From the IMG/VR virus record IMGVR_UViG_3300031788_000018, positions 1 through 56,313 of that record: a stretch of 56,313 bases of DNA, one strand, 5' to 3'. The notes beneath the pieces are model-generated. The model made no database searches. It had not been told where the DNA came from and saw only the letters and a program-made list of their open reading frames with translations. A program made the translations under genes and the position numbers. Every line of letters begins with the position of its first letter. Within the stretch, counting starts at the first letter, position 1. This DNA is from a virus (Duplodnaviria > Caudoviricetes). Below, in pieces: positions 1 to 56,313 of the stretch.

Positions 1-102
1 AGCCATGTATAGACCTCCACGAGTTCTAAGCATAGTAATCGGTTTATCTTTTAAAGTACCTATTAATTCCTTACTAACTATTTCGTTTGGATGAATATCC
101 AT
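1..102 (-). CDS. 5' part of a hypothetical (probably structural-region) protein, runs off the window edge
   Basis: ATG at 102 just after the stop of 104..832; open frame MDIHPNEIVSKELIGTLKDKPITMLRTRGGLYMA to the edge. Confidence 0.6.
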   Translation of the reverse strand, partial: MDIHPNEIVSKELIGTLKDKPITMLRTRGGLYMA

Positions 103-103
103 A

Positions 104-832
104 TTAGCTCTCCTTATCTATACGTTTAAAAGTATAACCCTTTGTATGTTTAAATTCACCTTTTAAAACTCTATATACCGATCTATCATCTAAATGTAAT
201 TCTAAGCACATTTTTGTAATAGAAGAATAAATAATATCGTTTTGAACACACATTATCGGTTTAGAATTTGCAGCAGAAATCTTTGCTTTTTCTTCCTCGG
301 TCCACGCCTTATCGGCATTTTTGGCTGCAAGTTCAGGTTTTTTCTTTCCCCAGCAGCTGTGGTTCATTCCTCGTCTATTCTTACTCCAATTAGCTTTATT
401 TTCATCAGAATGAGTTTTACCATAAAAGGAATTAGTTTTACCGGTTTGTTTTTCAGAGATAGATTTCAATGAAACTGAAGTGTCCTTAGTTAATCCTTTA
501 GCCCAAGAAGGTGTACCTAATTTTCCAGATTCCCCACCAATCGAATGATTGTATCCCATAGTAGAATCAGTGCTGTTATATTGACTGATATAGAATTGTT
601 CTTTATTACCTAGTTCTTTAATATCACAAGATTCTAGAATAGATATTGAAAAATTCTCTATACCACATTTTCTAATAGCTGTATGTAAATGCGTTTTAGT
701 TCCTCTTTTAGCGTCTGATTTATGTTGAATAAAACGTTTTAAATAATTCTGAGTAGTAAGGCCTATGTAGACCTTTCCATTAAGCTCATTCTTTATTATA
801 TATATGGTGCCTGTTTTATTTTTCTCTGTCAT
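104..832 (-). CDS. GIY-YIG homing endonuclease with NUMOD3/NUMOD1-like DNA-binding repeats
   Basis: GTIYIIKNELNGKVYIGLT...RFIQH GIY-YIG motif; NSFYGKTHSDE NUMOD3-like; C-terminal YSSITKMCLEL HTH; start set at MTEK (832). Confidence 0.9.
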   Translation of the reverse strand: MTEKNKTGTIYIIKNELNGKVYIGLTTQNYLKRFIQHKSDAKRGTKTHLHTAIRKCGIENFSISILESCDIKELGNKEQFYISQYNSTDSTMGYNHSIGGESGKLGTPSWAKGLTKDTSVSLKSISEKQTGKTNSFYGKTHSDENKANWSKNRRGMNHSCWGKKKPELAAKNADKAWTEEEKAKISAANSKPIMCVQNDIIYSSITKMCLELHLDDRSVYRVLKGEFKHTKGYTFKRIDKES

Positions 833-2075
833 ATGCCGCTCTGATCTTTTTAACATGAAAATGTTGAGAGATAGGTTTATTTTCTTTTATAGCTTTATGT
901 CCTGCACTTATGCCTTGGAACCATGAAAATCCTATCTTTTCAGGATCTTGACCAAAATGGTGCTCCAAACGTGATAAATAACTATGTGCAATTTTACCTT
1001 CTAAATCAGGATGTTTTTGCATGTAGTTATGAAGTTCAGGTCCCTTCATACCTAGTATCTTAGAATGTTCACGTTTTAATGCAGGATTCATCTTAACTGT
1101 CTCTTGAATAGTTATAGGCATTAATCCATATTGTCCGACAGCACTAGATCCTTGATGCATCCCGCCTTCTACAGGCTTATGATGAGTGTATTTACCTTTG
1201 TTAGATTCAACAGAAGAAATAGCATTCAGCATTTTATTATGATCATAGGATGCTTTTTTTGGTGCTACTTGCTGCTGTTGCACAGCAGGCTTAGGAGCTT
1301 CCGGACTATTAGCTTGATGTTGGCCAATTGAAGCGCCAGCAATACTTAATGCAGTTCCTATGTTTCTAGCAATGGATTTATCTAACTCTTCATCAGTCTT
1401 TTTAACTTTCTCAGGAAGTTTCTTTCCGTGTGTTGCAACGTCCCATTCACGTACGCCAGCTTCGCCGCCAAGTGCTTCTTCGCCAGCAGCTGAATGTCCC
1501 CAGCGTGCTTGAGCTTTCGATTTCCAAGGTTTCATTAAAGGTTTGAATTCAGATTTCTCTATCTTTTTACCATAAGTTCCAAGTATTTTATGACCGCGTT
1601 TTATTGTGGCTGGACCGAATTCTATTCCAGCTTCTTTAGCAGTTTTTGCGCCAGAGTCTTTGATCTTTTTCCAGGACTCATGATCAAGTGAGATGTGAGG
1701 ACTATAATCGTAGGCCTCTTTAGGTCCAAGATGTTTGAAATGATCATTATGATGTTTCATTTGAGTAGCGCCAATACCGTATAGTTTTAAAACATGTACG
1801 TCATTACCGTATCTATCTTTGAATGTATGAGGCTCAATTCCAGTATGTTCAGGTTTTGGTGGTTCTAGATCATGTTTGCTCGCAATTTCATGAGCCTCTT
1901 TGTGATCCTTATGAGGAGTGAGTAATTTAATTGTAGAATGATATGGAATACCATTATCGGATCTAGAATGTTGACCTTTGATAGTTACAGGATGACCAAT
2001 AATGCTTCCGGTCTCGGCTAGCCTTTTGTAAGTTTCAGGATCTTCAGATTTATGAGTTTTATTCTTATCGCTCAC
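816..2075 (-). CDS. Multidomain virion-type polyprotein: N-terminal 2H phosphoesterase (Acb1-like), short middle module, C-terminal lysozyme-like/lytic transglycosylase domain
   Basis: Two H-x-[TS] motifs (PYHSTIK, SPHISL); AISSVESN and SAVGQYGLMPIT SLT-like motifs; domains separated by IEKSE and ELDKS. Confidence 0.6.
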   Translation of the reverse strand: MSDKNKTHKSEDPETYKRLAETGSIIGHPVTIKGQHSRSDNGIPYHSTIKLLTPHKDHKEAHEIASKHDLEPPKPEHTGIEPHTFKDRYGNDVHVLKLYGIGATQMKHHNDHFKHLGPKEAYDYSPHISLDHESWKKIKDSGAKTAKEAGIEFGPATIKRGHKILGTYGKKIEKSEFKPLMKPWKSKAQARWGHSAAGEEALGGEAGVREWDVATHGKKLPEKVKKTDEELDKSIARNIGTALSIAGASIGQHQANSPEAPKPAVQQQQVAPKKASYDHNKMLNAISSVESNKGKYTHHKPVEGGMHQGSSAVGQYGLMPITIQETVKMNPALKREHSKILGMKGPELHNYMQKHPDLEGKIAHSYLSRLEHHFGQDPEKIGFSWFQGISAGHKAIKENKPISQHFHVKKIRAAYDREK

Positions 2076-2078
2076 AGA

Positions 2079-2909
2079 TTAAAAATCTCCAATCTTAAAT
2101 TTGGTACTGAATATACCTTTTATTTTCTTAATATATTCATCGCGTTTTTTAGTAAGTTCAGCTATACGAAGTTCATATATTCTAGGGCCCGGTGACGATG
2201 ACGACTGACTTATACCGTCTTGACTTTGCGACTGACTGATATTAACAAACCAAGGAGCGATCTCGCTCAAGATCGCAATTGCTGCAATGCATCCTACTAA
2301 TTCATTAATTATAGTTGGAACTTCGCCTTCTCTATTTGAAACACCTGCAGTGTATTTAACTTGCCAGTACGCAGGAACAAATCCAAGTCCTTGGTTCAAA
2401 ATAGATAAGAACGCAACACCAGCGGTAGGAGCTGAAGCGGCTATTGTATTAAAACCATAACCGGCTAAAAGCGGAATAATGTTAATTAAGTTCTTACTGA
2501 AGTTGGCCGCCTCAATCCATTGTGGTGGAAGTCTAAATATATCTTCATTGTTAGCACTTACGATTGCTACTTCTTCCACCGATATGATAGGACCATGTTC
2601 AACACGTAAATGAATATAAGAACGGTACAAAGAACTGTCGAAGGGAAGTTTGTCCTTAAATGCTTCTCTGGTAAGAAAGGTGCCGATTTGAATCTCAGCT
2701 TCGTTCATGGCCAAATAGATACGATCCTTAAGCTCAGCATTGGTAAAAGTCGCTCCACTGGAAAACATCAGGTTGATCCCTTTAAGGAATCGACTCACGA
2801 GCTGTTCAGGAGTTAAGAATGGCTCTACACGGCGGAGTAATCCGCTAGTCTGTTCAGCATGTACCGGATAAGCTGAGGTTCCATTGGTCTTTTGGTTCTT
2901 AAAATTCAT
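2079..2909 (-). CDS. Putative head-tail adaptor/neck protein
   Basis: Size, position near head genes, and motifs (LAMNEAE..IG, HGPIISVE, VKYTAG, SQSQDGISQS) typical of myovirus neck proteins. Confidence 0.6.
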   Translation of the reverse strand: MNFKNQKTNGTSAYPVHAEQTSGLLRRVEPFLTPEQLVSRFLKGINLMFSSGATFTNAELKDRIYLAMNEAEIQIGTFLTREAFKDKLPFDSSLYRSYIHLRVEHGPIISVEEVAIVSANNEDIFRLPPQWIEAANFSKNLINIIPLLAGYGFNTIAASAPTAGVAFLSILNQGLGFVPAYWQVKYTAGVSNREGEVPTIINELVGCIAAIAILSEIAPWFVNISQSQSQDGISQSSSSPGPRIYELRIAELTKKRDEYIKKIKGIFSTKFKIGDF

Positions 2910-2917
2910 ATATTCCT

Positions 2918-2946
2918 ATTATACCACAAAGTTATTGGAATGTCTA
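2918..2946 (-). promoter_or_regulatory. sigma70-type promoter TAGACA-17-TATAAT with extended TG
   Basis: Minus strand tagaca ttccaataactttgtgg tataat, directly upstream of 2909. Confidence 0.6.
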
Positions 2947-2969
2947 TCTATTCTATCTTATTGAAATCT

Positions 2970-3488
2970 TTAGTCAAAAAAGTAGTACGTAAAGTTATTT
3001 GGCAAAGTACCGTCTGAACCGTCATTCGTATAAGATACTGCGATCATTTGTAAAACCGAGAAAGTCCAAGTCATTGAGCCTTGTGTTACGCTAAATTGAA
3101 CATCGCCAGACATAGGTGTAATAGTATTTGGAATGTTAAATTGCCAAATCGAAGCATCTGACGGACTAGCTTGAGTACAAGCAATAGTTACTACTTTAGC
3201 ATCGTCAATACTAGGAAAAGTTACTGATACCGAATAGGGTGTTAAGCCAGAAGTAGCTCCAAGGACATAACGCAAAGGGGGGCTTATAGGAGCTAAAGAA
3301 GAAGTGTTGAATAACCCAAAAATCTGAGCACCTGGATTTTGAATCAAAGAGCCCGCAACTTGCTGGTCTAAATCAACTAGTTGAAAATAAAGGGTATTCG
3401 GATTCCCGGCTTGAACCGACCATTGATTACCAATAACATAGGAGTTAACAGTGTTAAAAATTTGTATTACTTGTGCCGAAAGTCTCAA
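2970..3488 (-). CDS. Hypothetical beta-rich virion structural protein
   Basis: GGAGG RBS then TTG at 3488; Ser/Thr/Val-rich composition; structural neighbourhood. Confidence 0.5.
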   Translation of the reverse strand: MRLSAQVIQIFNTVNSYVIGNQWSVQAGNPNTLYFQLVDLDQQVAGSLIQNPGAQIFGLFNTSSLAPISPPLRYVLGATSGLTPYSVSVTFPSIDDAKVVTIACTQASPSDASIWQFNIPNTITPMSGDVQFSVTQGSMTWTFSVLQMIAVSYTNDGSDGTLPNNFTYYFFD

Positions 3489-3556
3489 GGTAACCTCCAA
3501 AGAACTTGACGTACCTCTAAATAGAGGATATACTATAGTAGTAAGATTGCTATGAA

Positions 3557-4393
3557 TTAGTCTTTATTTTCAGCGCATTGAGATAAGCACTTGATTTTAT
3601 ATTGTTTATTATACCCTAAATCCTTTAGTTTAGGTTCGCTCCACAATTCCGAATTTGGCATCATATGGTGGAACCAATCCCATTTTTCTTCCGCATCTCC
3701 CCAAAATCTACCTTTGATTTCAACCCATTTATTCTCATTTATTAGATATAAATCCGGCCTGTAAGTTCTACTGTCAGGTAGTGTAAATATATTAGTCTGC
3801 CATTTAAAATCTATTTTATTATCATTTAAATAATCAACTATAAAACATTCATAAGTACCTACACATATTAGAGATTCTCCGGTCCTCCAATGGATTTTTG
3901 TAAAAGATCTATTCATAGCTTTCGCTGATTTATCAAAGAATTCTTTTTTATGCATATTATGACTTACTCCATATCTAGAGAGCATAGTTTCAGCTATCTT
4001 CTTCCCTCGGTTCTTAGGATGACCGCACTTCCTGACTAATACATGTCTAGCCAAAGTCCACCATTCTCCTAATTCACGGTCAATAAAGCGAGCTTTTTTA
4101 TTCAATCCTTTGTAAGTGGTAGTATCCATGGTGATTCCGAGAGGTATATTGAGTAGATATTTTTTTAAAGTCCTCTGCATCCTCGTATTAGCTGATTTTA
4201 ACATGCCGCGCCTAGGGTGCTCATGCCCCCTCCTGATGTAATCAGGGTATACCCAAAATTCACCATAAGCAGAGTCAATAAAGAGAGCATTCTTGCGCAT
4301 TCCTTTAAAGGTATCTTCCTTTACTTTGATATGGGCGGGAAGCGACTGTATTAATGCTTTAAAACTTTTGATTGATTTTTGATTATTATTCAT
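3557..4393 (-). CDS. Putative homing endonuclease, PD-(D/E)xK family
   Basis: C-terminal TYRPDLYL...WVEIKG; repeated N-terminal FID..YGEFW/FIDRELGEWW modules; low GC. Confidence 0.7.
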   Translation of the reverse strand: MNNNQKSIKSFKALIQSLPAHIKVKEDTFKGMRKNALFIDSAYGEFWVYPDYIRRGHEHPRRGMLKSANTRMQRTLKKYLLNIPLGITMDTTTYKGLNKKARFIDRELGEWWTLARHVLVRKCGHPKNRGKKIAETMLSRYGVSHNMHKKEFFDKSAKAMNRSFTKIHWRTGESLICVGTYECFIVDYLNDNKIDFKWQTNIFTLPDSRTYRPDLYLINENKWVEIKGRFWGDAEEKWDWFHHMMPNSELWSEPKLKDLGYNKQYKIKCLSQCAENKD

Positions 4394-4447
4394 ATATAAT
4401 AAGATTAGGTGCGCATAAGTTAAATGTTCTATCTGAAAGGCAAGTAT

Positions 4448-5059
4448 ATGTATTTATTAGAAATTGAGGGTGTAGATGGATGCGGCAAGTCAACGGCAGT
4501 AAAATATGTAGTGGAACAATTGAGAATTCGAGGTTACAAAACACTAGAGACTAGAGAAGTAGGCAATATACATATACCATTCTGTTCCAAGCTTAGAGAA
4601 TTAATTCTAGATCCCGAATACAAATTATCGGGAGAAGCTATGGAGCTTGCATTCTCATGTATGCGAACAGAAAATCAGAGATTCTATAGATCTGTAGAGA
4701 ATGATTATGATTTTTGCGTAAGCGATCGTGGGTTATTAAGCCATGCTGCCTATGGTGAACATAATGCGACTAGAGAATTTATGGAGGACTTATATTTTAA
4801 TATACTTAATAAGTATACAATACCTCCCGATATGGTCCTTTTTCTAGACGTAAAACCAGAGATGGCTCTAGCTAGAAGACAGAAACGCAATGGTTTCGTA
4901 GATGCTATTGAAGCTAAAGGTCAAGAGTTCCAAGTTAAGGTATTGGATAGCTTTCATAAGTACATTGAACAACTAGACTTACCTGTGACTTTTATTGACG
5001 CAAATCAAGATCTTGATAATGTTAAACGTCAAATAGATGAGTTAATTGAGGCATTATGA
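4448..5059 (+). CDS. tmk: Thymidylate (dTMP) kinase
   Basis: IEGVDGCGKST P-loop, TREVG, SDRGLLSHAAYG, PDMVLFLDV. Confidence 0.9.
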   Translation: MYLLEIEGVDGCGKSTAVKYVVEQLRIRGYKTLETREVGNIHIPFCSKLRELILDPEYKLSGEAMELAFSCMRTENQRFYRSVENDYDFCVSDRGLLSHAAYGEHNATREFMEDLYFNILNKYTIPPDMVLFLDVKPEMALARRQKRNGFVDAIEAKGQEFQVKVLDSFHKYIEQLDLPVTFIDANQDLDNVKRQIDELIEAL

Positions 5060-5271
5060 GAAATAATATAGACAAAGATAATAAACCTCTCAATGGCGAG
5101 CATATCAAGACAGTGCACTACTATTCGGGAGTCTTCATGGGGTCCCAAGAAGTGCGTATTGCAGAATATAAAGTATGGTATTTAAATAACAAAGAATTAA
5201 CCGAACTAGAATTCAAACAATATCAACGTAATAGACAGTTCAACGACAATATCAATGAGGCTTTAAAATAA
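5056..5271 (+). CDS. Small protein with the conserved C-terminal QFNDNINEALK tail, no HREDGPA repeat
   Basis: Ends WYLNNKELTELEFKQYQRNRQFNDNINEALK; ATGA overlap with tmk. Confidence 0.8.
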   Translation: MRNNIDKDNKPLNGEHIKTVHYYSGVFMGSQEVRIAEYKVWYLNNKELTELEFKQYQRNRQFNDNINEALK

Positions 5272-5274
5272 TTA

Positions 5275-5327
5275 GGGCCGACGTTTTAAGTCAGCCCCCA
5301 ATGGAGAGTGGCGGAGCGTCCGCCGCT
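5275..5327. terminator. Two GC-rich hairpins between convergent genes, probable terminators
   Basis: gggccgac/gtcagccc (5275-5297) and agtggcgga/tccgccgct (5307-5327). Confidence 0.55.
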
Positions 5328-5344
5328 AGGATGTTCTTTTGCTA

Positions 5345-7273
5345 TTAGGTTATAGCGTTACTTTGTAAGGTAGCAGCTGTTTGAGCTAAGATACGTCCGC
5401 TTAAAGAAGCACTGGTTACTAAAGCGACGCTTGTTTGCGCTAATACAATACCACTAAATACAGCATTTGCTCCAATGGTTACAGCTCCGGCAACTTGCCA
5501 GAAGATATTGGAAGCAACTACTCCACCACTTAGAATGATACTGGTGGAAGCTGACATTACTAATGTACCGGCGATTTGGAATATGAAAATATCGTTTGGT
5601 CCACCGGAAATTGTCACGTTAGTTGGAATCGTTACGCCACTTGTCCATTTGTATAGACCAGGAGTTAATGTTAATCCGCCAAGATTACCAGAACCTAGAT
5701 TTGTAAAATCAGGAGTTGGTCGGCCAGCCGCGTCCGTATAGGCTGTTCCCATGTCACTTATTGCTGTAGTCAAAGTCGCTGGAGTAGGAGAAGCGTAATC
5801 TGCTGCGAATACATGTCCGCTTACTAATGAAGAGGTAGAGAAGGTTCCACTTCCATCTAATATTAGACCGAAACCGGTTATTGCCGTTGAAGCTATAGGG
5901 CTTACTGCAATAGCGCCAGTGATAAAAGATCCAGCTGTTGTGGAAATGCCAGACTCAGCTAAGATCTTATAGTTAGCAGATGTTCCTAGGTCAACGGTTG
6001 CTAAACTGTTAGCGATATTAAAAGTATCGCTAGCGATTGTGAACGAGACTGTCCCGCCGCCGCCGGTAGTGTCAGCTTTAGTTGCTAATAAAGTTTTATT
6101 ACCGTATAAGTTTATCTTAACCCCTTTACCTACGAAGTCAGCTACACCCGCAACAGCAGCCATGGTTACTGTACCGGATAGAACTCCGGTTCCTGAAAGA
6201 AGTGATAGAGTAATAGAAGCAGTAGCATCTGCACCAGTCGTTACTGTTGCGCCTGAAGCATCTTTAATGGTTACGATAGGTTGAGTAGGAAAAGCGACTC
6301 CAGCTACACCTGCTGAAGGTTGTGTTGAAAACACTAAGTGAGTAGCGACACCTGCTGATCCAGTAATCACGTAAGCTGCACTTGCGATTGCGGAATTAGC
6401 TAGACCTGATTTGGTAGCTAATACCTTAATAGTTTCGCTAGCGCCAACCGAGATCGCTGTTACGTAAGGTGTACTTGAAATCGTAGGAGAGGATCCATCC
6501 AATGTATAGAACATTGACGCACCGGCTGTAGAGCAAGAAAGGGTTACAAATTGTGTCCCAGAATAAGTTCCAGCTGGTAAAGAGAAAGTAGGAGTAGCGA
6601 CTAAAACTACAGTTGCAGTAATGCTGACTACTGATCCGGAAACGGATGTAGATAAAGCTACGGTTCCAGCAGCAATCGCTGTCAGAGTCTTTGTAGCGAC
6701 AGCTGCAGCAGTATCACTGGCGTTTATAATGACTTCGATACCAGTGAACCCGGCTGGAGCTGGATCAACTACGCTGCCACCTAGAACGCTATACCATACA
6801 TAATACTTATTAGCGTCTCCGCCGTTGTACAGTTCAACGTATCCGGCTGTTCCAGTTGTAGGGAAAGAACTTCCTGCTGGAGCGCTTAAACTTACTATTT
6901 GAGCTTGTGTAACTCCGGAATTTGCCACTTCTAATCCGTAAGTTATTGGCATTCCTACTAAAGATGGAGCAGTTATAGCGTTAGATACTGCGTTTGAAGA
7001 TGCGATTGCTGCTACGGCGTCTTGAGCTACTTGAGCATTAGCAAAGCCTTGGCTCATATATTGAATATCTTCTGCTGAAAGAATTCCCTTGTTGATCATA
7101 GCGGCTTGTAGATTTAAAGCAGCTTGTTGACTACCTAAAGCTATGATTAGTCTATCTAAAGTGAATGTTGATAAAACCGATCCATTTTCAAGAGCGCTAA
7201 TCAACTCCAACCCAGCTGCTTGGCTAGTTAAAGCATTGATAAAATAATCATTATCGAATTTAGAAATGGCCAT
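5345..7273 (-). CDS. Multidomain protein with C-terminal DUF3494 ice-binding domain, Fn3-associated (chitobiase C-terminal-like) and Ig-like domains; probably virion-associated
   Basis: VDLGTSANYKILAESGIS...AADYASPT...AYTDAAGR...LTPGLYKW...IFQIAG...NIFWQVAG...GRILAQTA is the DUF3494 signature; VATPTFSLPAGTY...FYTLDGSSPT Fn3_assoc; GGAGA RBS before 7273. Confidence 0.85.
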   Translation of the reverse strand: MAISKFDNDYFINALTSQAAGLELISALENGSVLSTFTLDRLIIALGSQQAALNLQAAMINKGILSAEDIQYMSQGFANAQVAQDAVAAIASSNAVSNAITAPSLVGMPITYGLEVANSGVTQAQIVSLSAPAGSSFPTTGTAGYVELYNGGDANKYYVWYSVLGGSVVDPAPAGFTGIEVIINASDTAAAVATKTLTAIAAGTVALSTSVSGSVVSITATVVLVATPTFSLPAGTYSGTQFVTLSCSTAGASMFYTLDGSSPTISSTPYVTAISVGASETIKVLATKSGLANSAIASAAYVITGSAGVATHLVFSTQPSAGVAGVAFPTQPIVTIKDASGATVTTGADATASITLSLLSGTGVLSGTVTMAAVAGVADFVGKGVKINLYGNKTLLATKADTTGGGGTVSFTIASDTFNIANSLATVDLGTSANYKILAESGISTTAGSFITGAIAVSPIASTAITGFGLILDGSGTFSTSSLVSGHVFAADYASPTPATLTTAISDMGTAYTDAAGRPTPDFTNLGSGNLGGLTLTPGLYKWTSGVTIPTNVTISGGPNDIFIFQIAGTLVMSASTSIILSGGVVASNIFWQVAGAVTIGANAVFSGIVLAQTSVALVTSASLSGRILAQTAATLQSNAIT

Positions 7274-7335
7274 GATAGGATCTCCTTGAAAGATCAAAGT
7301 AAATTATCGCGTGTTCGCTATCCATAAGATTGGGA

Positions 7336-7364
7336 TAGACAAACGCTTGTACGTATGATATACT
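7336..7364 (+). promoter_or_regulatory. sigma70-type promoter TAGACA-17-TATACT
   Basis: tagaca aacgcttgtacgtatga tatact, then AGGAG RBS. Confidence 0.65.
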
Positions 7365-7383
7365 ATATCAGGAGATCATACTT

Positions 7384-8025
7384 TTGAAGTTAGTAATAAT
7401 AAGCGATACTCATACTTTGCATGATCAGATTGAATTACCAGAAGGGGATCTACTAATCCACTGTGGCGATTTCTGTTCCCGTGGCTCTGTCAGAGAGTTA
7501 ATCCAGTTTAATCAATGGCTTATGAAGCAAGCTCCTAAGTTTAAACACGGAATTCTTATCTCACCAGGAAATCATGACATCTGTATAGAAGAAGATCCAG
7601 GAATGGCCAAAGCAGTATTAAGTGCCGCTAAGCTATTGATTCATGAGCAAATTGAAATTGAAGGCATCAAATTCTGGCTATCGCCCTTCCAGCCTGAATT
7701 CCACGACTGGAGTTATAACGTGCTCAGAGGTCCTGAGATCGCAAAGAAATGGGCCCAGATACCTGAAGATACCCGGGTCCTTGTAACCCATGGGCCTCCT
7801 TATGGTATCTTAGATCAAGCCTATCCAGAAGCTAATAGCGAATTCCTTGGCTGTGAAGAGCTACTTAAGAGAGTTAAACAGTTACCTAATTTAACACACC
7901 ACTTCTTTGGCCATATCCACGGATCTTTTGGACAAAATTTAATCAATAACATTACTTTTGCAAATGCCTCTCAATTGAACGAGAGATATGAAGTAACTAA
8001 TAAACCCTTGGTTTTTGACATATGA
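7384..8025 (+). CDS. Calcineurin-like metallophosphoesterase
   Basis: ISDTH, IHCGDF, PGNHD, THGPP, FGHIH motifs. Confidence 0.9.
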   Translation: MKLVIISDTHTLHDQIELPEGDLLIHCGDFCSRGSVRELIQFNQWLMKQAPKFKHGILISPGNHDICIEEDPGMAKAVLSAAKLLIHEQIEIEGIKFWLSPFQPEFHDWSYNVLRGPEIAKKWAQIPEDTRVLVTHGPPYGILDQAYPEANSEFLGCEELLKRVKQLPNLTHHFFGHIHGSFGQNLINNITFANASQLNERYEVTNKPLVFDI

Positions 8026-8318
8026 GGAATAATATTGTGATTACTATTAAAGTAGCAGATAACGGATTTATTCTATCACATACTGTAACGTTCGATAATG
8101 ATCCGCCCGATCATACTGATTATGTATATCAAAACAACGAGGAAGACGATGGCTTATCGGCAATGGCTGATATGTTAAGAACTATCAATGATCTACTTGG
8201 ACCAAGTACTTCTAGATATTCCAAAGAACGAATCTACGTCAATATAGAGCCCGGTGACAAGTACGAAGAAACTGATCGTGAATTGTTTAACAAAAGGATC
8301 GATGGAGCTTTAAAATGA
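8022..8318 (+). CDS. Hypothetical protein with the conserved tail variant (RELFNKRIDGALK)
   Basis: ATGA overlaps at both ends; C-terminal motif. Confidence 0.75.
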   Translation: MRNNIVITIKVADNGFILSHTVTFDNDPPDHTDYVYQNNEEDDGLSAMADMLRTINDLLGPSTSRYSKERIYVNIEPGDKYEETDRELFNKRIDGALK

Positions 8319-8518
8319 AAAACGGTCTACATACCGAATCGGGCTCTAAACGCTGGTACTTAAACGGCAAACTTCATCGTGAAGATGGTCCAGCTATCGA
8401 ATGGAATGACGGTGATAAACGCTGGTACTTAAATGGTATAGCATTAACCGAACTAGAAATCAGACAACTTCAACGCAATAGACAATTCAACGACAATATC
8501 AATGAGGCTCTTAAGTGA
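8315..8518 (+). CDS. HREDGPA-repeat protein with the conserved tail
   Basis: WYLNGKLHREDGPAIEW; ends QRNRQFNDNINEALK. Confidence 0.85.
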   Translation: MKNGLHTESGSKRWYLNGKLHREDGPAIEWNDGDKRWYLNGIALTELEIRQLQRNRQFNDNINEALK

Positions 8519-8760
8519 GAAATGGTCCGGTTTACAATTCTAACGGCAATGTATTCTGGTACTTAAATGGCAAACTTCATCGTGAAGAAGGCCCTGCTAT
8601 AGAATATGTTAAAGGGAATCGTAAATGGTACCTCTATGGCGTTGAATATACTGAAAATGAACATAAAACTAAAATGCGAACCATCATTTTTAATAGAAAC
8701 ATAGAAAACTCGTTAGATAACGTCGAAGACGACACGGTCATCGAATCCACTGATGAATAG
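8515..8760 (+). CDS. HREDGPA-repeat protein with a degenerate tail and acidic extension
   Basis: WYLNGKLHREEGPAIEY; RTIIFNRNIENSLD. Confidence 0.8.
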   Translation: MRNGPVYNSNGNVFWYLNGKLHREEGPAIEYVKGNRKWYLYGVEYTENEHKTKMRTIIFNRNIENSLDNVEDDTVIESTDE

Positions 8761-8763
8761 GAT

Positions 8764-8792
8764 TTGACAACCTATTTTACCTATGGTATACT
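8764..8792 (+). promoter_or_regulatory. sigma70-type promoter TTGACA-17-TATACT
   Basis: ttgaca acctattttacctatgg tatact. Confidence 0.75.
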
Positions 8793-8828
8793 TATACCAG
8801 GGATCATAGATCCCAGAAAGTAGTTGTC

Positions 8829-9020
8829 ATGGAAAATGGAGATATCCCACTAGAAATTAATATCAAGAACTTTACAATTACCCTAACTGAAGCTCGTAAA
8901 GTGATGCCAGAAATACAGGCTTATAAGTATTTGATATTAGGGAATGTAATACGCCCTGATACTAATGAATTAGTAGAAGCTCGTTTATTAGTTATTCCAG
9001 ACGAAGGAATTAGTAGCTAA
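8829..9020 (+). CDS. Hypothetical protein
   Basis: ORF downstream of promoter, coupled to next gene. Confidence 0.6.
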   Translation: MENGDIPLEINIKNFTITLTEARKVMPEIQAYKYLILGNVIRPDTNELVEARLLVIPDEGISS

Positions 9021-9283
9021 TGAAAAAGTCTGTGATTATCATAAAGAAAGCCGAAGAACTTAAAAAGACGACTCCTGTACTGTCTGACACAACTGCTATG
9101 TTAGCCGCTAGGCATCTAGTGGATTCTTTGACCGCCAATGGTAAAATTATACCAGGTCCTTATTTCTACTATTTAACTGAAGAGATCAAAGAAGGTTGGG
9201 AACCTGAAGATAATGCTCCTTTGACTAGAAAAGTAGAATACTATTACCAGAAAGGTAAGTTATGTATAAAGTATTTAACATAA
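9020..9283 (+). CDS. Hypothetical protein
   Basis: TAATG coupling in operon. Confidence 0.6.
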   Translation: MKKSVIIIKKAEELKKTTPVLSDTTAMLAARHLVDSLTANGKIIPGPYFYYLTEEIKEGWEPEDNAPLTRKVEYYYQKGKLCIKYLT

Positions 9284-9486
9284 TTGGACTATTGTCCATC
9301 ACCGTCTTAGTTCTAGCTCCAATATTTGCAATCGCTTTAGAGATAAAAAATGAAGTCAGACGCGCTTTAAGTAGAGATAAAAAGGCCGCTAGTCTAATTA
9401 TAAGCTTAACTTTTAATACCCTTTTCCTTATAGGATTCTTTCTGTTCTTGTATGAAGTTTACGAATGGTTAGGACATTATGCTTAA
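9262..9486 (+). CDS. Hypothetical membrane protein, 2 predicted TM helices
   Basis: Two hydrophobic stretches. Confidence 0.6.
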   Translation: MYKVFNIIGLLSITVLVLAPIFAIALEIKNEVRRALSRDKKAASLIISLTFNTLFLIGFFLFLYEVYEWLGHYA

Positions 9487-10369
9487 GAATTTATTCAAGC
9501 TATTAAAGATGTGTTATAATGCCAAAGGCAGCTATAAGCTTCTGATGGCAATTCTGTTAACTGAGTTATCGATGGTAGCTCTCACGGTCGGTCTAAATCA
9601 ATTTAGACGTATGTTCATGGATTCTTTCCAACAACACAACTTCCAACACTTTTTAGAGGCCATAGCCTTCTTTTCCGCCATGGCAGCAGCTTGGGTTTTG
9701 AGCAAAGGTTATAATTCGTACTTTAAAAGAGGCCTATCGTTCATTTGGCGTGAGGCTTTGTATTTAAAGCTTACTTCTGGAGTCTTAAATGAGACGGGAA
9801 CTAACGAGCAACGATTGACCATGGATTTAGAAGAACTTACAACGATGACCTTGACTTTGGCTACAGCTTGTATCAACGCTTTTATTACCTTACCTATTTT
9901 CATATACCTATTAGTCTCCACAGCTAGTCCTTGGTTTTTATTACCAATAGCCATATGGGTAATTGTTGGCAGCCGAATTGCAAAATGGATCGCTCAACCG
10001 TTAGTTCAACTTTCCTATGAACAAGAAAGCAGAGAATCAACTCTAAGACAAAAGATACTTACTTGGGATAAAAGTTTCACTAAAGCACCAGTCTTAGATG
10101 ATGTTAAACAGAACTGGTCCGCTTTAATGATTCGAGCCAAGAAATTAGGTTTCTTTCAGTCGGGCTATTTACAAGCGGCAGTAGTATTCCCGCATTTGCT
10201 TCTGGCTAGGCAATATTTCTTTGGGACTCTTTCTTTGGGTGTTCTTTTTGCGACTGCAGATGCCATGAAAGTCATTATTGAATGTTCAGAACTCATTATC
10301 GAGAAGCAGGATGATATTTCAAAACTGGAATCAGTGATTAATCGCATAGTCGAAATGGAGACAAAATAA
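9479..10369 (+). CDS. SbmA/BacA-like (ABC_membrane_2-type) transmembrane transporter domain, no ATPase domain
   Basis: N-x-F-x-x-x-F-x-D-S-F-Q, WREAL, NEQRLTMD, EQESRESTLRQ (EAxFR-like), YFFGTLSLG; multiple TM helices; no Walker A. Confidence 0.7.
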   Translation: MLKNLFKLLKMCYNAKGSYKLLMAILLTELSMVALTVGLNQFRRMFMDSFQQHNFQHFLEAIAFFSAMAAAWVLSKGYNSYFKRGLSFIWREALYLKLTSGVLNETGTNEQRLTMDLEELTTMTLTLATACINAFITLPIFIYLLVSTASPWFLLPIAIWVIVGSRIAKWIAQPLVQLSYEQESRESTLRQKILTWDKSFTKAPVLDDVKQNWSALMIRAKKLGFFQSGYLQAAVVFPHLLLARQYFFGTLSLGVLFATADAMKVIIECSELIIEKQDDISKLESVINRIVEMETK

Positions 10370-10575
10370 TGGCATTAGATAAATTCTTAAAGACACTTCA
10401 ACTACAAATATCAGATATGGAAAAAGATATTGATACAATGATAAAGAAAATCAATAGCTTAGATCTAGATGAAGAATCGTTAAATGAAGTTCTTACTACG
10501 TTAAAACAAACCGCCTCTGATCTTGAAGCTGCAAAATACTTGCATCAAAGACCTCAGTGGCACAAAAGATACTAG
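10369..10575 (+). CDS. Hypothetical coiled-coil protein
   Basis: GGAG RBS, heptad pattern. Confidence 0.6.
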   Translation: MALDKFLKTLQLQISDMEKDIDTMIKKINSLDLDEESLNEVLTTLKQTASDLEAAKYLHQRPQWHKRY

Positions 10576-10583
10576 GAGCACAT

Positions 10584-10790
10584 ATGTATAAATTTATGTT
10601 AGCAGCAGTTTTATTAACGTTTACCAGCGCTTGCGCGGTTTCGTATAGTCGCGGATATTCGACTTCTCAATGTTATTACATCTATAAAGATAGCATTAAC
10701 CGTACGTATTATGCTCAAGGTGGCTTTATAACTCAAGAACAACAAGTCGGCATTTATAACCAATATGCCGCTTGCATGAATGGATATTAG
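10584..10790 (+). CDS. Small putative lipoprotein or secreted protein
   Basis: AGGAG RBS; signal peptide with TSAC lipobox-like site. Confidence 0.55.
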   Translation: MYKFMLAAVLLTFTSACAVSYSRGYSTSQCYYIYKDSINRTYYAQGGFITQEQQVGIYNQYAACMNGY

Positions 10791-10798
10791 GAGATAAT

Positions 10799-11020
10799 AT
10801 GATCAGTGTACTTCAAAGGATATTTTACTTAGGCGATGATCGCAGAGGATTAGTGAGTATAACCCCTAGCAAGGAAGATCCGGCTTATTATAAAATCCAG
10901 ATCGGAGAAGATCCGGCATTAATATATTATATAATGGATTTCTCTGATACTTCATTATTCGAAGCATTAGTTGAATTAGATATTGCAATTAGAGCTAAAG
11001 AAAGGTCTATTAAAATATGA
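10799..11020 (+). CDS. Hypothetical protein
   Basis: AGGAGA RBS before ATG 10799. Confidence 0.6.
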   Translation: MISVLQRIFYLGDDRRGLVSITPSKEDPAYYKIQIGEDPALIYYIMDFSDTSLFEALVELDIAIRAKERSIKI

Positions 11021-11328
11021 AAAAGAACTTAGAAGAATTAAAAGTAACTCTACCAAAAGAGTTAGTCGAACCAGTACTCGTGGCCCGTGATAGGGCGATA
11101 CAAGTGGCCAGTAGTCATTATTTGAGAAATATCCTTATAGGTACAGCGGTAGTAATCGGCGCTAATATGTGGCTGGTTCAATCAGAAGCCTTTGGTTTCA
11201 TAGGCGGAATGGCCACTTTGATAATGTTTAGTGCTGGTTATATAGATTCAGTCAAAAACATAGATGATGAAGCTGCCAAGGCTATAGTGGATATGATTGA
11301 GGAAGAGTTGAAGAAAGATAAGACATGA
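11017..11328 (+). CDS. Hypothetical membrane protein, 2 predicted TM helices
   Basis: ATGA overlap; two hydrophobic segments. Confidence 0.6.
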   Translation: MKKNLEELKVTLPKELVEPVLVARDRAIQVASSHYLRNILIGTAVVIGANMWLVQSEAFGFIGGMATLIMFSAGYIDSVKNIDDEAAKAIVDMIEEELKKDKT

Positions 11329-11378
11329 ATATTGCATAGGAAAATATAAAGCAATCAGTTACTATATTAATAAAATAC

Positions 11379-11407
11379 TTGACAAAATTTAGCTTTTATG
11401 TTATCCT
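11379..11407 (+). promoter_or_regulatory. sigma70-type promoter TTGACA-17-TATCCT
   Basis: ttgaca aaatttagcttttatgt tatcct upstream of 11439. Confidence 0.6.
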
Positions 11408-11438
11408 ATAAATGAGGAGACCTATTTAGGCATATTTT

Positions 11439-12977
11439 ATGAACCGGTCCAATGATAGAGAAGATTTAGTAGTAGTTACAAAAGATAGAGAACGTACTTA
11501 TGAAGGTACGAGATTACAACCAGCACAAATGCTGTGGCAATGCACGACTCAGAATTGCTTAAGTCCAATTAAAATTCGAAGACGTGGACAATATCAAGAT
11601 AAACTAATCTGTAATATTTGCTCCAATAGAATTAAAAGCAAAGACCCTATAGTACTCGCTAATAGGGGTAAGGCTATTTCTAAAGCTATAGCCGAGAGAG
11701 GTGATCAATGGTCTGTTACAGCTACTAAAAACATGTCTGTTCAAGCTACTAGAGATAAGATTTCAGAATCTGTGACTGATTATATAGCTGAAAATCCTGA
11801 AGCAATTGAAATTAGAAGAGAAACTGCATTAAAAAACAACGAAGTTAGCGGTTTTGGGACATCTGAGTTTGGCAAGAATATATGGGATAGCTTGACTGAT
11901 GAGGAGCGTAAAACTAGAGTAAGCAATGCTTTAACTGAACAAGCGATTTCTCTTCATGATAGACATGTTCGATTGGCTAAACTGAGATTTCCAGATTTTA
12001 CTGTGTTAACTTTCAACGATGATGGAGTGTATCAATATATGTGTCCAAAAGAACATATATTTTTACAGCGCAGCAATAATTTTATTAAACGCGGTAACTG
12101 TCCGTTTTGTACTCCTAAAAGTTCAATGGAAATTAAAGTTTATGACTTTATAAAAGATCTTCTACCTAATATAGAGCGGAACCGTCGTGTTTTATATAGG
12201 GACGATACTAAAAATGGGAACAATGCTCTAGAAATAGATTTATACGATGAAGAACGCAAATTCGGAATCGAATTACACGGCCTATATTGGCATCAAGAGG
12301 CAGAATCGGACATTTCTATAGGCGTTGACAGATCAAGTCATAGGCTTAAGGCAGAATTAGCCGACAAACATGATATTAAGTTACTGCAGTTTTTTGAAGA
12401 TGAAATTAATGAACAAACTGATATAGTAGAATCTGTAATAAAAGCTAAATTAGGAATATTTCAACATAAGATATATGCTAGAGAATGTACTTTGAAAGAA
12501 GTTGATTATAAAACGGCCAGTGCTTTTTTAAACGCAAATCACTTGCAAGGTCAATGTCGAGGCACGTTACGCCTAGGTCTATGGTATAAGGACGAATTGG
12601 TATCTCTACTTACTTTTAGAACTCCTAGAGTCAATGAAGACGAAAAAACAGTAGAGATAGCTAGATTCTGTTCCAAACTAAATTGGAGCGTAGGCTCTGG
12701 CTTCGATAGGTTACTGGCCTCAGCTGAGAAAAGTCTAAAAGCTAACGGAATAGATACGATTATGACATATGCAGATAGACGTTATAGTCACGGTGAAGTT
12801 TATGAGAGAAATAAGTTCCAATTTGTAGAATTCACAGAACCCGATATGCACTGGTGTAATAAAGAGTCAAGATTTCCTAGGCAGATCTCATGGAAAAAAG
12901 GTGACGCAGCTATGAAAGAAGAAGGGTACTGGAAAATTTATGGTACGGGAAATTCTAAATGGATAAAGAAAATATAG
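11439..12977 (+). CDS. Putative Hef-like homing endonuclease (Zn ribbons, PD-(D/E)xK/Vsr-like nuclease, C-terminal GNAT-like domain)
   Basis: CPKEH...CPFC; LEIDLY...GIELHGLYWH; LLQFFEDE; IYAREC...FLNANHLQG; EIARFCS...TYADRRYS; convergent on the capsid gene. Confidence 0.75.
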   Translation: MNRSNDREDLVVVTKDRERTYEGTRLQPAQMLWQCTTQNCLSPIKIRRRGQYQDKLICNICSNRIKSKDPIVLANRGKAISKAIAERGDQWSVTATKNMSVQATRDKISESVTDYIAENPEAIEIRRETALKNNEVSGFGTSEFGKNIWDSLTDEERKTRVSNALTEQAISLHDRHVRLAKLRFPDFTVLTFNDDGVYQYMCPKEHIFLQRSNNFIKRGNCPFCTPKSSMEIKVYDFIKDLLPNIERNRRVLYRDDTKNGNNALEIDLYDEERKFGIELHGLYWHQEAESDISIGVDRSSHRLKAELADKHDIKLLQFFEDEINEQTDIVESVIKAKLGIFQHKIYARECTLKEVDYKTASAFLNANHLQGQCRGTLRLGLWYKDELVSLLTFRTPRVNEDEKTVEIARFCSKLNWSVGSGFDRLLASAEKSLKANGIDTIMTYADRRYSHGEVYERNKFQFVEFTEPDMHWCNKESRFPRQISWKKGDAAMKEEGYWKIYGTGNSKWIKKI

Positions 12978-12990
12978 GACACCATAAAAC

Positions 12991-13030
12991 AAAAAGCCCA
13001 AGGAAATCAATCCTTGGGCTTAATGTTTTT
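12991..13030. terminator. Bidirectional rho-independent terminator
   Basis: aagcccaagga-aatcaa-tccttgggctt, with an A-tract on the left and T-rich sequence on the right, between convergent genes. Confidence 0.85.
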
Positions 13031-13048
13031 ATATTTAACTAACTAAGA

Positions 13049-14455
13049 TTAGTATCCGCCGCCAGTCAATTGTCCTGTAAGATTGTCTAAAAGAACGTTC
13101 TTACGAGGTTGGAAAACTGCTAAAGATAGAAATCTGAAGTGCGCTTCGGGAAGCGACAAATCTGCGACTGCAAGCTTTAATTTGCTATAAGGAGCAAGTT
13201 GAGCAATACCCATTGTGTTCCCTTGAACCAAGAATCCTGTTACGGAACCTGGGGAGCGAGCACCTAAGTCAGTGAAAGTTACGCCTGTTCCATAAGGAGA
13301 AGCGATCTTTCCGATGAATTGAGCACTTGAAGCTGATCCGCCGACTTCTGAACGATAAACGTTGAAGCCCGCTGCCAAAGCTACTGCTGGGATAGCAACA
13401 GTTACTTTGTCACCTGCTGCAGCTACCGCTACGGAAACTGCTGCACTTGGAAGAGATTCACCGCGTATGCTGAAAGCAGTTACGAAGTACCAGTAAGTGC
13501 CAGCTGCTAACATTGAACCTGCTGCACCTGCATCGGATGGAGTGATTGCACCTGGAGCCGCTGGGGATCCGGAGCGAGCACGAGCTGGTTGTGTTTTTCC
13601 AGAAAGGAACCTAGAAGGCTCTAAGGAAACTACAGCTGCTGAAGTCCATTGAGTACGTAAGTGAGCGCCAGTAGCTTCTTGAGCTGAACCAGCAAGCATG
13701 ATACGTTCTTTAGCGTGTGAGATCTTGTTGTAAGCTGATAGAACGATTGGATCTACTAACAATTTGTCAGCGGCACCCATGTTCATTGCACTTCTTACTG
13801 AAGAATCTTCGATGATGGATTGCGTAAGCGTTCCGTCAGCCGAAAGTACTACAGTCAAGCTAGATCCGTATTCAGAGAACATCAAATCTTGGGTGTTTAA
13901 TTCACCGTCTGATTGACGTACTTGAAGATCTAAGCCGATCATGTTAGGCATTTTAGCGATTGCAAGTGGGTTACCATCGAATACGCCTGCGTTTGAGAAG
14001 TCAGATTGTCCACGGAACAAGTCGAATTCTACGTCACCGCAAAGTTTCATTGCAGCGTCAGCAGCTGAACGATCTTCCGCTTTTACGCCATCAAGTGTAG
14101 CTACCATGTTGGAAGCAACAGTTACGCGACGTGTCGTGGAGTAGTAAGCCATAGGCACTACAGCACGGACGAAATTACTTGTATCCTCTTCGCCGATCCC
14201 GCCTTCAAATTGAGCGGATCCACCGAAGATACCATAATCAAGTTGTCTGTCGAATTGATGTAATTGCGACTTAACAGCCTTGCTAGTTAGCATCTTTTGT
14301 AACTTGATGTGTGAATCATCAAAAGTCACATTGTGCATGATTGGGGAAAGATCTTCGATCATCAAGGCAGCGCCTTGTACTAATTGGCCTGGAGCTGCAT
14401 TGTAAGAACCAGCTTCCAAAGCCTTCATCAGTGATTGCATTTGTTCAGTATACAT
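13049..14455 (-). CDS. Major capsid protein (precursor with short propeptide; inserted Fn3/Ig-like domain)
   Basis: LMKALEAG N-terminus, GAALMIEDL, highly biased codon usage, inserted YWYFVTAFSIRGESLPS Ig module, follows the scaffold, strong terminator downstream. Confidence 0.85.
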   Translation of the reverse strand: MYTEQMQSLMKALEAGSYNAAPGQLVQGAALMIEDLSPIMHNVTFDDSHIKLQKMLTSKAVKSQLHQFDRQLDYGIFGGSAQFEGGIGEEDTSNFVRAVVPMAYYSTTRRVTVASNMVATLDGVKAEDRSAADAAMKLCGDVEFDLFRGQSDFSNAGVFDGNPLAIAKMPNMIGLDLQVRQSDGELNTQDLMFSEYGSSLTVVLSADGTLTQSIIEDSSVRSAMNMGAADKLLVDPIVLSAYNKISHAKERIMLAGSAQEATGAHLRTQWTSAAVVSLEPSRFLSGKTQPARARSGSPAAPGAITPSDAGAAGSMLAAGTYWYFVTAFSIRGESLPSAAVSVAVAAAGDKVTVAIPAVALAAGFNVYRSEVGGSASSAQFIGKIASPYGTGVTFTDLGARSPGSVTGFLVQGNTMGIAQLAPYSKLKLAVADLSLPEAHFRFLSLAVFQPRKNVLLDNLTGQLTGGGY

Positions 14456-14482
14456 AAGGTATTATCTCCTAGTTAAAGTCTC

Positions 14483-15391
14483 TTACTTGAGTAAGTGACT
14501 GATACTTGTTAAGCTTGCACCGTCAAGGTAGTAAGCGTTGATTAATTCTCTATCAGACTTCGATAAACTTGGTTCTGAAGATTTTTTGGTTAATATGGTC
14601 GTAATTTCTGTTTTGGATAAGGTAGCTACTTCTTTAGTTTCTTCACTTTTGGTGATAGAATCCAATCGAGTAATGGCCTTACTTTGAGGGGCTGCCTTGG
14701 AAGCTTGTCCCTTTAACCATTCAGTTATTACATCCAAGTTCTTCTTAAGTCCATCTCTTTCAGCTTTAAGGGCTGCGATTTCAGACTTTTGAATTTCAGG
14801 CTCGGAACCAATATCCTTAGACTTTTCATGCAACTCTTTGTGGGAGATTTCATGTTTATCATGAGGCTTGAGTTCGGTCGGTTTTTCAACCTTCTCCATC
14901 TCTTTTGGTTCTTTTAAAGCACCTTTGATAGCTTCTTTCTTCTCGTGGTGCGCCTTAGTTTCTTCTTCTTCTTTGCCGTGATGATGTTCTTCTTCAGCTT
15001 CTTCTTTGCCGTGATGATGTTCTTCTTCAGCTTCTTCTTTGCCGTGATGCTCTTTTTCTTCTTCGAGATCATGGCAAGTAAGTCCATGGTGTTCCATGGC
15101 TTTCTTTAAAGCGTGATGGTGAGCGTGGATCTCACCTTTATGCATGCTCATATACATTTTATGCATATGTTCCATGTCTTCATCATCATAGTCATGCTCT
15201 GGGCTTTCTTTATGCTCTTCAGATTCCTTTTCTTCATGATGAGCTTTTTTGTGCTCTTCATGATGCTTAGGTTCTTCTTTAGCATCTTTATGCTCAGGTT
15301 CAAAGTGTTCCTCAGCCTTAGCGAGGTGGGCGGTGAATTCCGCTTCCACACTTTGAATTAGCTTTGCTAGTTCAGTCTCAGTGTAATGCAT
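14483..15391 (-). CDS. Putative head scaffolding protein, His/Glu/Lys-rich
   Basis: Directly upstream of MCP; charged low-complexity sequence with coiled coil; many x-x-K-[SA] sites. Confidence 0.65.
   Translation of the reverse strand: MHYTETELAKLIQSVEAEFTAHLAKAEEHFEPEHKDAKEEPKHHEEHKKAHHEEKESEEHKESPEHDYDDEDMEHMHKMYMSMHKGEIHAHHHALKKAMEHHGLTCHDLEEEKEHHGKEEAEEEHHHGKEEAEEEHHHGKEEEETKAHHEKKEAIKGALKEPKEMEKVEKPTELKPHDKHEISHKELHEKSKDIGSEPEIQKSEIAALKAERDGLKKNLDVITEWLKGQASKAAPQSKAITRLDSITKSEETKEVATLSKTEITTILTKKSSEPSLSKSDRELINAYYLDGASLTSISHLLK
14966..15050 (-). repeat. 33-bp tandem repeat (about 2.5 copies) encoding HHHGKEEAEEE
   Basis: tcttctttgccgtgatgatgttcttcttcagct repeated. Confidence 0.85.
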
Positions 15392-15418
15392 GGTTTATAC
15401 TCCTTCCAAGTGTTAAAA

Positions 15419-15898
15419 TTAAACGCCCTTGGTTGGGAAATATAGCTCGTCAATGTCTGCAGCAGGAGCGCCAGCAGCAACTGCAGCGTTAAGAGAAGCT
15501 TCAGTTACAGCGGTTCCGCTAGCGATTTCAAACAATTCAAATTCAACACCAGTCTTGATTGATTCAGCTGAAGCGATTGCGATATCCGAAAGTAAAGGCC
15601 ATGGCTTGTTAGCTGTAGCTGTTAATTCGAAAGCGAATTGTAATAGATGAGGAGCATATGCGAAAGTGCTACTTCCGAAAATGTCTGGAGAACCAGCATC
15701 TACACCGATAATTCTGATAAGAATAACTGGTGAACCTTCAGATTCAGTTCCTGCATGGCTTAAGAAAAGCATTGGCCAGCCAGCGCTGTCGAAAGAGTGA
15801 CGAACGAATGAAAGACCAGCTGCGGCTGCTGGAAAACGGATTGCTAATTTATCGCCTAGATCTCTTGCTAGAGCTATGGCTTTTGCTGTACTCTTCAT
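15419..15898 (-). CDS. Hypothetical virion (head-associated) protein
   Basis: First gene of the capsid operon; Ala-rich with MCP-like codon bias; GAGG RBS. Confidence 0.55.
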   Translation of the reverse strand: MKSTAKAIALARDLGDKLAIRFPAAAAGLSFVRHSFDSAGWPMLFLSHAGTESEGSPVILIRIIGVDAGSPDIFGSSTFAYAPHLLQFAFELTATANKPWPLLSDIAIASAESIKTGVEFELFEIASGTAVTEASLNAAVAAGAPAADIDELYFPTKGV

Positions 15899-16123
15899 AT
15901 AAATACCTCTAAGTATAGGGTTTATGGTTAATCTGTGTACATTTTCAATACTACTAATGTACTATAATCAATGTTTGGAACATGTTAGAAGATCCTGTGT
16001 TATTTCAAAGAATTACAATGATTATCAATATGAGTTTTAACCTTATATAATCCACTACAAGTCAGTGATATAGTTATGTAAGAGTTTTATACAAAGCAAT
16101 CTTAATGCTGAGGATTATACAAA

Positions 16124-17629
16124 ATGGCTACTAAAATTCAAGGCATTGCGGCCAGTGAGAACATCGATAGTTCAGGAGAAGTGCTCTTAATGTCCGGATT
16201 GGATATTACATCTTTGGATAAAGATGGTACTTTAAACTTTGAACACAAATCCGATCTTCCTGGGCAAACTGTAGGTAAAATCCTAACTGCTAAGAAAATA
16301 ATGACCGAAGACGAATGCTCCTCAGATAATGAGAAATTCTTCTGGTCCCAATGTCAAGTTCCCTTTCTTTATATTACTGGCGAATTATTTGACGATTATA
16401 ATGAATCAGCAAAAGATATTGCCGGTCTATTTATGTACTCTGCCGCTAATTCCCATGAACATGATATCGTTGGCTTTTCAATCGAGGGAGCTAAGATAGA
16501 TAAGAATGGAATGTACATCACAAAATCTATCGCTCGCAAAGTCACTATCACTGTAACTCCTTGTAATAAAGCAGCTATTGCTAAATTAATGCCAGAAAAT
16601 AAACCTGTAAAAGATTCTATGAATGATCTTTTTGATCAAGATATCTTTAAATCCGAATCTTCGATTGCCATCCAATTACTTAACGCAGGAACTACCATGG
16701 AAAAAGCCGACAAATTCAGTAAACGTCCCTACGACCATACTTCCACTGGCAAACCGATCCATATCAATTTTGAGCATCCTGCTCACAAAGATTTCACTCC
16801 AGCTGAACATCATGAAGCTGCAGCAATGCACGCCGATTACGCTAGCGGACATGGAGTCGCCCACTTAGCTCCGGCCTCTCATATCTCCGATATGCACACT
16901 GCTGAAGGTAAAAAACATACCGAAGCTGCTAATATGAAGAAAGCTGAACCAGCAGCACCAAAAGCTCCTAAGCCGGTCGGCACTCCTATACCTTTTAATA
17001 CTGAAACAAGACAAAAGATCAAAGCTCCAGAAGGCTGGCAAGGCACTTTGGTGCAAACTAAAGGCGGCAATGCTGCAGCTCATTATGAGCACCCAATGAT
17101 GGGGACTGTTTCAGTTATGAAAAATCCTGAAACTAATAAGTTTGACGTTAAACATGCCGGTAACTATGCTGGAGTCGGCGGAGTTTCTGGTCATGGACAC
17201 GCAGATGCGAAAAGTGCTAGCGCTCATGCTCATAAATACCTAAGCGGTTTAAACGCCGGTACTACTGGCGGCAACAGATCGTTTAACATGCCTTCTCAAG
17301 GAGCTTCCGGAGCCCCTAAGGCTGGCCAGAAAGAGATCAAGAAAGCTTTGACTGCCGGATCTGGAAACGTCGCTCCTTCTCAATTAGCTGGCGGTGCCGC
17401 ATTAGTGAAGGAAAGTTTGGATAGTGGTAAGAAAAAATGGTCCAAACGTGCCAAGGAAGAATACAAGGTTTGGGGCAAGAAAGAAGAATTCCGAGATTTC
17501 ATGCACAAAAGAATGCCTAACTTAACTTTAGGCGAGATCGATTCTATTGGTTCAGTTATTGCTATGAATAAATCCTTAAAAGCAGAAAAGATCCTAGCAA
17601 AAAGTATGCCTAAGAAACCTAAGAAATAG
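16124..17629 (+). CDS. Prohead protease with long His/Lys-rich C-terminal extension
   Basis: IQGIAASENIDSSGE, LNFEH, LYITGELF, VGFSIEG, VTITVTPCN (HK97/herpes-fold protease motifs). Confidence 0.8.
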   Translation: MATKIQGIAASENIDSSGEVLLMSGLDITSLDKDGTLNFEHKSDLPGQTVGKILTAKKIMTEDECSSDNEKFFWSQCQVPFLYITGELFDDYNESAKDIAGLFMYSAANSHEHDIVGFSIEGAKIDKNGMYITKSIARKVTITVTPCNKAAIAKLMPENKPVKDSMNDLFDQDIFKSESSIAIQLLNAGTTMEKADKFSKRPYDHTSTGKPIHINFEHPAHKDFTPAEHHEAAAMHADYASGHGVAHLAPASHISDMHTAEGKKHTEAANMKKAEPAAPKAPKPVGTPIPFNTETRQKIKAPEGWQGTLVQTKGGNAAAHYEHPMMGTVSVMKNPETNKFDVKHAGNYAGVGGVSGHGHADAKSASAHAHKYLSGLNAGTTGGNRSFNMPSQGASGAPKAGQKEIKKALTAGSGNVAPSQLAGGAALVKESLDSGKKKWSKRAKEEYKVWGKKEEFRDFMHKRMPNLTLGEIDSIGSVIAMNKSLKAEKILAKSMPKKPKK

Positions 17630-17647
17630 TCCATGATATAGTATAGT

Positions 17648-18094
17648 ATGATAACTATAGCGTGTAGACCTGTATTGGACCGAGTTTATCGTGTTTTAGA
17701 ATGGGATGGACGCTTTAAAGATCGTACATTTAGTGAAGAAGAAATCAAAGATACTTTTGTTTTAAACACAATGCGCTCTGGCGGCTTTTTTACTGTGACT
17801 ATTGATTACTATGACTGCCAGTTTGTAACTAGTTTTATTGAACATAAAATCATACAGGTGCAAGAACAGTTTAAAATTCCAGCTAGCATCATAATGGATT
17901 ACCGGACTCATTTGAGACTTAGTGCTTATTGCTCTTTTCTGGCCAATAAAGATAGCATTGAATTATTGGATATCTATGAAGATTTACCTATTCACGTTAT
18001 AGATAAAAGCTCAGTCCGTGGTAAGGATGCCACTGATTTCATTGCCATCGGTTTAGATTTTGATAGTAGTAATATCTATGCTAATTATGTTTAA
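17648..18094 (+). CDS. Hypothetical protein
   Basis: 148-aa ORF. Confidence 0.6.
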   Translation: MITIACRPVLDRVYRVLEWDGRFKDRTFSEEEIKDTFVLNTMRSGGFFTVTIDYYDCQFVTSFIEHKIIQVQEQFKIPASIIMDYRTHLRLSAYCSFLANKDSIELLDIYEDLPIHVIDKSSVRGKDATDFIAIGLDFDSSNIYANYV

Positions 18095-18144
18095 GTCTCT
18101 GCCGGAAACTATCAAATAGTGACAGTATGTGGCTTTTCTTGTAA

Positions 18145-18203
18145 ATGTCCTAAATAGATATTTTAATGTCCTATTTATGTCTTTAGTGTCCTATTTAGGA
18201 CAC
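18145..18203. repeat. Cluster of TGTCCTA direct repeats ending in a palindrome
   Basis: atgtccta at 18145 and 18166, atgtcttt at 18177, gtgtcctatttaggacac at 18186-18203; non-coding. Confidence 0.7.
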
Positions 18204-18226
18204 ATGTGTTTCGTGTAAAATAACCA

Positions 18227-18254
18227 TTGACATATTACTTAGCTATGTTATACT
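18227..18254 (+). promoter_or_regulatory. sigma70-type promoter TTGACA-16-TATACT
   Basis: ttgaca tattacttagctatgt tatact. Confidence 0.6.
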
Positions 18255-18261
18255 GATACTG

Positions 18262-18474
18262 ATGGAAAAAATAACTAAAGTAGATACCTATAGAGTGGAT
18301 TTAAAATGTACTGTCTGCTTAGAAGGCGATATGCAGTATCTAAAAGAGAGTTGGGGTGATGTAAATCTGACTTATCTGCATGCCTGCGATAGATGCCATG
18401 AGACCGGTTTATCAGATAGAGCTTATCCTTATATCGAACATATAAACCAATATTCCGCTTCCGGTGTAGAATGA
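18262..18474 (+). CDS. Small zinc-ribbon protein
   Basis: CTVC...HACDRC. Confidence 0.6.
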   Translation: MEKITKVDTYRVDLKCTVCLEGDMQYLKESWGDVNLTYLHACDRCHETGLSDRAYPYIEHINQYSASGVE

Positions 18475-18519
18475 TATGGAACTGTTAATGATTAAAAGAC
18501 TATTAGAAGGGACTGACAT

Positions 18520-18951
18520 ATGGAAGAAATGAAGTTATTTAAAGTATCCTATGCTGATGGTAGTGAACTTTTTATAGTTGAGAAAACCTCTAACTTAGCT
18601 CTATCCCATGGCGATAGCAAGGAATTAGAAGTTATCCACGAAACTACTCGGATATCAGTAGAGCAGATATGTACAATGGATTCCATTTTTAACATGAAGA
18701 TCTTTATAGATAAAGAAAATGCTAAGTTTATCATACCACGTCCTAAAGGGCGAGATTTGAGCAAAGTAACTGACGAACCTCTGTATGGAGAATTTCTCAC
18801 CCTCATAGGACCAAACGAGCACGGTGGATATCGAACCTCATCCGGTAATACTAAAGAATTCGTAAGCAGTACATATTTTAAATACTCACCAATGACTGAT
18901 GAAGATCTCGAAGACTTATTGGGCTACGAAGTATTGTCTGTCAAGGAATAA
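18520..18951 (+). CDS. Hypothetical protein
   Basis: AAGGG RBS; 143 aa. Confidence 0.6.
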   Translation: MEEMKLFKVSYADGSELFIVEKTSNLALSHGDSKELEVIHETTRISVEQICTMDSIFNMKIFIDKENAKFIIPRPKGRDLSKVTDEPLYGEFLTLIGPNEHGGYRTSSGNTKEFVSSTYFKYSPMTDEDLEDLLGYEVLSVKE

Positions 18952-19384
18952 AGTACCTATGTCCGCCAGCGGGCACCTCTTTGCAATCTAAATGGACCCA
19001 ATGACTACCGGGCGGATTGTCCTCCATGCGCATGTCCCATGCGACTAACATGCTAGAGTCCATAATCATTTTCCTGGCTGTATCACAGTCTACTGAGACT
19101 ATGTTGAAGTCCATCGCGGAACCGACTGAGTGCATTGAATGAAGAGCTCCTCCTATCTCTTGATTATACTTCAATGGCCTATAAGTAACGTGAACATTAA
19201 CAGATTGTCCAAACCAAGCTCTAACTTGATCCATTTTATTACATAAAGCTACTAGATTAGCTTTTATCTCATCTGTTAACCCGTCGGCTTCTGTGGCCAT
19301 GCGTCCCCATGTTGGAAGCCACAAACATTCGCGTACGCTAAAAAAGGAACTAACCATACATTTTTCATCTTCCCAATTAATCAT
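18941..19384 (-). CDS. Peptidase M15A-family zinc peptidase (peptidoglycan hydrolase, endolysin candidate)
   Basis: YRP..YNQEIGGA..SMH...AMDF and WVHLD motifs. Confidence 0.8.
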   Translation of the reverse strand: MINWEDEKCMVSSFFSVRECLWLPTWGRMATEADGLTDEIKANLVALCNKMDQVRAWFGQSVNVHVTYRPLKYNQEIGGALHSMHSVGSAMDFNIVSVDCDTARKMIMDSSMLVAWDMRMEDNPPGSHWVHLDCKEVPAGGHRYFIP

Positions 19385-19394
19385 AGAACCTCTC

Positions 19395-19438
19395 TATACT
19401 ATATCATTGACCTGAGACCTAAAGTGTGATATAGTATA
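19395..19438. promoter_or_regulatory. Divergent promoter region with a 12-bp perfect inverted repeat; + strand TTGACC-17-TATAGT
   Basis: TATACTATATCA-20nt-TGATATAGTATA. Confidence 0.6.
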
Positions 19439-19452
19439 ATTGAGGCTCTAAA

Positions 19453-19680
19453 ATGAAAGAAAGCTTTTTCACCGAAAACGGACTTCATATTGATGAACAC
19501 GACGTTAGAACCTGGTACTTAAACGGCGAACTTCACCGCGAAGATGGTCCAGCGGTAGAGTTTCCCGATGGTGAGACATTCTGGTGGGTAAACGGCTATC
19601 CTTACACCGAAGAAGAATTCAAACAATATCAACGTACTAAACAGTTCAACGAGAACATGAGCAAAATTCTAGAGGAATAA
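19453..19680 (+). CDS. HREDGPA-repeat protein with tail variant (QRTKQFNENMSKILEE)
   Basis: WYLNGELHREDGPAVEF. Confidence 0.85.
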   Translation: MKESFFTENGLHIDEHDVRTWYLNGELHREDGPAVEFPDGETFWWVNGYPYTEEEFKQYQRTKQFNENMSKILEE

Positions 19681-19684
19681 ATTT

Positions 19685-19831
19685 ATGCTAACAGCAATTG
19701 GCGATGTAATGAGAAAATGTCATGAATTAGGCTATACTAAAGTAGATGACGTTTTATATTCCGAAGCAGAATATGTTCAATATTTAAGAAATAAACAGTT
19801 CAATCAATCAATTGAGGAAGCTCTAAAATGA
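19685..19831 (+). CDS. 48-aa protein with the conserved tail (missing from the ORF track)
   Basis: GAGG RBS; MLTAIGDVMRKCHELGYTKVDDVLYSEAEYVQYLRNKQFNQSIEEALK; stop overlaps ATG 19828. Confidence 0.75.
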   Translation: MLTAIGDVMRKCHELGYTKVDDVLYSEAEYVQYLRNKQFNQSIEEALK

Positions 19832-20811
19832 AAAACACTCTACTCGATCTAAGAATTGGGAATCCCACATTCCTAGAAGCTTATTGGGTAAATCGTTTCG
19901 ACATCACCTTCTCTTCCGGTGAATTCATGTCGTATCCAAAGTCAGCTATAACAGCTTCATTGATTGAGCCAATTAAAGAACTACATAGGAAAATAGGCAA
20001 TGCCAAAATTACTTCAGATACTAGATTGGTAGTCGGCAATGGCGCAACTCAAATCCTACAAGCCGCTATGTATGCAATGGGTAAAACTCATAGTAGGATA
20101 TATTTTGAGCCACCACATTTCCATAAATTCCCCCATTTTGTAGATCTATCAACTTGCGGATTGAAAAATACAGATATAGACAATATTAGCTCCAAGGATT
20201 CAGAATTAGTGGAACTCATTACAATTCCAGGGAATCCAGATGGAAATTGTGAAGTTAGACCAGTGTCCATTAACTCGGCTAAGATATTTGATTTATGTTA
20301 TAATTGGCCTACTTACGTTAATGAGGTAATGGAATTTGACGAAGATATAATGGTATTCAGCTTATCTAAAGCTACTGGACACGCTGGAACTCGTATAGGT
20401 TGGGCTTTAGTCAAAGATCCTATCATAGCAGCTAATATGGCTTTTTTCGTAGAACATCAAACATCAGGCGTAAGTAAGGATTCTCAAAACAAAGCTGCTA
20501 AAGTTATTCAATATCTATTAGATCTGCCAGCTGGAATCGAATCTTGCTTTGAATTTGGCAATAAAGTATTAACAGAACGCCGCAATCAATTAGATTCTGT
20601 TTTCTTTGACACAGATATCCAATCTATTGCTAAAAACGGTATGTTTGCTTATATTAAAGGCGAAAATCTAGAGGAAAGATTACTTGAGATGGACATCTTA
20701 GGTAGTAGTGGAACTCAATTTGGTGGTGATGAATCTTGTAGGCGGTTGAATTTAGCTTGCTCTGATAAGGAATTCGAAGAACTTATCTACAGATTGAGAA
20801 AGAATCTATAA
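19828..20811 (+). CDS. PLP-dependent enzyme of the alliinase / tryptophan-aminotransferase (TAA1/TAR)-like family
   Basis: VVGNGATQIL, ELITIPGNPDG, IFDLCYNWPTY, DIMVFSLSKATGHAGTRIGWALVKD (PLP lysine motif). Confidence 0.8.
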   Translation: MKNTLLDLRIGNPTFLEAYWVNRFDITFSSGEFMSYPKSAITASLIEPIKELHRKIGNAKITSDTRLVVGNGATQILQAAMYAMGKTHSRIYFEPPHFHKFPHFVDLSTCGLKNTDIDNISSKDSELVELITIPGNPDGNCEVRPVSINSAKIFDLCYNWPTYVNEVMEFDEDIMVFSLSKATGHAGTRIGWALVKDPIIAANMAFFVEHQTSGVSKDSQNKAAKVIQYLLDLPAGIESCFEFGNKVLTERRNQLDSVFFDTDIQSIAKNGMFAYIKGENLEERLLEMDILGSSGTQFGGDESCRRLNLACSDKEFEELIYRLRKNL

Positions 20812-21129
20812 CTAGCAGGCGCTCTTACCACAGCCGCAAGTTCGTTTAGCGTTTGGATTTGAATAACTAAAACCGTGTCCATTTAAGCCGTCAGAGAAAT
20901 CTACAGTTGTTCCTTGTAGGAATTCCAGACTTTTGTAATCAACGACTAGTTTAAAGCTATCAATAAACTCTAAAGTGAAATCTTCAAGCCCGAAATCTTC
21001 ATCTGGTACTATTGCCATTTGATAATTCATTCCTGAGCATCCACCACCGATCATGGACATCCTTAGACAGTATCCCTCGAATATCATACTAGCTATTTTA
21101 TTTCCAGCTGTTTCTGTGAAATAGATCAT
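20812..21129 (-). CDS. iscA: A-type Fe-S cluster carrier (IscA/ErpA/HesB family)
   Basis: GGGCSGMNY, VVDYKSL..L.G..VDF, NPNA..TCGCGKS. Confidence 0.9.
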   Translation of the reverse strand: MIYFTETAGNKIASMIFEGYCLRMSMIGGGCSGMNYQMAIVPDEDFGLEDFTLEFIDSFKLVVDYKSLEFLQGTTVDFSDGLNGHGFSYSNPNAKRTCGCGKSAC

Positions 21130-21614
21130 TTCAAGGCCTCATTGATATTGTCGTTGAATTGTTTAGTACGTTGAAGTTGATTGAATTCTTCTTCGGTAAC
21201 TTCTTCACCGTGAAGGGACCATACTTTTTCACCATTAGAATACTCTATAGCGGGACCGTCTTCGCGATGAAGTTTGCCTTCTAAGTACCAGAAGTTAGAA
21301 CCATCGTAACGTTCAATGGCTGGACCGTCCTTGCGATGTAATTTATCGTATTGACGCCATTCTTTGTTACCATTGTCACCCCGTTCGACAGCTGGACCGT
21401 CTTCGCGGTGAAGTTTGTCGTTTAAATACCATTCTTTAGTTCCGTTAGCCCATTCGATAGCTGGACCATCTTCGCGGTGGTATTTACCATTTAAACACCA
21501 GTGTTTAGAGCCGCCGTCAGCCCATTCTCCGGCTGGACCATCTTCACGGTGAGAAACATTATTCTTGTACCAGAATTTATTACCGTATTCATCGATAGTT
21601 AATCCGTCTTTCAT
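21126..21614 (-). CDS. HREDGPA-repeat protein (5 repeats) with the conserved tail
   Basis: Five HR[EK]DGPA units; ends QRTKQFNDNINEALK. Confidence 0.9.
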   Translation of the reverse strand: MKDGLTIDEYGNKFWYKNNVSHREDGPAGEWADGGSKHWCLNGKYHREDGPAIEWANGTKEWYLNDKLHREDGPAVERGDNGNKEWRQYDKLHRKDGPAIERYDGSNFWYLEGKLHREDGPAIEYSNGEKVWSLHGEEVTEEEFNQLQRTKQFNDNINEALK

Positions 21615-21886
21615 TTTAAAGTCTCGTTAATACTGTCGTTGAACTGTTTATTTCTTAAATATCCAGAGAATTCTTCTTCGGTAAGCTCTCGGTTGTTTAA
21701 AAACCAAACATTGTTGCCATCCAGTCTGACTATAGCAGGTCCATCTTCGCGGTGAAAGCCACCGTTCAAATACCACCACAATTCTCCATCATTCCACTCA
21801 ACAGCCGGTCCGTCTTCGCGGTGAAGCTTATTGTCGAGATACCAGTATTTAGTACCTGATTTGTCAGTATGTAGACCGTTTTTCAC
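21611..21886 (-). CDS. HREDGPA-repeat protein (2 repeats) with the conserved tail
   Basis: AGGAG RBS then GTG at 21886; ends LRNKQFNDSINETLK. Confidence 0.85.
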   Translation of the reverse strand: MKNGLHTDKSGTKYWYLDNKLHREDGPAVEWNDGELWWYLNGGFHREDGPAIVRLDGNNVWFLNNRELTEEEFSGYLRNKQFNDSINETLK

Positions 21887-21887
21887 G

Positions 21888-22496
21888 CTATCTCCTATAA
21901 GATTCAAAAAGAGATTTGCGCACGCGCCTATTTGGCTTAATGTTCATGTCAGCAAGTAAACCTTCATATTTAGCAATAATTACAAACGCTTCTGCTTCTG
22001 TTAGACTTGATATGTTTTCTTCTGAAACTTCTATTTCTACAAAGCTATCACGTCTTTTCTTAGCACCGTCTGTTGTATCTATCACAGTATAGAACACCAA
22101 AGTAGCGTCATTAAATCTATATATATGACAAGCTTTCCATATGGCGAAATTAAACTTATAACCTAATGCTAATAAGGCCTCTGAAATCTCAGCTTCAGAA
22201 GTACCTGCGATTTGCCAATTGAATTCGCTGCGTACAATATTATTCTTAGCACCTTGAGGTTTCACTTTTACTGTAACTTCGCTTTTGACACCTCTAAAAG
22301 CGGGCATGCGGTGTCTTATGAAGGATTCACCTTCTCCAAGATAGTATTTATCAGTGCCTTCTACGTATAAGAACTCGTTTAAGTTGGGGAATTTCTCTAC
22401 TGCTAATTTGAATGAGAACAACTGCTCTTCATCGACATAGTACTTAGTCTCAAATTCGATGAACTTAGGCATCGTGACTCTATGTTTTTCTGTCAT
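21888..22496 (-). CDS. CYTH / triphosphate tunnel metalloenzyme (CyaB-like)
   Basis: EFETKY (ExExK), D.YY, FIRHR, VTVK, FVEIE. Confidence 0.75.
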   Translation of the reverse strand: MTEKHRVTMPKFIEFETKYYVDEEQLFSFKLAVEKFPNLNEFLYVEGTDKYYLGEGESFIRHRMPAFRGVKSEVTVKVKPQGAKNNIVRSEFNWQIAGTSEAEISEALLALGYKFNFAIWKACHIYRFNDATLVFYTVIDTTDGAKKRRDSFVEIEVSEENISSLTEAEAFVIIAKYEGLLADMNIKPNRRVRKSLFESYRR

Positions 22497-22497
22497 T

Positions 22498-23109
22498 TTA
22501 CCCTTCTTCTTCTTCACCGAGCACTTTATCGGCCAAGCCAAGCTCAACTGCTTCATGGGCATTTAGAATCGTATCAAAGCTTAGCATTTTTCGTAGTTTA
22601 GATAACTTAAAACTAGGATGTTTAGTTCGTATATGTTCCAGATACATATGTTCTAACCATAAAGCGTCTTTTCTGCCATCTTCAACCCACTTCTCTACCT
22701 CTTTAGCGTGACCGCCTAACTCAGTGCTTCCGTAATGGATCAATTGCTTAGACATTGGCGCCATAATACGGACGTCAGCGGCTTGAAGTATAACTGAACC
22801 CATACTAGCTGCAAAACCAAAGACTTTAATGGTGATGTGGGACTTACAATCTCTTATAGCATCATATATAGCTAATCCGTCCACTACGATACCGCCTAAA
22901 TTGTTCATTAGGATAGTGATTGGTTCTTGAGACATTGATTCTAATATCATTAAATTCTTAATAGTTCTTGCGGCCATTAGACCGTCTGTTCCAGATTCAC
23001 CCAGAGCTATATCGAATAGTTGTGAACCGATATAAATCGTTCGGTTAGGAATGTAGATACCATATTCGTGCATGTAGTAAGCGTCGTCTCTGTTAACACG
23101 TTTAGCCAT
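22498..23109 (-). CDS. clpP: ClpP-like serine protease
   Basis: ITILMNNLGG.V.DGLAIYDAI, GFAASMGSVILQA, LIH, A.EAVELGLADKV. Confidence 0.85.
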   Translation of the reverse strand: MAKRVNRDDAYYMHEYGIYIPNRTIYIGSQLFDIALGESGTDGLMAARTIKNLMILESMSQEPITILMNNLGGIVVDGLAIYDAIRDCKSHITIKVFGFAASMGSVILQAADVRIMAPMSKQLIHYGSTELGGHAKEVEKWVEDGRKDALWLEHMYLEHIRTKHPSFKLSKLRKMLSFDTILNAHEAVELGLADKVLGEEEEG

Positions 23110-23989
23110 TTGGTCCTCTATTCCTCTGTATGTGCTTCACGGCACTGTCTATGATAGTTAGCCACTCAGATTCTCTGAAGTCCCGCTCTTCTTGGAAAAA
23201 GCGACCTATCTCTCTTATTATATCATCTTTTAAGAAACCTGCAAGAGCAAACTCACATGACACAGTAAACCAGGCCGAGTTTCTACCTTTGGAGGTATCC
23301 AGACCGCTTTCAAGCGCTTTGTAAACCCATCTAGGTACTAGAGAAATGTTAGGGCTGTCTGAAAGTATTATAGATTTAACCTGATCCTTAGGCTTTAAAT
23401 CCGGACGTTTAGATAACCACGCTGTTAGTGTCTCTTTAGATATAGGTCCATGGAATTCATTGGGAAGTAATATTTGCTTCTTACCCGGTTCTCTAAGAGC
23501 TCCCGGTATACGAATGCTTCTAGATGGATTCTTAGTATTCTGATCCGCTGCTCTTACAGTATTGAGTATGTAATTGGCCATAAACTTATAAGATCTCTCA
23601 TTGGCACAGTCTCGGTCTATGGATATCAGAAAGTGTAAGCTTTTATTGCCAGAGAATATAACTGCGCTATAAGGCATTCCTAGACGTTTTACATAAGCTA
23701 ATTGATCTTTAGGCATCATGATATCTAATTCGACCAGAAAGTTCCTTAAGCCTGTACAATTTGCATCTCTACGGTAGCCCTTTATAGGGTTAAGGGCTAC
23801 CATTAATAAATCCTTCGTTTGAACTATAGTATCCGGGATCTCTGGATTAGTAGCTATCAAAGTGACTGAGTCTTCTAATAAGTTAGATAAAGGAACGCTG
23901 GCGTAGCCATACTTGTTATGGCTTACACAGACTTCCTCACCTTCCCTGAACATCAGGTTTAATAGTTTAATACCCGTTTGATCCATCAT
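23102..23989 (-). CDS. Putative primase (AEP/RepB-like prim-pol)
   Basis: NFLVELD, FSGNKSLH, DQNTKNPSRSIRIPG, C-terminal GRN (PriCT-like); near the helicase. Confidence 0.7.
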   Translation of the reverse strand: MMDQTGIKLLNLMFREGEEVCVSHNKYGYASVPLSNLLEDSVTLIATNPEIPDTIVQTKDLLMVALNPIKGYRRDANCTGLRNFLVELDIMMPKDQLAYVKRLGMPYSAVIFSGNKSLHFLISIDRDCANERSYKFMANYILNTVRAADQNTKNPSRSIRIPGALREPGKKQILLPNEFHGPISKETLTAWLSKRPDLKPKDQVKSIILSDSPNISLVPRWVYKALESGLDTSKGRNSAWFTVSCEFALAGFLKDDIIREIGRFFQEERDFRESEWLTIIDSAVKHIQRNRGPNG

Positions 23990-24369
23990 ACAGCACTGCC
24001 GCTTATTTCTTTTAGAGATGAATCTAAAGCTTCTTTGTCAGCTTTCTTTTGAGCTTCTTCAGCTTGCAATTTACGATATTCTGCGAAGAACTTCTCTTTT
24101 TGTTCAATGAAATCAAGCATAAACGCTTTAAGCGAATCTACCGTGAAGCGACGAGTTGTCATGACTTTTGAATTACCCATCATGGACGGAGCTTTAACCG
24201 TTTGAACAGTAGGTTCAGCGCCGTCAATACCTGGAACTATTTCTTCCTTTTCAACTACTACTGGTACTTTTTGTCCATCTTCCAATAGTTTACGCCATTT
24301 ACTTGATACACCAAACGCTTTCAAAGAAAGATCATTCAATTCTTGTCTTAGGGTAAAAGGGATATTCAT
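23986..24369 (-). CDS. Hypothetical protein
   Basis: ATGA-coupled ORF. Confidence 0.65.
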   Translation of the reverse strand: MNIPFTLRQELNDLSLKAFGVSSKWRKLLEDGQKVPVVVEKEEIVPGIDGAEPTVQTVKAPSMMGNSKVMTTRRFTVDSLKAFMLDFIEQKEKFFAEYRKLQAEEAQKKADKEALDSSLKEISGSAV

Positions 24370-24590
24370 ATTACGGCTCCTTGTTTAATGATATCAAAAG
24401 AGATATCGTGTGTTGTGTTCATGGAAAATACTACTACTTTATTATCGGGGAATAATTCTTTAAACATTGCTTTAAGACTATCTATAGTCTCTGAATGATC
24501 AAAATCTTCACCTTTAACTTTAATCAATAAGACATCATTCGGACTTAAATATATAGAACCTATTTCTAAATCTTTATATTGCGCTGTCAT
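24366..24590 (-). CDS. Hypothetical protein
   Basis: ATGA-coupled to the tail of the upstream gene. Confidence 0.65.
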   Translation of the reverse strand: MTAQYKDLEIGSIYLSPNDVLLIKVKGEDFDHSETIDSLKAMFKELFPDNKVVVFSMNTTHDISFDIIKQGAVI

Positions 24591-24793
24591 TTTAAAGCCT
24601 CGTTAATATTTTCATTGAACTGTTTATTACGTTGAAGTTGTTGAATTTCTAGTTTAGTTAATTCTTTGCCGTTTAAGAACCAGTGTTTATTGCCGTCAGC
24701 CCATTCGATAGCGGGACCATCTTCGCGGTGGTATTTACCATTTAAGAACCAGCATTTAGTACCATATTCGTCAATATGTAGACCATCTTTCAT
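24587..24793 (-). CDS. HREDGPA-repeat protein with the conserved tail
   Basis: Close paralog of 50850..51056; ends QRNKQFNENINEALK. Confidence 0.85.
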   Translation of the reverse strand: MKDGLHIDEYGTKCWFLNGKYHREDGPAIEWADGNKHWFLNGKELTKLEIQQLQRNKQFNENINEALK

Positions 24794-25944
24794 TTTAACG
24801 GTTCTCCTGGGGCTGGGTGATCTTTTTTATCAAACACATTGCCAAATTCTTCCGCTTTGTTCTCTCGTTCTTCTTTTATATCAGCTTGATGTTTAAATTC
24901 TTCTGTATATTCTACGAACTTACCTTTCTCGTATCCAGTCGTAAGTTTTTTCCCAATGAACTCGGCGCCAAAACGTGCTTTATGGATAACCCACTCAGTT
25001 TTGCTACTCTTATGCTTTGGTATAATTTCCATGGCAAAAGTACACTTATCATATATAATACGACGACCTTTGATGCGTTCCGCAAATGCAACTGATTCGT
25101 CATCTTTATTATTATGTAATTGAGTCATAACGACTATCGGTGCAGGATATTCGTTCTTATAATGATCTAACATGCTGCATATTAATTCCTGAACCAATAT
25201 TGAGGACATGTTAGGGTTTTTCTTGCTAGATGTAATATTTTGATAATAATCAATAATTACAGCGCTATAGAAGTCTTTGTTTTCTATTAACTTATCGAAT
25301 ATAGTTTCGATGCCTTCAACTGAAGTTGTTAACCTGTCAACGCCTGGTAAAAAACCAGAGTCTACAGCCAGGATTTTGCCCGATCTAATCATGGGGCCTA
25401 AAGTTTTACTTAGTACCGCGCGCTGTTCATCTGACATATCGCTGTGATTACTATAAGACCAGCCATGATTAAGACAGGTAACACGATGAAATACGTCTTC
25501 TGGCTTCTCTTCATTGGTTATAACTAACACCCTACCAGGCTTGCCAGTATTCGGATCATGGTAAGGTAGTAATCCATTTATGATATTTGCGACAGCGGTA
25601 CTTTTTCCATGACCACTTTCGGCGCCTATCAATATTAGATTCTTCCTAAAGAATGGAACTTTCTTATCAAAACAAGCATTGATAAATGGTATTGGGGTTT
25701 TAGAAGCTTCGATATAATCGTCACTGTCTCTTTGTAATCGGTCAACATAAGCTTCGGTATAGGAACCAAAAGAAGCGTTAGTTAGAGCAATGGCTTCTTC
25801 TTCTAGCTTTTTAAGTCTGTCAAATTCTATGGAAGTCTTCTTGTCCTCAATGACTTGTTTTCTTTCATAGATTTCGCTTTGCTTTATACGTTGATCTATG
25901 GCGGATTGCTGTAACTCTAAGAAGGGATCGTTTTCGTTGCTCAT
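24790..25944 (-). CDS. Replicative DnaB-like (SF4) helicase
   Basis: GAESGHGKST Walker A, ITNEE, VIIDYYQ, VVMTQL, KARFG. Confidence 0.8.
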   Translation of the reverse strand: MSNENDPFLELQQSAIDQRIKQSEIYERKQVIEDKKTSIEFDRLKKLEEEAIALTNASFGSYTEAYVDRLQRDSDDYIEASKTPIPFINACFDKKVPFFRKNLILIGAESGHGKSTAVANIINGLLPYHDPNTGKPGRVLVITNEEKPEDVFHRVTCLNHGWSYSNHSDMSDEQRAVLSKTLGPMIRSGKILAVDSGFLPGVDRLTTSVEGIETIFDKLIENKDFYSAVIIDYYQNITSSKKNPNMSSILVQELICSMLDHYKNEYPAPIVVMTQLHNNKDDESVAFAERIKGRRIIYDKCTFAMEIIPKHKSSKTEWVIHKARFGAEFIGKKLTTGYEKGKFVEYTEEFKHQADIKEERENKAEEFGNVFDKKDHPAPGEPLK

Positions 25945-26618
25945 ACGTCTCCTCCTTTGATTTCAATCGCATAACCTTGTTCATCGTAACCGTCAGGAAT
26001 GGGCATGAACAAGATGTTTCTATAAAAATCAACATCTATTCTTGAACGATTAGGGATATGTAAAGTTTGCGAATTTGGCGACATTTCAGACTCAGTTTCC
26101 TTGGATTCCAATTTAACTATCTCAGTTTCAATTGTAACAGGAGTCTCTATGATTGGCAAGGTATTTTTAGGTTCAGGTAAAATCTCTTTCTTTGGAGCAT
26201 CTTCGGACTGTGTCTTTTTAGACTTACTACCCTTGTTATACTTATTATCAAAATACTCTTGCTTCTTCGCTACATGATCGTAGGGAAAGATTTCAGCTAG
26301 CACATGATGTAGGTCTTTTGTAATACCATCTATTACTTGATTTTTAGTCTCTTTATCAGTAGTGGACTGAACCATGATCCGGAGTAGTTTATCTAAAAAT
26401 ATCTTATCACCAAGATACTCATAAGGGTATCCTCTATTCTTTAACATTGGGATCAAATCGAATAGCTTTTCCCTACGTATTTCTTTGGGAACTTTATAGA
26501 ACGTTCTGGACTTTCCCTTGGGCATTCCCCTACGTTTTTCTACTAAAACGCCATTGGAATCATTCCATTCTTGCAATATACTATTTATACTTAGATTGTA
26601 TTGTAAGAAATCGCTCAT
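25941..26618 (-). CDS. Hypothetical protein
   Basis: 225-aa ORF in replication operon. Confidence 0.65.
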   Translation of the reverse strand: MSDFLQYNLSINSILQEWNDSNGVLVEKRRGMPKGKSRTFYKVPKEIRREKLFDLIPMLKNRGYPYEYLGDKIFLDKLLRIMVQSTTDKETKNQVIDGITKDLHHVLAEIFPYDHVAKKQEYFDNKYNKGSKSKKTQSEDAPKKEILPEPKNTLPIIETPVTIETEIVKLESKETESEMSPNSQTLHIPNRSRIDVDFYRNILFMPIPDGYDEQGYAIEIKGGDV

Positions 26619-26620
26619 TG

Positions 26621-27541
26621 TTAGCCACCTAAACTTTTCAATAGTTTATGAGCTAAAACGATCTCCTCTTGGTAATACTGATTACCCTTGTTGTTGACTA
26701 TAAAAGTAGTTAGAACTTCTTTTTTCTTTCTATCTGAATAGTTTTTGAACATTTCTTTATTACTAAGAAACTGATCTTCACATTGTAATTCACTGAATAT
26801 TGATTCTGGATCCTTACAGTGTACATTACTATGTGTATCCATAGGAGATCCTGTAAGATCTTGATAAGTTAAGAACTTTTGCTCTATCAATACACGGACA
26901 TACCAATTATCATTTAACTGGAATACGTCCTGGAAGTCGCCCTTCATTTGCTTTCTAATGGCCCTAAAAAGGGTAGGACTCAATTTCTTAAATCCAAACT
27001 TCTCATGGTGCTCTACTAGGTCTTGTAGGTTCTCAGGAGGAACTTTAGGACCGTAGTACATTACGTAGGATTCATTCAATACGCCTTTGATGTTCTTGAA
27101 TTTCTGTTTACAAATTCTAACCAAGTCGTCCATGCGTTGTTTGAGGAATAAAGTGAAGTTAGCCTTGTTCTTATCTAAGATATCGCTAGCTTTAGGATTA
27201 TGACCCTTGTGCTTGAATTTAAAGAGACTTACAAAAGCCGCGTATTTCTCTGGGATAGTTTCAATTGAAAATAACCCAAGATAGCTGACTAGATGTACGT
27301 TGGCAATGCTGACAATATCTTCTCGCTCAAAGCCGGTAGCTCTGAACAGATTCCAGTAATAGTAGTAAGTAGAGGAGGTTACGTGACCAATAATGCCAGA
27401 GTATAGGGCTAGTTCTTCTTTGGAAGGATTAACATCCGTCTTTCTGAAGTACATATGCCTTATATAACACAACTCAAACTCGTCTTTAGTTGAGACTCTG
27501 TCTGAGCCCGCTTGTGGGCGTGTAACTTTTATGTTGCTCAT
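26621..27541 (-). CDS. Hypothetical protein, possible phage sigma-factor-like transcription regulator
   Basis: GFEREDIVSIANVHL resembles sigma region 2.1-2.2; weak support. Confidence 0.35.
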   Translation of the reverse strand: MSNIKVTRPQAGSDRVSTKDEFELCYIRHMYFRKTDVNPSKEELALYSGIIGHVTSSTYYYYWNLFRATGFEREDIVSIANVHLVSYLGLFSIETIPEKYAAFVSLFKFKHKGHNPKASDILDKNKANFTLFLKQRMDDLVRICKQKFKNIKGVLNESYVMYYGPKVPPENLQDLVEHHEKFGFKKLSPTLFRAIRKQMKGDFQDVFQLNDNWYVRVLIEQKFLTYQDLTGSPMDTHSNVHCKDPESIFSELQCEDQFLSNKEMFKNYSDRKKKEVLTTFIVNNKGNQYYQEEIVLAHKLLKSLGG

Positions 27542-27557
27542 ACAGAATCCTTAGGAC

Positions 27558-28601
27558 TTAAGCGTCCAGTTTAATAATCTCTTTCAAAATCGCATCAGCA
27601 AGTTTCTGATCGGTTTTGATAGCGTTGGCACATTCCATTTTGGACGACCATTTATGATCGCCAAAGAAATAGTTTCTCATGCCTTCTTTCTTAATTATAC
27701 CAGTGTTTGTTCCTAAAGTAAAGAGTTCTTCATGAGTATTAATAATTCCGTCTTTATAATCTAAAGTAAACACTCCCGCTCGACCGGCTGAGCCGATGGA
27801 GCTTTCCTCTAGTTTAACAAATATTTTATGACCTGTCAACAGTTTGTTTCCACGAGCATCTTTTATATCGTCTTCAAAAGAAATACCTTCCAAGTCTTTG
27901 CGATCTTCTGCGGCTCCTGCACGTTTGAGGCTGACGAAGTATTCAAAAGCATGCTTGGTAGCAAAAGACGATTGCATCTTCTCTTTTGGACCGTATGGTC
28001 CGGCGTCCATATTGGCGGTCATCTGCGCTGTACCTATGAGTAAAATACCATTACGTTTACAAAAAGGAACTAATTTAGAAAGACCATTTTTCAATGTAAG
28101 AGCCGCATCGCCCATTAAATGGGAAGTAACAGATTCTGCGCTTTCCCTTTTAACTCCAATAATATTGGAAATGGAGTCGATAATTATCATTTTCAGTGGC
28201 ATACCTTCTTCAACCCAAGATTTTATCGTGCCATCAATTCTGTCGAATATATCTGCCGGGCTATTGGTATCGTAAACAAAAAGGCGATCTTTATCTATGC
28301 TAGAGAAAACATTGGATTGCAAAGCCCCCCTGAGTTCGGTATTGAAGTAAATAGCGATTCCTTCGGGGTCTCTTTTTTGCATCTCTGCCACTAAAGCATA
28401 ACAAGACAGAGATTTTCCCGCTTTAGGGCTTGAGAAAAATAAAACTGACGCATTTTTTGGGATTCCATTAGATTTATTGGCGAAAATCCAATTGAAGAAC
28501 GGCGATGGAGTGTACATACAATTATCTGGAGCAAATGAGTCCGCTTCTAAATCTACTGAATCCTCAAAAGATCTTAATTGTTTCATCCATTTATTACTCA
28601 T
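27558..28601 (-). CDS. RecA/UvsX-like recombinase
   Basis: SSPKAGKS Walker A, YFNTE, IIIDSI; start MSNKW at 28601. Confidence 0.85.
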   Translation of the reverse strand: MSNKWMKQLRSFEDSVDLEADSFAPDNCMYTPSPFFNWIFANKSNGIPKNASVLFFSSPKAGKSLSCYALVAEMQKRDPEGIAIYFNTELRGALQSNVFSSIDKDRLFVYDTNSPADIFDRIDGTIKSWVEEGMPLKMIIIDSISNIIGVKRESAESVTSHLMGDAALTLKNGLSKLVPFCKRNGILLIGTAQMTANMDAGPYGPKEKMQSSFATKHAFEYFVSLKRAGAAEDRKDLEGISFEDDIKDARGNKLLTGHKIFVKLEESSIGSAGRAGVFTLDYKDGIINTHEELFTLGTNTGIIKKEGMRNYFFGDHKWSSKMECANAIKTDQKLADAILKEIIKLDA

Positions 28602-29574
28602 AGTTTTCTTCCTTTTTAGTATAGTAAGCAAAAGTCATACCACCAGCGGTTTTGGCGTACCCTCTTATTACTCTAGATATTGAACTACCATCTATATTAA
28701 GAGTCAAAGCCGCTTCCTTAATACTACCATATAATATATTAGTAGTCAAGCATATTACTGGCTTTCTATTTATTGTACCCATATTTATAGCTGAACTGAG
28801 TCTTTGACTATTAGTCTTTTTTTGTCTAACATCTGAGATATTGTCTGCTTTACATTTTCTTTTTGAATCTATAAATTCAAATTTCATACCTTTAGCTATA
28901 TTCGTATAGCCATTGCAAACGCAGTGGATAGATTGAACAGAAATATTCATGATTTTTGATGCCTCTATTAAACTTTCGAATATCTGTCCAGTATTTACAC
29001 ATTTAATCTTCAACGCTTTAGTTTTATTTAGCTTTAACATTGCTATTTTTACATTATTATTTCTAGTATTTATTCTATCATTCTTACGTTTTTCACTAGC
29101 TTCTCTAAGAGATTTATCTACATATTCAAAACTAAGACCACCAGCAGTATCGGTTAAACCTCTACAAACAGCAGATATATTCGTTCTATTAAGACTTAAC
29201 TTATCAGCAGCATCTTGTACGCTGCTGTACGATTCTCTAGTATTTTTACATATGACAGCTCTCATTCTTAGTTTTATAGCTTCATTTATTCCGCCAGTAC
29301 CACCTTTATGTTTATTATACCCATTTGGGCGAATAGTGTTCAGCTTATCTATCCAATATCTTTCTTTTTCTACTAATTCCTTTTTATCATTGACTATTTC
29401 TAAAGTAATATATGTAAAATTTTCTTTACTATACTGTTTTATAGCTTTTGTTAGAAAACTGTTGTTATTTCTATTAGCTGTTGTATGTTGTAAAAATCTA
29501 GCTTCCACTGTTCTTTTGGTAATTCCTACGTATTGTTTCTTATCTATTTTATTAGTTATACAATAAACGAACAT
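28594..29574 (-). CDS. GIY-YIG homing endonuclease with three NUMOD1-like repeats
   Basis: FVYCITNKIDKKQYVGIT...RF.QH; three V[IK]C.[NT]T...YxS..EAA..L.I...I..V..G repeats; inserted between uvsY and recA. Confidence 0.9.
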   Translation of the reverse strand: MFVYCITNKIDKKQYVGITKRTVEARFLQHTTANRNNNSFLTKAIKQYSKENFTYITLEIVNDKKELVEKERYWIDKLNTIRPNGYNKHKGGTGGINEAIKLRMRAVICKNTRESYSSVQDAADKLSLNRTNISAVCRGLTDTAGGLSFEYVDKSLREASEKRKNDRINTRNNNVKIAMLKLNKTKALKIKCVNTGQIFESLIEASKIMNISVQSIHCVCNGYTNIAKGMKFEFIDSKRKCKADNISDVRQKKTNSQRLSSAINMGTINRKPVICLTTNILYGSIKEAALTLNIDGSSISRVIRGYAKTAGGMTFAYYTKKEENYE

Positions 29575-29575
29575 A

Positions 29576-30127
29576 TTAATATTTTCCACCACTCGTCACA
29601 TATAAGTTACGGTCAGTCAGACCGCTTCGAATAATCATATCCATTTGTTTACGCATGTATCTTGTTACGTTTTCAATGACCTTAATTCTATTTTCTACAA
29701 AACTTTCAGTGGCATTCAATCGATCGAACAACTCTAAAGCTTCAATATATTCAGGATCTTTCATCAAGAAAGCGTTACGTAAGTCCGCATTATCCTGAGA
29801 CTTGGGTCTATCTTTCATGAATTCTGGATACTTATTGATCACGATCTCAGCTTTAATCAAATCTATCTGGCGCTGTACTTGTACTTTGCGATATCCTAAA
29901 GTGGTATGATGTCTCTTTAATTCGCGATATGACTCGTTGAAGGTGTGTTCTAAATCCGCATAAGTTATTGGATTAACGGTCTTAGCTTCTATAAATCTTG
30001 ACTCCGACTCCCTGGTCTTCGATAGATCCAATGAGAGGGCTGGCAAATTCCTGAAAGCAGGAATTGCCAGCGCCATTGAATCGCCTTGAGCTATAACCGG
30101 GCTGATTTTATTATCTTGCTCGCTCAT
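29576..30127 (-). CDS. Putative UvsY-like recombination mediator
   Basis: Helical protein with R.AFL..DPEY motif, between SSB and RecA. Confidence 0.5.
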   Translation of the reverse strand: MSEQDNKISPVIAQGDSMALAIPAFRNLPALSLDLSKTRESESRFIEAKTVNPITYADLEHTFNESYRELKRHHTTLGYRKVQVQRQIDLIKAEIVINKYPEFMKDRPKSQDNADLRNAFLMKDPEYIEALELFDRLNATESFVENRIKVIENVTRYMRKQMDMIIRSGLTDRNLYVTSGGKY

Positions 30128-30139
30128 GGCGTCCCTTTC

Positions 30140-31105
30140 TTACAATCCTAAAGAAGCGAGGAAATCCTCGTCGCTTTGTTCAGCTGCAGCAGCTACTGGA
30201 GTAGCTTTTGGAGCGACCTTCGTCACCTTAGGAGCTACTGGAGTAACTGTTACTGTAGTAGATTCTGATTCCGAATCCAATGAATCTTCGAAATCTTCCG
30301 ATGATTCTACAGATGAAGTTGCACTGGCGGTAGCGGTTTTAGATTTAGTTTCCAAAAGTTCATCTACGGCTTTTGCACCTTCAGTTACAATACGTTGAAC
30401 ATTTTCTGCGCTGATGGTCTTGAAAAGCTTCTCTAATTGAGCCGCTTCAGTACCAAGACGCGAGATGATTTCAGGAGTTAAAGTGTGAATCATTTCACGT
30501 TCAACCGTTCCGATGCCCTCAACCTTGATCTTTTCCTTAAGTACTTCCACTTGGAATGAAGTATCTAAACCATTTCCGGTACGTCGGAATACGAAGAAAC
30601 GACCGTTATCAGCACTTAAAGGGTCAACGCCTTCTTTTTCTAAACGCTTGATAGCTGAATCGAGCACTAATTTAGCTCGGTGGCGAAGACGTAGAATGCC
30701 GATGTTACCATGTTGGTCCATGGCATTTACGTAATGGTTAGAATCTAAATTGAAGTTTTTAAGCAACTTGCCGATTTTATCAACTGATGCTGTATCATTA
30801 GACTTTTTAGCCTTTTCGAATTCCGCTTTCAAAGTTTCGATACGCTCTAAAGCTGCATCTGGAACTTCTACCATCTTAGTAGCGCGATTAACTACTAATG
30901 GACTTTGGAATACACGCATCTTGCCAGCTGTATTCTTATAGCCGTAGTGAATCTTGTAGAACATGGACCATTTGCCTGATTCAGCTAAATCACCCATTGG
31001 AGGGAGAATACGGAAGACTTGTTCACCGTCTCGTAATTTCCACCAGTTACGTTTAATGAATTCAACGTTATTACTATATTTTGCTTTACCAATTTTCATT
31101 GTCAT
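30140..31105 (-). CDS. Single-stranded DNA-binding protein (T4 gp32-like)
   Basis: WKL..GE..FRILPP, DPLSADNGRFFVFRRTG.G.DT, acidic tail SDEDFLASLGL. Confidence 0.75.
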   Translation of the reverse strand: MTMKIGKAKYSNNVEFIKRNWWKLRDGEQVFRILPPMGDLAESGKWSMFYKIHYGYKNTAGKMRVFQSPLVVNRATKMVEVPDAALERIETLKAEFEKAKKSNDTASVDKIGKLLKNFNLDSNHYVNAMDQHGNIGILRLRHRAKLVLDSAIKRLEKEGVDPLSADNGRFFVFRRTGNGLDTSFQVEVLKEKIKVEGIGTVEREMIHTLTPEIISRLGTEAAQLEKLFKTISAENVQRIVTEGAKAVDELLETKSKTATASATSSVESSEDFEDSLDSESESTTVTVTPVAPKVTKVAPKATPVAAAAEQSDEDFLASLGL

Positions 31106-31151
31106 ATTATTTTTCCTTTGTTAGTTAGGCGATTAAATGCCCTATGGTTAA

Positions 31152-31180
31152 ATAATACCACAGGGCATTTCATTAGTCAA
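31152..31180 (-). promoter_or_regulatory. sigma70-type promoter TTGACT-17-TATTAT
   Basis: Minus strand ttgact aatgaaatgccctgtgg tattat. Confidence 0.6.
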
Positions 31181-31183
31181 CTA

Positions 31184-31951
31184 TTATTTAATTGAATTTC
31201 TGATAGTACCTAGAGCTGTCTCGACAGACTCAGGTCCACCGTCTTTAGCTTGAATCGCTCCGGTAACTTTCATACCTTTGAAAGGTTTACCAGTATGAAC
31301 TAAGAATACAGTAGGAGTCAATCGTTTTAAGGCAGGAATCAGAGTTGAAGCCAATTGGTCATCTTCTAGTCCGATAACCATTGGAGTTAGATTCAAAGCA
31401 TGCCCACGAGCAATTGCTTGAGGGACAATAGCTCTCATACCGTTAATCCCAATGATTTCAGGTCCAATTTGTTCCATAATGATTTCTCTAAGAAATGTCA
31501 CCAAATCATCCTTAGATGTAAGGCGCCGTTGATATTTGTTCTTGAAGATTAACATCGGATAACTATTAATGCCGATTTGCATAGCTTTATCTTCTAGATG
31601 TCTACCTACTACTTCCAATAGGTTTTGGTTAGCAGGTTTATTGACATATAGTTGCGGATTGATTCTAGATGCTAAATCATCGAAGAAGGCATTAAGTTCT
31701 GTTGAAAAGCAAGAGTATTTATCTTTAGCGGTTTCAACAAAAGTATCACGATGAGCACCGGTAACTACAACGAAAACACCGGTCTTTAGGAGTTCTCGTG
31801 AATATTGCTCTGTAAGTTCTTCTACTTTTACGATCGCGTTTCTTTTACGGTTACGTCGACTATTGAGTGTTTCAATAGCTCCCGCAGAGACATCTTCATC
31901 GGCGAAGACTTTTGCAGCCTTAAGATCTGCTAGTATTTTAGTTAATGACAT
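31184..31951 (-). CDS. Hypothetical protein (possibly degenerate P-loop fold)
   Basis: 255-aa ORF with AGGAG RBS. Confidence 0.6.
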   Translation of the reverse strand: MSLTKILADLKAAKVFADEDVSAGAIETLNSRRNRKRNAIVKVEELTEQYSRELLKTGVFVVVTGAHRDTFVETAKDKYSCFSTELNAFFDDLASRINPQLYVNKPANQNLLEVVGRHLEDKAMQIGINSYPMLIFKNKYQRRLTSKDDLVTFLREIIMEQIGPEIIGINGMRAIVPQAIARGHALNLTPMVIGLEDDQLASTLIPALKRLTPTVFLVHTGKPFKGMKVTGAIQAKDGGPESVETALGTIRNSIK

Positions 31952-31954
31952 ATA

Positions 31955-32227
31955 TTACTCCTTTAAGCTCCCGCTTATTGCTTGGTTAAACTCAGATAAT
32001 CGTTTTTGATGTTCGAAAATCTGTTTACGTTCTTCAAATTCTTCTTTAGTTATTTCTACTTCAAAATACCCATGAATTACTTCCGTGTTCGATCGTCCTG
32101 AAGGGACAACAAAATATCTTACATCTCCATTAGGCCAATCCCTATAGTCCGCTGACCAGAAATCTTTGCCTTCTAGCGTAAAGCAATCCATATCGTATCT
32201 ATTTCTGTATTCGTAACTTTCGACCAT
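31955..32227 (-). CDS. Hypothetical protein with tail variant (RLSEFNQAISGSLKE), no HREDGPA repeat
   Basis: ITKEEF...RLSEFNQAISGSLK. Confidence 0.7.
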   Translation of the reverse strand: MVESYEYRNRYDMDCFTLEGKDFWSADYRDWPNGDVRYFVVPSGRSNTEVIHGYFEVEITKEEFEERKQIFEHQKRLSEFNQAISGSLKE

Positions 32228-32306
32228 ATTATCTTTCCGTTCGAATAGATTTTGACCTAAAAGACAAGTTAAACTTGCTATTTAGCCACTTTTCTATTCG
32301 ATCGCA

Positions 32307-32543
32307 TTAGTTTATACCCAAGTAGGTTTTGAACTCTTTAATGGATTTAAACTTGCCTTCAAATGCAGCAAGTTCTTTTTTACCCATGTGGGTATTTTGG
32401 AAGCTCTTCTGTACGACTAATTTACCGTCAGCGCTAGAGAACTCAACGAATACTCTGCCATTGATCTCATTTTGAATCACCTTTAATGTCAATTCTTTGT
32501 CGATCTTCTTAGTTTTAGTTACTTTGCCGTAATCTGTTTTCAT
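32307..32543 (-). CDS. Hypothetical basic protein
   Basis: AGGAG RBS, own promoter. Confidence 0.65.
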   Translation of the reverse strand: MKTDYGKVTKTKKIDKELTLKVIQNEINGRVFVEFSSADGKLVVQKSFQNTHMGKKELAAFEGKFKSIKEFKTYLGIN

Positions 32544-32564
32544 TAGGTCTCCTAGGGTTATTTC

Positions 32565-32593
32565 AGTTTATCACATTTTATAATAGAAGTCAA
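32565..32593 (-). promoter_or_regulatory. sigma70-type promoter TTGACT-17-TAAACT
   Basis: Minus strand ttgact tctattataaaatgtga taaact. Confidence 0.6.
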
Positions 32594-33702
32594 TTAGTTT
32601 CAATCACTACATTCATTAAAGAGAGCTCTTGCCTGCCAACTCGTTTCTTCAGGAATAAAGTAGCTATGACGCCCTTTTTTAGTGCTTCAGGATAGTTCAA
32701 CTCACCGGAATTATAGTCGGGCCAAATGACGCGCTCGGATACATGTCCGTCAGCGTCTATGATAAGTTTTAAAGCTTTCTTGAGTCCTTTGGCGTAGGTA
32801 AATTCTTTAGCATCCGTAATGAAAGCGGTAACGGCCACGTACTTATCCTTTTGAATATCTTCCCCCGGTTGTTCGTCTAGCGCTTTTAGTTCGGCTCCAG
32901 TGAGCAAAATAGAACCATATCCATTTGCGCTTTGAACTCTAGGTACTTCGGCATGAGGCAAAATTACCTTAGAATGCTTTCTAGCTAAACTATGGAGATC
33001 AATAGGAAAACTAGGTAGAACAGCTTTCTTTAGAGCAGCATCCTGAATCGGGCTTAAGTTCAAGTATTCTTCTGGAATCTGGCCCTTTTTAGGTCCCGTA
33101 GCCCTTAGTTTTTTGCCATCTATACGTGCTTCTTCTTTCTTGACTTCGAACTTCTTTAATTCCAAAGCATCCTCATAGGCCTGAATTCTATCCAAGAACG
33201 TAAACTCTACAGGGAATAAGCTATCTAGAACTCCTACATGGATCAGACGTCTGGTAACACTATATCCTGCAACGTCTTTCTCAATGAATTCATGGATATC
33301 CTTATAAGGACGACCTTCGACTATTGGAGTAATAGTGGCTTCGCCGATCCCTCTTATTATTCCAAGCTTGGATCTGATCTTCTTAGATCTATAATCCACA
33401 ACCATGACGTCGGTAGACAGATTGATATCCGGTGGCAAAAGCATGTCTTTTACATAAGGCCAAAATTGGCCTGAGATCTCAGTTTCAGTCGCATTGGTCA
33501 GAATCGCAGTCCACCATTCTAGGGGATAAAAATGCTTTAAGAACATGCAAGCATAAGTGATGTAACTGTAACCTATTGAATGGATGCAATTATGAGCAAC
33601 AACGCCATTACTTAGTAAGAAGTTGTTTTTACTAGGCATTTCAATGTCATAAACATTCTGTAAGCCTATAGATTTTATGGATTTAATCTTTAATTTTCGC
33701 AT
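32590..33702 (-). CDS. dnaE: DNA polymerase III alpha, C-terminal part, preceded by split-intein C-fragment
   Basis: MRKLKIKSIKSIGLQNVYDIEM...NFLLSNGVVAHN then CIHSIGYS...LKHFYPLEWW, LLPPDINLS, IRGIG. Confidence 0.9.
   Translation of the reverse strand: MRKLKIKSIKSIGLQNVYDIEMPSKNNFLLSNGVVAHNCIHSIGYSYITYACMFLKHFYPLEWWTAILTNATETEISGQFWPYVKDMLLPPDINLSTDVMVVDYRSKKIRSKLGIIRGIGEATITPIVEGRPYKDIHEFIEKDVAGYSVTRRLIHVGVLDSLFPVEFTFLDRIQAYEDALELKKFEVKKEEARIDGKKLRATGPKKGQIPEEYLNLSPIQDAALKKAVLPSFPIDLHSLARKHSKVILPHAEVPRVQSANGYGSILLTGAELKALDEQPGEDIQKDKYVAVTAFITDAKEFTYAKGLKKALKLIIDADGHVSERVIWPDYNSGELNYPEALKKGVIATLFLKKRVGRQELSLMNVVIETN
33589..33702 (-). mobile_element. Split intein C-fragment (38 aa, blocks F/G)
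   Basis: VYDIE...NF...NGVVAHN followed by Cys+1. Confidence 0.9.
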
Positions 33703-33947
33703 ATAAAACTTTCTAATATCTCTGGCCATTTATCTTCATCTAAATCCCAGAATATCCACAACCGATATCCCAGTTCTTCAGCTATACTTTGTTTAATGAT
33801 ATCATTTTGTATATTTTTGTCAACCATTTTAATCAATTTATCACTATTAGACAAGGTGCACTTCAAGGCAATATGCTGTTTAAGGGTATTGGCAGTCACT
33901 TTTCTACCGCATTTGCAAATTACTGGTGGCTTATTATTCTTGGCCAT
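33690..33947 (-). CDS. Free-standing remnant of a Vsr/DUF559-like endonuclease between the two dnaE halves
   Basis: N-terminal CKC...H...C; ND..K...AEELGYRLWIFWD; different frame from dnaE; catalytic core appears missing. Confidence 0.6.
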   Translation of the reverse strand: MAKNNKPPVICKCGRKVTANTLKQHIALKCTLSNSDKLIKMVDKNIQNDIIKQSIAEELGYRLWIFWDLDEDKWPEILESFICEN

Positions 33948-34215
33948 AAAAGAATCCTAACTCTACCATCTCTTTAGCTGTCTTCCACAGCCCATTTTCA
34001 TCCATAAAAAGATGATCACTTGTGCATTTTATTAGACTTCCGTCTTCTAATTCTATTTCAAATACTTCTTTAATTCCCTGATCAAACCAATGTGAGGGGG
34101 ATTCGTATTTTACTTTATTATCATCGAGGTAGGCGATTTCCATTTTAGTTTCATAAGCTTCTTTGATAGTTCTAACACCTAATTTAGTCTGGATCAATTG
34201 ATCCTCGGTAAAACA
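33934..34215 (-). mobile_element. Split intein N-fragment (93 aa, blocks A/B)
   Basis: CFTEDQLIQT...VFEIELEDGSLIKCTSDHLF then stop. Confidence 0.9.
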
Positions 34216-36771
34216 ACTGAATCCATATCTACCGAATGTAACCATCTGTTCCCAGATCAGTTCAGCGGTCTCCAACGACGTATTCTTCGAAGCTCCCTCA
34301 AGAAATGCTGGCTTAATTTTCATTAATTCAGTCATCTTCTTTTTAGCCATATTCTCGCGCAGTAACTCGGCTGCCTCATTGGTAAATCCAGCTAAGACTT
34401 TTGCAATTGTAGACAACTGTTCTTGGAACACAATAACTGAATGAGTTTCAGGTAGAATATCTGCTAGTTCTTTTATCTTAGGAGTAGTGTTGCCTTTACG
34501 TAGCTCCACGTATTCTTCAGCCATGTTTCTACCGGTATCGGCGTCAACGAAGTCCAATGGGCCTGGACGAACCAGGGCAAGTATGAGTCCTAAATCATAG
34601 ATGCTATCCGGTAGAATCTCCATAACAAAAGGAGTCATACTTCTAGAGTTGATCTGGAATAGAGTTTCCGTAGCGCCGCCCCAAATACTCCTAAAGACTT
34701 CTGGTAGTTCTGGAAGATCCCAGATATATAGCTGTTTATCTTTGTGGATAAACTGCCCTACTTCTAGGGAGGAATCGCTTCGTTTATTGATTAGATCTAG
34801 GCAGATTCGGATGTCTTTTAACTGGCTTACAACCAGGAAGTCGTATTTAATGAGTCCGGCGGCTTCCGATTCTTTGGCCTCATATTGAGTTATATGACCT
34901 TCTTTGGTAGGTATAGTATCTTTGATAGGGATATCTGAGAGCAAAAAAGCGCTTGCGTGAGTGGAGAATGCACGAGTTAGGCCCATAGCTTTGGTTACTA
35001 TATTCCAGTCCTTAGGATGTTTTTTTACATAGTCTTTCAGATCATCAGACCCTTCGATTAGACCTGGAACATGTCCTTCATCTTTATCTTCGAAACCAAA
35101 GACGAAGTCTCTATCGGAAATTCCTTGTGGAGGCGGAGGTAGACCTTTAGTGAGGGTTTCGATATAAGGTTCAACTTTACCGTTATTTAAATATCGATGA
35201 ACATCTTTAATAGCTGATTTAAGTCTTATAGTAGTTCTGGTACTAATTTGAGCAGCTTTATCGCTCCAAGTATTATATAGGTATCCGGATTTATTGTCTT
35301 TACCTACTAGTAATTCACGATGTTCAAGGTCAACATCGACATCAGGAAGCTTCCCCATCATAATCCGCTCCATAGAGAAGAAACGGTTGAATGGCAAATC
35401 CCATTTGATTGGATCTAACTGCGTGATTCCAAGTAGATAACAGAACAGCGATCCACCAGCAGACCCACGGCTCGGCCCAGTTAGCTGACCATTTTCCTTA
35501 TAATGATTCAATACATCTCTAATAGGTAAAAAGTAAGCTGTGAGATCTTTTTTGCCGTTTTTAGCTATAACATTGAGTTCGTACCTTAATCTCTCAACAT
35601 AGGTAGAATCATCCCACCTCATTCTCCCATTTTCACGAATAATGACCATAGCTTGCTTTAAGGGATCTCCGCCGCTATCAGCGAGGCGCCATTCATAAGT
35701 TAAAGTTAAATTGTCGAACAAGGAGGCCCATTTAGTATTGTTCTCTAGAACAGCTTCGGCCTGAAGGACTGTCAAATTCATTTGTTTAGTGAGATAGCTT
35801 ACGATCTCGTCTTGGTTCTTCATGTGGAAGTTCGGTTGAAGTTTTGTGTCGCCTTCTAGGCGCATAGCTTGGACTATCTTGTCCTCTTTGTTTGAGTAGT
35901 AAGCGTAATCAGTCGCAAGTATTGGCAAGTTATACTTATTTGCCAAAGCACGCAGGAATTTATTGACTCTTAGTGTTACATCGCCTCCTGGAAGGGGAAT
36001 AAAACCTTTATGTTCAACTACTTCTTTAATAGCCTTATCTATCGGATAGTAAATCAGATTATCTGACTTATTTTTGATTCTGGTATGCAAATTGCCGAAT
36101 AGAAGGTTAGAAGCCTTGATTCTTCTGGCTTTATCTGTAGTTACCCAATCAGTTGATTTTAATATATCTTTAGAACCGTCTTGATATCTGATTTCAACTA
36201 AGGAACACCACATCTTAGTCCAAGGTTCACAAAGCATAGAAACACGAATTCGGTTACCGAATATCTTGATTAACTTAGATAGCACTTGATTCCCAATAGT
36301 GGCCTGCTCGGCCAACATCGGTTTGGAGACCAAGCAATGGATGCCGCCTAGGACTATATTAGTATTGAATTTAGAGATAGCGTCAAGATCAGCCCAGGTC
36401 CATAATTGGTGAGCTTCGCCTTGAACTGTAACGTAATCTGAATCAGTCTTACTAGCGATCCTACAAAGCGCTTGATAAGCTTCTTGATCTTCGCAATAGA
36501 CTGTAGTTGTGAAATACTTAGCTTTCGCAATATTGCCTTGTGTCAATAAGGTACAAGTAGGATCTTTGAAATAGATCTCCATACCAGGGATAAATTTCAA
36601 GCCTGCTTTCTTAGTTAGACCGTACGCTTTTAATGCTGAGGACAGATGTCCAAGGTCAGTATAGGCAAAGTATTCTCTACCAAGCTCTTTAGCTCTGTCG
36701 ATCATATGAGCCAGCGTGCTGCCTGTTAAAGGGGATTCGGGATGTGTGTGCGGTGAAACCAGGAAAGACAT
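33934..36771 (-). CDS. dnaE: DNA polymerase III alpha, N-terminal part (PHP and catalytic core) fused to split-intein N-fragment
   Basis: PHTH, AYTDLG, GPSRGSAGGSL..YLLGIT, LPDVDVD, KYDFL, RPGP, VFQEQ, GRYGFS|C. Confidence 0.95.
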   Translation of the reverse strand: MSFLVSPHTHPESPLTGSTLAHMIDRAKELGREYFAYTDLGHLSSALKAYGLTKKAGLKFIPGMEIYFKDPTCTLLTQGNIAKAKYFTTTVYCEDQEAYQALCRIASKTDSDYVTVQGEAHQLWTWADLDAISKFNTNIVLGGIHCLVSKPMLAEQATIGNQVLSKLIKIFGNRIRVSMLCEPWTKMWCSLVEIRYQDGSKDILKSTDWVTTDKARRIKASNLLFGNLHTRIKNKSDNLIYYPIDKAIKEVVEHKGFIPLPGGDVTLRVNKFLRALANKYNLPILATDYAYYSNKEDKIVQAMRLEGDTKLQPNFHMKNQDEIVSYLTKQMNLTVLQAEAVLENNTKWASLFDNLTLTYEWRLADSGGDPLKQAMVIIRENGRMRWDDSTYVERLRYELNVIAKNGKKDLTAYFLPIRDVLNHYKENGQLTGPSRGSAGGSLFCYLLGITQLDPIKWDLPFNRFFSMERIMMGKLPDVDVDLEHRELLVGKDNKSGYLYNTWSDKAAQISTRTTIRLKSAIKDVHRYLNNGKVEPYIETLTKGLPPPPQGISDRDFVFGFEDKDEGHVPGLIEGSDDLKDYVKKHPKDWNIVTKAMGLTRAFSTHASAFLLSDIPIKDTIPTKEGHITQYEAKESEAAGLIKYDFLVVSQLKDIRICLDLINKRSDSSLEVGQFIHKDKQLYIWDLPELPEVFRSIWGGATETLFQINSRSMTPFVMEILPDSIYDLGLILALVRPGPLDFVDADTGRNMAEEYVELRKGNTTPKIKELADILPETHSVIVFQEQLSTIAKVLAGFTNEAAELLRENMAKKKMTELMKIKPAFLEGASKNTSLETAELIWEQMVTFGRYGFSCFTEDQLIQTKLGVRTIKEAYETKMEIAYLDDNKVKYESPSHWFDQGIKEVFEIELEDGSLIKCTSDHLFMDENGLWKTAKEMVELGFFYGQE

Positions 36772-36774
36772 TTC

Positions 36775-37815
36775 TTATTCCTCTCCAAATCCGATGTTTC
36801 TGCCTTTGGCAAAATTCTCCAGGATCAGCTTTTCTTGATCCTTTAAATCTGCAAGAGCCCGTTCCAAGGTAATTCCATGTAATTTATGGTATATGAACAG
36901 TTCTTTAAGATAAGCAATTGAGTAATCTTTGGTAGCCTTGAATATCTTTTCAGAAGGTTCAGTACCTAGCCAATGAGTTAACAGGGTCTTACGTTCGGAA
37001 TCGGTAGGATTATTAAATAAGTACTTGGAATCAAAACGGGAATGTCTGACTATATTGCCCGGTAAGTCTTCCGGATAGTTAGTACATCCGATGAATATCG
37101 CCCTGCTTGGAGAAAGTTCGCCATCTAGGAAGTTTAATAATTCATCTAAATCGCCCATACTTTCACTGGAACGTACGATTTCAGTCATTTCTTCAAGAAT
37201 AAACACTTTCAATCTATCACCAAGCGTATGGCTCATATGTTGCAAAAAATGAAGCTCCGGCATATGTTTCAAGAAAATAATTATAGCATCTTTAGGAAAT
37301 ACAGAATTAACTAATTCACGTATAGTGGTGGACTTAGAATTGCCCGGAGGTCCATAGAACAAGAATCCTCTTTTATAGATAACTCCAGTGCTTTTATATA
37401 AATCTTCATTAGACAGAAAAGCCTCTATATCTTTAGATACTTTTTCTACTACATTACTAATCCGTATAACGGTCTCTTTTCTGAGTTGCATAGGAATTAG
37501 ATGCTCAGGCGTCTCCATAGCTGCTCTACTATACTGATAGCATCCAGCTGGAAGTTCCGTTAAGGATTCCGGGTTAGGCTCTATGCAACGTTTGAAAATC
37601 GGTACCCCACCATTATTAGTGTGAAAAGACAAACCTTCATCATTAAACTTCTCATTCAATTGTTGAGCTTCTAGACCGGGAAAGGCTATGAAAGTTGTAG
37701 TAAGTTCTGGAATAGAGTAAAATCCTTCCTGAACAGAATAGTGCCACAGTTTAGTTCGTTTGATCTTTATTAAAAACTCTGCTTGCAATTTATCAAAATC
37801 ACTATGATAATTCAT
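36775..37815 (-). CDS. AAA+ ATPase (classical clade, BCS1/FtsH-like module)
   Basis: KRGFLFYGPPGNSKST, ILEEM, LLNFLDG, CTNYPE, R.SRFD. Confidence 0.85.
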   Translation of the reverse strand: MNYHSDFDKLQAEFLIKIKRTKLWHYSVQEGFYSIPELTTTFIAFPGLEAQQLNEKFNDEGLSFHTNNGGVPIFKRCIEPNPESLTELPAGCYQYSRAAMETPEHLIPMQLRKETVIRISNVVEKVSKDIEAFLSNEDLYKSTGVIYKRGFLFYGPPGNSKSTTIRELVNSVFPKDAIIIFLKHMPELHFLQHMSHTLGDRLKVFILEEMTEIVRSSESMGDLDELLNFLDGELSPSRAIFIGCTNYPEDLPGNIVRHSRFDSKYLFNNPTDSERKTLLTHWLGTEPSEKIFKATKDYSIAYLKELFIYHKLHGITLERALADLKDQEKLILENFAKGRNIGFGEE

Positions 37816-37827
37816 GTTTCGCCTTTC

Positions 37828-38145
37828 TTAGAACTGTTGAATAAACATTGTATCTTTATATACGCCGGTTTGTTTTGGATCAAATACTTTAGCTTCTTCT
37901 TCGCATATCTTTACGGACTTGTCTTTATTAACGCCGACTAGTTTTAAGTTATTTATAATACTTTCAACACAACCAACGTAATAGGTGATTCTAAGCAAAG
38001 CTTTCAAAGCATCCGTAGCAGCTTTTTGATCTGCTATGCTTGCTGTCTCTTTTACTGGAATGGAACCTGGATCTAACTTATCTCTTTCGATAGGCGGCGG
38101 AATAGAAGCGCAGGCTGTAAGTAGCAGAATTAATAGATATTTCAT
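37828..38145 (-). CDS. Putative lipoprotein
   Basis: MKYLLILLLTAC lipobox. Confidence 0.6.
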   Translation of the reverse strand: MKYLLILLLTACASIPPPIERDKLDPGSIPVKETASIADQKAATDALKALLRITYYVGCVESIINNLKLVGVNKDKSVKICEEEAKVFDPKQTGVYKDTMFIQQF

Positions 38146-38146
38146 A

Positions 38147-38776
38147 TCATTCGCTTTCCAGCAAGCTGATTAAATCTTGCTTTGCAGAGTTTTCTTTCTT
38201 AGATTCCATGAGCTTAATAAAAGCCCGATAAACATCAACTGTCATTAGAACGTCAGCGCGAGCTTCATGAGCTTCGCGTTTTGGCAGACCGAAGTAATCA
38301 ACCAAGATACTTAGCTTTCCAACATCTTGCGGTAACCATGTGGAATCCTTGAGGAATTGACAAATGAGCATTGTGTCAATTACGGCATAGTCAATATAAA
38401 CATCCCACTCAGATTTAGTCAATAAATGTTTCCATATAAAGAACAGATCGAAATACACATTTTGTCCAAGAGGTCTTAGATTGCGTTTTTTGTCCGAGTA
38501 TTTACTAATCATTGTCAAAAGTTTAACTTTAGCCTCTGAATAAGTAATAGTATCTGGATCTTCAAGATGTGTTTTTAGATCGATTTTATTGACTTCCAAA
38601 GCTCCGGCTTCAGCGATAGGGATACCAGAGTCTGGTTTTAGTTTCAAATTAAGTTCTTCTACAACTCTTAATTCACTATCCAAGATAGTGAAGTAAGCCG
38701 TTAGAATATCGCACGAATCGGGATTCATTCCGCCGGTTTCGGTATCGAATGCTAGAATATAATTAGCTTTACTCAC
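38147..38776 (-). CDS. dnaQ: DEDDh 3'-5' exonuclease (DNA polymerase III epsilon-like)
   Basis: AFDTETGG, GQNVYFD, IDT, AHEARADV. Confidence 0.85.
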   Translation of the reverse strand: MSKANYILAFDTETGGMNPDSCDILTAYFTILDSELRVVEELNLKLKPDSGIPIAEAGALEVNKIDLKTHLEDPDTITYSEAKVKLLTMISKYSDKKRNLRPLGQNVYFDLFFIWKHLLTKSEWDVYIDYAVIDTMLICQFLKDSTWLPQDVGKLSILVDYFGLPKREAHEARADVLMTVDVYRAFIKLMESKKENSAKQDLISLLESE

Positions 38777-38797
38777 GAAGACCTACTTTCTCTTTCC

Positions 38798-38826
38798 AGT
38801 ATAACACATAAGAAAATAGAAGGCAA
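38798..38826 (-). promoter_or_regulatory. sigma70-type promoter TTGCCT-17-TATACT
   Basis: Minus strand ttgcct tctattttcttatgtgt tatact. Confidence 0.6.
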
Positions 38827-38827
38827 G

Positions 38828-39043
38828 CTATTTCTTATTCATCCTACTTCTTAGGATTTCGATAGTCTCTTCATAGATTTCATGGACTTCCCGTTCGGTC
38901 AATAATAAGAGTTTAGCTATAGCTTCTTCTTTGACACCTTCGGGATTCTTGGCAGTGAACTTATTCAATGAATTAGAGAACTTAGGCGATCTAATGTAAT
39001 CGTCCTCAGTCAAGATCTTGTTTTTAATATCATTCTTATCCAT
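38828..39043 (-). CDS. Small HTH protein (sigma region-4-like)
   Basis: EEAIAKLLLLTEREVHEIYEETIEILR. Confidence 0.5.
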   Translation of the reverse strand: MDKNDIKNKILTEDDYIRSPKFSNSLNKFTAKNPEGVKEEAIAKLLLLTEREVHEIYEETIEILRSRMNKK

Positions 39044-39044
39044 A

Positions 39045-39422
39045 TTATTCTCTTTTGAAGTTGACATAAATTACATTGCCAGCTTCTTGTATTTTAACCG
39101 CATCGGCATATTGACTTAGGGCTTTTTCCATAACAAGCACTACTGCTGATAAAGATCCAATGAACATGTTCTTGGCTTCATATAGCTCAGATAGCCGTTT
39201 CGTTACGGCTTGCTTTTCAATATTTGCTTTCTTATATTCTGGAATAGACGCAATAGTATCTGATTGTTTTAAGACGGACAAGTTCTCATCTAAGACATCT
39301 TTTAAAGTAACGTACATATCTATATCGTATTGTAATTTATCGATATTAGTCTGACATAGATCCGCTCTAGCTTGTGCTTCTTTTATGATTCTATCTAAAG
39401 TTTCTATAGTGTTATTGCTCAT
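39045..39422 (-). CDS. Hypothetical coiled-coil protein
   Basis: Heptad pattern. Confidence 0.65.
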   Translation of the reverse strand: MSNNTIETLDRIIKEAQARADLCQTNIDKLQYDIDMYVTLKDVLDENLSVLKQSDTIASIPEYKKANIEKQAVTKRLSELYEAKNMFIGSLSAVVLVMEKALSQYADAVKIQEAGNVIYVNFKRE

Positions 39423-39772
39423 TTGAGGGCTCCAATTATGTTCTTATTGAACTATTTATTACGAATCCATTCATTGTATTGCTGTTCAGTTACGTCATCA
39501 TGGCCGGGCTTGTATTCTATTATTTCCGGAGGCATTCCCTGCTCTACTCACAGAGCGTGATCTTCTTCGGAAACCGATTTAGCATGTATCCATTCATCAA
39601 AACCTGGATAAGGACCTTTGGTCCACCAACTTTTGCCTTGCAATATCCCATGGATCCACCATTCCATCGCACCAGTAGTCATGATAACTGCGGGATTATT
39701 TTCGCAATGTAATTTATCGTTTAAATAAACGAATTTATTACCATCTTTATCTATAATTAAACCATTCTTCAT
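39419..39772 (-). pseudogene. HREDGPA-like, tail-family gene interrupted by two in-frame stops
   Basis: One frame reads MKNGL...LHCENNPA...DHAL*VEQG...WIRNK*FNKNIIGALK*; stops TGA 39548-39550 and TAG 39452-39454. Confidence 0.75.
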
Positions 39773-41367
39773 TTTAATCTCCATTTACCATTGATACAAT
39801 TAATCATTTGACGACTTCCATTTTCATAAACTAAACACGAAGTATTAAACCAAGATGAGGCGCCTTGAGTATAGTTTAGTCTTAAGTGAGTGCTAGTCCC
39901 GACTTGCCAGAAACCTCTTAAAATCTTTGGCGTATGACTGTGTCCTACCACACAGTTCAAATGAGCCCGTTCTAGAGTATTAGCTGAACCTCTGGATCCG
40001 TTAGCTCCCTTATGTCCGTGAGTACCTAATTCTATTCCGCTTACCGTATAGGACTCGTCCATCTTGAGCCATTTGATACGCTCTGGATGTTTTAGGCCTA
40101 TTATCTTCTCTAAAGCATATTGTAGCGGACTTTCGCCATTGACCATTGCTCCGACTAATCTTGAAGCAAATTCCACATTTAAAGGATCCATAGCGAATTT
40201 CATCTTTGCTAAGAAGTGCTTGCTAAGAAAATCATGATGGTTTGAATCTACGATAACTACGGTTTTAGCTTTTTCTGTCTCTTGATTCAATATCTTAGCG
40301 CATTCACGAAGTTCTTTCTCAAGACTAAGCTTATCGCCTTTAGATAATTGAGCTTTACGTAGTATATCTTGTTCTTCATGATGATTAATTGATACGCCGC
40401 TAAAGAAGTCGTGGTGAATTCTGACCGGATTACCTAAAGCGGAAGTGACTTCATCCCAAGCTTTTGCAACTACTGGATTAGTCTCAGTTACATGATAATC
40501 GCCAATTACGAAATGCGTTGGATTCATCTTGATGATTTTTTTAGACGTATACTGAAATCCTAAATCTACGAAGCCTTTATCTATGAATTGTACTTGTCTA
40601 AAGTGATAAATCTCATCATTTTCTATTTCAACCACGACGGCGCCGAATACATGATCGCTTTCGGCAATACTAGACGATCTATCTTGATTACCGTTTTTAT
40701 CAAAGTAATTAGGCTTAGTCACAGCTCCTGTAGACATAATGGCATGAGGTAAACTGCTGTTCCCGGTCGCAATGAACTCTAGAGATTGCTTTGGACTAGC
40801 TATGATCGTAGAACCATTACGTTGTCCAAGGCGGGCTAGGCTAGTTAAAGGATTGCTATTTTTAGCAGGAACTTTAATATTACTTAAACATAAGTTAGAA
40901 TTCAGATTAAGTTTTCCGAATACCCAGTTCTCGCCTGATAGTTTTGGATCCGCATCTTTCATTACATGATCCGTCGGCATGAGTAATAGCAAAGCTTTAT
41001 TACTTTTACAGTAATTATGAAGACTAGCTAGGAAATCTACATGTGCCGGAGCGCCACTTACTGCTGAAGTGATTATAAATCGTTTGAAATTCTTAACTTG
41101 TTTTTGCAATTCATCTGAAGAATCCGATTCCCTTATAATATTGGAAATTATAGATCCCTTAATCTTAGGTGAATGGATCAAAGCTGTTTCTTTTAATTTA
41201 GTTAAACTTCCAAAATGATATCGGATACTATCTTTATTAAAACCTGAATTAAACATGTCTGTAGAACTAGGATATCTTTTATTCTTCTTTGTAAACGCTA
41301 AATAACTTTTAAGAATATTCTTTGCATCATCACTTTTAAGGAAATTCTTAGGATTAACTTTATGCAT
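39769..41367 (-). CDS. T5 A1-like metallophosphoesterase/nuclease
   Basis: RFIITSA, STGAVT, GDYH, HDFF.G..INHH, SNHH, HGH.G.NG.RG, GHSH, VGTS. Confidence 0.65.
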   Translation of the reverse strand: MHKVNPKNFLKSDDAKNILKSYLAFTKKNKRYPSSTDMFNSGFNKDSIRYHFGSLTKLKETALIHSPKIKGSIISNIIRESDSSDELQKQVKNFKRFIITSAVSGAPAHVDFLASLHNYCKSNKALLLLMPTDHVMKDADPKLSGENWVFGKLNLNSNLCLSNIKVPAKNSNPLTSLARLGQRNGSTIIASPKQSLEFIATGNSSLPHAIMSTGAVTKPNYFDKNGNQDRSSSIAESDHVFGAVVVEIENDEIYHFRQVQFIDKGFVDLGFQYTSKKIIKMNPTHFVIGDYHVTETNPVVAKAWDEVTSALGNPVRIHHDFFSGVSINHHEEQDILRKAQLSKGDKLSLEKELRECAKILNQETEKAKTVVIVDSNHHDFLSKHFLAKMKFAMDPLNVEFASRLVGAMVNGESPLQYALEKIIGLKHPERIKWLKMDESYTVSGIELGTHGHKGANGSRGSANTLERAHLNCVVGHSHTPKILRGFWQVGTSTHLRLNYTQGASSWFNTSCLVYENGSRQMINCINGKWRLK

Positions 41368-41443
41368 TGTATAGAACCTTTCTATTAACTAAACACTATA
41401 TAAGCCAATACAGCTGTAAACGCTGCGGCAACTGAAACGGCTA

Positions 41444-41767
41444 TTATGAACTTTTTCTATTAGAAACTGGAATAGGTGTTTCGTGTTGCTGTAATAGTTT
41501 ATTAATAAAAGCATCTAATTCCAGCATTTGATCTTTAAACGATTCTTCCCTATGGGTTTTAATCTGTTCAGGAGTTGGCCAATTCTTGCGATTCTCCGCC
41601 ATTTGTGGAGCTAAAGCATTGGTTCTTTTGACTTTAAAAGCTTCATATTCTTCTGTTTTCTTCTTATCGAAAGCTACAAGTTGCTCATCGGTCCAATGGG
41701 CATTTTCTTTATCCCATTTAGCGAGAGCAGCTTTAACTAACATTTCGTCGAAATCTTCTTTACTCAT
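41444..41767 (-). CDS. Hypothetical protein; the -1 frame continues into a TM helix ending at 41385
   Basis: Start MSKEDF at 41767 (the longer ORF crosses a terminator). Confidence 0.6.
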   Translation of the reverse strand: MSKEDFDEMLVKAALAKWDKENAHWTDEQLVAFDKKKTEEYEAFKVKRTNALAPQMAENRKNWPTPEQIKTHREESFKDQMLELDAFINKLLQQHETPIPVSNRKSS

Positions 41768-41780
41768 ATGAAGTCCCTTC

Positions 41781-41811
41781 AAAGAAAACCCGCCCCGTAA
41801 TTGGGGCGGGT
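41781..41811 (-). terminator. Rho-independent terminator
   Basis: acccgcccc-loop-ggggcgggt followed by a U-tract on the minus strand. Confidence 0.85.
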
Positions 41812-41826
41812 ATAAATACGAATAGA

Positions 41827-42396
41827 TCACTCAGCGGCTGGAGCTAAAACTTCCGCTTCTAAAGCAGGAGCGGTAGCTTCAACAGCTGTAGCTGATTCAG
41901 CTGAAGGAGCATCAGGTTGAACGATAGAAAAAGTTTCCATCAATTCTAATTTCAACTTGCCTTCTTCGATTTCAATAAGATCGCCCACTTTTGCACCAAT
42001 AAGTTTTGCTTTAGCAAGTTCAGTTAAAGCGGAAAATACAACTTGTAAACGTGGATTTACAACTTGGCCAGTACTATCGATTTCTCGACCGACAATAAAT
42101 GAATTGTCAGTTACTGTATCTCCAGGCGATAGGATACCTTGTGCAACAAGGCTATCGACTTTAGCTTTTAATTCAGCGACATTATTAGCAATCATATGAG
42201 CGCCTATATTGTCTTCAGATAATTCAAGTCCACTTTTTGAAGTCTTAACAACTGCATCAAGTTTATTGTTTAATAATTTGACAGCATCTTTAAGTGTCAA
42301 AATATCTTTAGTCATCATTTCAACGACTTGAAAAGTGCTCATTAAGCCTTTTTCTAAGTCCTCGATTCTTTGTGTGGCGGTTTTATTACTTTCCAT
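41827..42396 (-). CDS. Coiled-coil protein with GreA/GreB C-terminal- or FKBP-like domain
   Basis: AKLIGAKVGDLIEI resembles GreA ALIGKKVGD; own promoter and terminator. Confidence 0.45.
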   Translation of the reverse strand: MESNKTATQRIEDLEKGLMSTFQVVEMMTKDILTLKDAVKLLNNKLDAVVKTSKSGLELSEDNIGAHMIANNVAELKAKVDSLVAQGILSPGDTVTDNSFIVGREIDSTGQVVNPRLQVVFSALTELAKAKLIGAKVGDLIEIEEGKLKLELMETFSIVQPDAPSAESATAVEATAPALEAEVLAPAAE

Positions 42397-42416
42397 TTGG
42401 GTACTCCTTATTGATT

Positions 42417-42445
42417 AGTATATCACGATTGTGTCGTAATAGCAA
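42417..42445 (-). promoter_or_regulatory. sigma70-type promoter TTGCTA-17-TATACT
   Basis: Minus strand ttgcta ttacgacacaatcgtga tatact. Confidence 0.6.
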
Positions 42446-42458
42446 GGTTAATAATGAC

Positions 42459-43397
42459 CTACTTCTTAAAGTAGTCCATTAAGTTAGACATGTTTAAATT
42501 TCTTACTGCCGGATGTGTCCCTAGGGAAGCGGACATAGTCGCTGCCGCTTGTTGAGTGGCCATTTGATTTCTTTGATCTAGAGACGGCATAGGTTTCGCA
42601 TCTTTTGGCCTCTTAGGTTTCCTGGACTTTTGAGTTTCAGTTACCAAAGCATTGCGTTCCTGAAGAGTCATATTAGTAGTATCCACTTCCTCATTCGAAG
42701 TAACAGGTGTCGCAGCTTTAGGTTTAGCTTCTCGTCTAATGGGAGTTCCTTTAGAAGGCATCGGTGCAGATTTAGGAACTTGAACTTGCTTAGGCGGCAA
42801 AGTAGAAGCGGGCACTGCTAACGTACTGAGAGTCGGCTTGGACTTAAGTTCAATAGGATTCAAAGCTATTGGTTTAACAGCCATTTGCGTCACAGGCGCG
42901 GCAGTAATAGCAGGCTTGTTCTGAGTCATATTGCGAAGTACGGCCTTAAGAGTCATTATTTCCATCTCACTAAAATGAGCGGATAACGGATCTACTTTTT
43001 GAACTTCCTGCCTCATACCAAGCATAATTTCCATGCGTTCTTTAGCGAAACGGCGAATTTCTCTTTGGACGTTTCTTGCGGCCTTAGATTCGGAGCCTCC
43101 AAAAAGATCGCTATTCATTATAAGTTCGTAAAGACTGCCTTGTTCTAATCTTAGACGAGCATCTGATAGTACGTCAGTAAAATCATCATCCGTATCTTCT
43201 ATTGTAAGCTCTTCAGATGATTCGAATACTTGATGTATTTCTTCCGCTTGCTGTACGACTGGAGCCGCTTGCTGGACAGGTTGAATAGTCTTTATATTCA
43301 AAGGTGCATTTCCCCATTGATCGGGAGTGTCACGGAACGTACTGTCATCTTCATATCGGTTTGGATCTTGATTTTGGGACCAGAAATTCGTACTCAT
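42459..43397 (-). CDS. Hypothetical protein, largely disordered (Pro/Lys/Thr-rich)
   Basis: 312-aa ORF. Confidence 0.65.
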   Translation of the reverse strand: MSTNFWSQNQDPNRYEDDSTFRDTPDQWGNAPLNIKTIQPVQQAAPVVQQAEEIHQVFESSEELTIEDTDDDFTDVLSDARLRLEQGSLYELIMNSDLFGGSESKAARNVQREIRRFAKERMEIMLGMRQEVQKVDPLSAHFSEMEIMTLKAVLRNMTQNKPAITAAPVTQMAVKPIALNPIELKSKPTLSTLAVPASTLPPKQVQVPKSAPMPSKGTPIRREAKPKAATPVTSNEEVDTTNMTLQERNALVTETQKSRKPKRPKDAKPMPSLDQRNQMATQQAAATMSASLGTHPAVRNLNMSNLMDYFKK

Positions 43398-44017
43398 AAT
43401 TTAACTCCAGTTATCTTTACATGTCCTGCAATTGCCAAAAGCAAACTTTCGGAAGCATCTTCATCTTTTCGTCTTAACGGTTCTTTTAGCTGAGAGCCAA
43501 AGATCTCATTAGCTCTTCTAATGCTAACATGCTTTTTACCTATGATGCCGATACGTTTTCCTTGCGCATCTTTAGCTACTTTAGTCTTATTCTTTTTCTT
43601 AAAAGTCCTAGCTTCCTTATTACGGGCTTTTTCTTCCAAACTCATACTGCAACCAGTCGCTCGGCGCCATTCACCGGTCATCAAATAATGAGATTCAATT
43701 CCAGTTTCTTTTATATACGAAGCCAATAGATAATGAGTAAACTCCAAGATCTTTTGAGAGAGGGCATTTTTGGAACCTTTAGAGGTTTCTTCCACTATAA
43801 GAATATCGGGATGAGTTTCCTCAATAATCTGAGCTATAGGAAGATAGCAATCATAGGCCCAATCTACAAAAACGCCCGGATACTCGCCCTCGGGCATTGG
43901 TACCTTAGGTACCTGTCCGTAAGTCTCTAACTCATAAGTACCATCTGAATGGCTTATAATTAGAGACCAGCCCGTTTTTGTGCTTACATCCAACGCAAGC
44001 AGGCGTTTAGAAGTCAT
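43394..44017 (-). CDS. RuvC-like Holliday junction resolvase
   Basis: LLALDVSTKTGW, PDILIVEE, EWR, DEDASESL. Confidence 0.75.
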   Translation of the reverse strand: MTSKRLLALDVSTKTGWSLIISHSDGTYELETYGQVPKVPMPEGEYPGVFVDWAYDCYLPIAQIIEETHPDILIVEETSKGSKNALSQKILEFTHYLLASYIKETGIESHYLMTGEWRRATGCSMSLEEKARNKEARTFKKKNKTKVAKDAQGKRIGIIGKKHVSIRRANEIFGSQLKEPLRRKDEDASESLLLAIAGHVKITGVKL

Positions 44018-44295
44018 TTTCCGCCAGCATCTTTAATTGCAGCAATGATAAAACGCATCTTTAAACGGATAGCTTTCTTAGCATCTCCATAAGGGGCGTT
44101 TAGCTCCTTAAGCAATTCTTTGGTATCAGATAATTTCGTGTCTTCTTCTTGACTTACGATGATCTCTTCTTGAGATTTAGCGTAGGTCGAAAGCTTAAGT
44201 TCAAGATCTTCTACTGATAAACCGGCTGTGGCTTCAATGAAATCTGGATAAAGCTTTTCTACTTGTTCTTGGATACTTTTCTTTGGACGGGCCAT
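44014..44295 (-). CDS. Hypothetical helical protein
   Basis: AGGAG RBS; 93 aa. Confidence 0.65.
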   Translation of the reverse strand: MARPKKSIQEQVEKLYPDFIEATAGLSVEDLELKLSTYAKSQEEIIVSQEEDTKLSDTKELLKELNAPYGDAKKAIRLKMRFIIAAIKDAGGK

Positions 44296-44299
44296 TTTA

Positions 44300-44638
44300 T
44301 TACTCCTTAGTATATTCCAATTTAATGGATTTGTTTAATAAACCTTTGTTATTCAGATATCCTAAAGTCGCCTCAATAACAGCTACGGCAACTAATTCGG
44401 AAGTATCAACCTTCTTATGGGAAATGAACATAGGAACTGTCTGAGTTGAAAAGATAGATTTAGACCTGCTTACCATTTGCAGCATATCCATACGGTTAAC
44501 TATATGGCCTAATTTCATTAATTGAGATTGCTTATCGAAAATCGCCCGCAAATACTTTCTTTGATCTTCGTGTGATAGATTGTCAGATTTCTCTAAGTAT
44601 TCAGTTATTTCTCGTTCAATCAGTTCTAAGTCGCTCAT
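44300..44638 (-). CDS. Hypothetical protein
   Basis: GAGG RBS, own promoter. Confidence 0.65.
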   Translation of the reverse strand: MSDLELIEREITEYLEKSDNLSHEDQRKYLRAIFDKQSQLMKLGHIVNRMDMLQMVSRSKSIFSTQTVPMFISHKKVDTSELVAVAVIEATLGYLNNKGLLNKSIKLEYTKE

Positions 44639-44652
44639 AATACCTCTCCTAA

Positions 44653-44681
44653 ATTATAACACTAACTTCTAAGACTGTCAA
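44653..44681 (-). promoter_or_regulatory. Consensus sigma70 promoter TTGACA-17-TATAAT
   Basis: Minus strand ttgaca gtcttagaagttagtgt tataat. Confidence 0.8.
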
Positions 44682-46744
44682 GTAATTTTACTTGTAGCCC
44701 CATCGCGCGCTACCGTGATACGATCGTCTAGAAAGCCTTTGATGATCGGATTATGATCGATCAAAAGTACTCGTTTGGATATGTTGGCATTCTTTATAAC
44801 TTCTAAGGCCATTTCAATTGAAGCAGCATCAAGGCCGTTGAACGGTTCATCTAAGCACATGAAATCGCAACCTTTTCCTGTCTGAGTCTCTAGGAAATCA
44901 ACTACAGCCAAATCCACGGCTAAGTCTACAGAAGACCGTTCTCCGCCAGATAGACTCTTAATTGGGATCGCTAATTCGCCGTCCATTGAAATCTCAGCGG
45001 ATACTTCTTCTTTAATCTTACCGTCTTTTCGTTCGGTAATACCATACAATTGTATGGTAGCACCGTACATATTTGGAATCCCTCTTATGATCGTCGTAGC
45101 TCCATCGCTTATAGCTTCTAGGGCTGAATCGAATGAACAGGAGATATAGCTCTTTATGGCCCGTTTAAGTTCGCTAACCAATTGAAATTCTTTGTCTAAG
45201 GCATTTAGATTTAGAATCAGAGTACTCGCTAAGCCTTTGTAAATGGAGATTCTTTCATTGAAGGAAGTGTGCTGTATAGAGTACTTAACCATGGCCGATT
45301 GGTAGGCAGTGATTTTAGCTTGAGATGTGTCATAGATACTCTTCTCTAACTGTATCTGCCCCCTGAGCTGTTCCAGCTCCCTACCCTGTAAGTCTTTTAA
45401 GATGCTTAAACCTCTATGATAACTCTCCGACGAAGCGATTGCCCGCGATTGTTCCAAACGACTATGCTCGCGTTCTTTCTGTTCAGCTTCCTGTACGAGC
45501 TGCTTCAATCTGACTTCTTCAGTTTCTAGCTCTTCTAGTATATTAGCTCTCTCTGGAGTATTAAACTCTTTCTCATCCAGTAAAGGTTTTAACAAGGGTA
45601 CTTTTTCATCAAATAAGCTGGAAGCTCTCAGGGATTCTTCTACGGTTAAGTTAAGTCTTTCTATCTCCAAATGTATAGTTTCGGCCCTCTTTGCTGAATT
45701 TATAAGTGGCCAAATCTGGGTACAAGTAGGGCACGTTTGGCCGTTTATAATTTGGAGTTCTTCAGTGAGCTGTAAGATCTTGTTTTTAGCCAAGTTTCCG
45801 TTCTCTTTAGAGCGCTTTAATTCGATAAGCTCTGACTTTAATAAATGAGCCTCAGATTGTGCTTTTCTGACTCTTTCGTGTTCGTTGGAATAGATAGCCT
45901 TAGTTCGTAGATTATGAACGGTTAATTGTTCCTTAAGTTCCGATAGACCAGAACGATCGAAAGGGGTAGGCTTGAAATCAATTTTATTAACCAGATCATA
46001 ATATGATAGAGCTTGGGAATGTTTTTGGGATAGTTCCTTAGCTTTTGCTATGCTTTGGTCTAGGCGATCTTTTTGAACCAGAAGGAATCTGGGATCAATT
46101 TCTTCAATTGGAGGTTCGCCTAAAGTGATAAGACTAAGTTCGGTAGCTTGCAAAGAGGCATTTAGATGCCCAAGTTCGTTAGTAAGCTTGGCTTTTTCAT
46201 TAGTTAGTTCTTTGATTTTAAGATCTAAGATTTCAGATTTATCTCTATAGGAAGTTAATCCAAGGCAATCGGTGAGGAATTCATGCGTTTCCTTAGGGGT
46301 GAAATTGAGGAAAAAGCCGCCTTCTTTTTGGCGTTTATGGATCATTGGGCGGAATAGATGTCTTGGAATGGCAATGATTTCATCTAGTTTTTCTTCGGCA
46401 AGTTTTGAACTGCCACTTATAACGTTGCCATAAGTGGCAAGTGAAAGTCCTTTGGCTTTGGAACGGGAGATCGTGAGTTCTTGGCCGTCCCAATCAAAAG
46501 TGCCTGAAACTTCGATAGTCTCTTTGGTTAGTCGGGACTGAAGAACAGTATTTGCTATGTCATTTAAACCAAAAAGATAGTCGATGGAATTGAAGACAGA
46601 ACTTTTACCAGCACCAGAAGAACCACCAGTGTTATTATTTTGCCCATCCACTTGTACTAGAGTTCCAAGTGATTGGAAATCAATAACCTGCTCTTCTGTG
46701 AATCTGCCTATGTTTTTAAATCTTAATTCCTTAAGCTTTAACAT
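44678..46744 (-). CDS. sbcC: SbcC/Rad50 (T4 gp46-like) ATPase
   Basis: GAGKSS Walker A, CPTC zinc hook, LSGGE signature, LDEPF, IDH. Confidence 0.9.
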   Translation of the reverse strand: MLKLKELRFKNIGRFTEEQVIDFQSLGTLVQVDGQNNNTGGSSGAGKSSVFNSIDYLFGLNDIANTVLQSRLTKETIEVSGTFDWDGQELTISRSKAKGLSLATYGNVISGSSKLAEEKLDEIIAIPRHLFRPMIHKRQKEGGFFLNFTPKETHEFLTDCLGLTSYRDKSEILDLKIKELTNEKAKLTNELGHLNASLQATELSLITLGEPPIEEIDPRFLLVQKDRLDQSIAKAKELSQKHSQALSYYDLVNKIDFKPTPFDRSGLSELKEQLTVHNLRTKAIYSNEHERVRKAQSEAHLLKSELIELKRSKENGNLAKNKILQLTEELQIINGQTCPTCTQIWPLINSAKRAETIHLEIERLNLTVEESLRASSLFDEKVPLLKPLLDEKEFNTPERANILEELETEEVRLKQLVQEAEQKEREHSRLEQSRAIASSESYHRGLSILKDLQGRELEQLRGQIQLEKSIYDTSQAKITAYQSAMVKYSIQHTSFNERISIYKGLASTLILNLNALDKEFQLVSELKRAIKSYISCSFDSALEAISDGATTIIRGIPNMYGATIQLYGITERKDGKIKEEVSAEISMDGELAIPIKSLSGGERSSVDLAVDLAVVDFLETQTGKGCDFMCLDEPFNGLDAASIEMALEVIKNANISKRVLLIDHNPIIKGFLDDRITVARDGATSKIT

Positions 46745-46760
46745 TTAAACTACTTTCTGT

Positions 46761-47009
46761 CTATTCTTTCGTAAAGTCTTTTTCGGACTTAGCTTGATTA
46801 ATCTCAAGGATACTAGGAATAATTTCTACACTTCTGGCCATCACACCGTTATCGATGGTCACTTTGGAGACATAATTAGGACCGGACAACTTCTTTAAGG
46901 CTGTCCGGTCACACTTTGCGCAAGTACTCTCGGACGGCGCATCCTTGGCCGACCGAAAGAACTTGCTAACTGAATGCTTGTTTTCACAAGTATATACGAT
47001 CATAGGCAT
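46761..47009 (-). CDS. FmdB-like zinc-ribbon protein
   Basis: MP...YTCENKH...CAKC. Confidence 0.65.
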   Translation of the reverse strand: MPMIVYTCENKHSVSKFFRSAKDAPSESTCAKCDRTALKKLSGPNYVSKVTIDNGVMARSVEIIPSILEINQAKSEKDFTKE

Positions 47010-47989
47010 TAGAAAAGAAATCCTTGTGTCAAATCACCGGCGGTAGACAGTGATTCAATAGCTGCTTTTTTGACCTTTTCAATGGTAGTTAAAGTCATTG
47101 TAGGATCTGACGCACAAAGTCTATCTTTATTAGATAAACAATCAGCGCCGAAACCGCCACCGGAAGCTAAGAATTCGCTTACAAGCATTTTACCCTTAGT
47201 GGTAGAGAGTATTTGTACAGCGTCCAGGATTCCAATGTTTACTGGACATTTATCTACAGTTACTTGAAAACTAAAACCCATAGCGGACACTTCTGTTGTA
47301 GTAGTGCCAGTCAAGGAATCGTCACATTTTACTTTCATGATCTTATCTGCATAGCCACCTTCAACTGCTGTTGTGCCGGTCAGCCAAAGTTCATTAGAAT
47401 AAGCTTTAGTATAACTATCTAGTGTCTGTCTTCCATTGGTCCTTTTTACAGTTAATGAATCCATTTCGAAAATAAGTTGCTTATTAAAAGCTAAACGGTT
47501 TTCAAGTTGACTCGGTGTTTGTCCGCCAAATGAACCTTCTACTCCACCGGTAGCTCTATGAGACATAAGCTTAGCGCTCTTTAAGATATACCGTTCGCCA
47601 AGTCCCTGTACGGTCTGAAATCCCATGCTAGCTGCGAATACGGTAACAGTATGAACCGGCCTGCCTAGGCTGTTCAAATTATCAATAAATCTAAGACCAG
47701 CTTCAACTTCGCCACCTGGAGTACTTAAGATTAAAAAGATAGGCGGTTTGGACTTAGGGAATTTACTGTCCAATGCACGATCTAGTTCCCTGGCTTCTAC
47801 TGATAATTTAGACAAATAGCCACTCATCATAGGTTTGTTTAGTATCAATGAATTAGACGAAGTAAGTACGATTGTATCCGGATCAGCTACCGTAACGGGA
47901 CGGTCAATAGCGCCTAACAAGCTAATGCCGCCTATTAATATAGTTAGAGCTGAAGCAGCACTAACCCACACGATTTTAAAACTATTCAT
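47009..47989 (-). CDS. Second ClpP-like protease with N-terminal signal/TM helix and Cys-containing C-terminal domain
   Basis: PIFLILSTPGGEVEAG, FAASMG, LMSH, AVEGGYADKI; hydrophobic N-terminus from MNSFK (47989). Confidence 0.75.
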   Translation of the reverse strand: MNSFKIVWVSAASALTILIGGISLLGAIDRPVTVADPDTIVLTSSNSLILNKPMMSGYLSKLSVEARELDRALDSKFPKSKPPIFLILSTPGGEVEAGLRFIDNLNSLGRPVHTVTVFAASMGFQTVQGLGERYILKSAKLMSHRATGGVEGSFGGQTPSQLENRLAFNKQLIFEMDSLTVKRTNGRQTLDSYTKAYSNELWLTGTTAVEGGYADKIMKVKCDDSLTGTTTTEVSAMGFSFQVTVDKCPVNIGILDAVQILSTTKGKMLVSEFLASGGGFGADCLSNKDRLCASDPTMTLTTIEKVKKAAIESLSTAGDLTQGFLF

Positions 47990-48710
47990 TATCTTCCCCT
48001 TCGGTTTCATCCTTAGGATTATTCCTATGGATTTTGTGTTTGTTCTCTTGTCCACGTCTAAACTCAGCCATATTCTGGAGCTGTTGACTATGGAAATTTT
48101 GTCTTGGACTGGAAATATCTATGGTTTCATCTGAATTCTTGATATTTATACCGGAATTACCCATGTTAATATTGACGGTAGGAGCTTTAGGAGCAGCTTT
48201 TGGCTCAGCTGTTAATCTTGAATGAGCTTCCGTCACTTTTAAATAAGTATCAATATCCTTGAAATTCAGATCTTGCAACATAGAATCGTCGCCTGTAGCT
48301 ATCCATTTGTTGATTGGCTTCTTCATTTTAGCTCTCAAAGCATGATTTAACTGTTGCGTAAAGTCCATGTTGGTTAACTTCTCTTCTAAGACTTTTGCTT
48401 GAGCGTTTTGTTGAATCTCAGACAAATGTTCCCATTTAGCTTCATGCCATTTGAATTTATGGGACAAAAACATCACCAAATCCTGTTTAACTCTAAGTGC
48501 TTGTGAAATCTGTTTATAGGTTTTACCGTCTAGGTATAATTCCATGATCTGATGTAAAGTAGTATCTTTTAAAGCCGCCACACCAGGCATTCCATCTTCT
48601 ATGAATTTATGAACGCGGTTCAACTGTGCCGGTAATAAATCAGTAGGTGGAGCTATTATCTCCACGGACGTTTCAGATGTTGGGAAAAGCGGTGTTTTAA
48701 ATCTACTCAT
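47982..48710 (-). CDS. HTH protein, possible terminase small subunit
   Basis: ELYLDGKTYKQISQALRV...KFKW pattern followed by helical region. Confidence 0.4.
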   Translation of the reverse strand: MSRFKTPLFPTSETSVEIIAPPTDLLPAQLNRVHKFIEDGMPGVAALKDTTLHQIMELYLDGKTYKQISQALRVKQDLVMFLSHKFKWHEAKWEHLSEIQQNAQAKVLEEKLTNMDFTQQLNHALRAKMKKPINKWIATGDDSMLQDLNFKDIDTYLKVTEAHSRLTAEPKAAPKAPTVNINMGNSGINIKNSDETIDISSPRQNFHSQQLQNMAEFRRGQENKHKIHRNNPKDETEGEDNE

Positions 48711-49060
48711 TTTGCACTCTTATACATAATTATATCATTAATGATAATTTCAACTGTTAAATCTTTCCAAAATAATCCTCTTAAGGCAGATTCTAAAGCA
48801 GCGTAACGCTTTTCGATTTGGTCATTAATAGCATCTTCAGCAATTACAAGACTATAAGTAACAATAGCATTGCTGCGAGACTCTATGCTATAAGCTATTT
48901 GTTTATGGGAAAGGTCATAGTCTATATGACACGATTGAATACCTTCAAAAAATACATATGGATACATTTTCATGTTTTTCTCATGAAGTTCTGTAATTTT
49001 ACCACTGAAAATGACCAATTTGGCCATTTCTTGTAATGATTTTGAAAGTTCTTCGCTCAT
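48707..49060 (-). CDS. Hypothetical protein
   Basis: ATGA-coupled to the upstream tail. Confidence 0.65.
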   Translation of the reverse strand: MSEELSKSLQEMAKLVIFSGKITELHEKNMKMYPYVFFEGIQSCHIDYDLSHKQIAYSIESRSNAIVTYSLVIAEDAINDQIEKRYAALESALRGLFWKDLTVEIIINDIIMYKSAK

Positions 49061-49515
49061 TTTAAAGCCTCAATTATATTCTTATTGAACTGGGCAGTAT
49101 GCTTTATATGTTCCGCCTGTTCTTCGGTACAGAGTGTATTGTTTAACCAGTAACTGCCAGTGCCGTCGATATATTCTATTGCAGGACCGTCTTCGCGGTG
49201 AAGATCACCGTGGTTATACCACAATTTAAGTCCATTAGCATTGTCAATAGCGGGGCCATTTTCTCTATGTAACTTACCTTCAAAGTACCATTGCAATACG
49301 CCAGAACCGGTGATAGCAGGACCGTCTTCGCGATGGAGCTTACCGTTTAAGAACCATTCTTCTGAACCATCATTGTACATTATCGCCGGTCCGTCTTCAC
49401 GATGGACTTCAAAATATGCTGATGAAACTAAGCCATTACTGTGCAACGGTTCTGGTTTGACAAGTTTAAACCAGGTCCGATTGCCTTCTCTGTCGTATTC
49501 AATTTTAGTCTTCAT
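49057..49515 (-). CDS. HREDGPA-repeat protein (4 repeats) with the conserved tail
   Basis: Four HRE[DN]GPA units; ends HTAQFNKNIIEALK. Confidence 0.9.
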   Translation of the reverse strand: MKTKIEYDREGNRTWFKLVKPEPLHSNGLVSSAYFEVHREDGPAIMYNDGSEEWFLNGKLHREDGPAITGSGVLQWYFEGKLHRENGPAIDNANGLKLWYNHGDLHREDGPAIEYIDGTGSYWLNNTLCTEEQAEHIKHTAQFNKNIIEALK

Positions 49516-49862
49516 CTACTCAATTCCTTACTTACTTCAGGACAAACCATGACTGAAGATGTTAAATATGGAACGCTAAATTGATCTAATGCTTCAATCG
49601 TTATTCCAGCTCTTTCCATATGACATCGATTACCGATACAATGATAAAATCCTACAACCCCATACTTTTCTCTAGTTAAATCTATATTTATTATTCTAAT
49701 CACCACATTGATTTTATTGTCATCAATATTTCTGAGTACAACACAATCTCCAATCTTATACTTTGGAGTGGGGTGCGAAACGATCATAATTTCAAGGAAA
49801 ATAACACTGCACACGATTATCCAGAGTAAGCAATTCATTAATATAAATGTTGATTTTTTCAT
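49512..49862 (-). CDS. Membrane-anchored hypothetical protein
   Basis: N-terminal TM helix then KYKIGDCV SH3-like start. Confidence 0.6.
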   Translation of the reverse strand: MKKSTFILMNCLLWIIVCSVIFLEIMIVSHPTPKYKIGDCVVLRNIDDNKINVVIRIINIDLTREKYGVVGFYHCIGNRCHMERAGITIEALDQFSVPYLTSSVMVCPEVSKELSR

Positions 49863-49863
49863 T

Positions 49864-50853
49864 TTAAAACCCCAGTTCCTTCATATATTGTACCAGGTCT
49901 TCTTTGGAAAGTCCAGTAGAAATATCAAAAGTATTATTAATAAAATCCGCTAATGAAGTTCCGGGCTTACGGTTTGCGGATTTAAGATGATCAGTGATTT
50001 TAGTCTTTATGGATACTTTACCCTTGAGCTTCGTTTTACTTCGTTTGATCCATTCCGAAGTTCCAATCATTTCAACAGTTGTCCTAGAATTTGGAGCAAT
50101 TTCAGGCATTTCCTCGCCTTCTCTCCAAGTAACGGACCGTACCGGTTGACACACATGGGCTGTGGAAATAAACTCTTCTTCAATAATATGCCCTAGAATG
50201 TCATCGTGCTCTACTAGCCATAGACCTTTGTCTTCATTGGCATCTGAAGCTGTCAGCCATCTGGCTGTCCCAGGGTATATGACTTTACCAAATCTCTGCC
50301 TTCTATGGATATGTCCAGAAATAATGGCGCCTACATTCAATTTATCTGGGTCAACTCCATCAGGAGCATAGAAGCCGTTCTCAAATTGAGAACCAGCGTA
50401 AGTCTGATGGGATACAAGTACTCTAGAATCATTCTCTTCTAGAATTTGATTAGCTTTATATATGAATTCATTAGAATCATGAATATAAGCAGCATATAGA
50501 AATGGCCCTAAAGCTTTAAATGTCTCTACAATATGGAGACTTTTGTTGAGTTCAGCCTTATCCTTAAACACGGACATAGCATTGCTCGTAGAGCCTTTTA
50601 GGCCAGTCATATCATGATTGCCGACTAGAGCTACGGTTTCAACTGTATCGCTTAGTTTCTTTAACCATTTAGACCAGAATTCAAGGACTTCTAATCGTAC
50701 ATTAGCGTGAGTATGAAATTGATCTCCCAATAGGACTATACGGTCTATAGATCTTTCTTGGATTAACTGGACTATGAATGATAGAAGGGAATCTAATTCC
50801 GTTAGATTCCCAGGAGTTGCGTGAGGATCTCCGATGTAGAGTACGCGAATCAT
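49864..50853 (-). CDS. sbcD: SbcD/Mre11 (T4 gp47-like) nuclease
   Basis: IGDPH, LGDQFH, VGNHD, SHQ, SGHIH, YPGT. Confidence 0.9.
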   Translation of the reverse strand: MIRVLYIGDPHATPGNLTELDSLLSFIVQLIQERSIDRIVLLGDQFHTHANVRLEVLEFWSKWLKKLSDTVETVALVGNHDMTGLKGSTSNAMSVFKDKAELNKSLHIVETFKALGPFLYAAYIHDSNEFIYKANQILEENDSRVLVSHQTYAGSQFENGFYAPDGVDPDKLNVGAIISGHIHRRQRFGKVIYPGTARWLTASDANEDKGLWLVEHDDILGHIIEEEFISTAHVCQPVRSVTWREGEEMPEIAPNSRTTVEMIGTSEWIKRSKTKLKGKVSIKTKITDHLKSANRKPGTSLADFINNTFDISTGLSKEDLVQYMKELGF

Positions 50854-51056
50854 TTTAAAGCCTCGTTAATATTGTCGTTGAATTGTTTATTGCGTTGAAG
50901 TTGTTTGAATTCTAGTTCGGTTAATGCTATACCATTTAAGTACCAAGCTTTGGCACCGTCAGCCCATTCTCCGGCTGGACCGTCTTCACGGTGGAGTTTG
51001 CCTTTTAAGAACCAGCGTTTAGTGCCATATTCGTCAATATGTAGACCGTCTTTCAT
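50850..51056 (-). CDS. HREDGPA-repeat protein with the conserved tail
   Basis: Ends QRNKQFNDNINEALK. Confidence 0.85.
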   Translation of the reverse strand: MKDGLHIDEYGTKRWFLKGKLHREDGPAGEWADGAKAWYLNGIALTELEFKQLQRNKQFNDNINEALK

Positions 51057-51268
51057 TTTAGAGCCTTTTCTATCATTTTATTAAACTGGGCCAATCTCAT
51101 AAGTTCAAGTCTTTGCTTGAACTCTTCCTCAGTTAATTGAACACCCTCTAAGTACCACCATTGAGCTCCATCCACATGAACTATAGCTGGTCCATCTTCA
51201 CAGTGCAGTTTTCCATCTTTATAAATAAACTTACAGCCGCACTGATCAAATACTACGACTTTACTCAT
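51053..51268 (-). CDS. HCEDGPA-repeat protein with the conserved tail
   Basis: Ends MRLAQFNKMIEKALK. Confidence 0.85.
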   Translation of the reverse strand: MSKVVVFDQCGCKFIYKDGKLHCEDGPAIVHVDGAQWWYLEGVQLTEEEFKQRLELMRLAQFNKMIEKALK

Positions 51269-51288
51269 AGAGAATCCTTCTATGGCAA

Positions 51289-52380
51289 TTAACTTGAGCT
51301 AGAACTAGAGCTTTTAGCTTCACTCGTCATATACTTAACGGCCGGTCTGATGATGTCCTTTAAAAAAGGAAAGTCTTTAAGCAGTTTAGTACTAATAGTA
51401 TAATCCTTAGTTTTATCTTCCAAAGCCTTTAAAAGGCCCAAGGATTGATCGGCAGGAATTACACGCAATACTTCAGCTAAATGTTTGTCCGGTACAGATT
51501 CTTGATCCAATAAATCTGTAATAAAGATGTGAAGCTTTTGACTTTCCATATTCTCTACATTTGAAAAAGCTTTAAGTTTAGCTAGAGCTTCTTTCTTATT
51601 GGCCAAGAAATCTTTGTAGAGAAGAATCGTGTGATCATTCTCAAAGTCACTGAAATCCTTGGCGACACTTACGCCTAAGATGGACGTATAGAATGTTTGC
51701 TTGAACTTTTCGTCTGATTTAGATTCAAGATAATCATTGAACCGAGATAAAGTACGAGGACTGATATATTTGGAACCTGGAATATTGCCTACGGATTCGG
51801 GATCAATGAACTTCCAGATACCGGATTCAATAAACCTGATTAAAGTCTTATTCCAACCGGCAGCTTTGATGAATGATACAAAGCTATCTTTATGAAATTC
51901 CACGTTAAAGAATTCCAGTCGGTCTTTTAATGCCGGATCCAATGAGGCTGTTTCGTACACAGAATCTTCTGCATTGATATTTGCAACGACAATCCAACCT
52001 TCTGGTAGTGTATAGTTATCGAAACCACGTCTAATATCGGTTAGAGATAATACGCACTGCATAATGGAAGAAGGAGATCTGTTAAGTTCTTCTAAAAGAA
52101 TAATACCTTTTCCGGAACTTGGCCAGAAAATAGGGGTGGCGAAATCTAATCTGGCTTTACCGTCGACTTCGATCTTATCTGGGAAGCCTCGAAAATCTGG
52201 CGGCTCTAAAGTTGAGCAAGAAAGAATCACTAATCCTAACCCGTTATCTTGGGCAAACTTTTTGACACTGAAAGTCTTTGCAAGTCCAGGAGCACTTACA
52301 AAACAAGGATAAAGCATTCCACCTTTATCTCTGATATCAAAAGCGGTCTTCAAAATCTCGGGAATATGTTCTGTTCTCAT
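51289..52380 (-). CDS. MoxR/dynein-related AAA+ ATPase
   Basis: SAPGLAKT, ILLEELNR, LDPALKDR, SPRT. Confidence 0.8.
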   Translation of the reverse strand: MRTEHIPEILKTAFDIRDKGGMLYPCFVSAPGLAKTFSVKKFAQDNGLGLVILSCSTLEPPDFRGFPDKIEVDGKARLDFATPIFWPSSGKGIILLEELNRSPSSIMQCVLSLTDIRRGFDNYTLPEGWIVVANINAEDSVYETASLDPALKDRLEFFNVEFHKDSFVSFIKAAGWNKTLIRFIESGIWKFIDPESVGNIPGSKYISPRTLSRFNDYLESKSDEKFKQTFYTSILGVSVAKDFSDFENDHTILLYKDFLANKKEALAKLKAFSNVENMESQKLHIFITDLLDQESVPDKHLAEVLRVIPADQSLGLLKALEDKTKDYTISTKLLKDFPFLKDIIRPAVKYMTSEAKSSSSSSS

Positions 52381-52416
52381 TTCTAAGTCACTTTCTGTGC
52401 ATTTAGCACTAACTAA

Positions 52417-52445
52417 ATTATATATTATACAGCTTTATTTGTCAA
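52417..52445 (-). promoter_or_regulatory. Consensus sigma70 promoter TTGACA-17-TATAAT
   Basis: Minus strand ttgaca aataaagctgtataata tataat. Confidence 0.75.
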
Positions 52446-52475
52446 GCAAGTTATTTTAGCGTGTCTATTAAGAAT

Positions 52476-52883
52476 CTAAAGTCCTGTGCTACCGAATCCG
52501 GCTTCATTTCTGTCACCCTTATCTTCAGTTTCCTGATAGATACGCATAAAGACTATTTGAGCGATTCTATCTCCAGCTTTAAAAGATAACGGTGCCGGAC
52601 CTACATTGTGAAGAATAATCTTTATTTCACCTCCGTAGCCTGAATCCACAACTCCTCCAAGTACTTGCACGCCTTTTGTAGCTAAACCAGACCTGCCTTT
52701 TATAATTCCTACTAAATCAGAACGTTTCATTGAAACGCCAATGCCGGTAGAGACAATTTGCAGTTCATCTTTATATAGTACGAAAGAGTTTAAGGCTTTT
52801 AAATCATATCCCGCATCGCCATTATAGCTTTTTACAGGTAGGATTCCATTGTCATCTATCTTGAAAAACTCTAATTCTTTCAT
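52476..52883 (-). CDS. dut: Trimeric dUTPase
   Basis: DAGYDL, GRSGLA, GVVDSGYGGEI, GDRIAQ, R...GFGSTG; start MKELEF at 52883. Confidence 0.95.
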   Translation of the reverse strand: MKELEFFKIDDNGILPVKSYNGDAGYDLKALNSFVLYKDELQIVSTGIGVSMKRSDLVGIIKGRSGLATKGVQVLGGVVDSGYGGEIKIILHNVGPAPLSFKAGDRIAQIVFMRIYQETEDKGDRNEAGFGSTGL

Positions 52884-52896
52884 ATATTTACTCCTT

Positions 52897-53856
52897 CTAT
52901 TCCCATATGTTACTGAAATCAATTTGTCCCTTTGAATACTCAGATACGCGACTTGCGAAGAAATCCGAATGACTTGCTCCGCCCGATAGAATATCAAACC
53001 AGCTCATGCGTTCTAAGGCGGTCTTATCTATGTTTTTCCAATTAGCTTTTAATCCTAGATCGGTCAGTTTGGTATTAGTTCTAAATCTAATGAATGTTTT
53101 TAAATCTGCTTTAGTCAATCCTTCTATACTGCCAAGCTTGAAAGCTTTATCAATAAAAGTGTCTTCCAATTCAACAGTGAGACGTGCGGCATCGTATATC
53201 TTTTTCTTCAAATCATCAGTCCATAATTCTGGAAACTCTTTTATAAAAGTCCTAAAGAGCCAGCATCCGGCTTCGGAATGAAGTGATTCATCTTTTATAC
53301 TGAAAGCAATGATTTGTCCAACACCTTTTAACTTGTTGAATCTACTGAAATTAAGTAAAACAGCGAAGGAGCTAAATAGATTAACGCCTTCATTGAAGGC
53401 TGAGAATATAGCTAAACTTAATGCTATATCTTCTTTAGACTTACCCCTTGTTTCAATAAGCCTATCTATCTTAGCTTTAGCGCTTGGTTCATGTAGGAAA
53501 TCGTCGAAATCTTCTAGGCCCAGTGTTTGATTTAGGTAAGCGTAAGCAACGGCATGTATGCTTTCCATAGAAGCGAAAGAAGAAGCCATCATTTGTATTT
53601 CTGGTTTTTTAAACCATCTAAATACTTTTGTGGCCCAATAGTCTTGTATAAAAATCTCCGTAGATACGAAACCTTTTAAAATACTACCGATTACATGTTT
53701 TTCTGTTGGAGATAAATTGAGTTTCCAGTCATTTACATCGGAAGACATAGCTATTTCATAATGAAGCCAATGGCTTTTCTGTTGTAATTCCCAGAAGTTG
53801 AAAGCTTGGTCATATTCAAAAGGACTGTAGGTAATTCTAGGTGTCAATATACTCAT
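52897..53856 (-). CDS. nrdB: Class Ia ribonucleotide reductase, beta subunit
   Basis: MESIHA.AY, EGVNLFSSF, DESLH, DFFA.RV.EY. Confidence 0.95.
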   Translation of the reverse strand: MSILTPRITYSPFEYDQAFNFWELQQKSHWLHYEIAMSSDVNDWKLNLSPTEKHVIGSILKGFVSTEIFIQDYWATKVFRWFKKPEIQMMASSFASMESIHAVAYAYLNQTLGLEDFDDFLHEPSAKAKIDRLIETRGKSKEDIALSLAIFSAFNEGVNLFSSFAVLLNFSRFNKLKGVGQIIAFSIKDESLHSEAGCWLFRTFIKEFPELWTDDLKKKIYDAARLTVELEDTFIDKAFKLGSIEGLTKADLKTFIRFRTNTKLTDLGLKANWKNIDKTALERMSWFDILSGGASHSDFFASRVSEYSKGQIDFSNIWE

Positions 53857-53872
53857 GTTAACCCTCTAAGAT

Positions 53873-53901
53873 ATTATAGCATAATTCTAAATTAATGTCA
53901 A
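53873..53901 (-). promoter_or_regulatory. Consensus sigma70 promoter TTGACA-17-TATAAT
   Basis: Minus strand ttgaca ttaatttagaattatgc tataat. Confidence 0.8.
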
Positions 53902-55613
53902 GCTTCGCAAGCAACACACTCTTCTTTGGTCCTAGAAGCCAGGTCCCCTTGTATAACACCTTCAGATCTGCAATAATAAAGAGCTTTTAGACCTTTTTCC
54001 CATGCTGCCATATGGACTTCATGGATATACTTTGGATCGCTATTTGCAGCGAAAAAGAGATTGATTGACTGACCTTGGTCAATGAACTTCTGTCTTTGAG
54101 CCGCCTGATTGACGATGGCATGCTGATTGATTTCTCTAGCTGTTAAAAAGATCTCTTTTTGCTTTTTAGTTAAGAAATCAAAATGTTGTACACTACCCTG
54201 TTTACTATTGATAGATTTCCAAACTTCTGGAGTATTTTGATCAATAGATATCAATAGTTTTTCTAATTCAGCGTTCTTTTTAATGAAAGTACCCTTAGCG
54301 GATCGTTGGTTAAAGATGTTAGCAGCCCAAGGCTCAATTCCAGGGCTATGACCTCCTGAGATTATGGAGTTACTTACCGTAGGAGCTACGGCACATAGAT
54401 GTGTATTTCTTCTACCGAAACCTCGACACCATTCCGGTTCGCCTAATTCTTTGGCCATTATGGCTGTTTCTTTCTCAGCTCCGTCTCTGATCGTTTTGAA
54501 GATTTGAGCATTCAACATCATGGATTCGAAACTATCAAAAGGTAAACCTTTACTTTGCAATAGAGAATGCCATCCTAAAACCCCGATACCAACTGCTCGG
54601 CCTTTTATAGCTGATCTTCTGGATGCTTCGAGACCTGGTAAACCTGATGATTTGACTATGTATTCTTCTAACACGGCATCTAGGAATCTGGTAGCTATCT
54701 GTGGTAGATCTGTGTCTTTCCATTCGTCCCACCTCATCAGATTTAGTGAAGAAAGGCAGCATACAAAAGTATGTTCTGGATCGGTATACAGCATAATTTC
54801 ACTACATAGATTTGAGGTTACTACTTGTAGCTGATTATCAGTATAACACTCCGGATTTTGATTATTAACATTATCGGTAAAGAATAAGTATGGTTCGCCA
54901 GTTTCTACCCTAGTTTGAAGTATTTTTTGATAAGTTTGACGTTTTTCTACGTCTCCCTTTACCATCTCTTCCATCCAGTCATTTGTGATACAAACTGCGT
55001 GGTTTAGATTCAAACAACGCCTATTGATATCTCCGGTGGCTCTTCTGATATCCAGAAATTCGTCGATGTCCGCATGAACTACAGGTAAATACAAAGCGGC
55101 GCTGCCTCTTCTTACGTTTCCTTGGCTAATAGCTATTATTGTGCTATCAAATACTTTAGCCCAAGGAATGATGCCTTCGGAAGTTCCGTTACCGGAAATT
55201 AATGCACCTCGACCTCGAACATCACCCATATAGATGCCAACTCCGGCACCATGTTTTGACAGCATGGCTAGTTCATGTACTTTATCAAAAATTGAATCGA
55301 CACTATCATCTAAATGAAGTGTATCGCAAGAAATCGGTAATCCACGAGCAGTACCCATATTAGACATAACTGGAGAAGCTGGACATAGCCAGCCTTTCCA
55401 CATAACTTCGAAGAATCTATTTTCCCAATAGGGTGCGTTTTCACCATAATAGGATGCGGCAGCTTTTGAAACTCTGGCGTAAGCGCCACGGGGCGTTTCG
55501 CCTTTTAATAGATAACCTTTTGAAAGTGTAGAGAATCCTTCTATATCTAAGAAATCTGGGGCTTCACCTAAAGTTTTTAGTTCCATTAATTCTTCATGCT
55601 TAGTCATTTGCAT
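53898..55613 (-). CDS. nrdA: Class Ia ribonucleotide reductase, alpha subunit (no ATP cone)
   Basis: PISC, SNLCSEI, VCCLSSLNL, APTVS, IDQGQSIN, LYYCR, C-terminal CVACEA. Confidence 0.95.
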   Translation of the reverse strand: MQMTKHEELMELKTLGEAPDFLDIEGFSTLSKGYLLKGETPRGAYARVSKAAASYYGENAPYWENRFFEVMWKGWLCPASPVMSNMGTARGLPISCDTLHLDDSVDSIFDKVHELAMLSKHGAGVGIYMGDVRGRGALISGNGTSEGIIPWAKVFDSTIIAISQGNVRRGSAALYLPVVHADIDEFLDIRRATGDINRRCLNLNHAVCITNDWMEEMVKGDVEKRQTYQKILQTRVETGEPYLFFTDNVNNQNPECYTDNQLQVVTSNLCSEIMLYTDPEHTFVCCLSSLNLMRWDEWKDTDLPQIATRFLDAVLEEYIVKSSGLPGLEASRRSAIKGRAVGIGVLGWHSLLQSKGLPFDSFESMMLNAQIFKTIRDGAEKETAIMAKELGEPEWCRGFGRRNTHLCAVAPTVSNSIISGGHSPGIEPWAANIFNQRSAKGTFIKKNAELEKLLISIDQNTPEVWKSINSKQGSVQHFDFLTKKQKEIFLTAREINQHAIVNQAAQRQKFIDQGQSINLFFAANSDPKYIHEVHMAAWEKGLKALYYCRSEGVIQGDLASRTKEECVACEA

Positions 55614-55625
55614 ATCCTTAATTGG

Positions 55626-55919
55626 TCATTCTAGAGCGTCTGTGATATTTTTATTGAACTGACGTCTACGTTTTTCGGTTAACCACATCTCATGGAGATC
55701 TTTTATGGATAAATCTTTATTATTTTCCAGTAGTGTCCATATGAAATTGTGACGTTCCAACGATTCTATTTCTTCTGCTACAGCTAAAGGATCCTCCTGG
55801 TCTACAGTCTCGATATCTGCAAAGTCGCCATTAGGATTATTGAATGTGTTCGGATAATTATCGGCTATATATTTATTAAACTTATCAAACATATCATTTA
55901 GTGCATCATTCGGTTTCAT
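55626..55919 (-). CDS. Hypothetical protein with the conserved tail (RRRQFNKNITDALE), no HREDGPA repeat
   Basis: C-terminal motif. Confidence 0.75.
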   Translation of the reverse strand: MKPNDALNDMFDKFNKYIADNYPNTFNNPNGDFADIETVDQEDPLAVAEEIESLERHNFIWTLLENNKDLSIKDLHEMWLTEKRRRQFNKNITDALE

Positions 55920-56313
55920 TTAGAATATCCCCTAAATCTTTTAAACCTTCCATGATATTATCATTGAATTGACGGTTTCTAAGTTCTTGATTGTATGCTT
56001 CTTCTGTATATTCTACTCCATCTAGATAATATTCTTTAGTCCCATAGGGAGAGATGATCGCTGGACCGTCTTCACGGTGGAATTTATATAATTCTGACAT
56101 ATTATTATATGAGTCTAATTCCAAATCATATCCATACTCCCGCATGAAAGGTATTGGATCTTTAATCCATACTTTAACCCCGTGCGCATCGGTAAATGGG
56201 GTAAATTTATTTAATCTGTTCATAATAGCTTGATTTGAACCAAAGGCGGTGTTAAATATCTTGTCGTGAGCATCAACGAGCTCTGCAATGGCCGACGAAG
56301 CATCTAGATCCTG
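55906..56313 (-). CDS. HREDGPA-repeat protein with tail (LRNRQFNDNIMEGLK); 5' end lies beyond the window
   Basis: Frame stays open from the ORF-track start (56223) to the window edge. Confidence 0.75.
   Translation of the reverse strand, partial: QDLDASSAIAELVDAHDKIFNTAFGSNQAIMNRLNKFTPFTDAHGVKVWIKDPIPFMREYGYDLELDSYNNMSELYKFHREDGPAIISPYGTKEYYLDGVEYTEEAYNQELRNRQFNDNIMEGLKDLGDILNETE

Follow-up and report, generated by a model that had tools for sequence, protein, structure and literature searches.

Introduction

MORN-repeat proteins (MORN1, the junctophilins, MORN4, the N-domain of SET7/9 and members of the MORN_2/DUF6745/'YwqK-like' families) consist of stacked beta-hairpin units of roughly 23 residues. 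In several solved structures, an alpha-helix runs along the groove of the MORN sheet, and in junctophilin and MORN4/Myo3a the helix lies along the sheet. A comparable arrangement of variable and constant parts is found in the poxvirus ankyrin/PRANC families, in which many viral paralogues combine a variable repeat body with a constant short C-terminal helical module; to our knowledge, the SCF partner of PRANC has no bacterial counterpart. At the level of genes, ATGA junctions with a Shine-Dalgarno site inside the upstream ORF are common in phages.

Unknown functions in host takeover and counter-defence reside mainly in the small early proteins of phages. Uncultured phages widely encode MORN-like 'HREDGPA' proteins, to which no role has been assigned, and nothing was found in the literature on the function of the phage HREDGPA homologues. 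The stretch of DNA analysed here (the window, 56,313 nt) is about one third of the genome of a peat phage (CheckV completeness 35%), whose complete relatives are 163-170 kb long. It encodes proteins with a predicted hairpin stack like that of the MORN-repeat proteins. Unlike the latter, they are very small (48-162 aa) and phage-encoded, occur in at least 16 copies in 56 kb, and end in a lineage-specific helix motif. Their layout is, by analogy, similar to that of the poxvirus families, but the repeat type is different.

Copies of the tail in the window

An earlier note had listed 16 ORFs in the window that share a C-terminal tail, R-x-x-Q-F-N-x-x-I-x-E-A-L-K. Translations, a six-frame motif scan and inspection of the DNA confirmed the pattern at the end of each of them. 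Fifteen of these ORFs are intact and one, 39419, is decayed; in addition, one 24-nt tail remnant was found with nhmmer. The family makes up 16 of the 82 crude ORFs of the window, or about one in five. The copies, referred to below by their first coordinate, are as follows.

5056-5271, plus strand: 71 aa; terminal half repeat WYLNN and canonical tail; stop TAA, no overlapping downstream gene
8022-8318, plus strand: 98 aa; non-repeat body; weak tail FNKRIDGALK; stop overlaps the start of 8315
8315-8518, plus strand: 67 aa; one repeat unit and a half unit; canonical tail; stop overlaps the GTG start of 8515
8515-8760, plus strand: 81 aa; one repeat unit; diverged internal tail IIFNRNIENSL, then an acidic extension
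19433-19456, plus strand: 24-nt tail remnant reading ..IIEALK stop, in an intergenic leader; nhmmer E 1.1e-3
19453-19680, plus strand: 75 aa; one repeat unit; second-subtype tail RTKQFNENMSKILEE
19685-19831, plus strand: 48 aa; no repeat; canonical tail; stop overlaps the start of the alliinase-like gene 19828
21126-21614, minus strand: 162 aa; five repeat units; canonical tail; stop overlaps the start of the IscA-like gene 20812
21611-21907, minus strand: 98 aa; two repeat units and tail; stop overlaps the start of 21126
24587-24793, minus strand: 68 aa; one repeat unit and a half unit; canonical tail; stop overlaps the start of the next gene
31955-32227, minus strand: 90 aa; non-repeat body; weak tail SEFNQAISGSLKE
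39419-39784, minus strand: decayed member; truncated ORF of 78 aa (39548-39784) with one degenerate unit
49057-49515, minus strand: 152 aa; four repeat units; canonical tail; stop overlaps the next start
50850-51056, minus strand: 68 aa; one repeat unit and a half unit; canonical tail; stop overlaps the start of a metallophosphoesterase gene
51053-51268, minus strand: 71 aa; one repeat unit; tail with three extra residues inserted before the core; stop overlaps the start of 50850
55626-55919, minus strand: 97 aa; acidic non-repeat body; tail RRRQFNKNITDALE, diverged at the DNA level
55906-56313, minus strand: runs off the end of the window (full length 161 aa, protein P0041); one repeat unit; tail with a 10-residue extension

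In the decayed member, the truncated ORF is followed in order by an in-frame TGA, a TAG at the Q position, FNKNIIGALK and a stop. Upstream of the remnant at 19433-19456 lies a promoter-like match, a sigma-70-like site at 19407-19435.

The division into 11 repeat-bearing and five non-repeat ORFs was reproduced with a repeat-unit HMM. It detected 19 full HREDGPA units, distributed over 11 ORFs: 21126 has five, 49057 four, 21611 two and each of the other eight a single unit. The same HMM found no full unit in 5056, 8022, 19685, 31955 or 55626, and 5056 gave a terminal half unit only (7.6 bits). The body of 55626 had no homologue in any set searched, and neither 8022 nor 31955 had one in five related records.

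To compare the tails with chance, a 16-residue core HMM trained on nine repeat-bearing tails only was used in a six-frame search of the window; the best score in 30 trinucleotide-shuffled windows was 10.8 bits. Three copies outside the training set exceeded this maximum, namely 5056 (38.7 bits), 19685 (31.1 bits) and 55626 (19.7 bits). The core HMM did not recover 8022 (3.0 bits) or 8515 (2.1 bits), both below the shuffle maximum, and 31955 was not among its best 30 matches, the lowest of which scored 1.5 bits. Therefore, these three tails were not above chance by this measure. A longer model, A1 (33 positions, 14 training rows), for which scores on training rows are circular, gave 32.9 bits for 39419, whose match contains one TAG, and 24.6 bits for 8515, both outside its training set. 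The remaining support for 8022 and 31955 is that their F-N..I...L-K pattern has the right spacing from the stop; at the DNA level, the tail model also matched 8022 over the final 34 nt (E 9e-4).

The proposal that the tail is an independent module consequently held for 19685, 55626 and 5056 (with its half repeat), the tails of which were above chance, but not for 8022 and 31955. The occurrence of the tail on unrelated bodies was extended by a protein from a second phage contig, L011. This protein, P0051, and the window protein P0041 are alike only over a C-terminal module, the match being limited to the last 34 residues (50% identity, E 4e-9); P0051 has a non-repeat body, and its tail is of the subtype seen in 55906.

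Predicted structure of the tail and of the repeat body

In the AF2 model of 50850 (pLDDT 94.2), strands extended up to residue 45 and a helix occupied residues 47-67. In the model of 21126, the helix spanned residues 141-161, with pLDDT 94-97 across the region. For the two monomer models together, the pLDDT of the helix was 83-97 and pTM was 0.70-0.72. The tail is thus predicted to be a single C-terminal helix of about 21 residues that follows MORN-like beta-hairpins.

When the 21126 model was searched with Foldseek, the best-ranked 14 of the listed matches were all MORN-type chains (MORN1, radial spoke, junctophilin, ciliary MORN proteins and SET7/9; best E 9.6e-4, probability 1.00). The two-unit protein gave weak matches, the best with E 0.85. 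Against Pfam DUF6745 (cutoff 27 bits), 21126 passed with 30.7 bits; 49057 (23 bits) and 51053 (12.7 bits) fell below the cutoff, and the other seven scanned proteins gave no match. No window protein matched MORN_2; among the outside homologues, P0027 had a precomputed MORN_2 match and another was named 'YwqK' by its source. The DUF6745 profile, together with the tandem hairpins in an elongated modelled sheet, places the family among the MORN-like proteins.

In most of the bearers classed as non-repeat, the helix is still preceded by a strand-like stretch and T-x-E-E-[FY]; what is portable may therefore be a small hairpin-helix domain and not just a docking peptide. The confidence values of the helix fit packing in cis on its own last hairpin, and if the helix is packed in this way, its conserved face could serve folding alone. 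This would agree with a purely structural role, in which the helix packs on the last half repeat and folds or stabilises the repeat stack, and the non-repeat bearers are either very diverged members or recent neutral chimeras. The position of the helix along the sheet in the solved MORN proteins, the half repeat kept in 5056 and the chance-level tails of 8022 and 31955 speak for such a cap. Moreover, 5056 and 19685 have tails whose DNA is almost the same as in other copies; those two fusions could therefore be recent, neutral chimeras.

Conservation of the tail peptide

The earlier suggestion that selection acts on the peptide was borne out. Over 16 codons, dN/dS was 0.13 rather than near 1 in 66 pairs of 12 copies, a pairwise value that overstates the amount of evidence because tail paralogues are non-independent samples. 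At the Q, F, N and I positions of the 12 copies, pN was 0.016, and codons varied at residues that were fixed (CAG/CAA 8:4, AAC/AAT 6:6, ATC/ATT/ATA 5:4:2). As had also been proposed, the motif was kept where the DNA had diverged: the tail of 55626 retains R, Q, F, N, I, A and L. From these codon comparisons, it may be concluded that the tail is under purifying selection as a peptide and not as DNA.

The seven most conserved positions (R-4, Q-1, F0, N+1, I+4, A+7 and L+8; 3.09-4.32 bits) spanned 260 to 100 degrees on a helical wheel, and the least conserved core positions (-2, +2 and +5 with 2.0-2.5 bits, and -5 with 2.5 bits) lay at 140-220 degrees. Conservation thus lay on one helical face. 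Polar Q and N were as fixed as the hydrophobic residues on this face, which argues against a structural cap, as does the old, DNA-diverged tail of 55626, a protein without the repeat.

Relatives and distribution of the family

The family genes sit among replication and nucleotide-metabolism genes, away from structural ones. The tail/repeat family was absent from all five relatives examined, four of which are complete genomes. Neither 31955 nor 39419-39784 had a counterpart in six collinear (syntenic) relatives, and the genes flanking 39419-39784 abut each other in relatives. It appears from these absences that family genes were inserted between core genes.

The element [LYV]TEEEF, earlier described as often preceding the tail, turned out not to be special to it, since many unrelated metagenomic homologues carry it after their last repeat. 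The LTEEEF half is shared with the wider repeat family, and this generality of the helix start is in keeping with a cap. The QFN..I..ALK half was found only in the window phage and in a single related contig, where the bodies that bear it again include repeat as well as non-repeat ones, and the tail motif had no match in Pfam, PHROG or PDB. Among the 33 non-window homologues that were read, C-termini were varied and some were very short; therefore, the helix is not required by the repeats. That homologues with the same repeats have such different C-termini weighs against a structural cap, as does P0051 with its non-repeat body. As a complete explanation, the cap is regarded as possible but doubtful.

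Three tails were found in the related contig G006, on proteins of 93, 80 and 210 aa. The subtype RTK-x-FN-x-NM-x-x-IL is common to 19453 and a 210-aa five-repeat protein of contig L011. Two tail subtypes have thus been retained long-term in the related contig. A phage with about 60% polymerase identity is present in the sample from which this contig comes; G006 and the polymerase-bearing contig L004 are linked solely by their common sample.

Possible role of the helix

The reading preferred here, if tentatively, is that the tail is a selected, portable binding helix of an expanded MORN-like family and doubles as a gene-junction sequence. In this reading, the phage has expanded small MORN-like beta-hairpin repeat proteins with HREDGPA units, the genes of which have been inserted singly between conserved replication and nucleotide-metabolism genes. 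The first turns of the helix (LTEEEF) belong to the wider repeat family, and the second half, R-x-x-Q-F-N-x-x-I-x-x-A-L-K, would be an invention of this lineage. Recombination has carried the helix to a small number of ORFan bodies that lack the repeat and that have retained it. The conserved face may bind protein in trans, which would give different bodies one common handle for docking or assembly; the partner might be a common protein or the family members themselves. The tail helix would probably serve as a shared handle for binding, and the helix held in the groove of MORN sheets suggests, by analogy, one way in which the tail could bind, in cis or in trans.

A stronger version of this idea, comparable in logic to the poxvirus ANK/PRANC proteins, makes the QFN helix a universal plug that would dock in trans onto one phage or host hub, or into the helix-binding groove of the family's own MORN-like sheets. 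One assembly would then bring together at least 16 variable bodies, both repeat binders and unrelated ORFan domains, and this adaptor library would spread as a self-contained cassette with the ribosome-binding site of the downstream neighbour. Such an arrangement is considered unlikely; if there were a single docking partner, this would be a phage adaptor-library layout without a described precedent. In either form, a short selected helix that is present on unrelated bodies too defines one system and offers a concrete experimental handle, a single peptide.

The likeness to PRANC proteins, SspB-type adaptors and the T4 capsid-targeting sequence that had been drawn in the earlier note proved to be an analogy only, with no defining feature found. 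No Pfam match to a PRANC/F-box-like domain was obtained (10 whole proteins at E up to 1; 15 tails at E up to 10). SspB gave no Pfam match either, and the window bodies are MORN-like. None of the 15 tails matched SHOCT (PF09851) at E up to 10, the only match being that of the whole 31955 protein (E 0.52; 10.6 bits, cutoff 27).

It is very improbable that the tail is an addressing or turnover signal that sends cargo to one destination, such as the capsid, or marks it for a protease as a C-terminal degron. A C-terminal tail common to unrelated small proteins would suit such a signal, head and protease-like genes are also encoded in the window, and the I-x-E triplet of many tails resembles the cleavage preference of T4-type prohead proteases. 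However, the T4 capsid-targeting sequence is an N-terminal peptide removed by the prohead protease, whereas the module is C-terminal in all 16 copies, and the family genes lie among replication and nucleotide-metabolism genes rather than structural ones. The extreme C-terminus is not fixed, which argues against free-end recognition: unlike an ssrA-like degron, the copies end in K, E, KE, EE or KK, or extend by 10 (55906) or about 17 (8515) residues.

The last codons as a gene junction

The final tail codons, GAGGCTTTAAAATGA, have a second reading as a Shine-Dalgarno site with the start codon of the gene that follows. Within the last four or five codons (GAG GCT TTA AAA TGA) lie the Shine-Dalgarno site, a spacer and the ATG of that gene. 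Nine intact tails and the 39419 remnant have a 4-nt stop/start overlap with the next gene, and GAGG lies about 7 nt upstream of the ATG (GAGG-N7-ATGA) in most copies. The remnant at 19433-19456 provides GAGG and the ATG of 19453, the end of 39419 still provides GGAG and the ATG of 39045, and the extension of 55906 contains the ribosome-binding site and start of 55626. Five copies (5056, 8515, 19453, 31955 and 55626) have no 4-nt overlap with a downstream start, and all of them keep the F-N..I...L core.

Because the last codons double as a ribosome-binding site and start, the helix is pinned to the very C-terminus, and part of the E-A-L-K conservation is due to this second role. The status of E-A-L-K as a tail motif, claimed earlier, is confounded accordingly. 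With the junction codons inside the tail, a family gene can slot between two genes and leave translational coupling unbroken.

Stop/start overlaps of 4 nt were found in 20 genes of the window, including 11 non-family genes, six of which have a Shine-Dalgarno-like word in their last codons. Thymidylate kinase ends in ..IEAL, with the same junction logic.

Codon usage in the tail was also biased. The tail Glu codon was GAG in seven of nine copies, against 24% GAG genome-wide; TTC at F (11/12) and CAG at Q (8/12) were over-used relative to the genome. These biases would be expected if the shared 3' end were kept mainly as a gene-junction cassette and recombination homology, with the peptide as a passenger. 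The prevalence of the GAGG-N7-ATGA layout, the remnant that acts purely as a leader, the survival of the 3' end in the decayed 39419 and the junctions of the non-family genes and thymidylate kinase point the same way. Nevertheless, this explanation accounts for the last four or five codons only; upstream of these, Q, N and I are fixed as residues although their synonymous sites vary freely, and the core persists in the five copies without the overlap, with the tails of 5056 and 55626 significant. A nucleic-acid driver is therefore rated as distinctly improbable.

Within the preferred reading, in which a binding helix doubles as a junction, the dual-use last codons would show how a small gene family spreads between essential genes with expression undisturbed. 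The junction is the same 4-nt overlap as in translationally coupled genes. Unlike ordinary coupled genes, it is part of a repeated module, conserved at the protein level, that travels with the family gene, and it also occurs alone, as the leader at 19433-19456, and survives as a relic in 39419.

Tail copies and their bodies

The C-terminal pattern that the earlier note had described was present in all 16 of the ORFs that it named, here designated by their start coordinates, and 15 of them were intact. The remaining ORF had decayed:

39419-39784: family member now decayed; an in-frame TGA precedes a TAG at the Q codon

Recoding of this TAG as Q was rejected because of the earlier TGA in the same frame. 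It was also opposed by the use of TAG as the stop of 11 of the 82 crude ORFs and by the lack of any tRNA in the window.

With a repeat-unit HMM, 19 full HREDGPA units were found in the 11 ORFs that had been described as repeat-bearing. The full unit was absent from 8022, 19685, 31955 and 55626, and 5056 retained only a terminal half unit. The tail itself was modeled by a core HMM of 16 residues, trained on nine repeat-bearing tails only, with 30 shuffled windows as the control (maximum, 10.8 bits). Among the copies not used in training, 5056 scored 38.7 bits, 19685 scored 31.1 bits and 55626 scored 19.7 bits. By this model, three copies were not above chance: 8022 scored 3.0 bits, 8515 scored 2.1 bits, and 31955 was not among the matches listed. 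All three had F-N..I...L-K at the correct distance from the stop; furthermore, 8022 matched the tail end at the DNA level, and 8515 reached 24.6 bits with a longer tail model of 33 positions. The proposal that the tail is borne by bodies without the repeat held for 19685 and 55626, with 5056 keeping its half unit, and was not supported by the core HMM for 8022 and 31955. Both 5056 and 8022 started with M-R-N-N-I (5056-5070 and 8022-8036), with about 15 nt in common around an overlapping ATGA start, and no alignment between these two genes was found outside this stretch.

Selection on the tail peptide

The earlier note had named a dN/dS near 1 in the QFN part of the tail as a result that would refute its proposal. 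Over the 16 core codons, dN/dS was 0.13 in the 66 pairs of 12 strong copies, a figure that describes a pattern rather than independent trials since the copies are paralogues on one tree. The non-synonymous difference at Q, F, N and I was 0.016 among these copies, and synonymous codons were mixed (CAG/CAA, 8:4; AAC/AAT, 6:6; ATC/ATT/ATA, 5:4:2). Because of this low ratio and of fixed residues amid mixed synonymous codons, it may be concluded from the codons compared that the tail peptide is under purifying selection.

Codon choice in the 12 tails (for example, 50850-50900 and 24587-24637) was uneven: Phe was TTC in 11 of 12 and Gln was CAG in 8 of 12, compared with 52% TTC and 23% CAG in the long genes of the window. 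Common descent of the tails could account for this excess, and so could an unexplained constraint at the nucleotide level on CAGTTCAA.

The tail end and the translation start of the next gene

Most copies had the 3' end GAG GCT TTA AAA TGA. This reads as a GAGG followed, after a spacer of 7 nt, by an ATG that overlaps with the stop codon. A 4-nt overlap with the start of the next gene was found for nine intact tails and for the 39419 relic, which still gives GGAG and ATG to the conserved gene 39045. The tail Glu codon was GAG in 7 of 9 cases, versus 24% GAG genome-wide. A further match at the DNA level to the tail 3' end was located in an intergenic leader:

19433-19456: tail remnant of 24 nt, outside any ORF

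This remnant gives GAGG and ATG to family gene 19453, and a promoter-like TTGACC-17-TATAGT site lies upstream of it.

The 4-nt overlap was found for 20 genes in the window, 11 of them non-family, and in 6 of these 11 the last codons contained a Shine-Dalgarno-like word. Junctions of the tail type are general in this phage. In the unrelated thymidylate kinase gene (4424-5059), which ends in ..L-I-E-A-L-stop, encoded by TTAATTGAGGCATTATGA, the E-A-L ending is likewise dictated by the next gene, through its Shine-Dalgarno site and its start. The 3' codons also read as Shine-Dalgarno site and start, and E-A-L-K is therefore not clean evidence of peptide selection; of the conserved tail described previously, R..QFN..I stands as clean evidence, whereas E-A-L-K is confounded. 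An explanation of the shared 3' end by nucleic acid alone is improbable, as it accounts for the last codons only.

Predicted structure and possible role of the tail

AlphaFold2 models of 50850 (68 aa, one repeat unit) and 21126 (162 aa, five repeat units) had the same architecture, beta-hairpins followed by one helix. The helix comprised residues 47-67 in 50850 (mean pLDDT, 94.2; pTM, 0.72) and residues 141-161 in 21126 (pLDDT of 94-97 across the region). In a structure search with the five-repeat model, the best-ranked 14 listed matches were MORN1, radial-spoke, junctophilin, ciliary MORN and SET7/9 proteins, with a best E of 9.6e-4 against MORN proteins. The best Z for the 68-aa model against all PDB structures, 3.5, was not meaningful. 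A likeness of the tail to SHOCT was rejected after a Pfam search of the tails.

Projected on a helical wheel, R-4, Q-1, F0, N+1, I+4, A+7 and L+8, the seven positions of highest conservation, filled a single arc of 200 degrees, opposite the most variable positions. The tail is interpreted as the C-terminal helix that belongs to the family, with a selected surface on one side that is specific to this lineage. This helix has been transferred to a few other bodies, where it is retained. A protein-binding role in trans, with a shared partner or in mutual assembly, is tentatively considered the most likely. That the helix acts purely in cis, as a cap, is a doubtful alternative that ranks just below it. 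A complex prediction for 21126 and 19685 scored 0.00 with controls not run and counts neither for nor against binding. A sorting or degron signal is very unlikely because the extreme C-terminus varies among the copies. The adaptor library suggested in the earlier note is a conceivable reading, supported by no result here.

Distribution of the tail and repeats

Metagenomic homologues resembled the repeat proteins in the N-terminus and the repeats and, in many cases, in an L-T-E-E-E-F that follows the final half repeat; the QFN..ALK half was absent from them. A tail profile search covering 1.84 billion representatives gave 19 matches, of which ten were proteins of the window itself or variants nearly identical to them. 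The others comprised three new full tails (P0044, P0050 and P0051), two partial look-alikes on repeat proteins (P0052 and P0053) and four matches to the half-repeat and TEEEF part only.

P0050 and P0051 were encoded on a 25.8-kb IMG/VR contig, G006, which carried three tails, on non-canonical bodies of 93 aa and 80 aa and on a 210-aa five-repeat protein. The likeness of P0051 to P0041, the full-length protein of 55906, was confined to the last 34 residues, and an RTK-x-FN-x-NM-x-x-IL subtype was common to 19453 and the 210-aa protein. This contig represents a different genome region, having only family members and one weak match in common with the window. A polymerase 60% identical to that of the window was found on a second contig, tied to G006 by the shared sample only. 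Between two tail-bearing genes of the 25.8-kb contig, a 78-aa ORF (992-1228) contained L-T-K-E-E-W and, further on, M-K-N-G-L-I; this ORF resembles a family gene junction that has been scrambled and survives as a relic.

The earlier note had proposed a scan of related phages. In five relatives, of which four are complete genomes, neither tail nor repeat was detected with a tail model that recovers all copies in the window. A strict back-translated tail pattern had no match in IMG/VR and two in JGI metagenomes, one being a fragment of the window phage. The other, at 4966-4998 of contig L008, lay close to the C-terminal end of a bacterial enzyme ORF of 320 aa (..QQFNGNIREALK..) and was taken as chance. 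Cultured-phage matches were limited to Celeribacter phage P12053L and Agrobacterium phage Atu_ph07 (two records each) and covered the repeats only, the tail not being matched. In PHROGs, 9 of 10 proteins had no match and 19685 had a weak one (E 0.0028), PDB sequences gave only chance fragments of the tail, and ESM Atlas scores for the tail search were at most 0.77. The bodies of 8022, 55626 and 31955 had no homologue in five related records, and 55626 had none in a set of 5.8 billion proteins. In the literature searched, including PMC9238414, nothing was found on this phage repeat-protein family.

Genomic setting

The window is a phage contig of 56,313 bases, and its record was estimated by CheckV to be 35% complete. 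The products of its genes include a DNA polymerase of the family-B type, an SbcC-like nuclease subunit, the large subunit of ribonucleotide reductase, a DnaB-like helicase and a major head protein, and one gene is homing-endonuclease-like. Thymidylate kinase and two metallophosphoesterases are also encoded, as are a PLP enzyme of alliinase-like type and an IscA-like protein. The same proteins were carried by contigs of up to 137 kb. Relatives identified by polymerase (45-61% identity) included four complete genomes of 163-170 kb. The core genes from 26621 to 46744 were collinear in six relatives; these lacked counterparts of 31955 and of the 39419-39784 locus, and the genes flanking the latter abut each other there. 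Because of this arrangement, family members are, as judged by gene order, lineage-specific insertions between conserved genes.

Near-identical DNA was found in 24 peat-metagenome runs, 15 of which contained half or more of the sampled words, and no RNA run was among those listed. Long pieces from four peat DNA runs differed from the window at 0-2 places; cross-mapping also occurred, as did joints between paralogues, and no usable polymorphism was obtained. Their assembled contigs over 19400-24800 broke, joined or switched strand at family copies, and the window itself ends inside family gene 55906-56313. Family paralogues probably fragment assemblies of this phage.

The alliinase-like gene (19828-20811; Pfam Alliinase_C, E 7e-57) stands back to back with the gene for the IscA-like Fe-S assembly protein (20812-21129); this pair, unusual as auxiliary genes for a phage, lies between family genes. 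The HNH/homing-endonuclease-like gene (11439-12977; 512 aa; PHROG 559/3339, E about 1e-66) is located immediately upstream of the major head protein gene, which is convergent with it.
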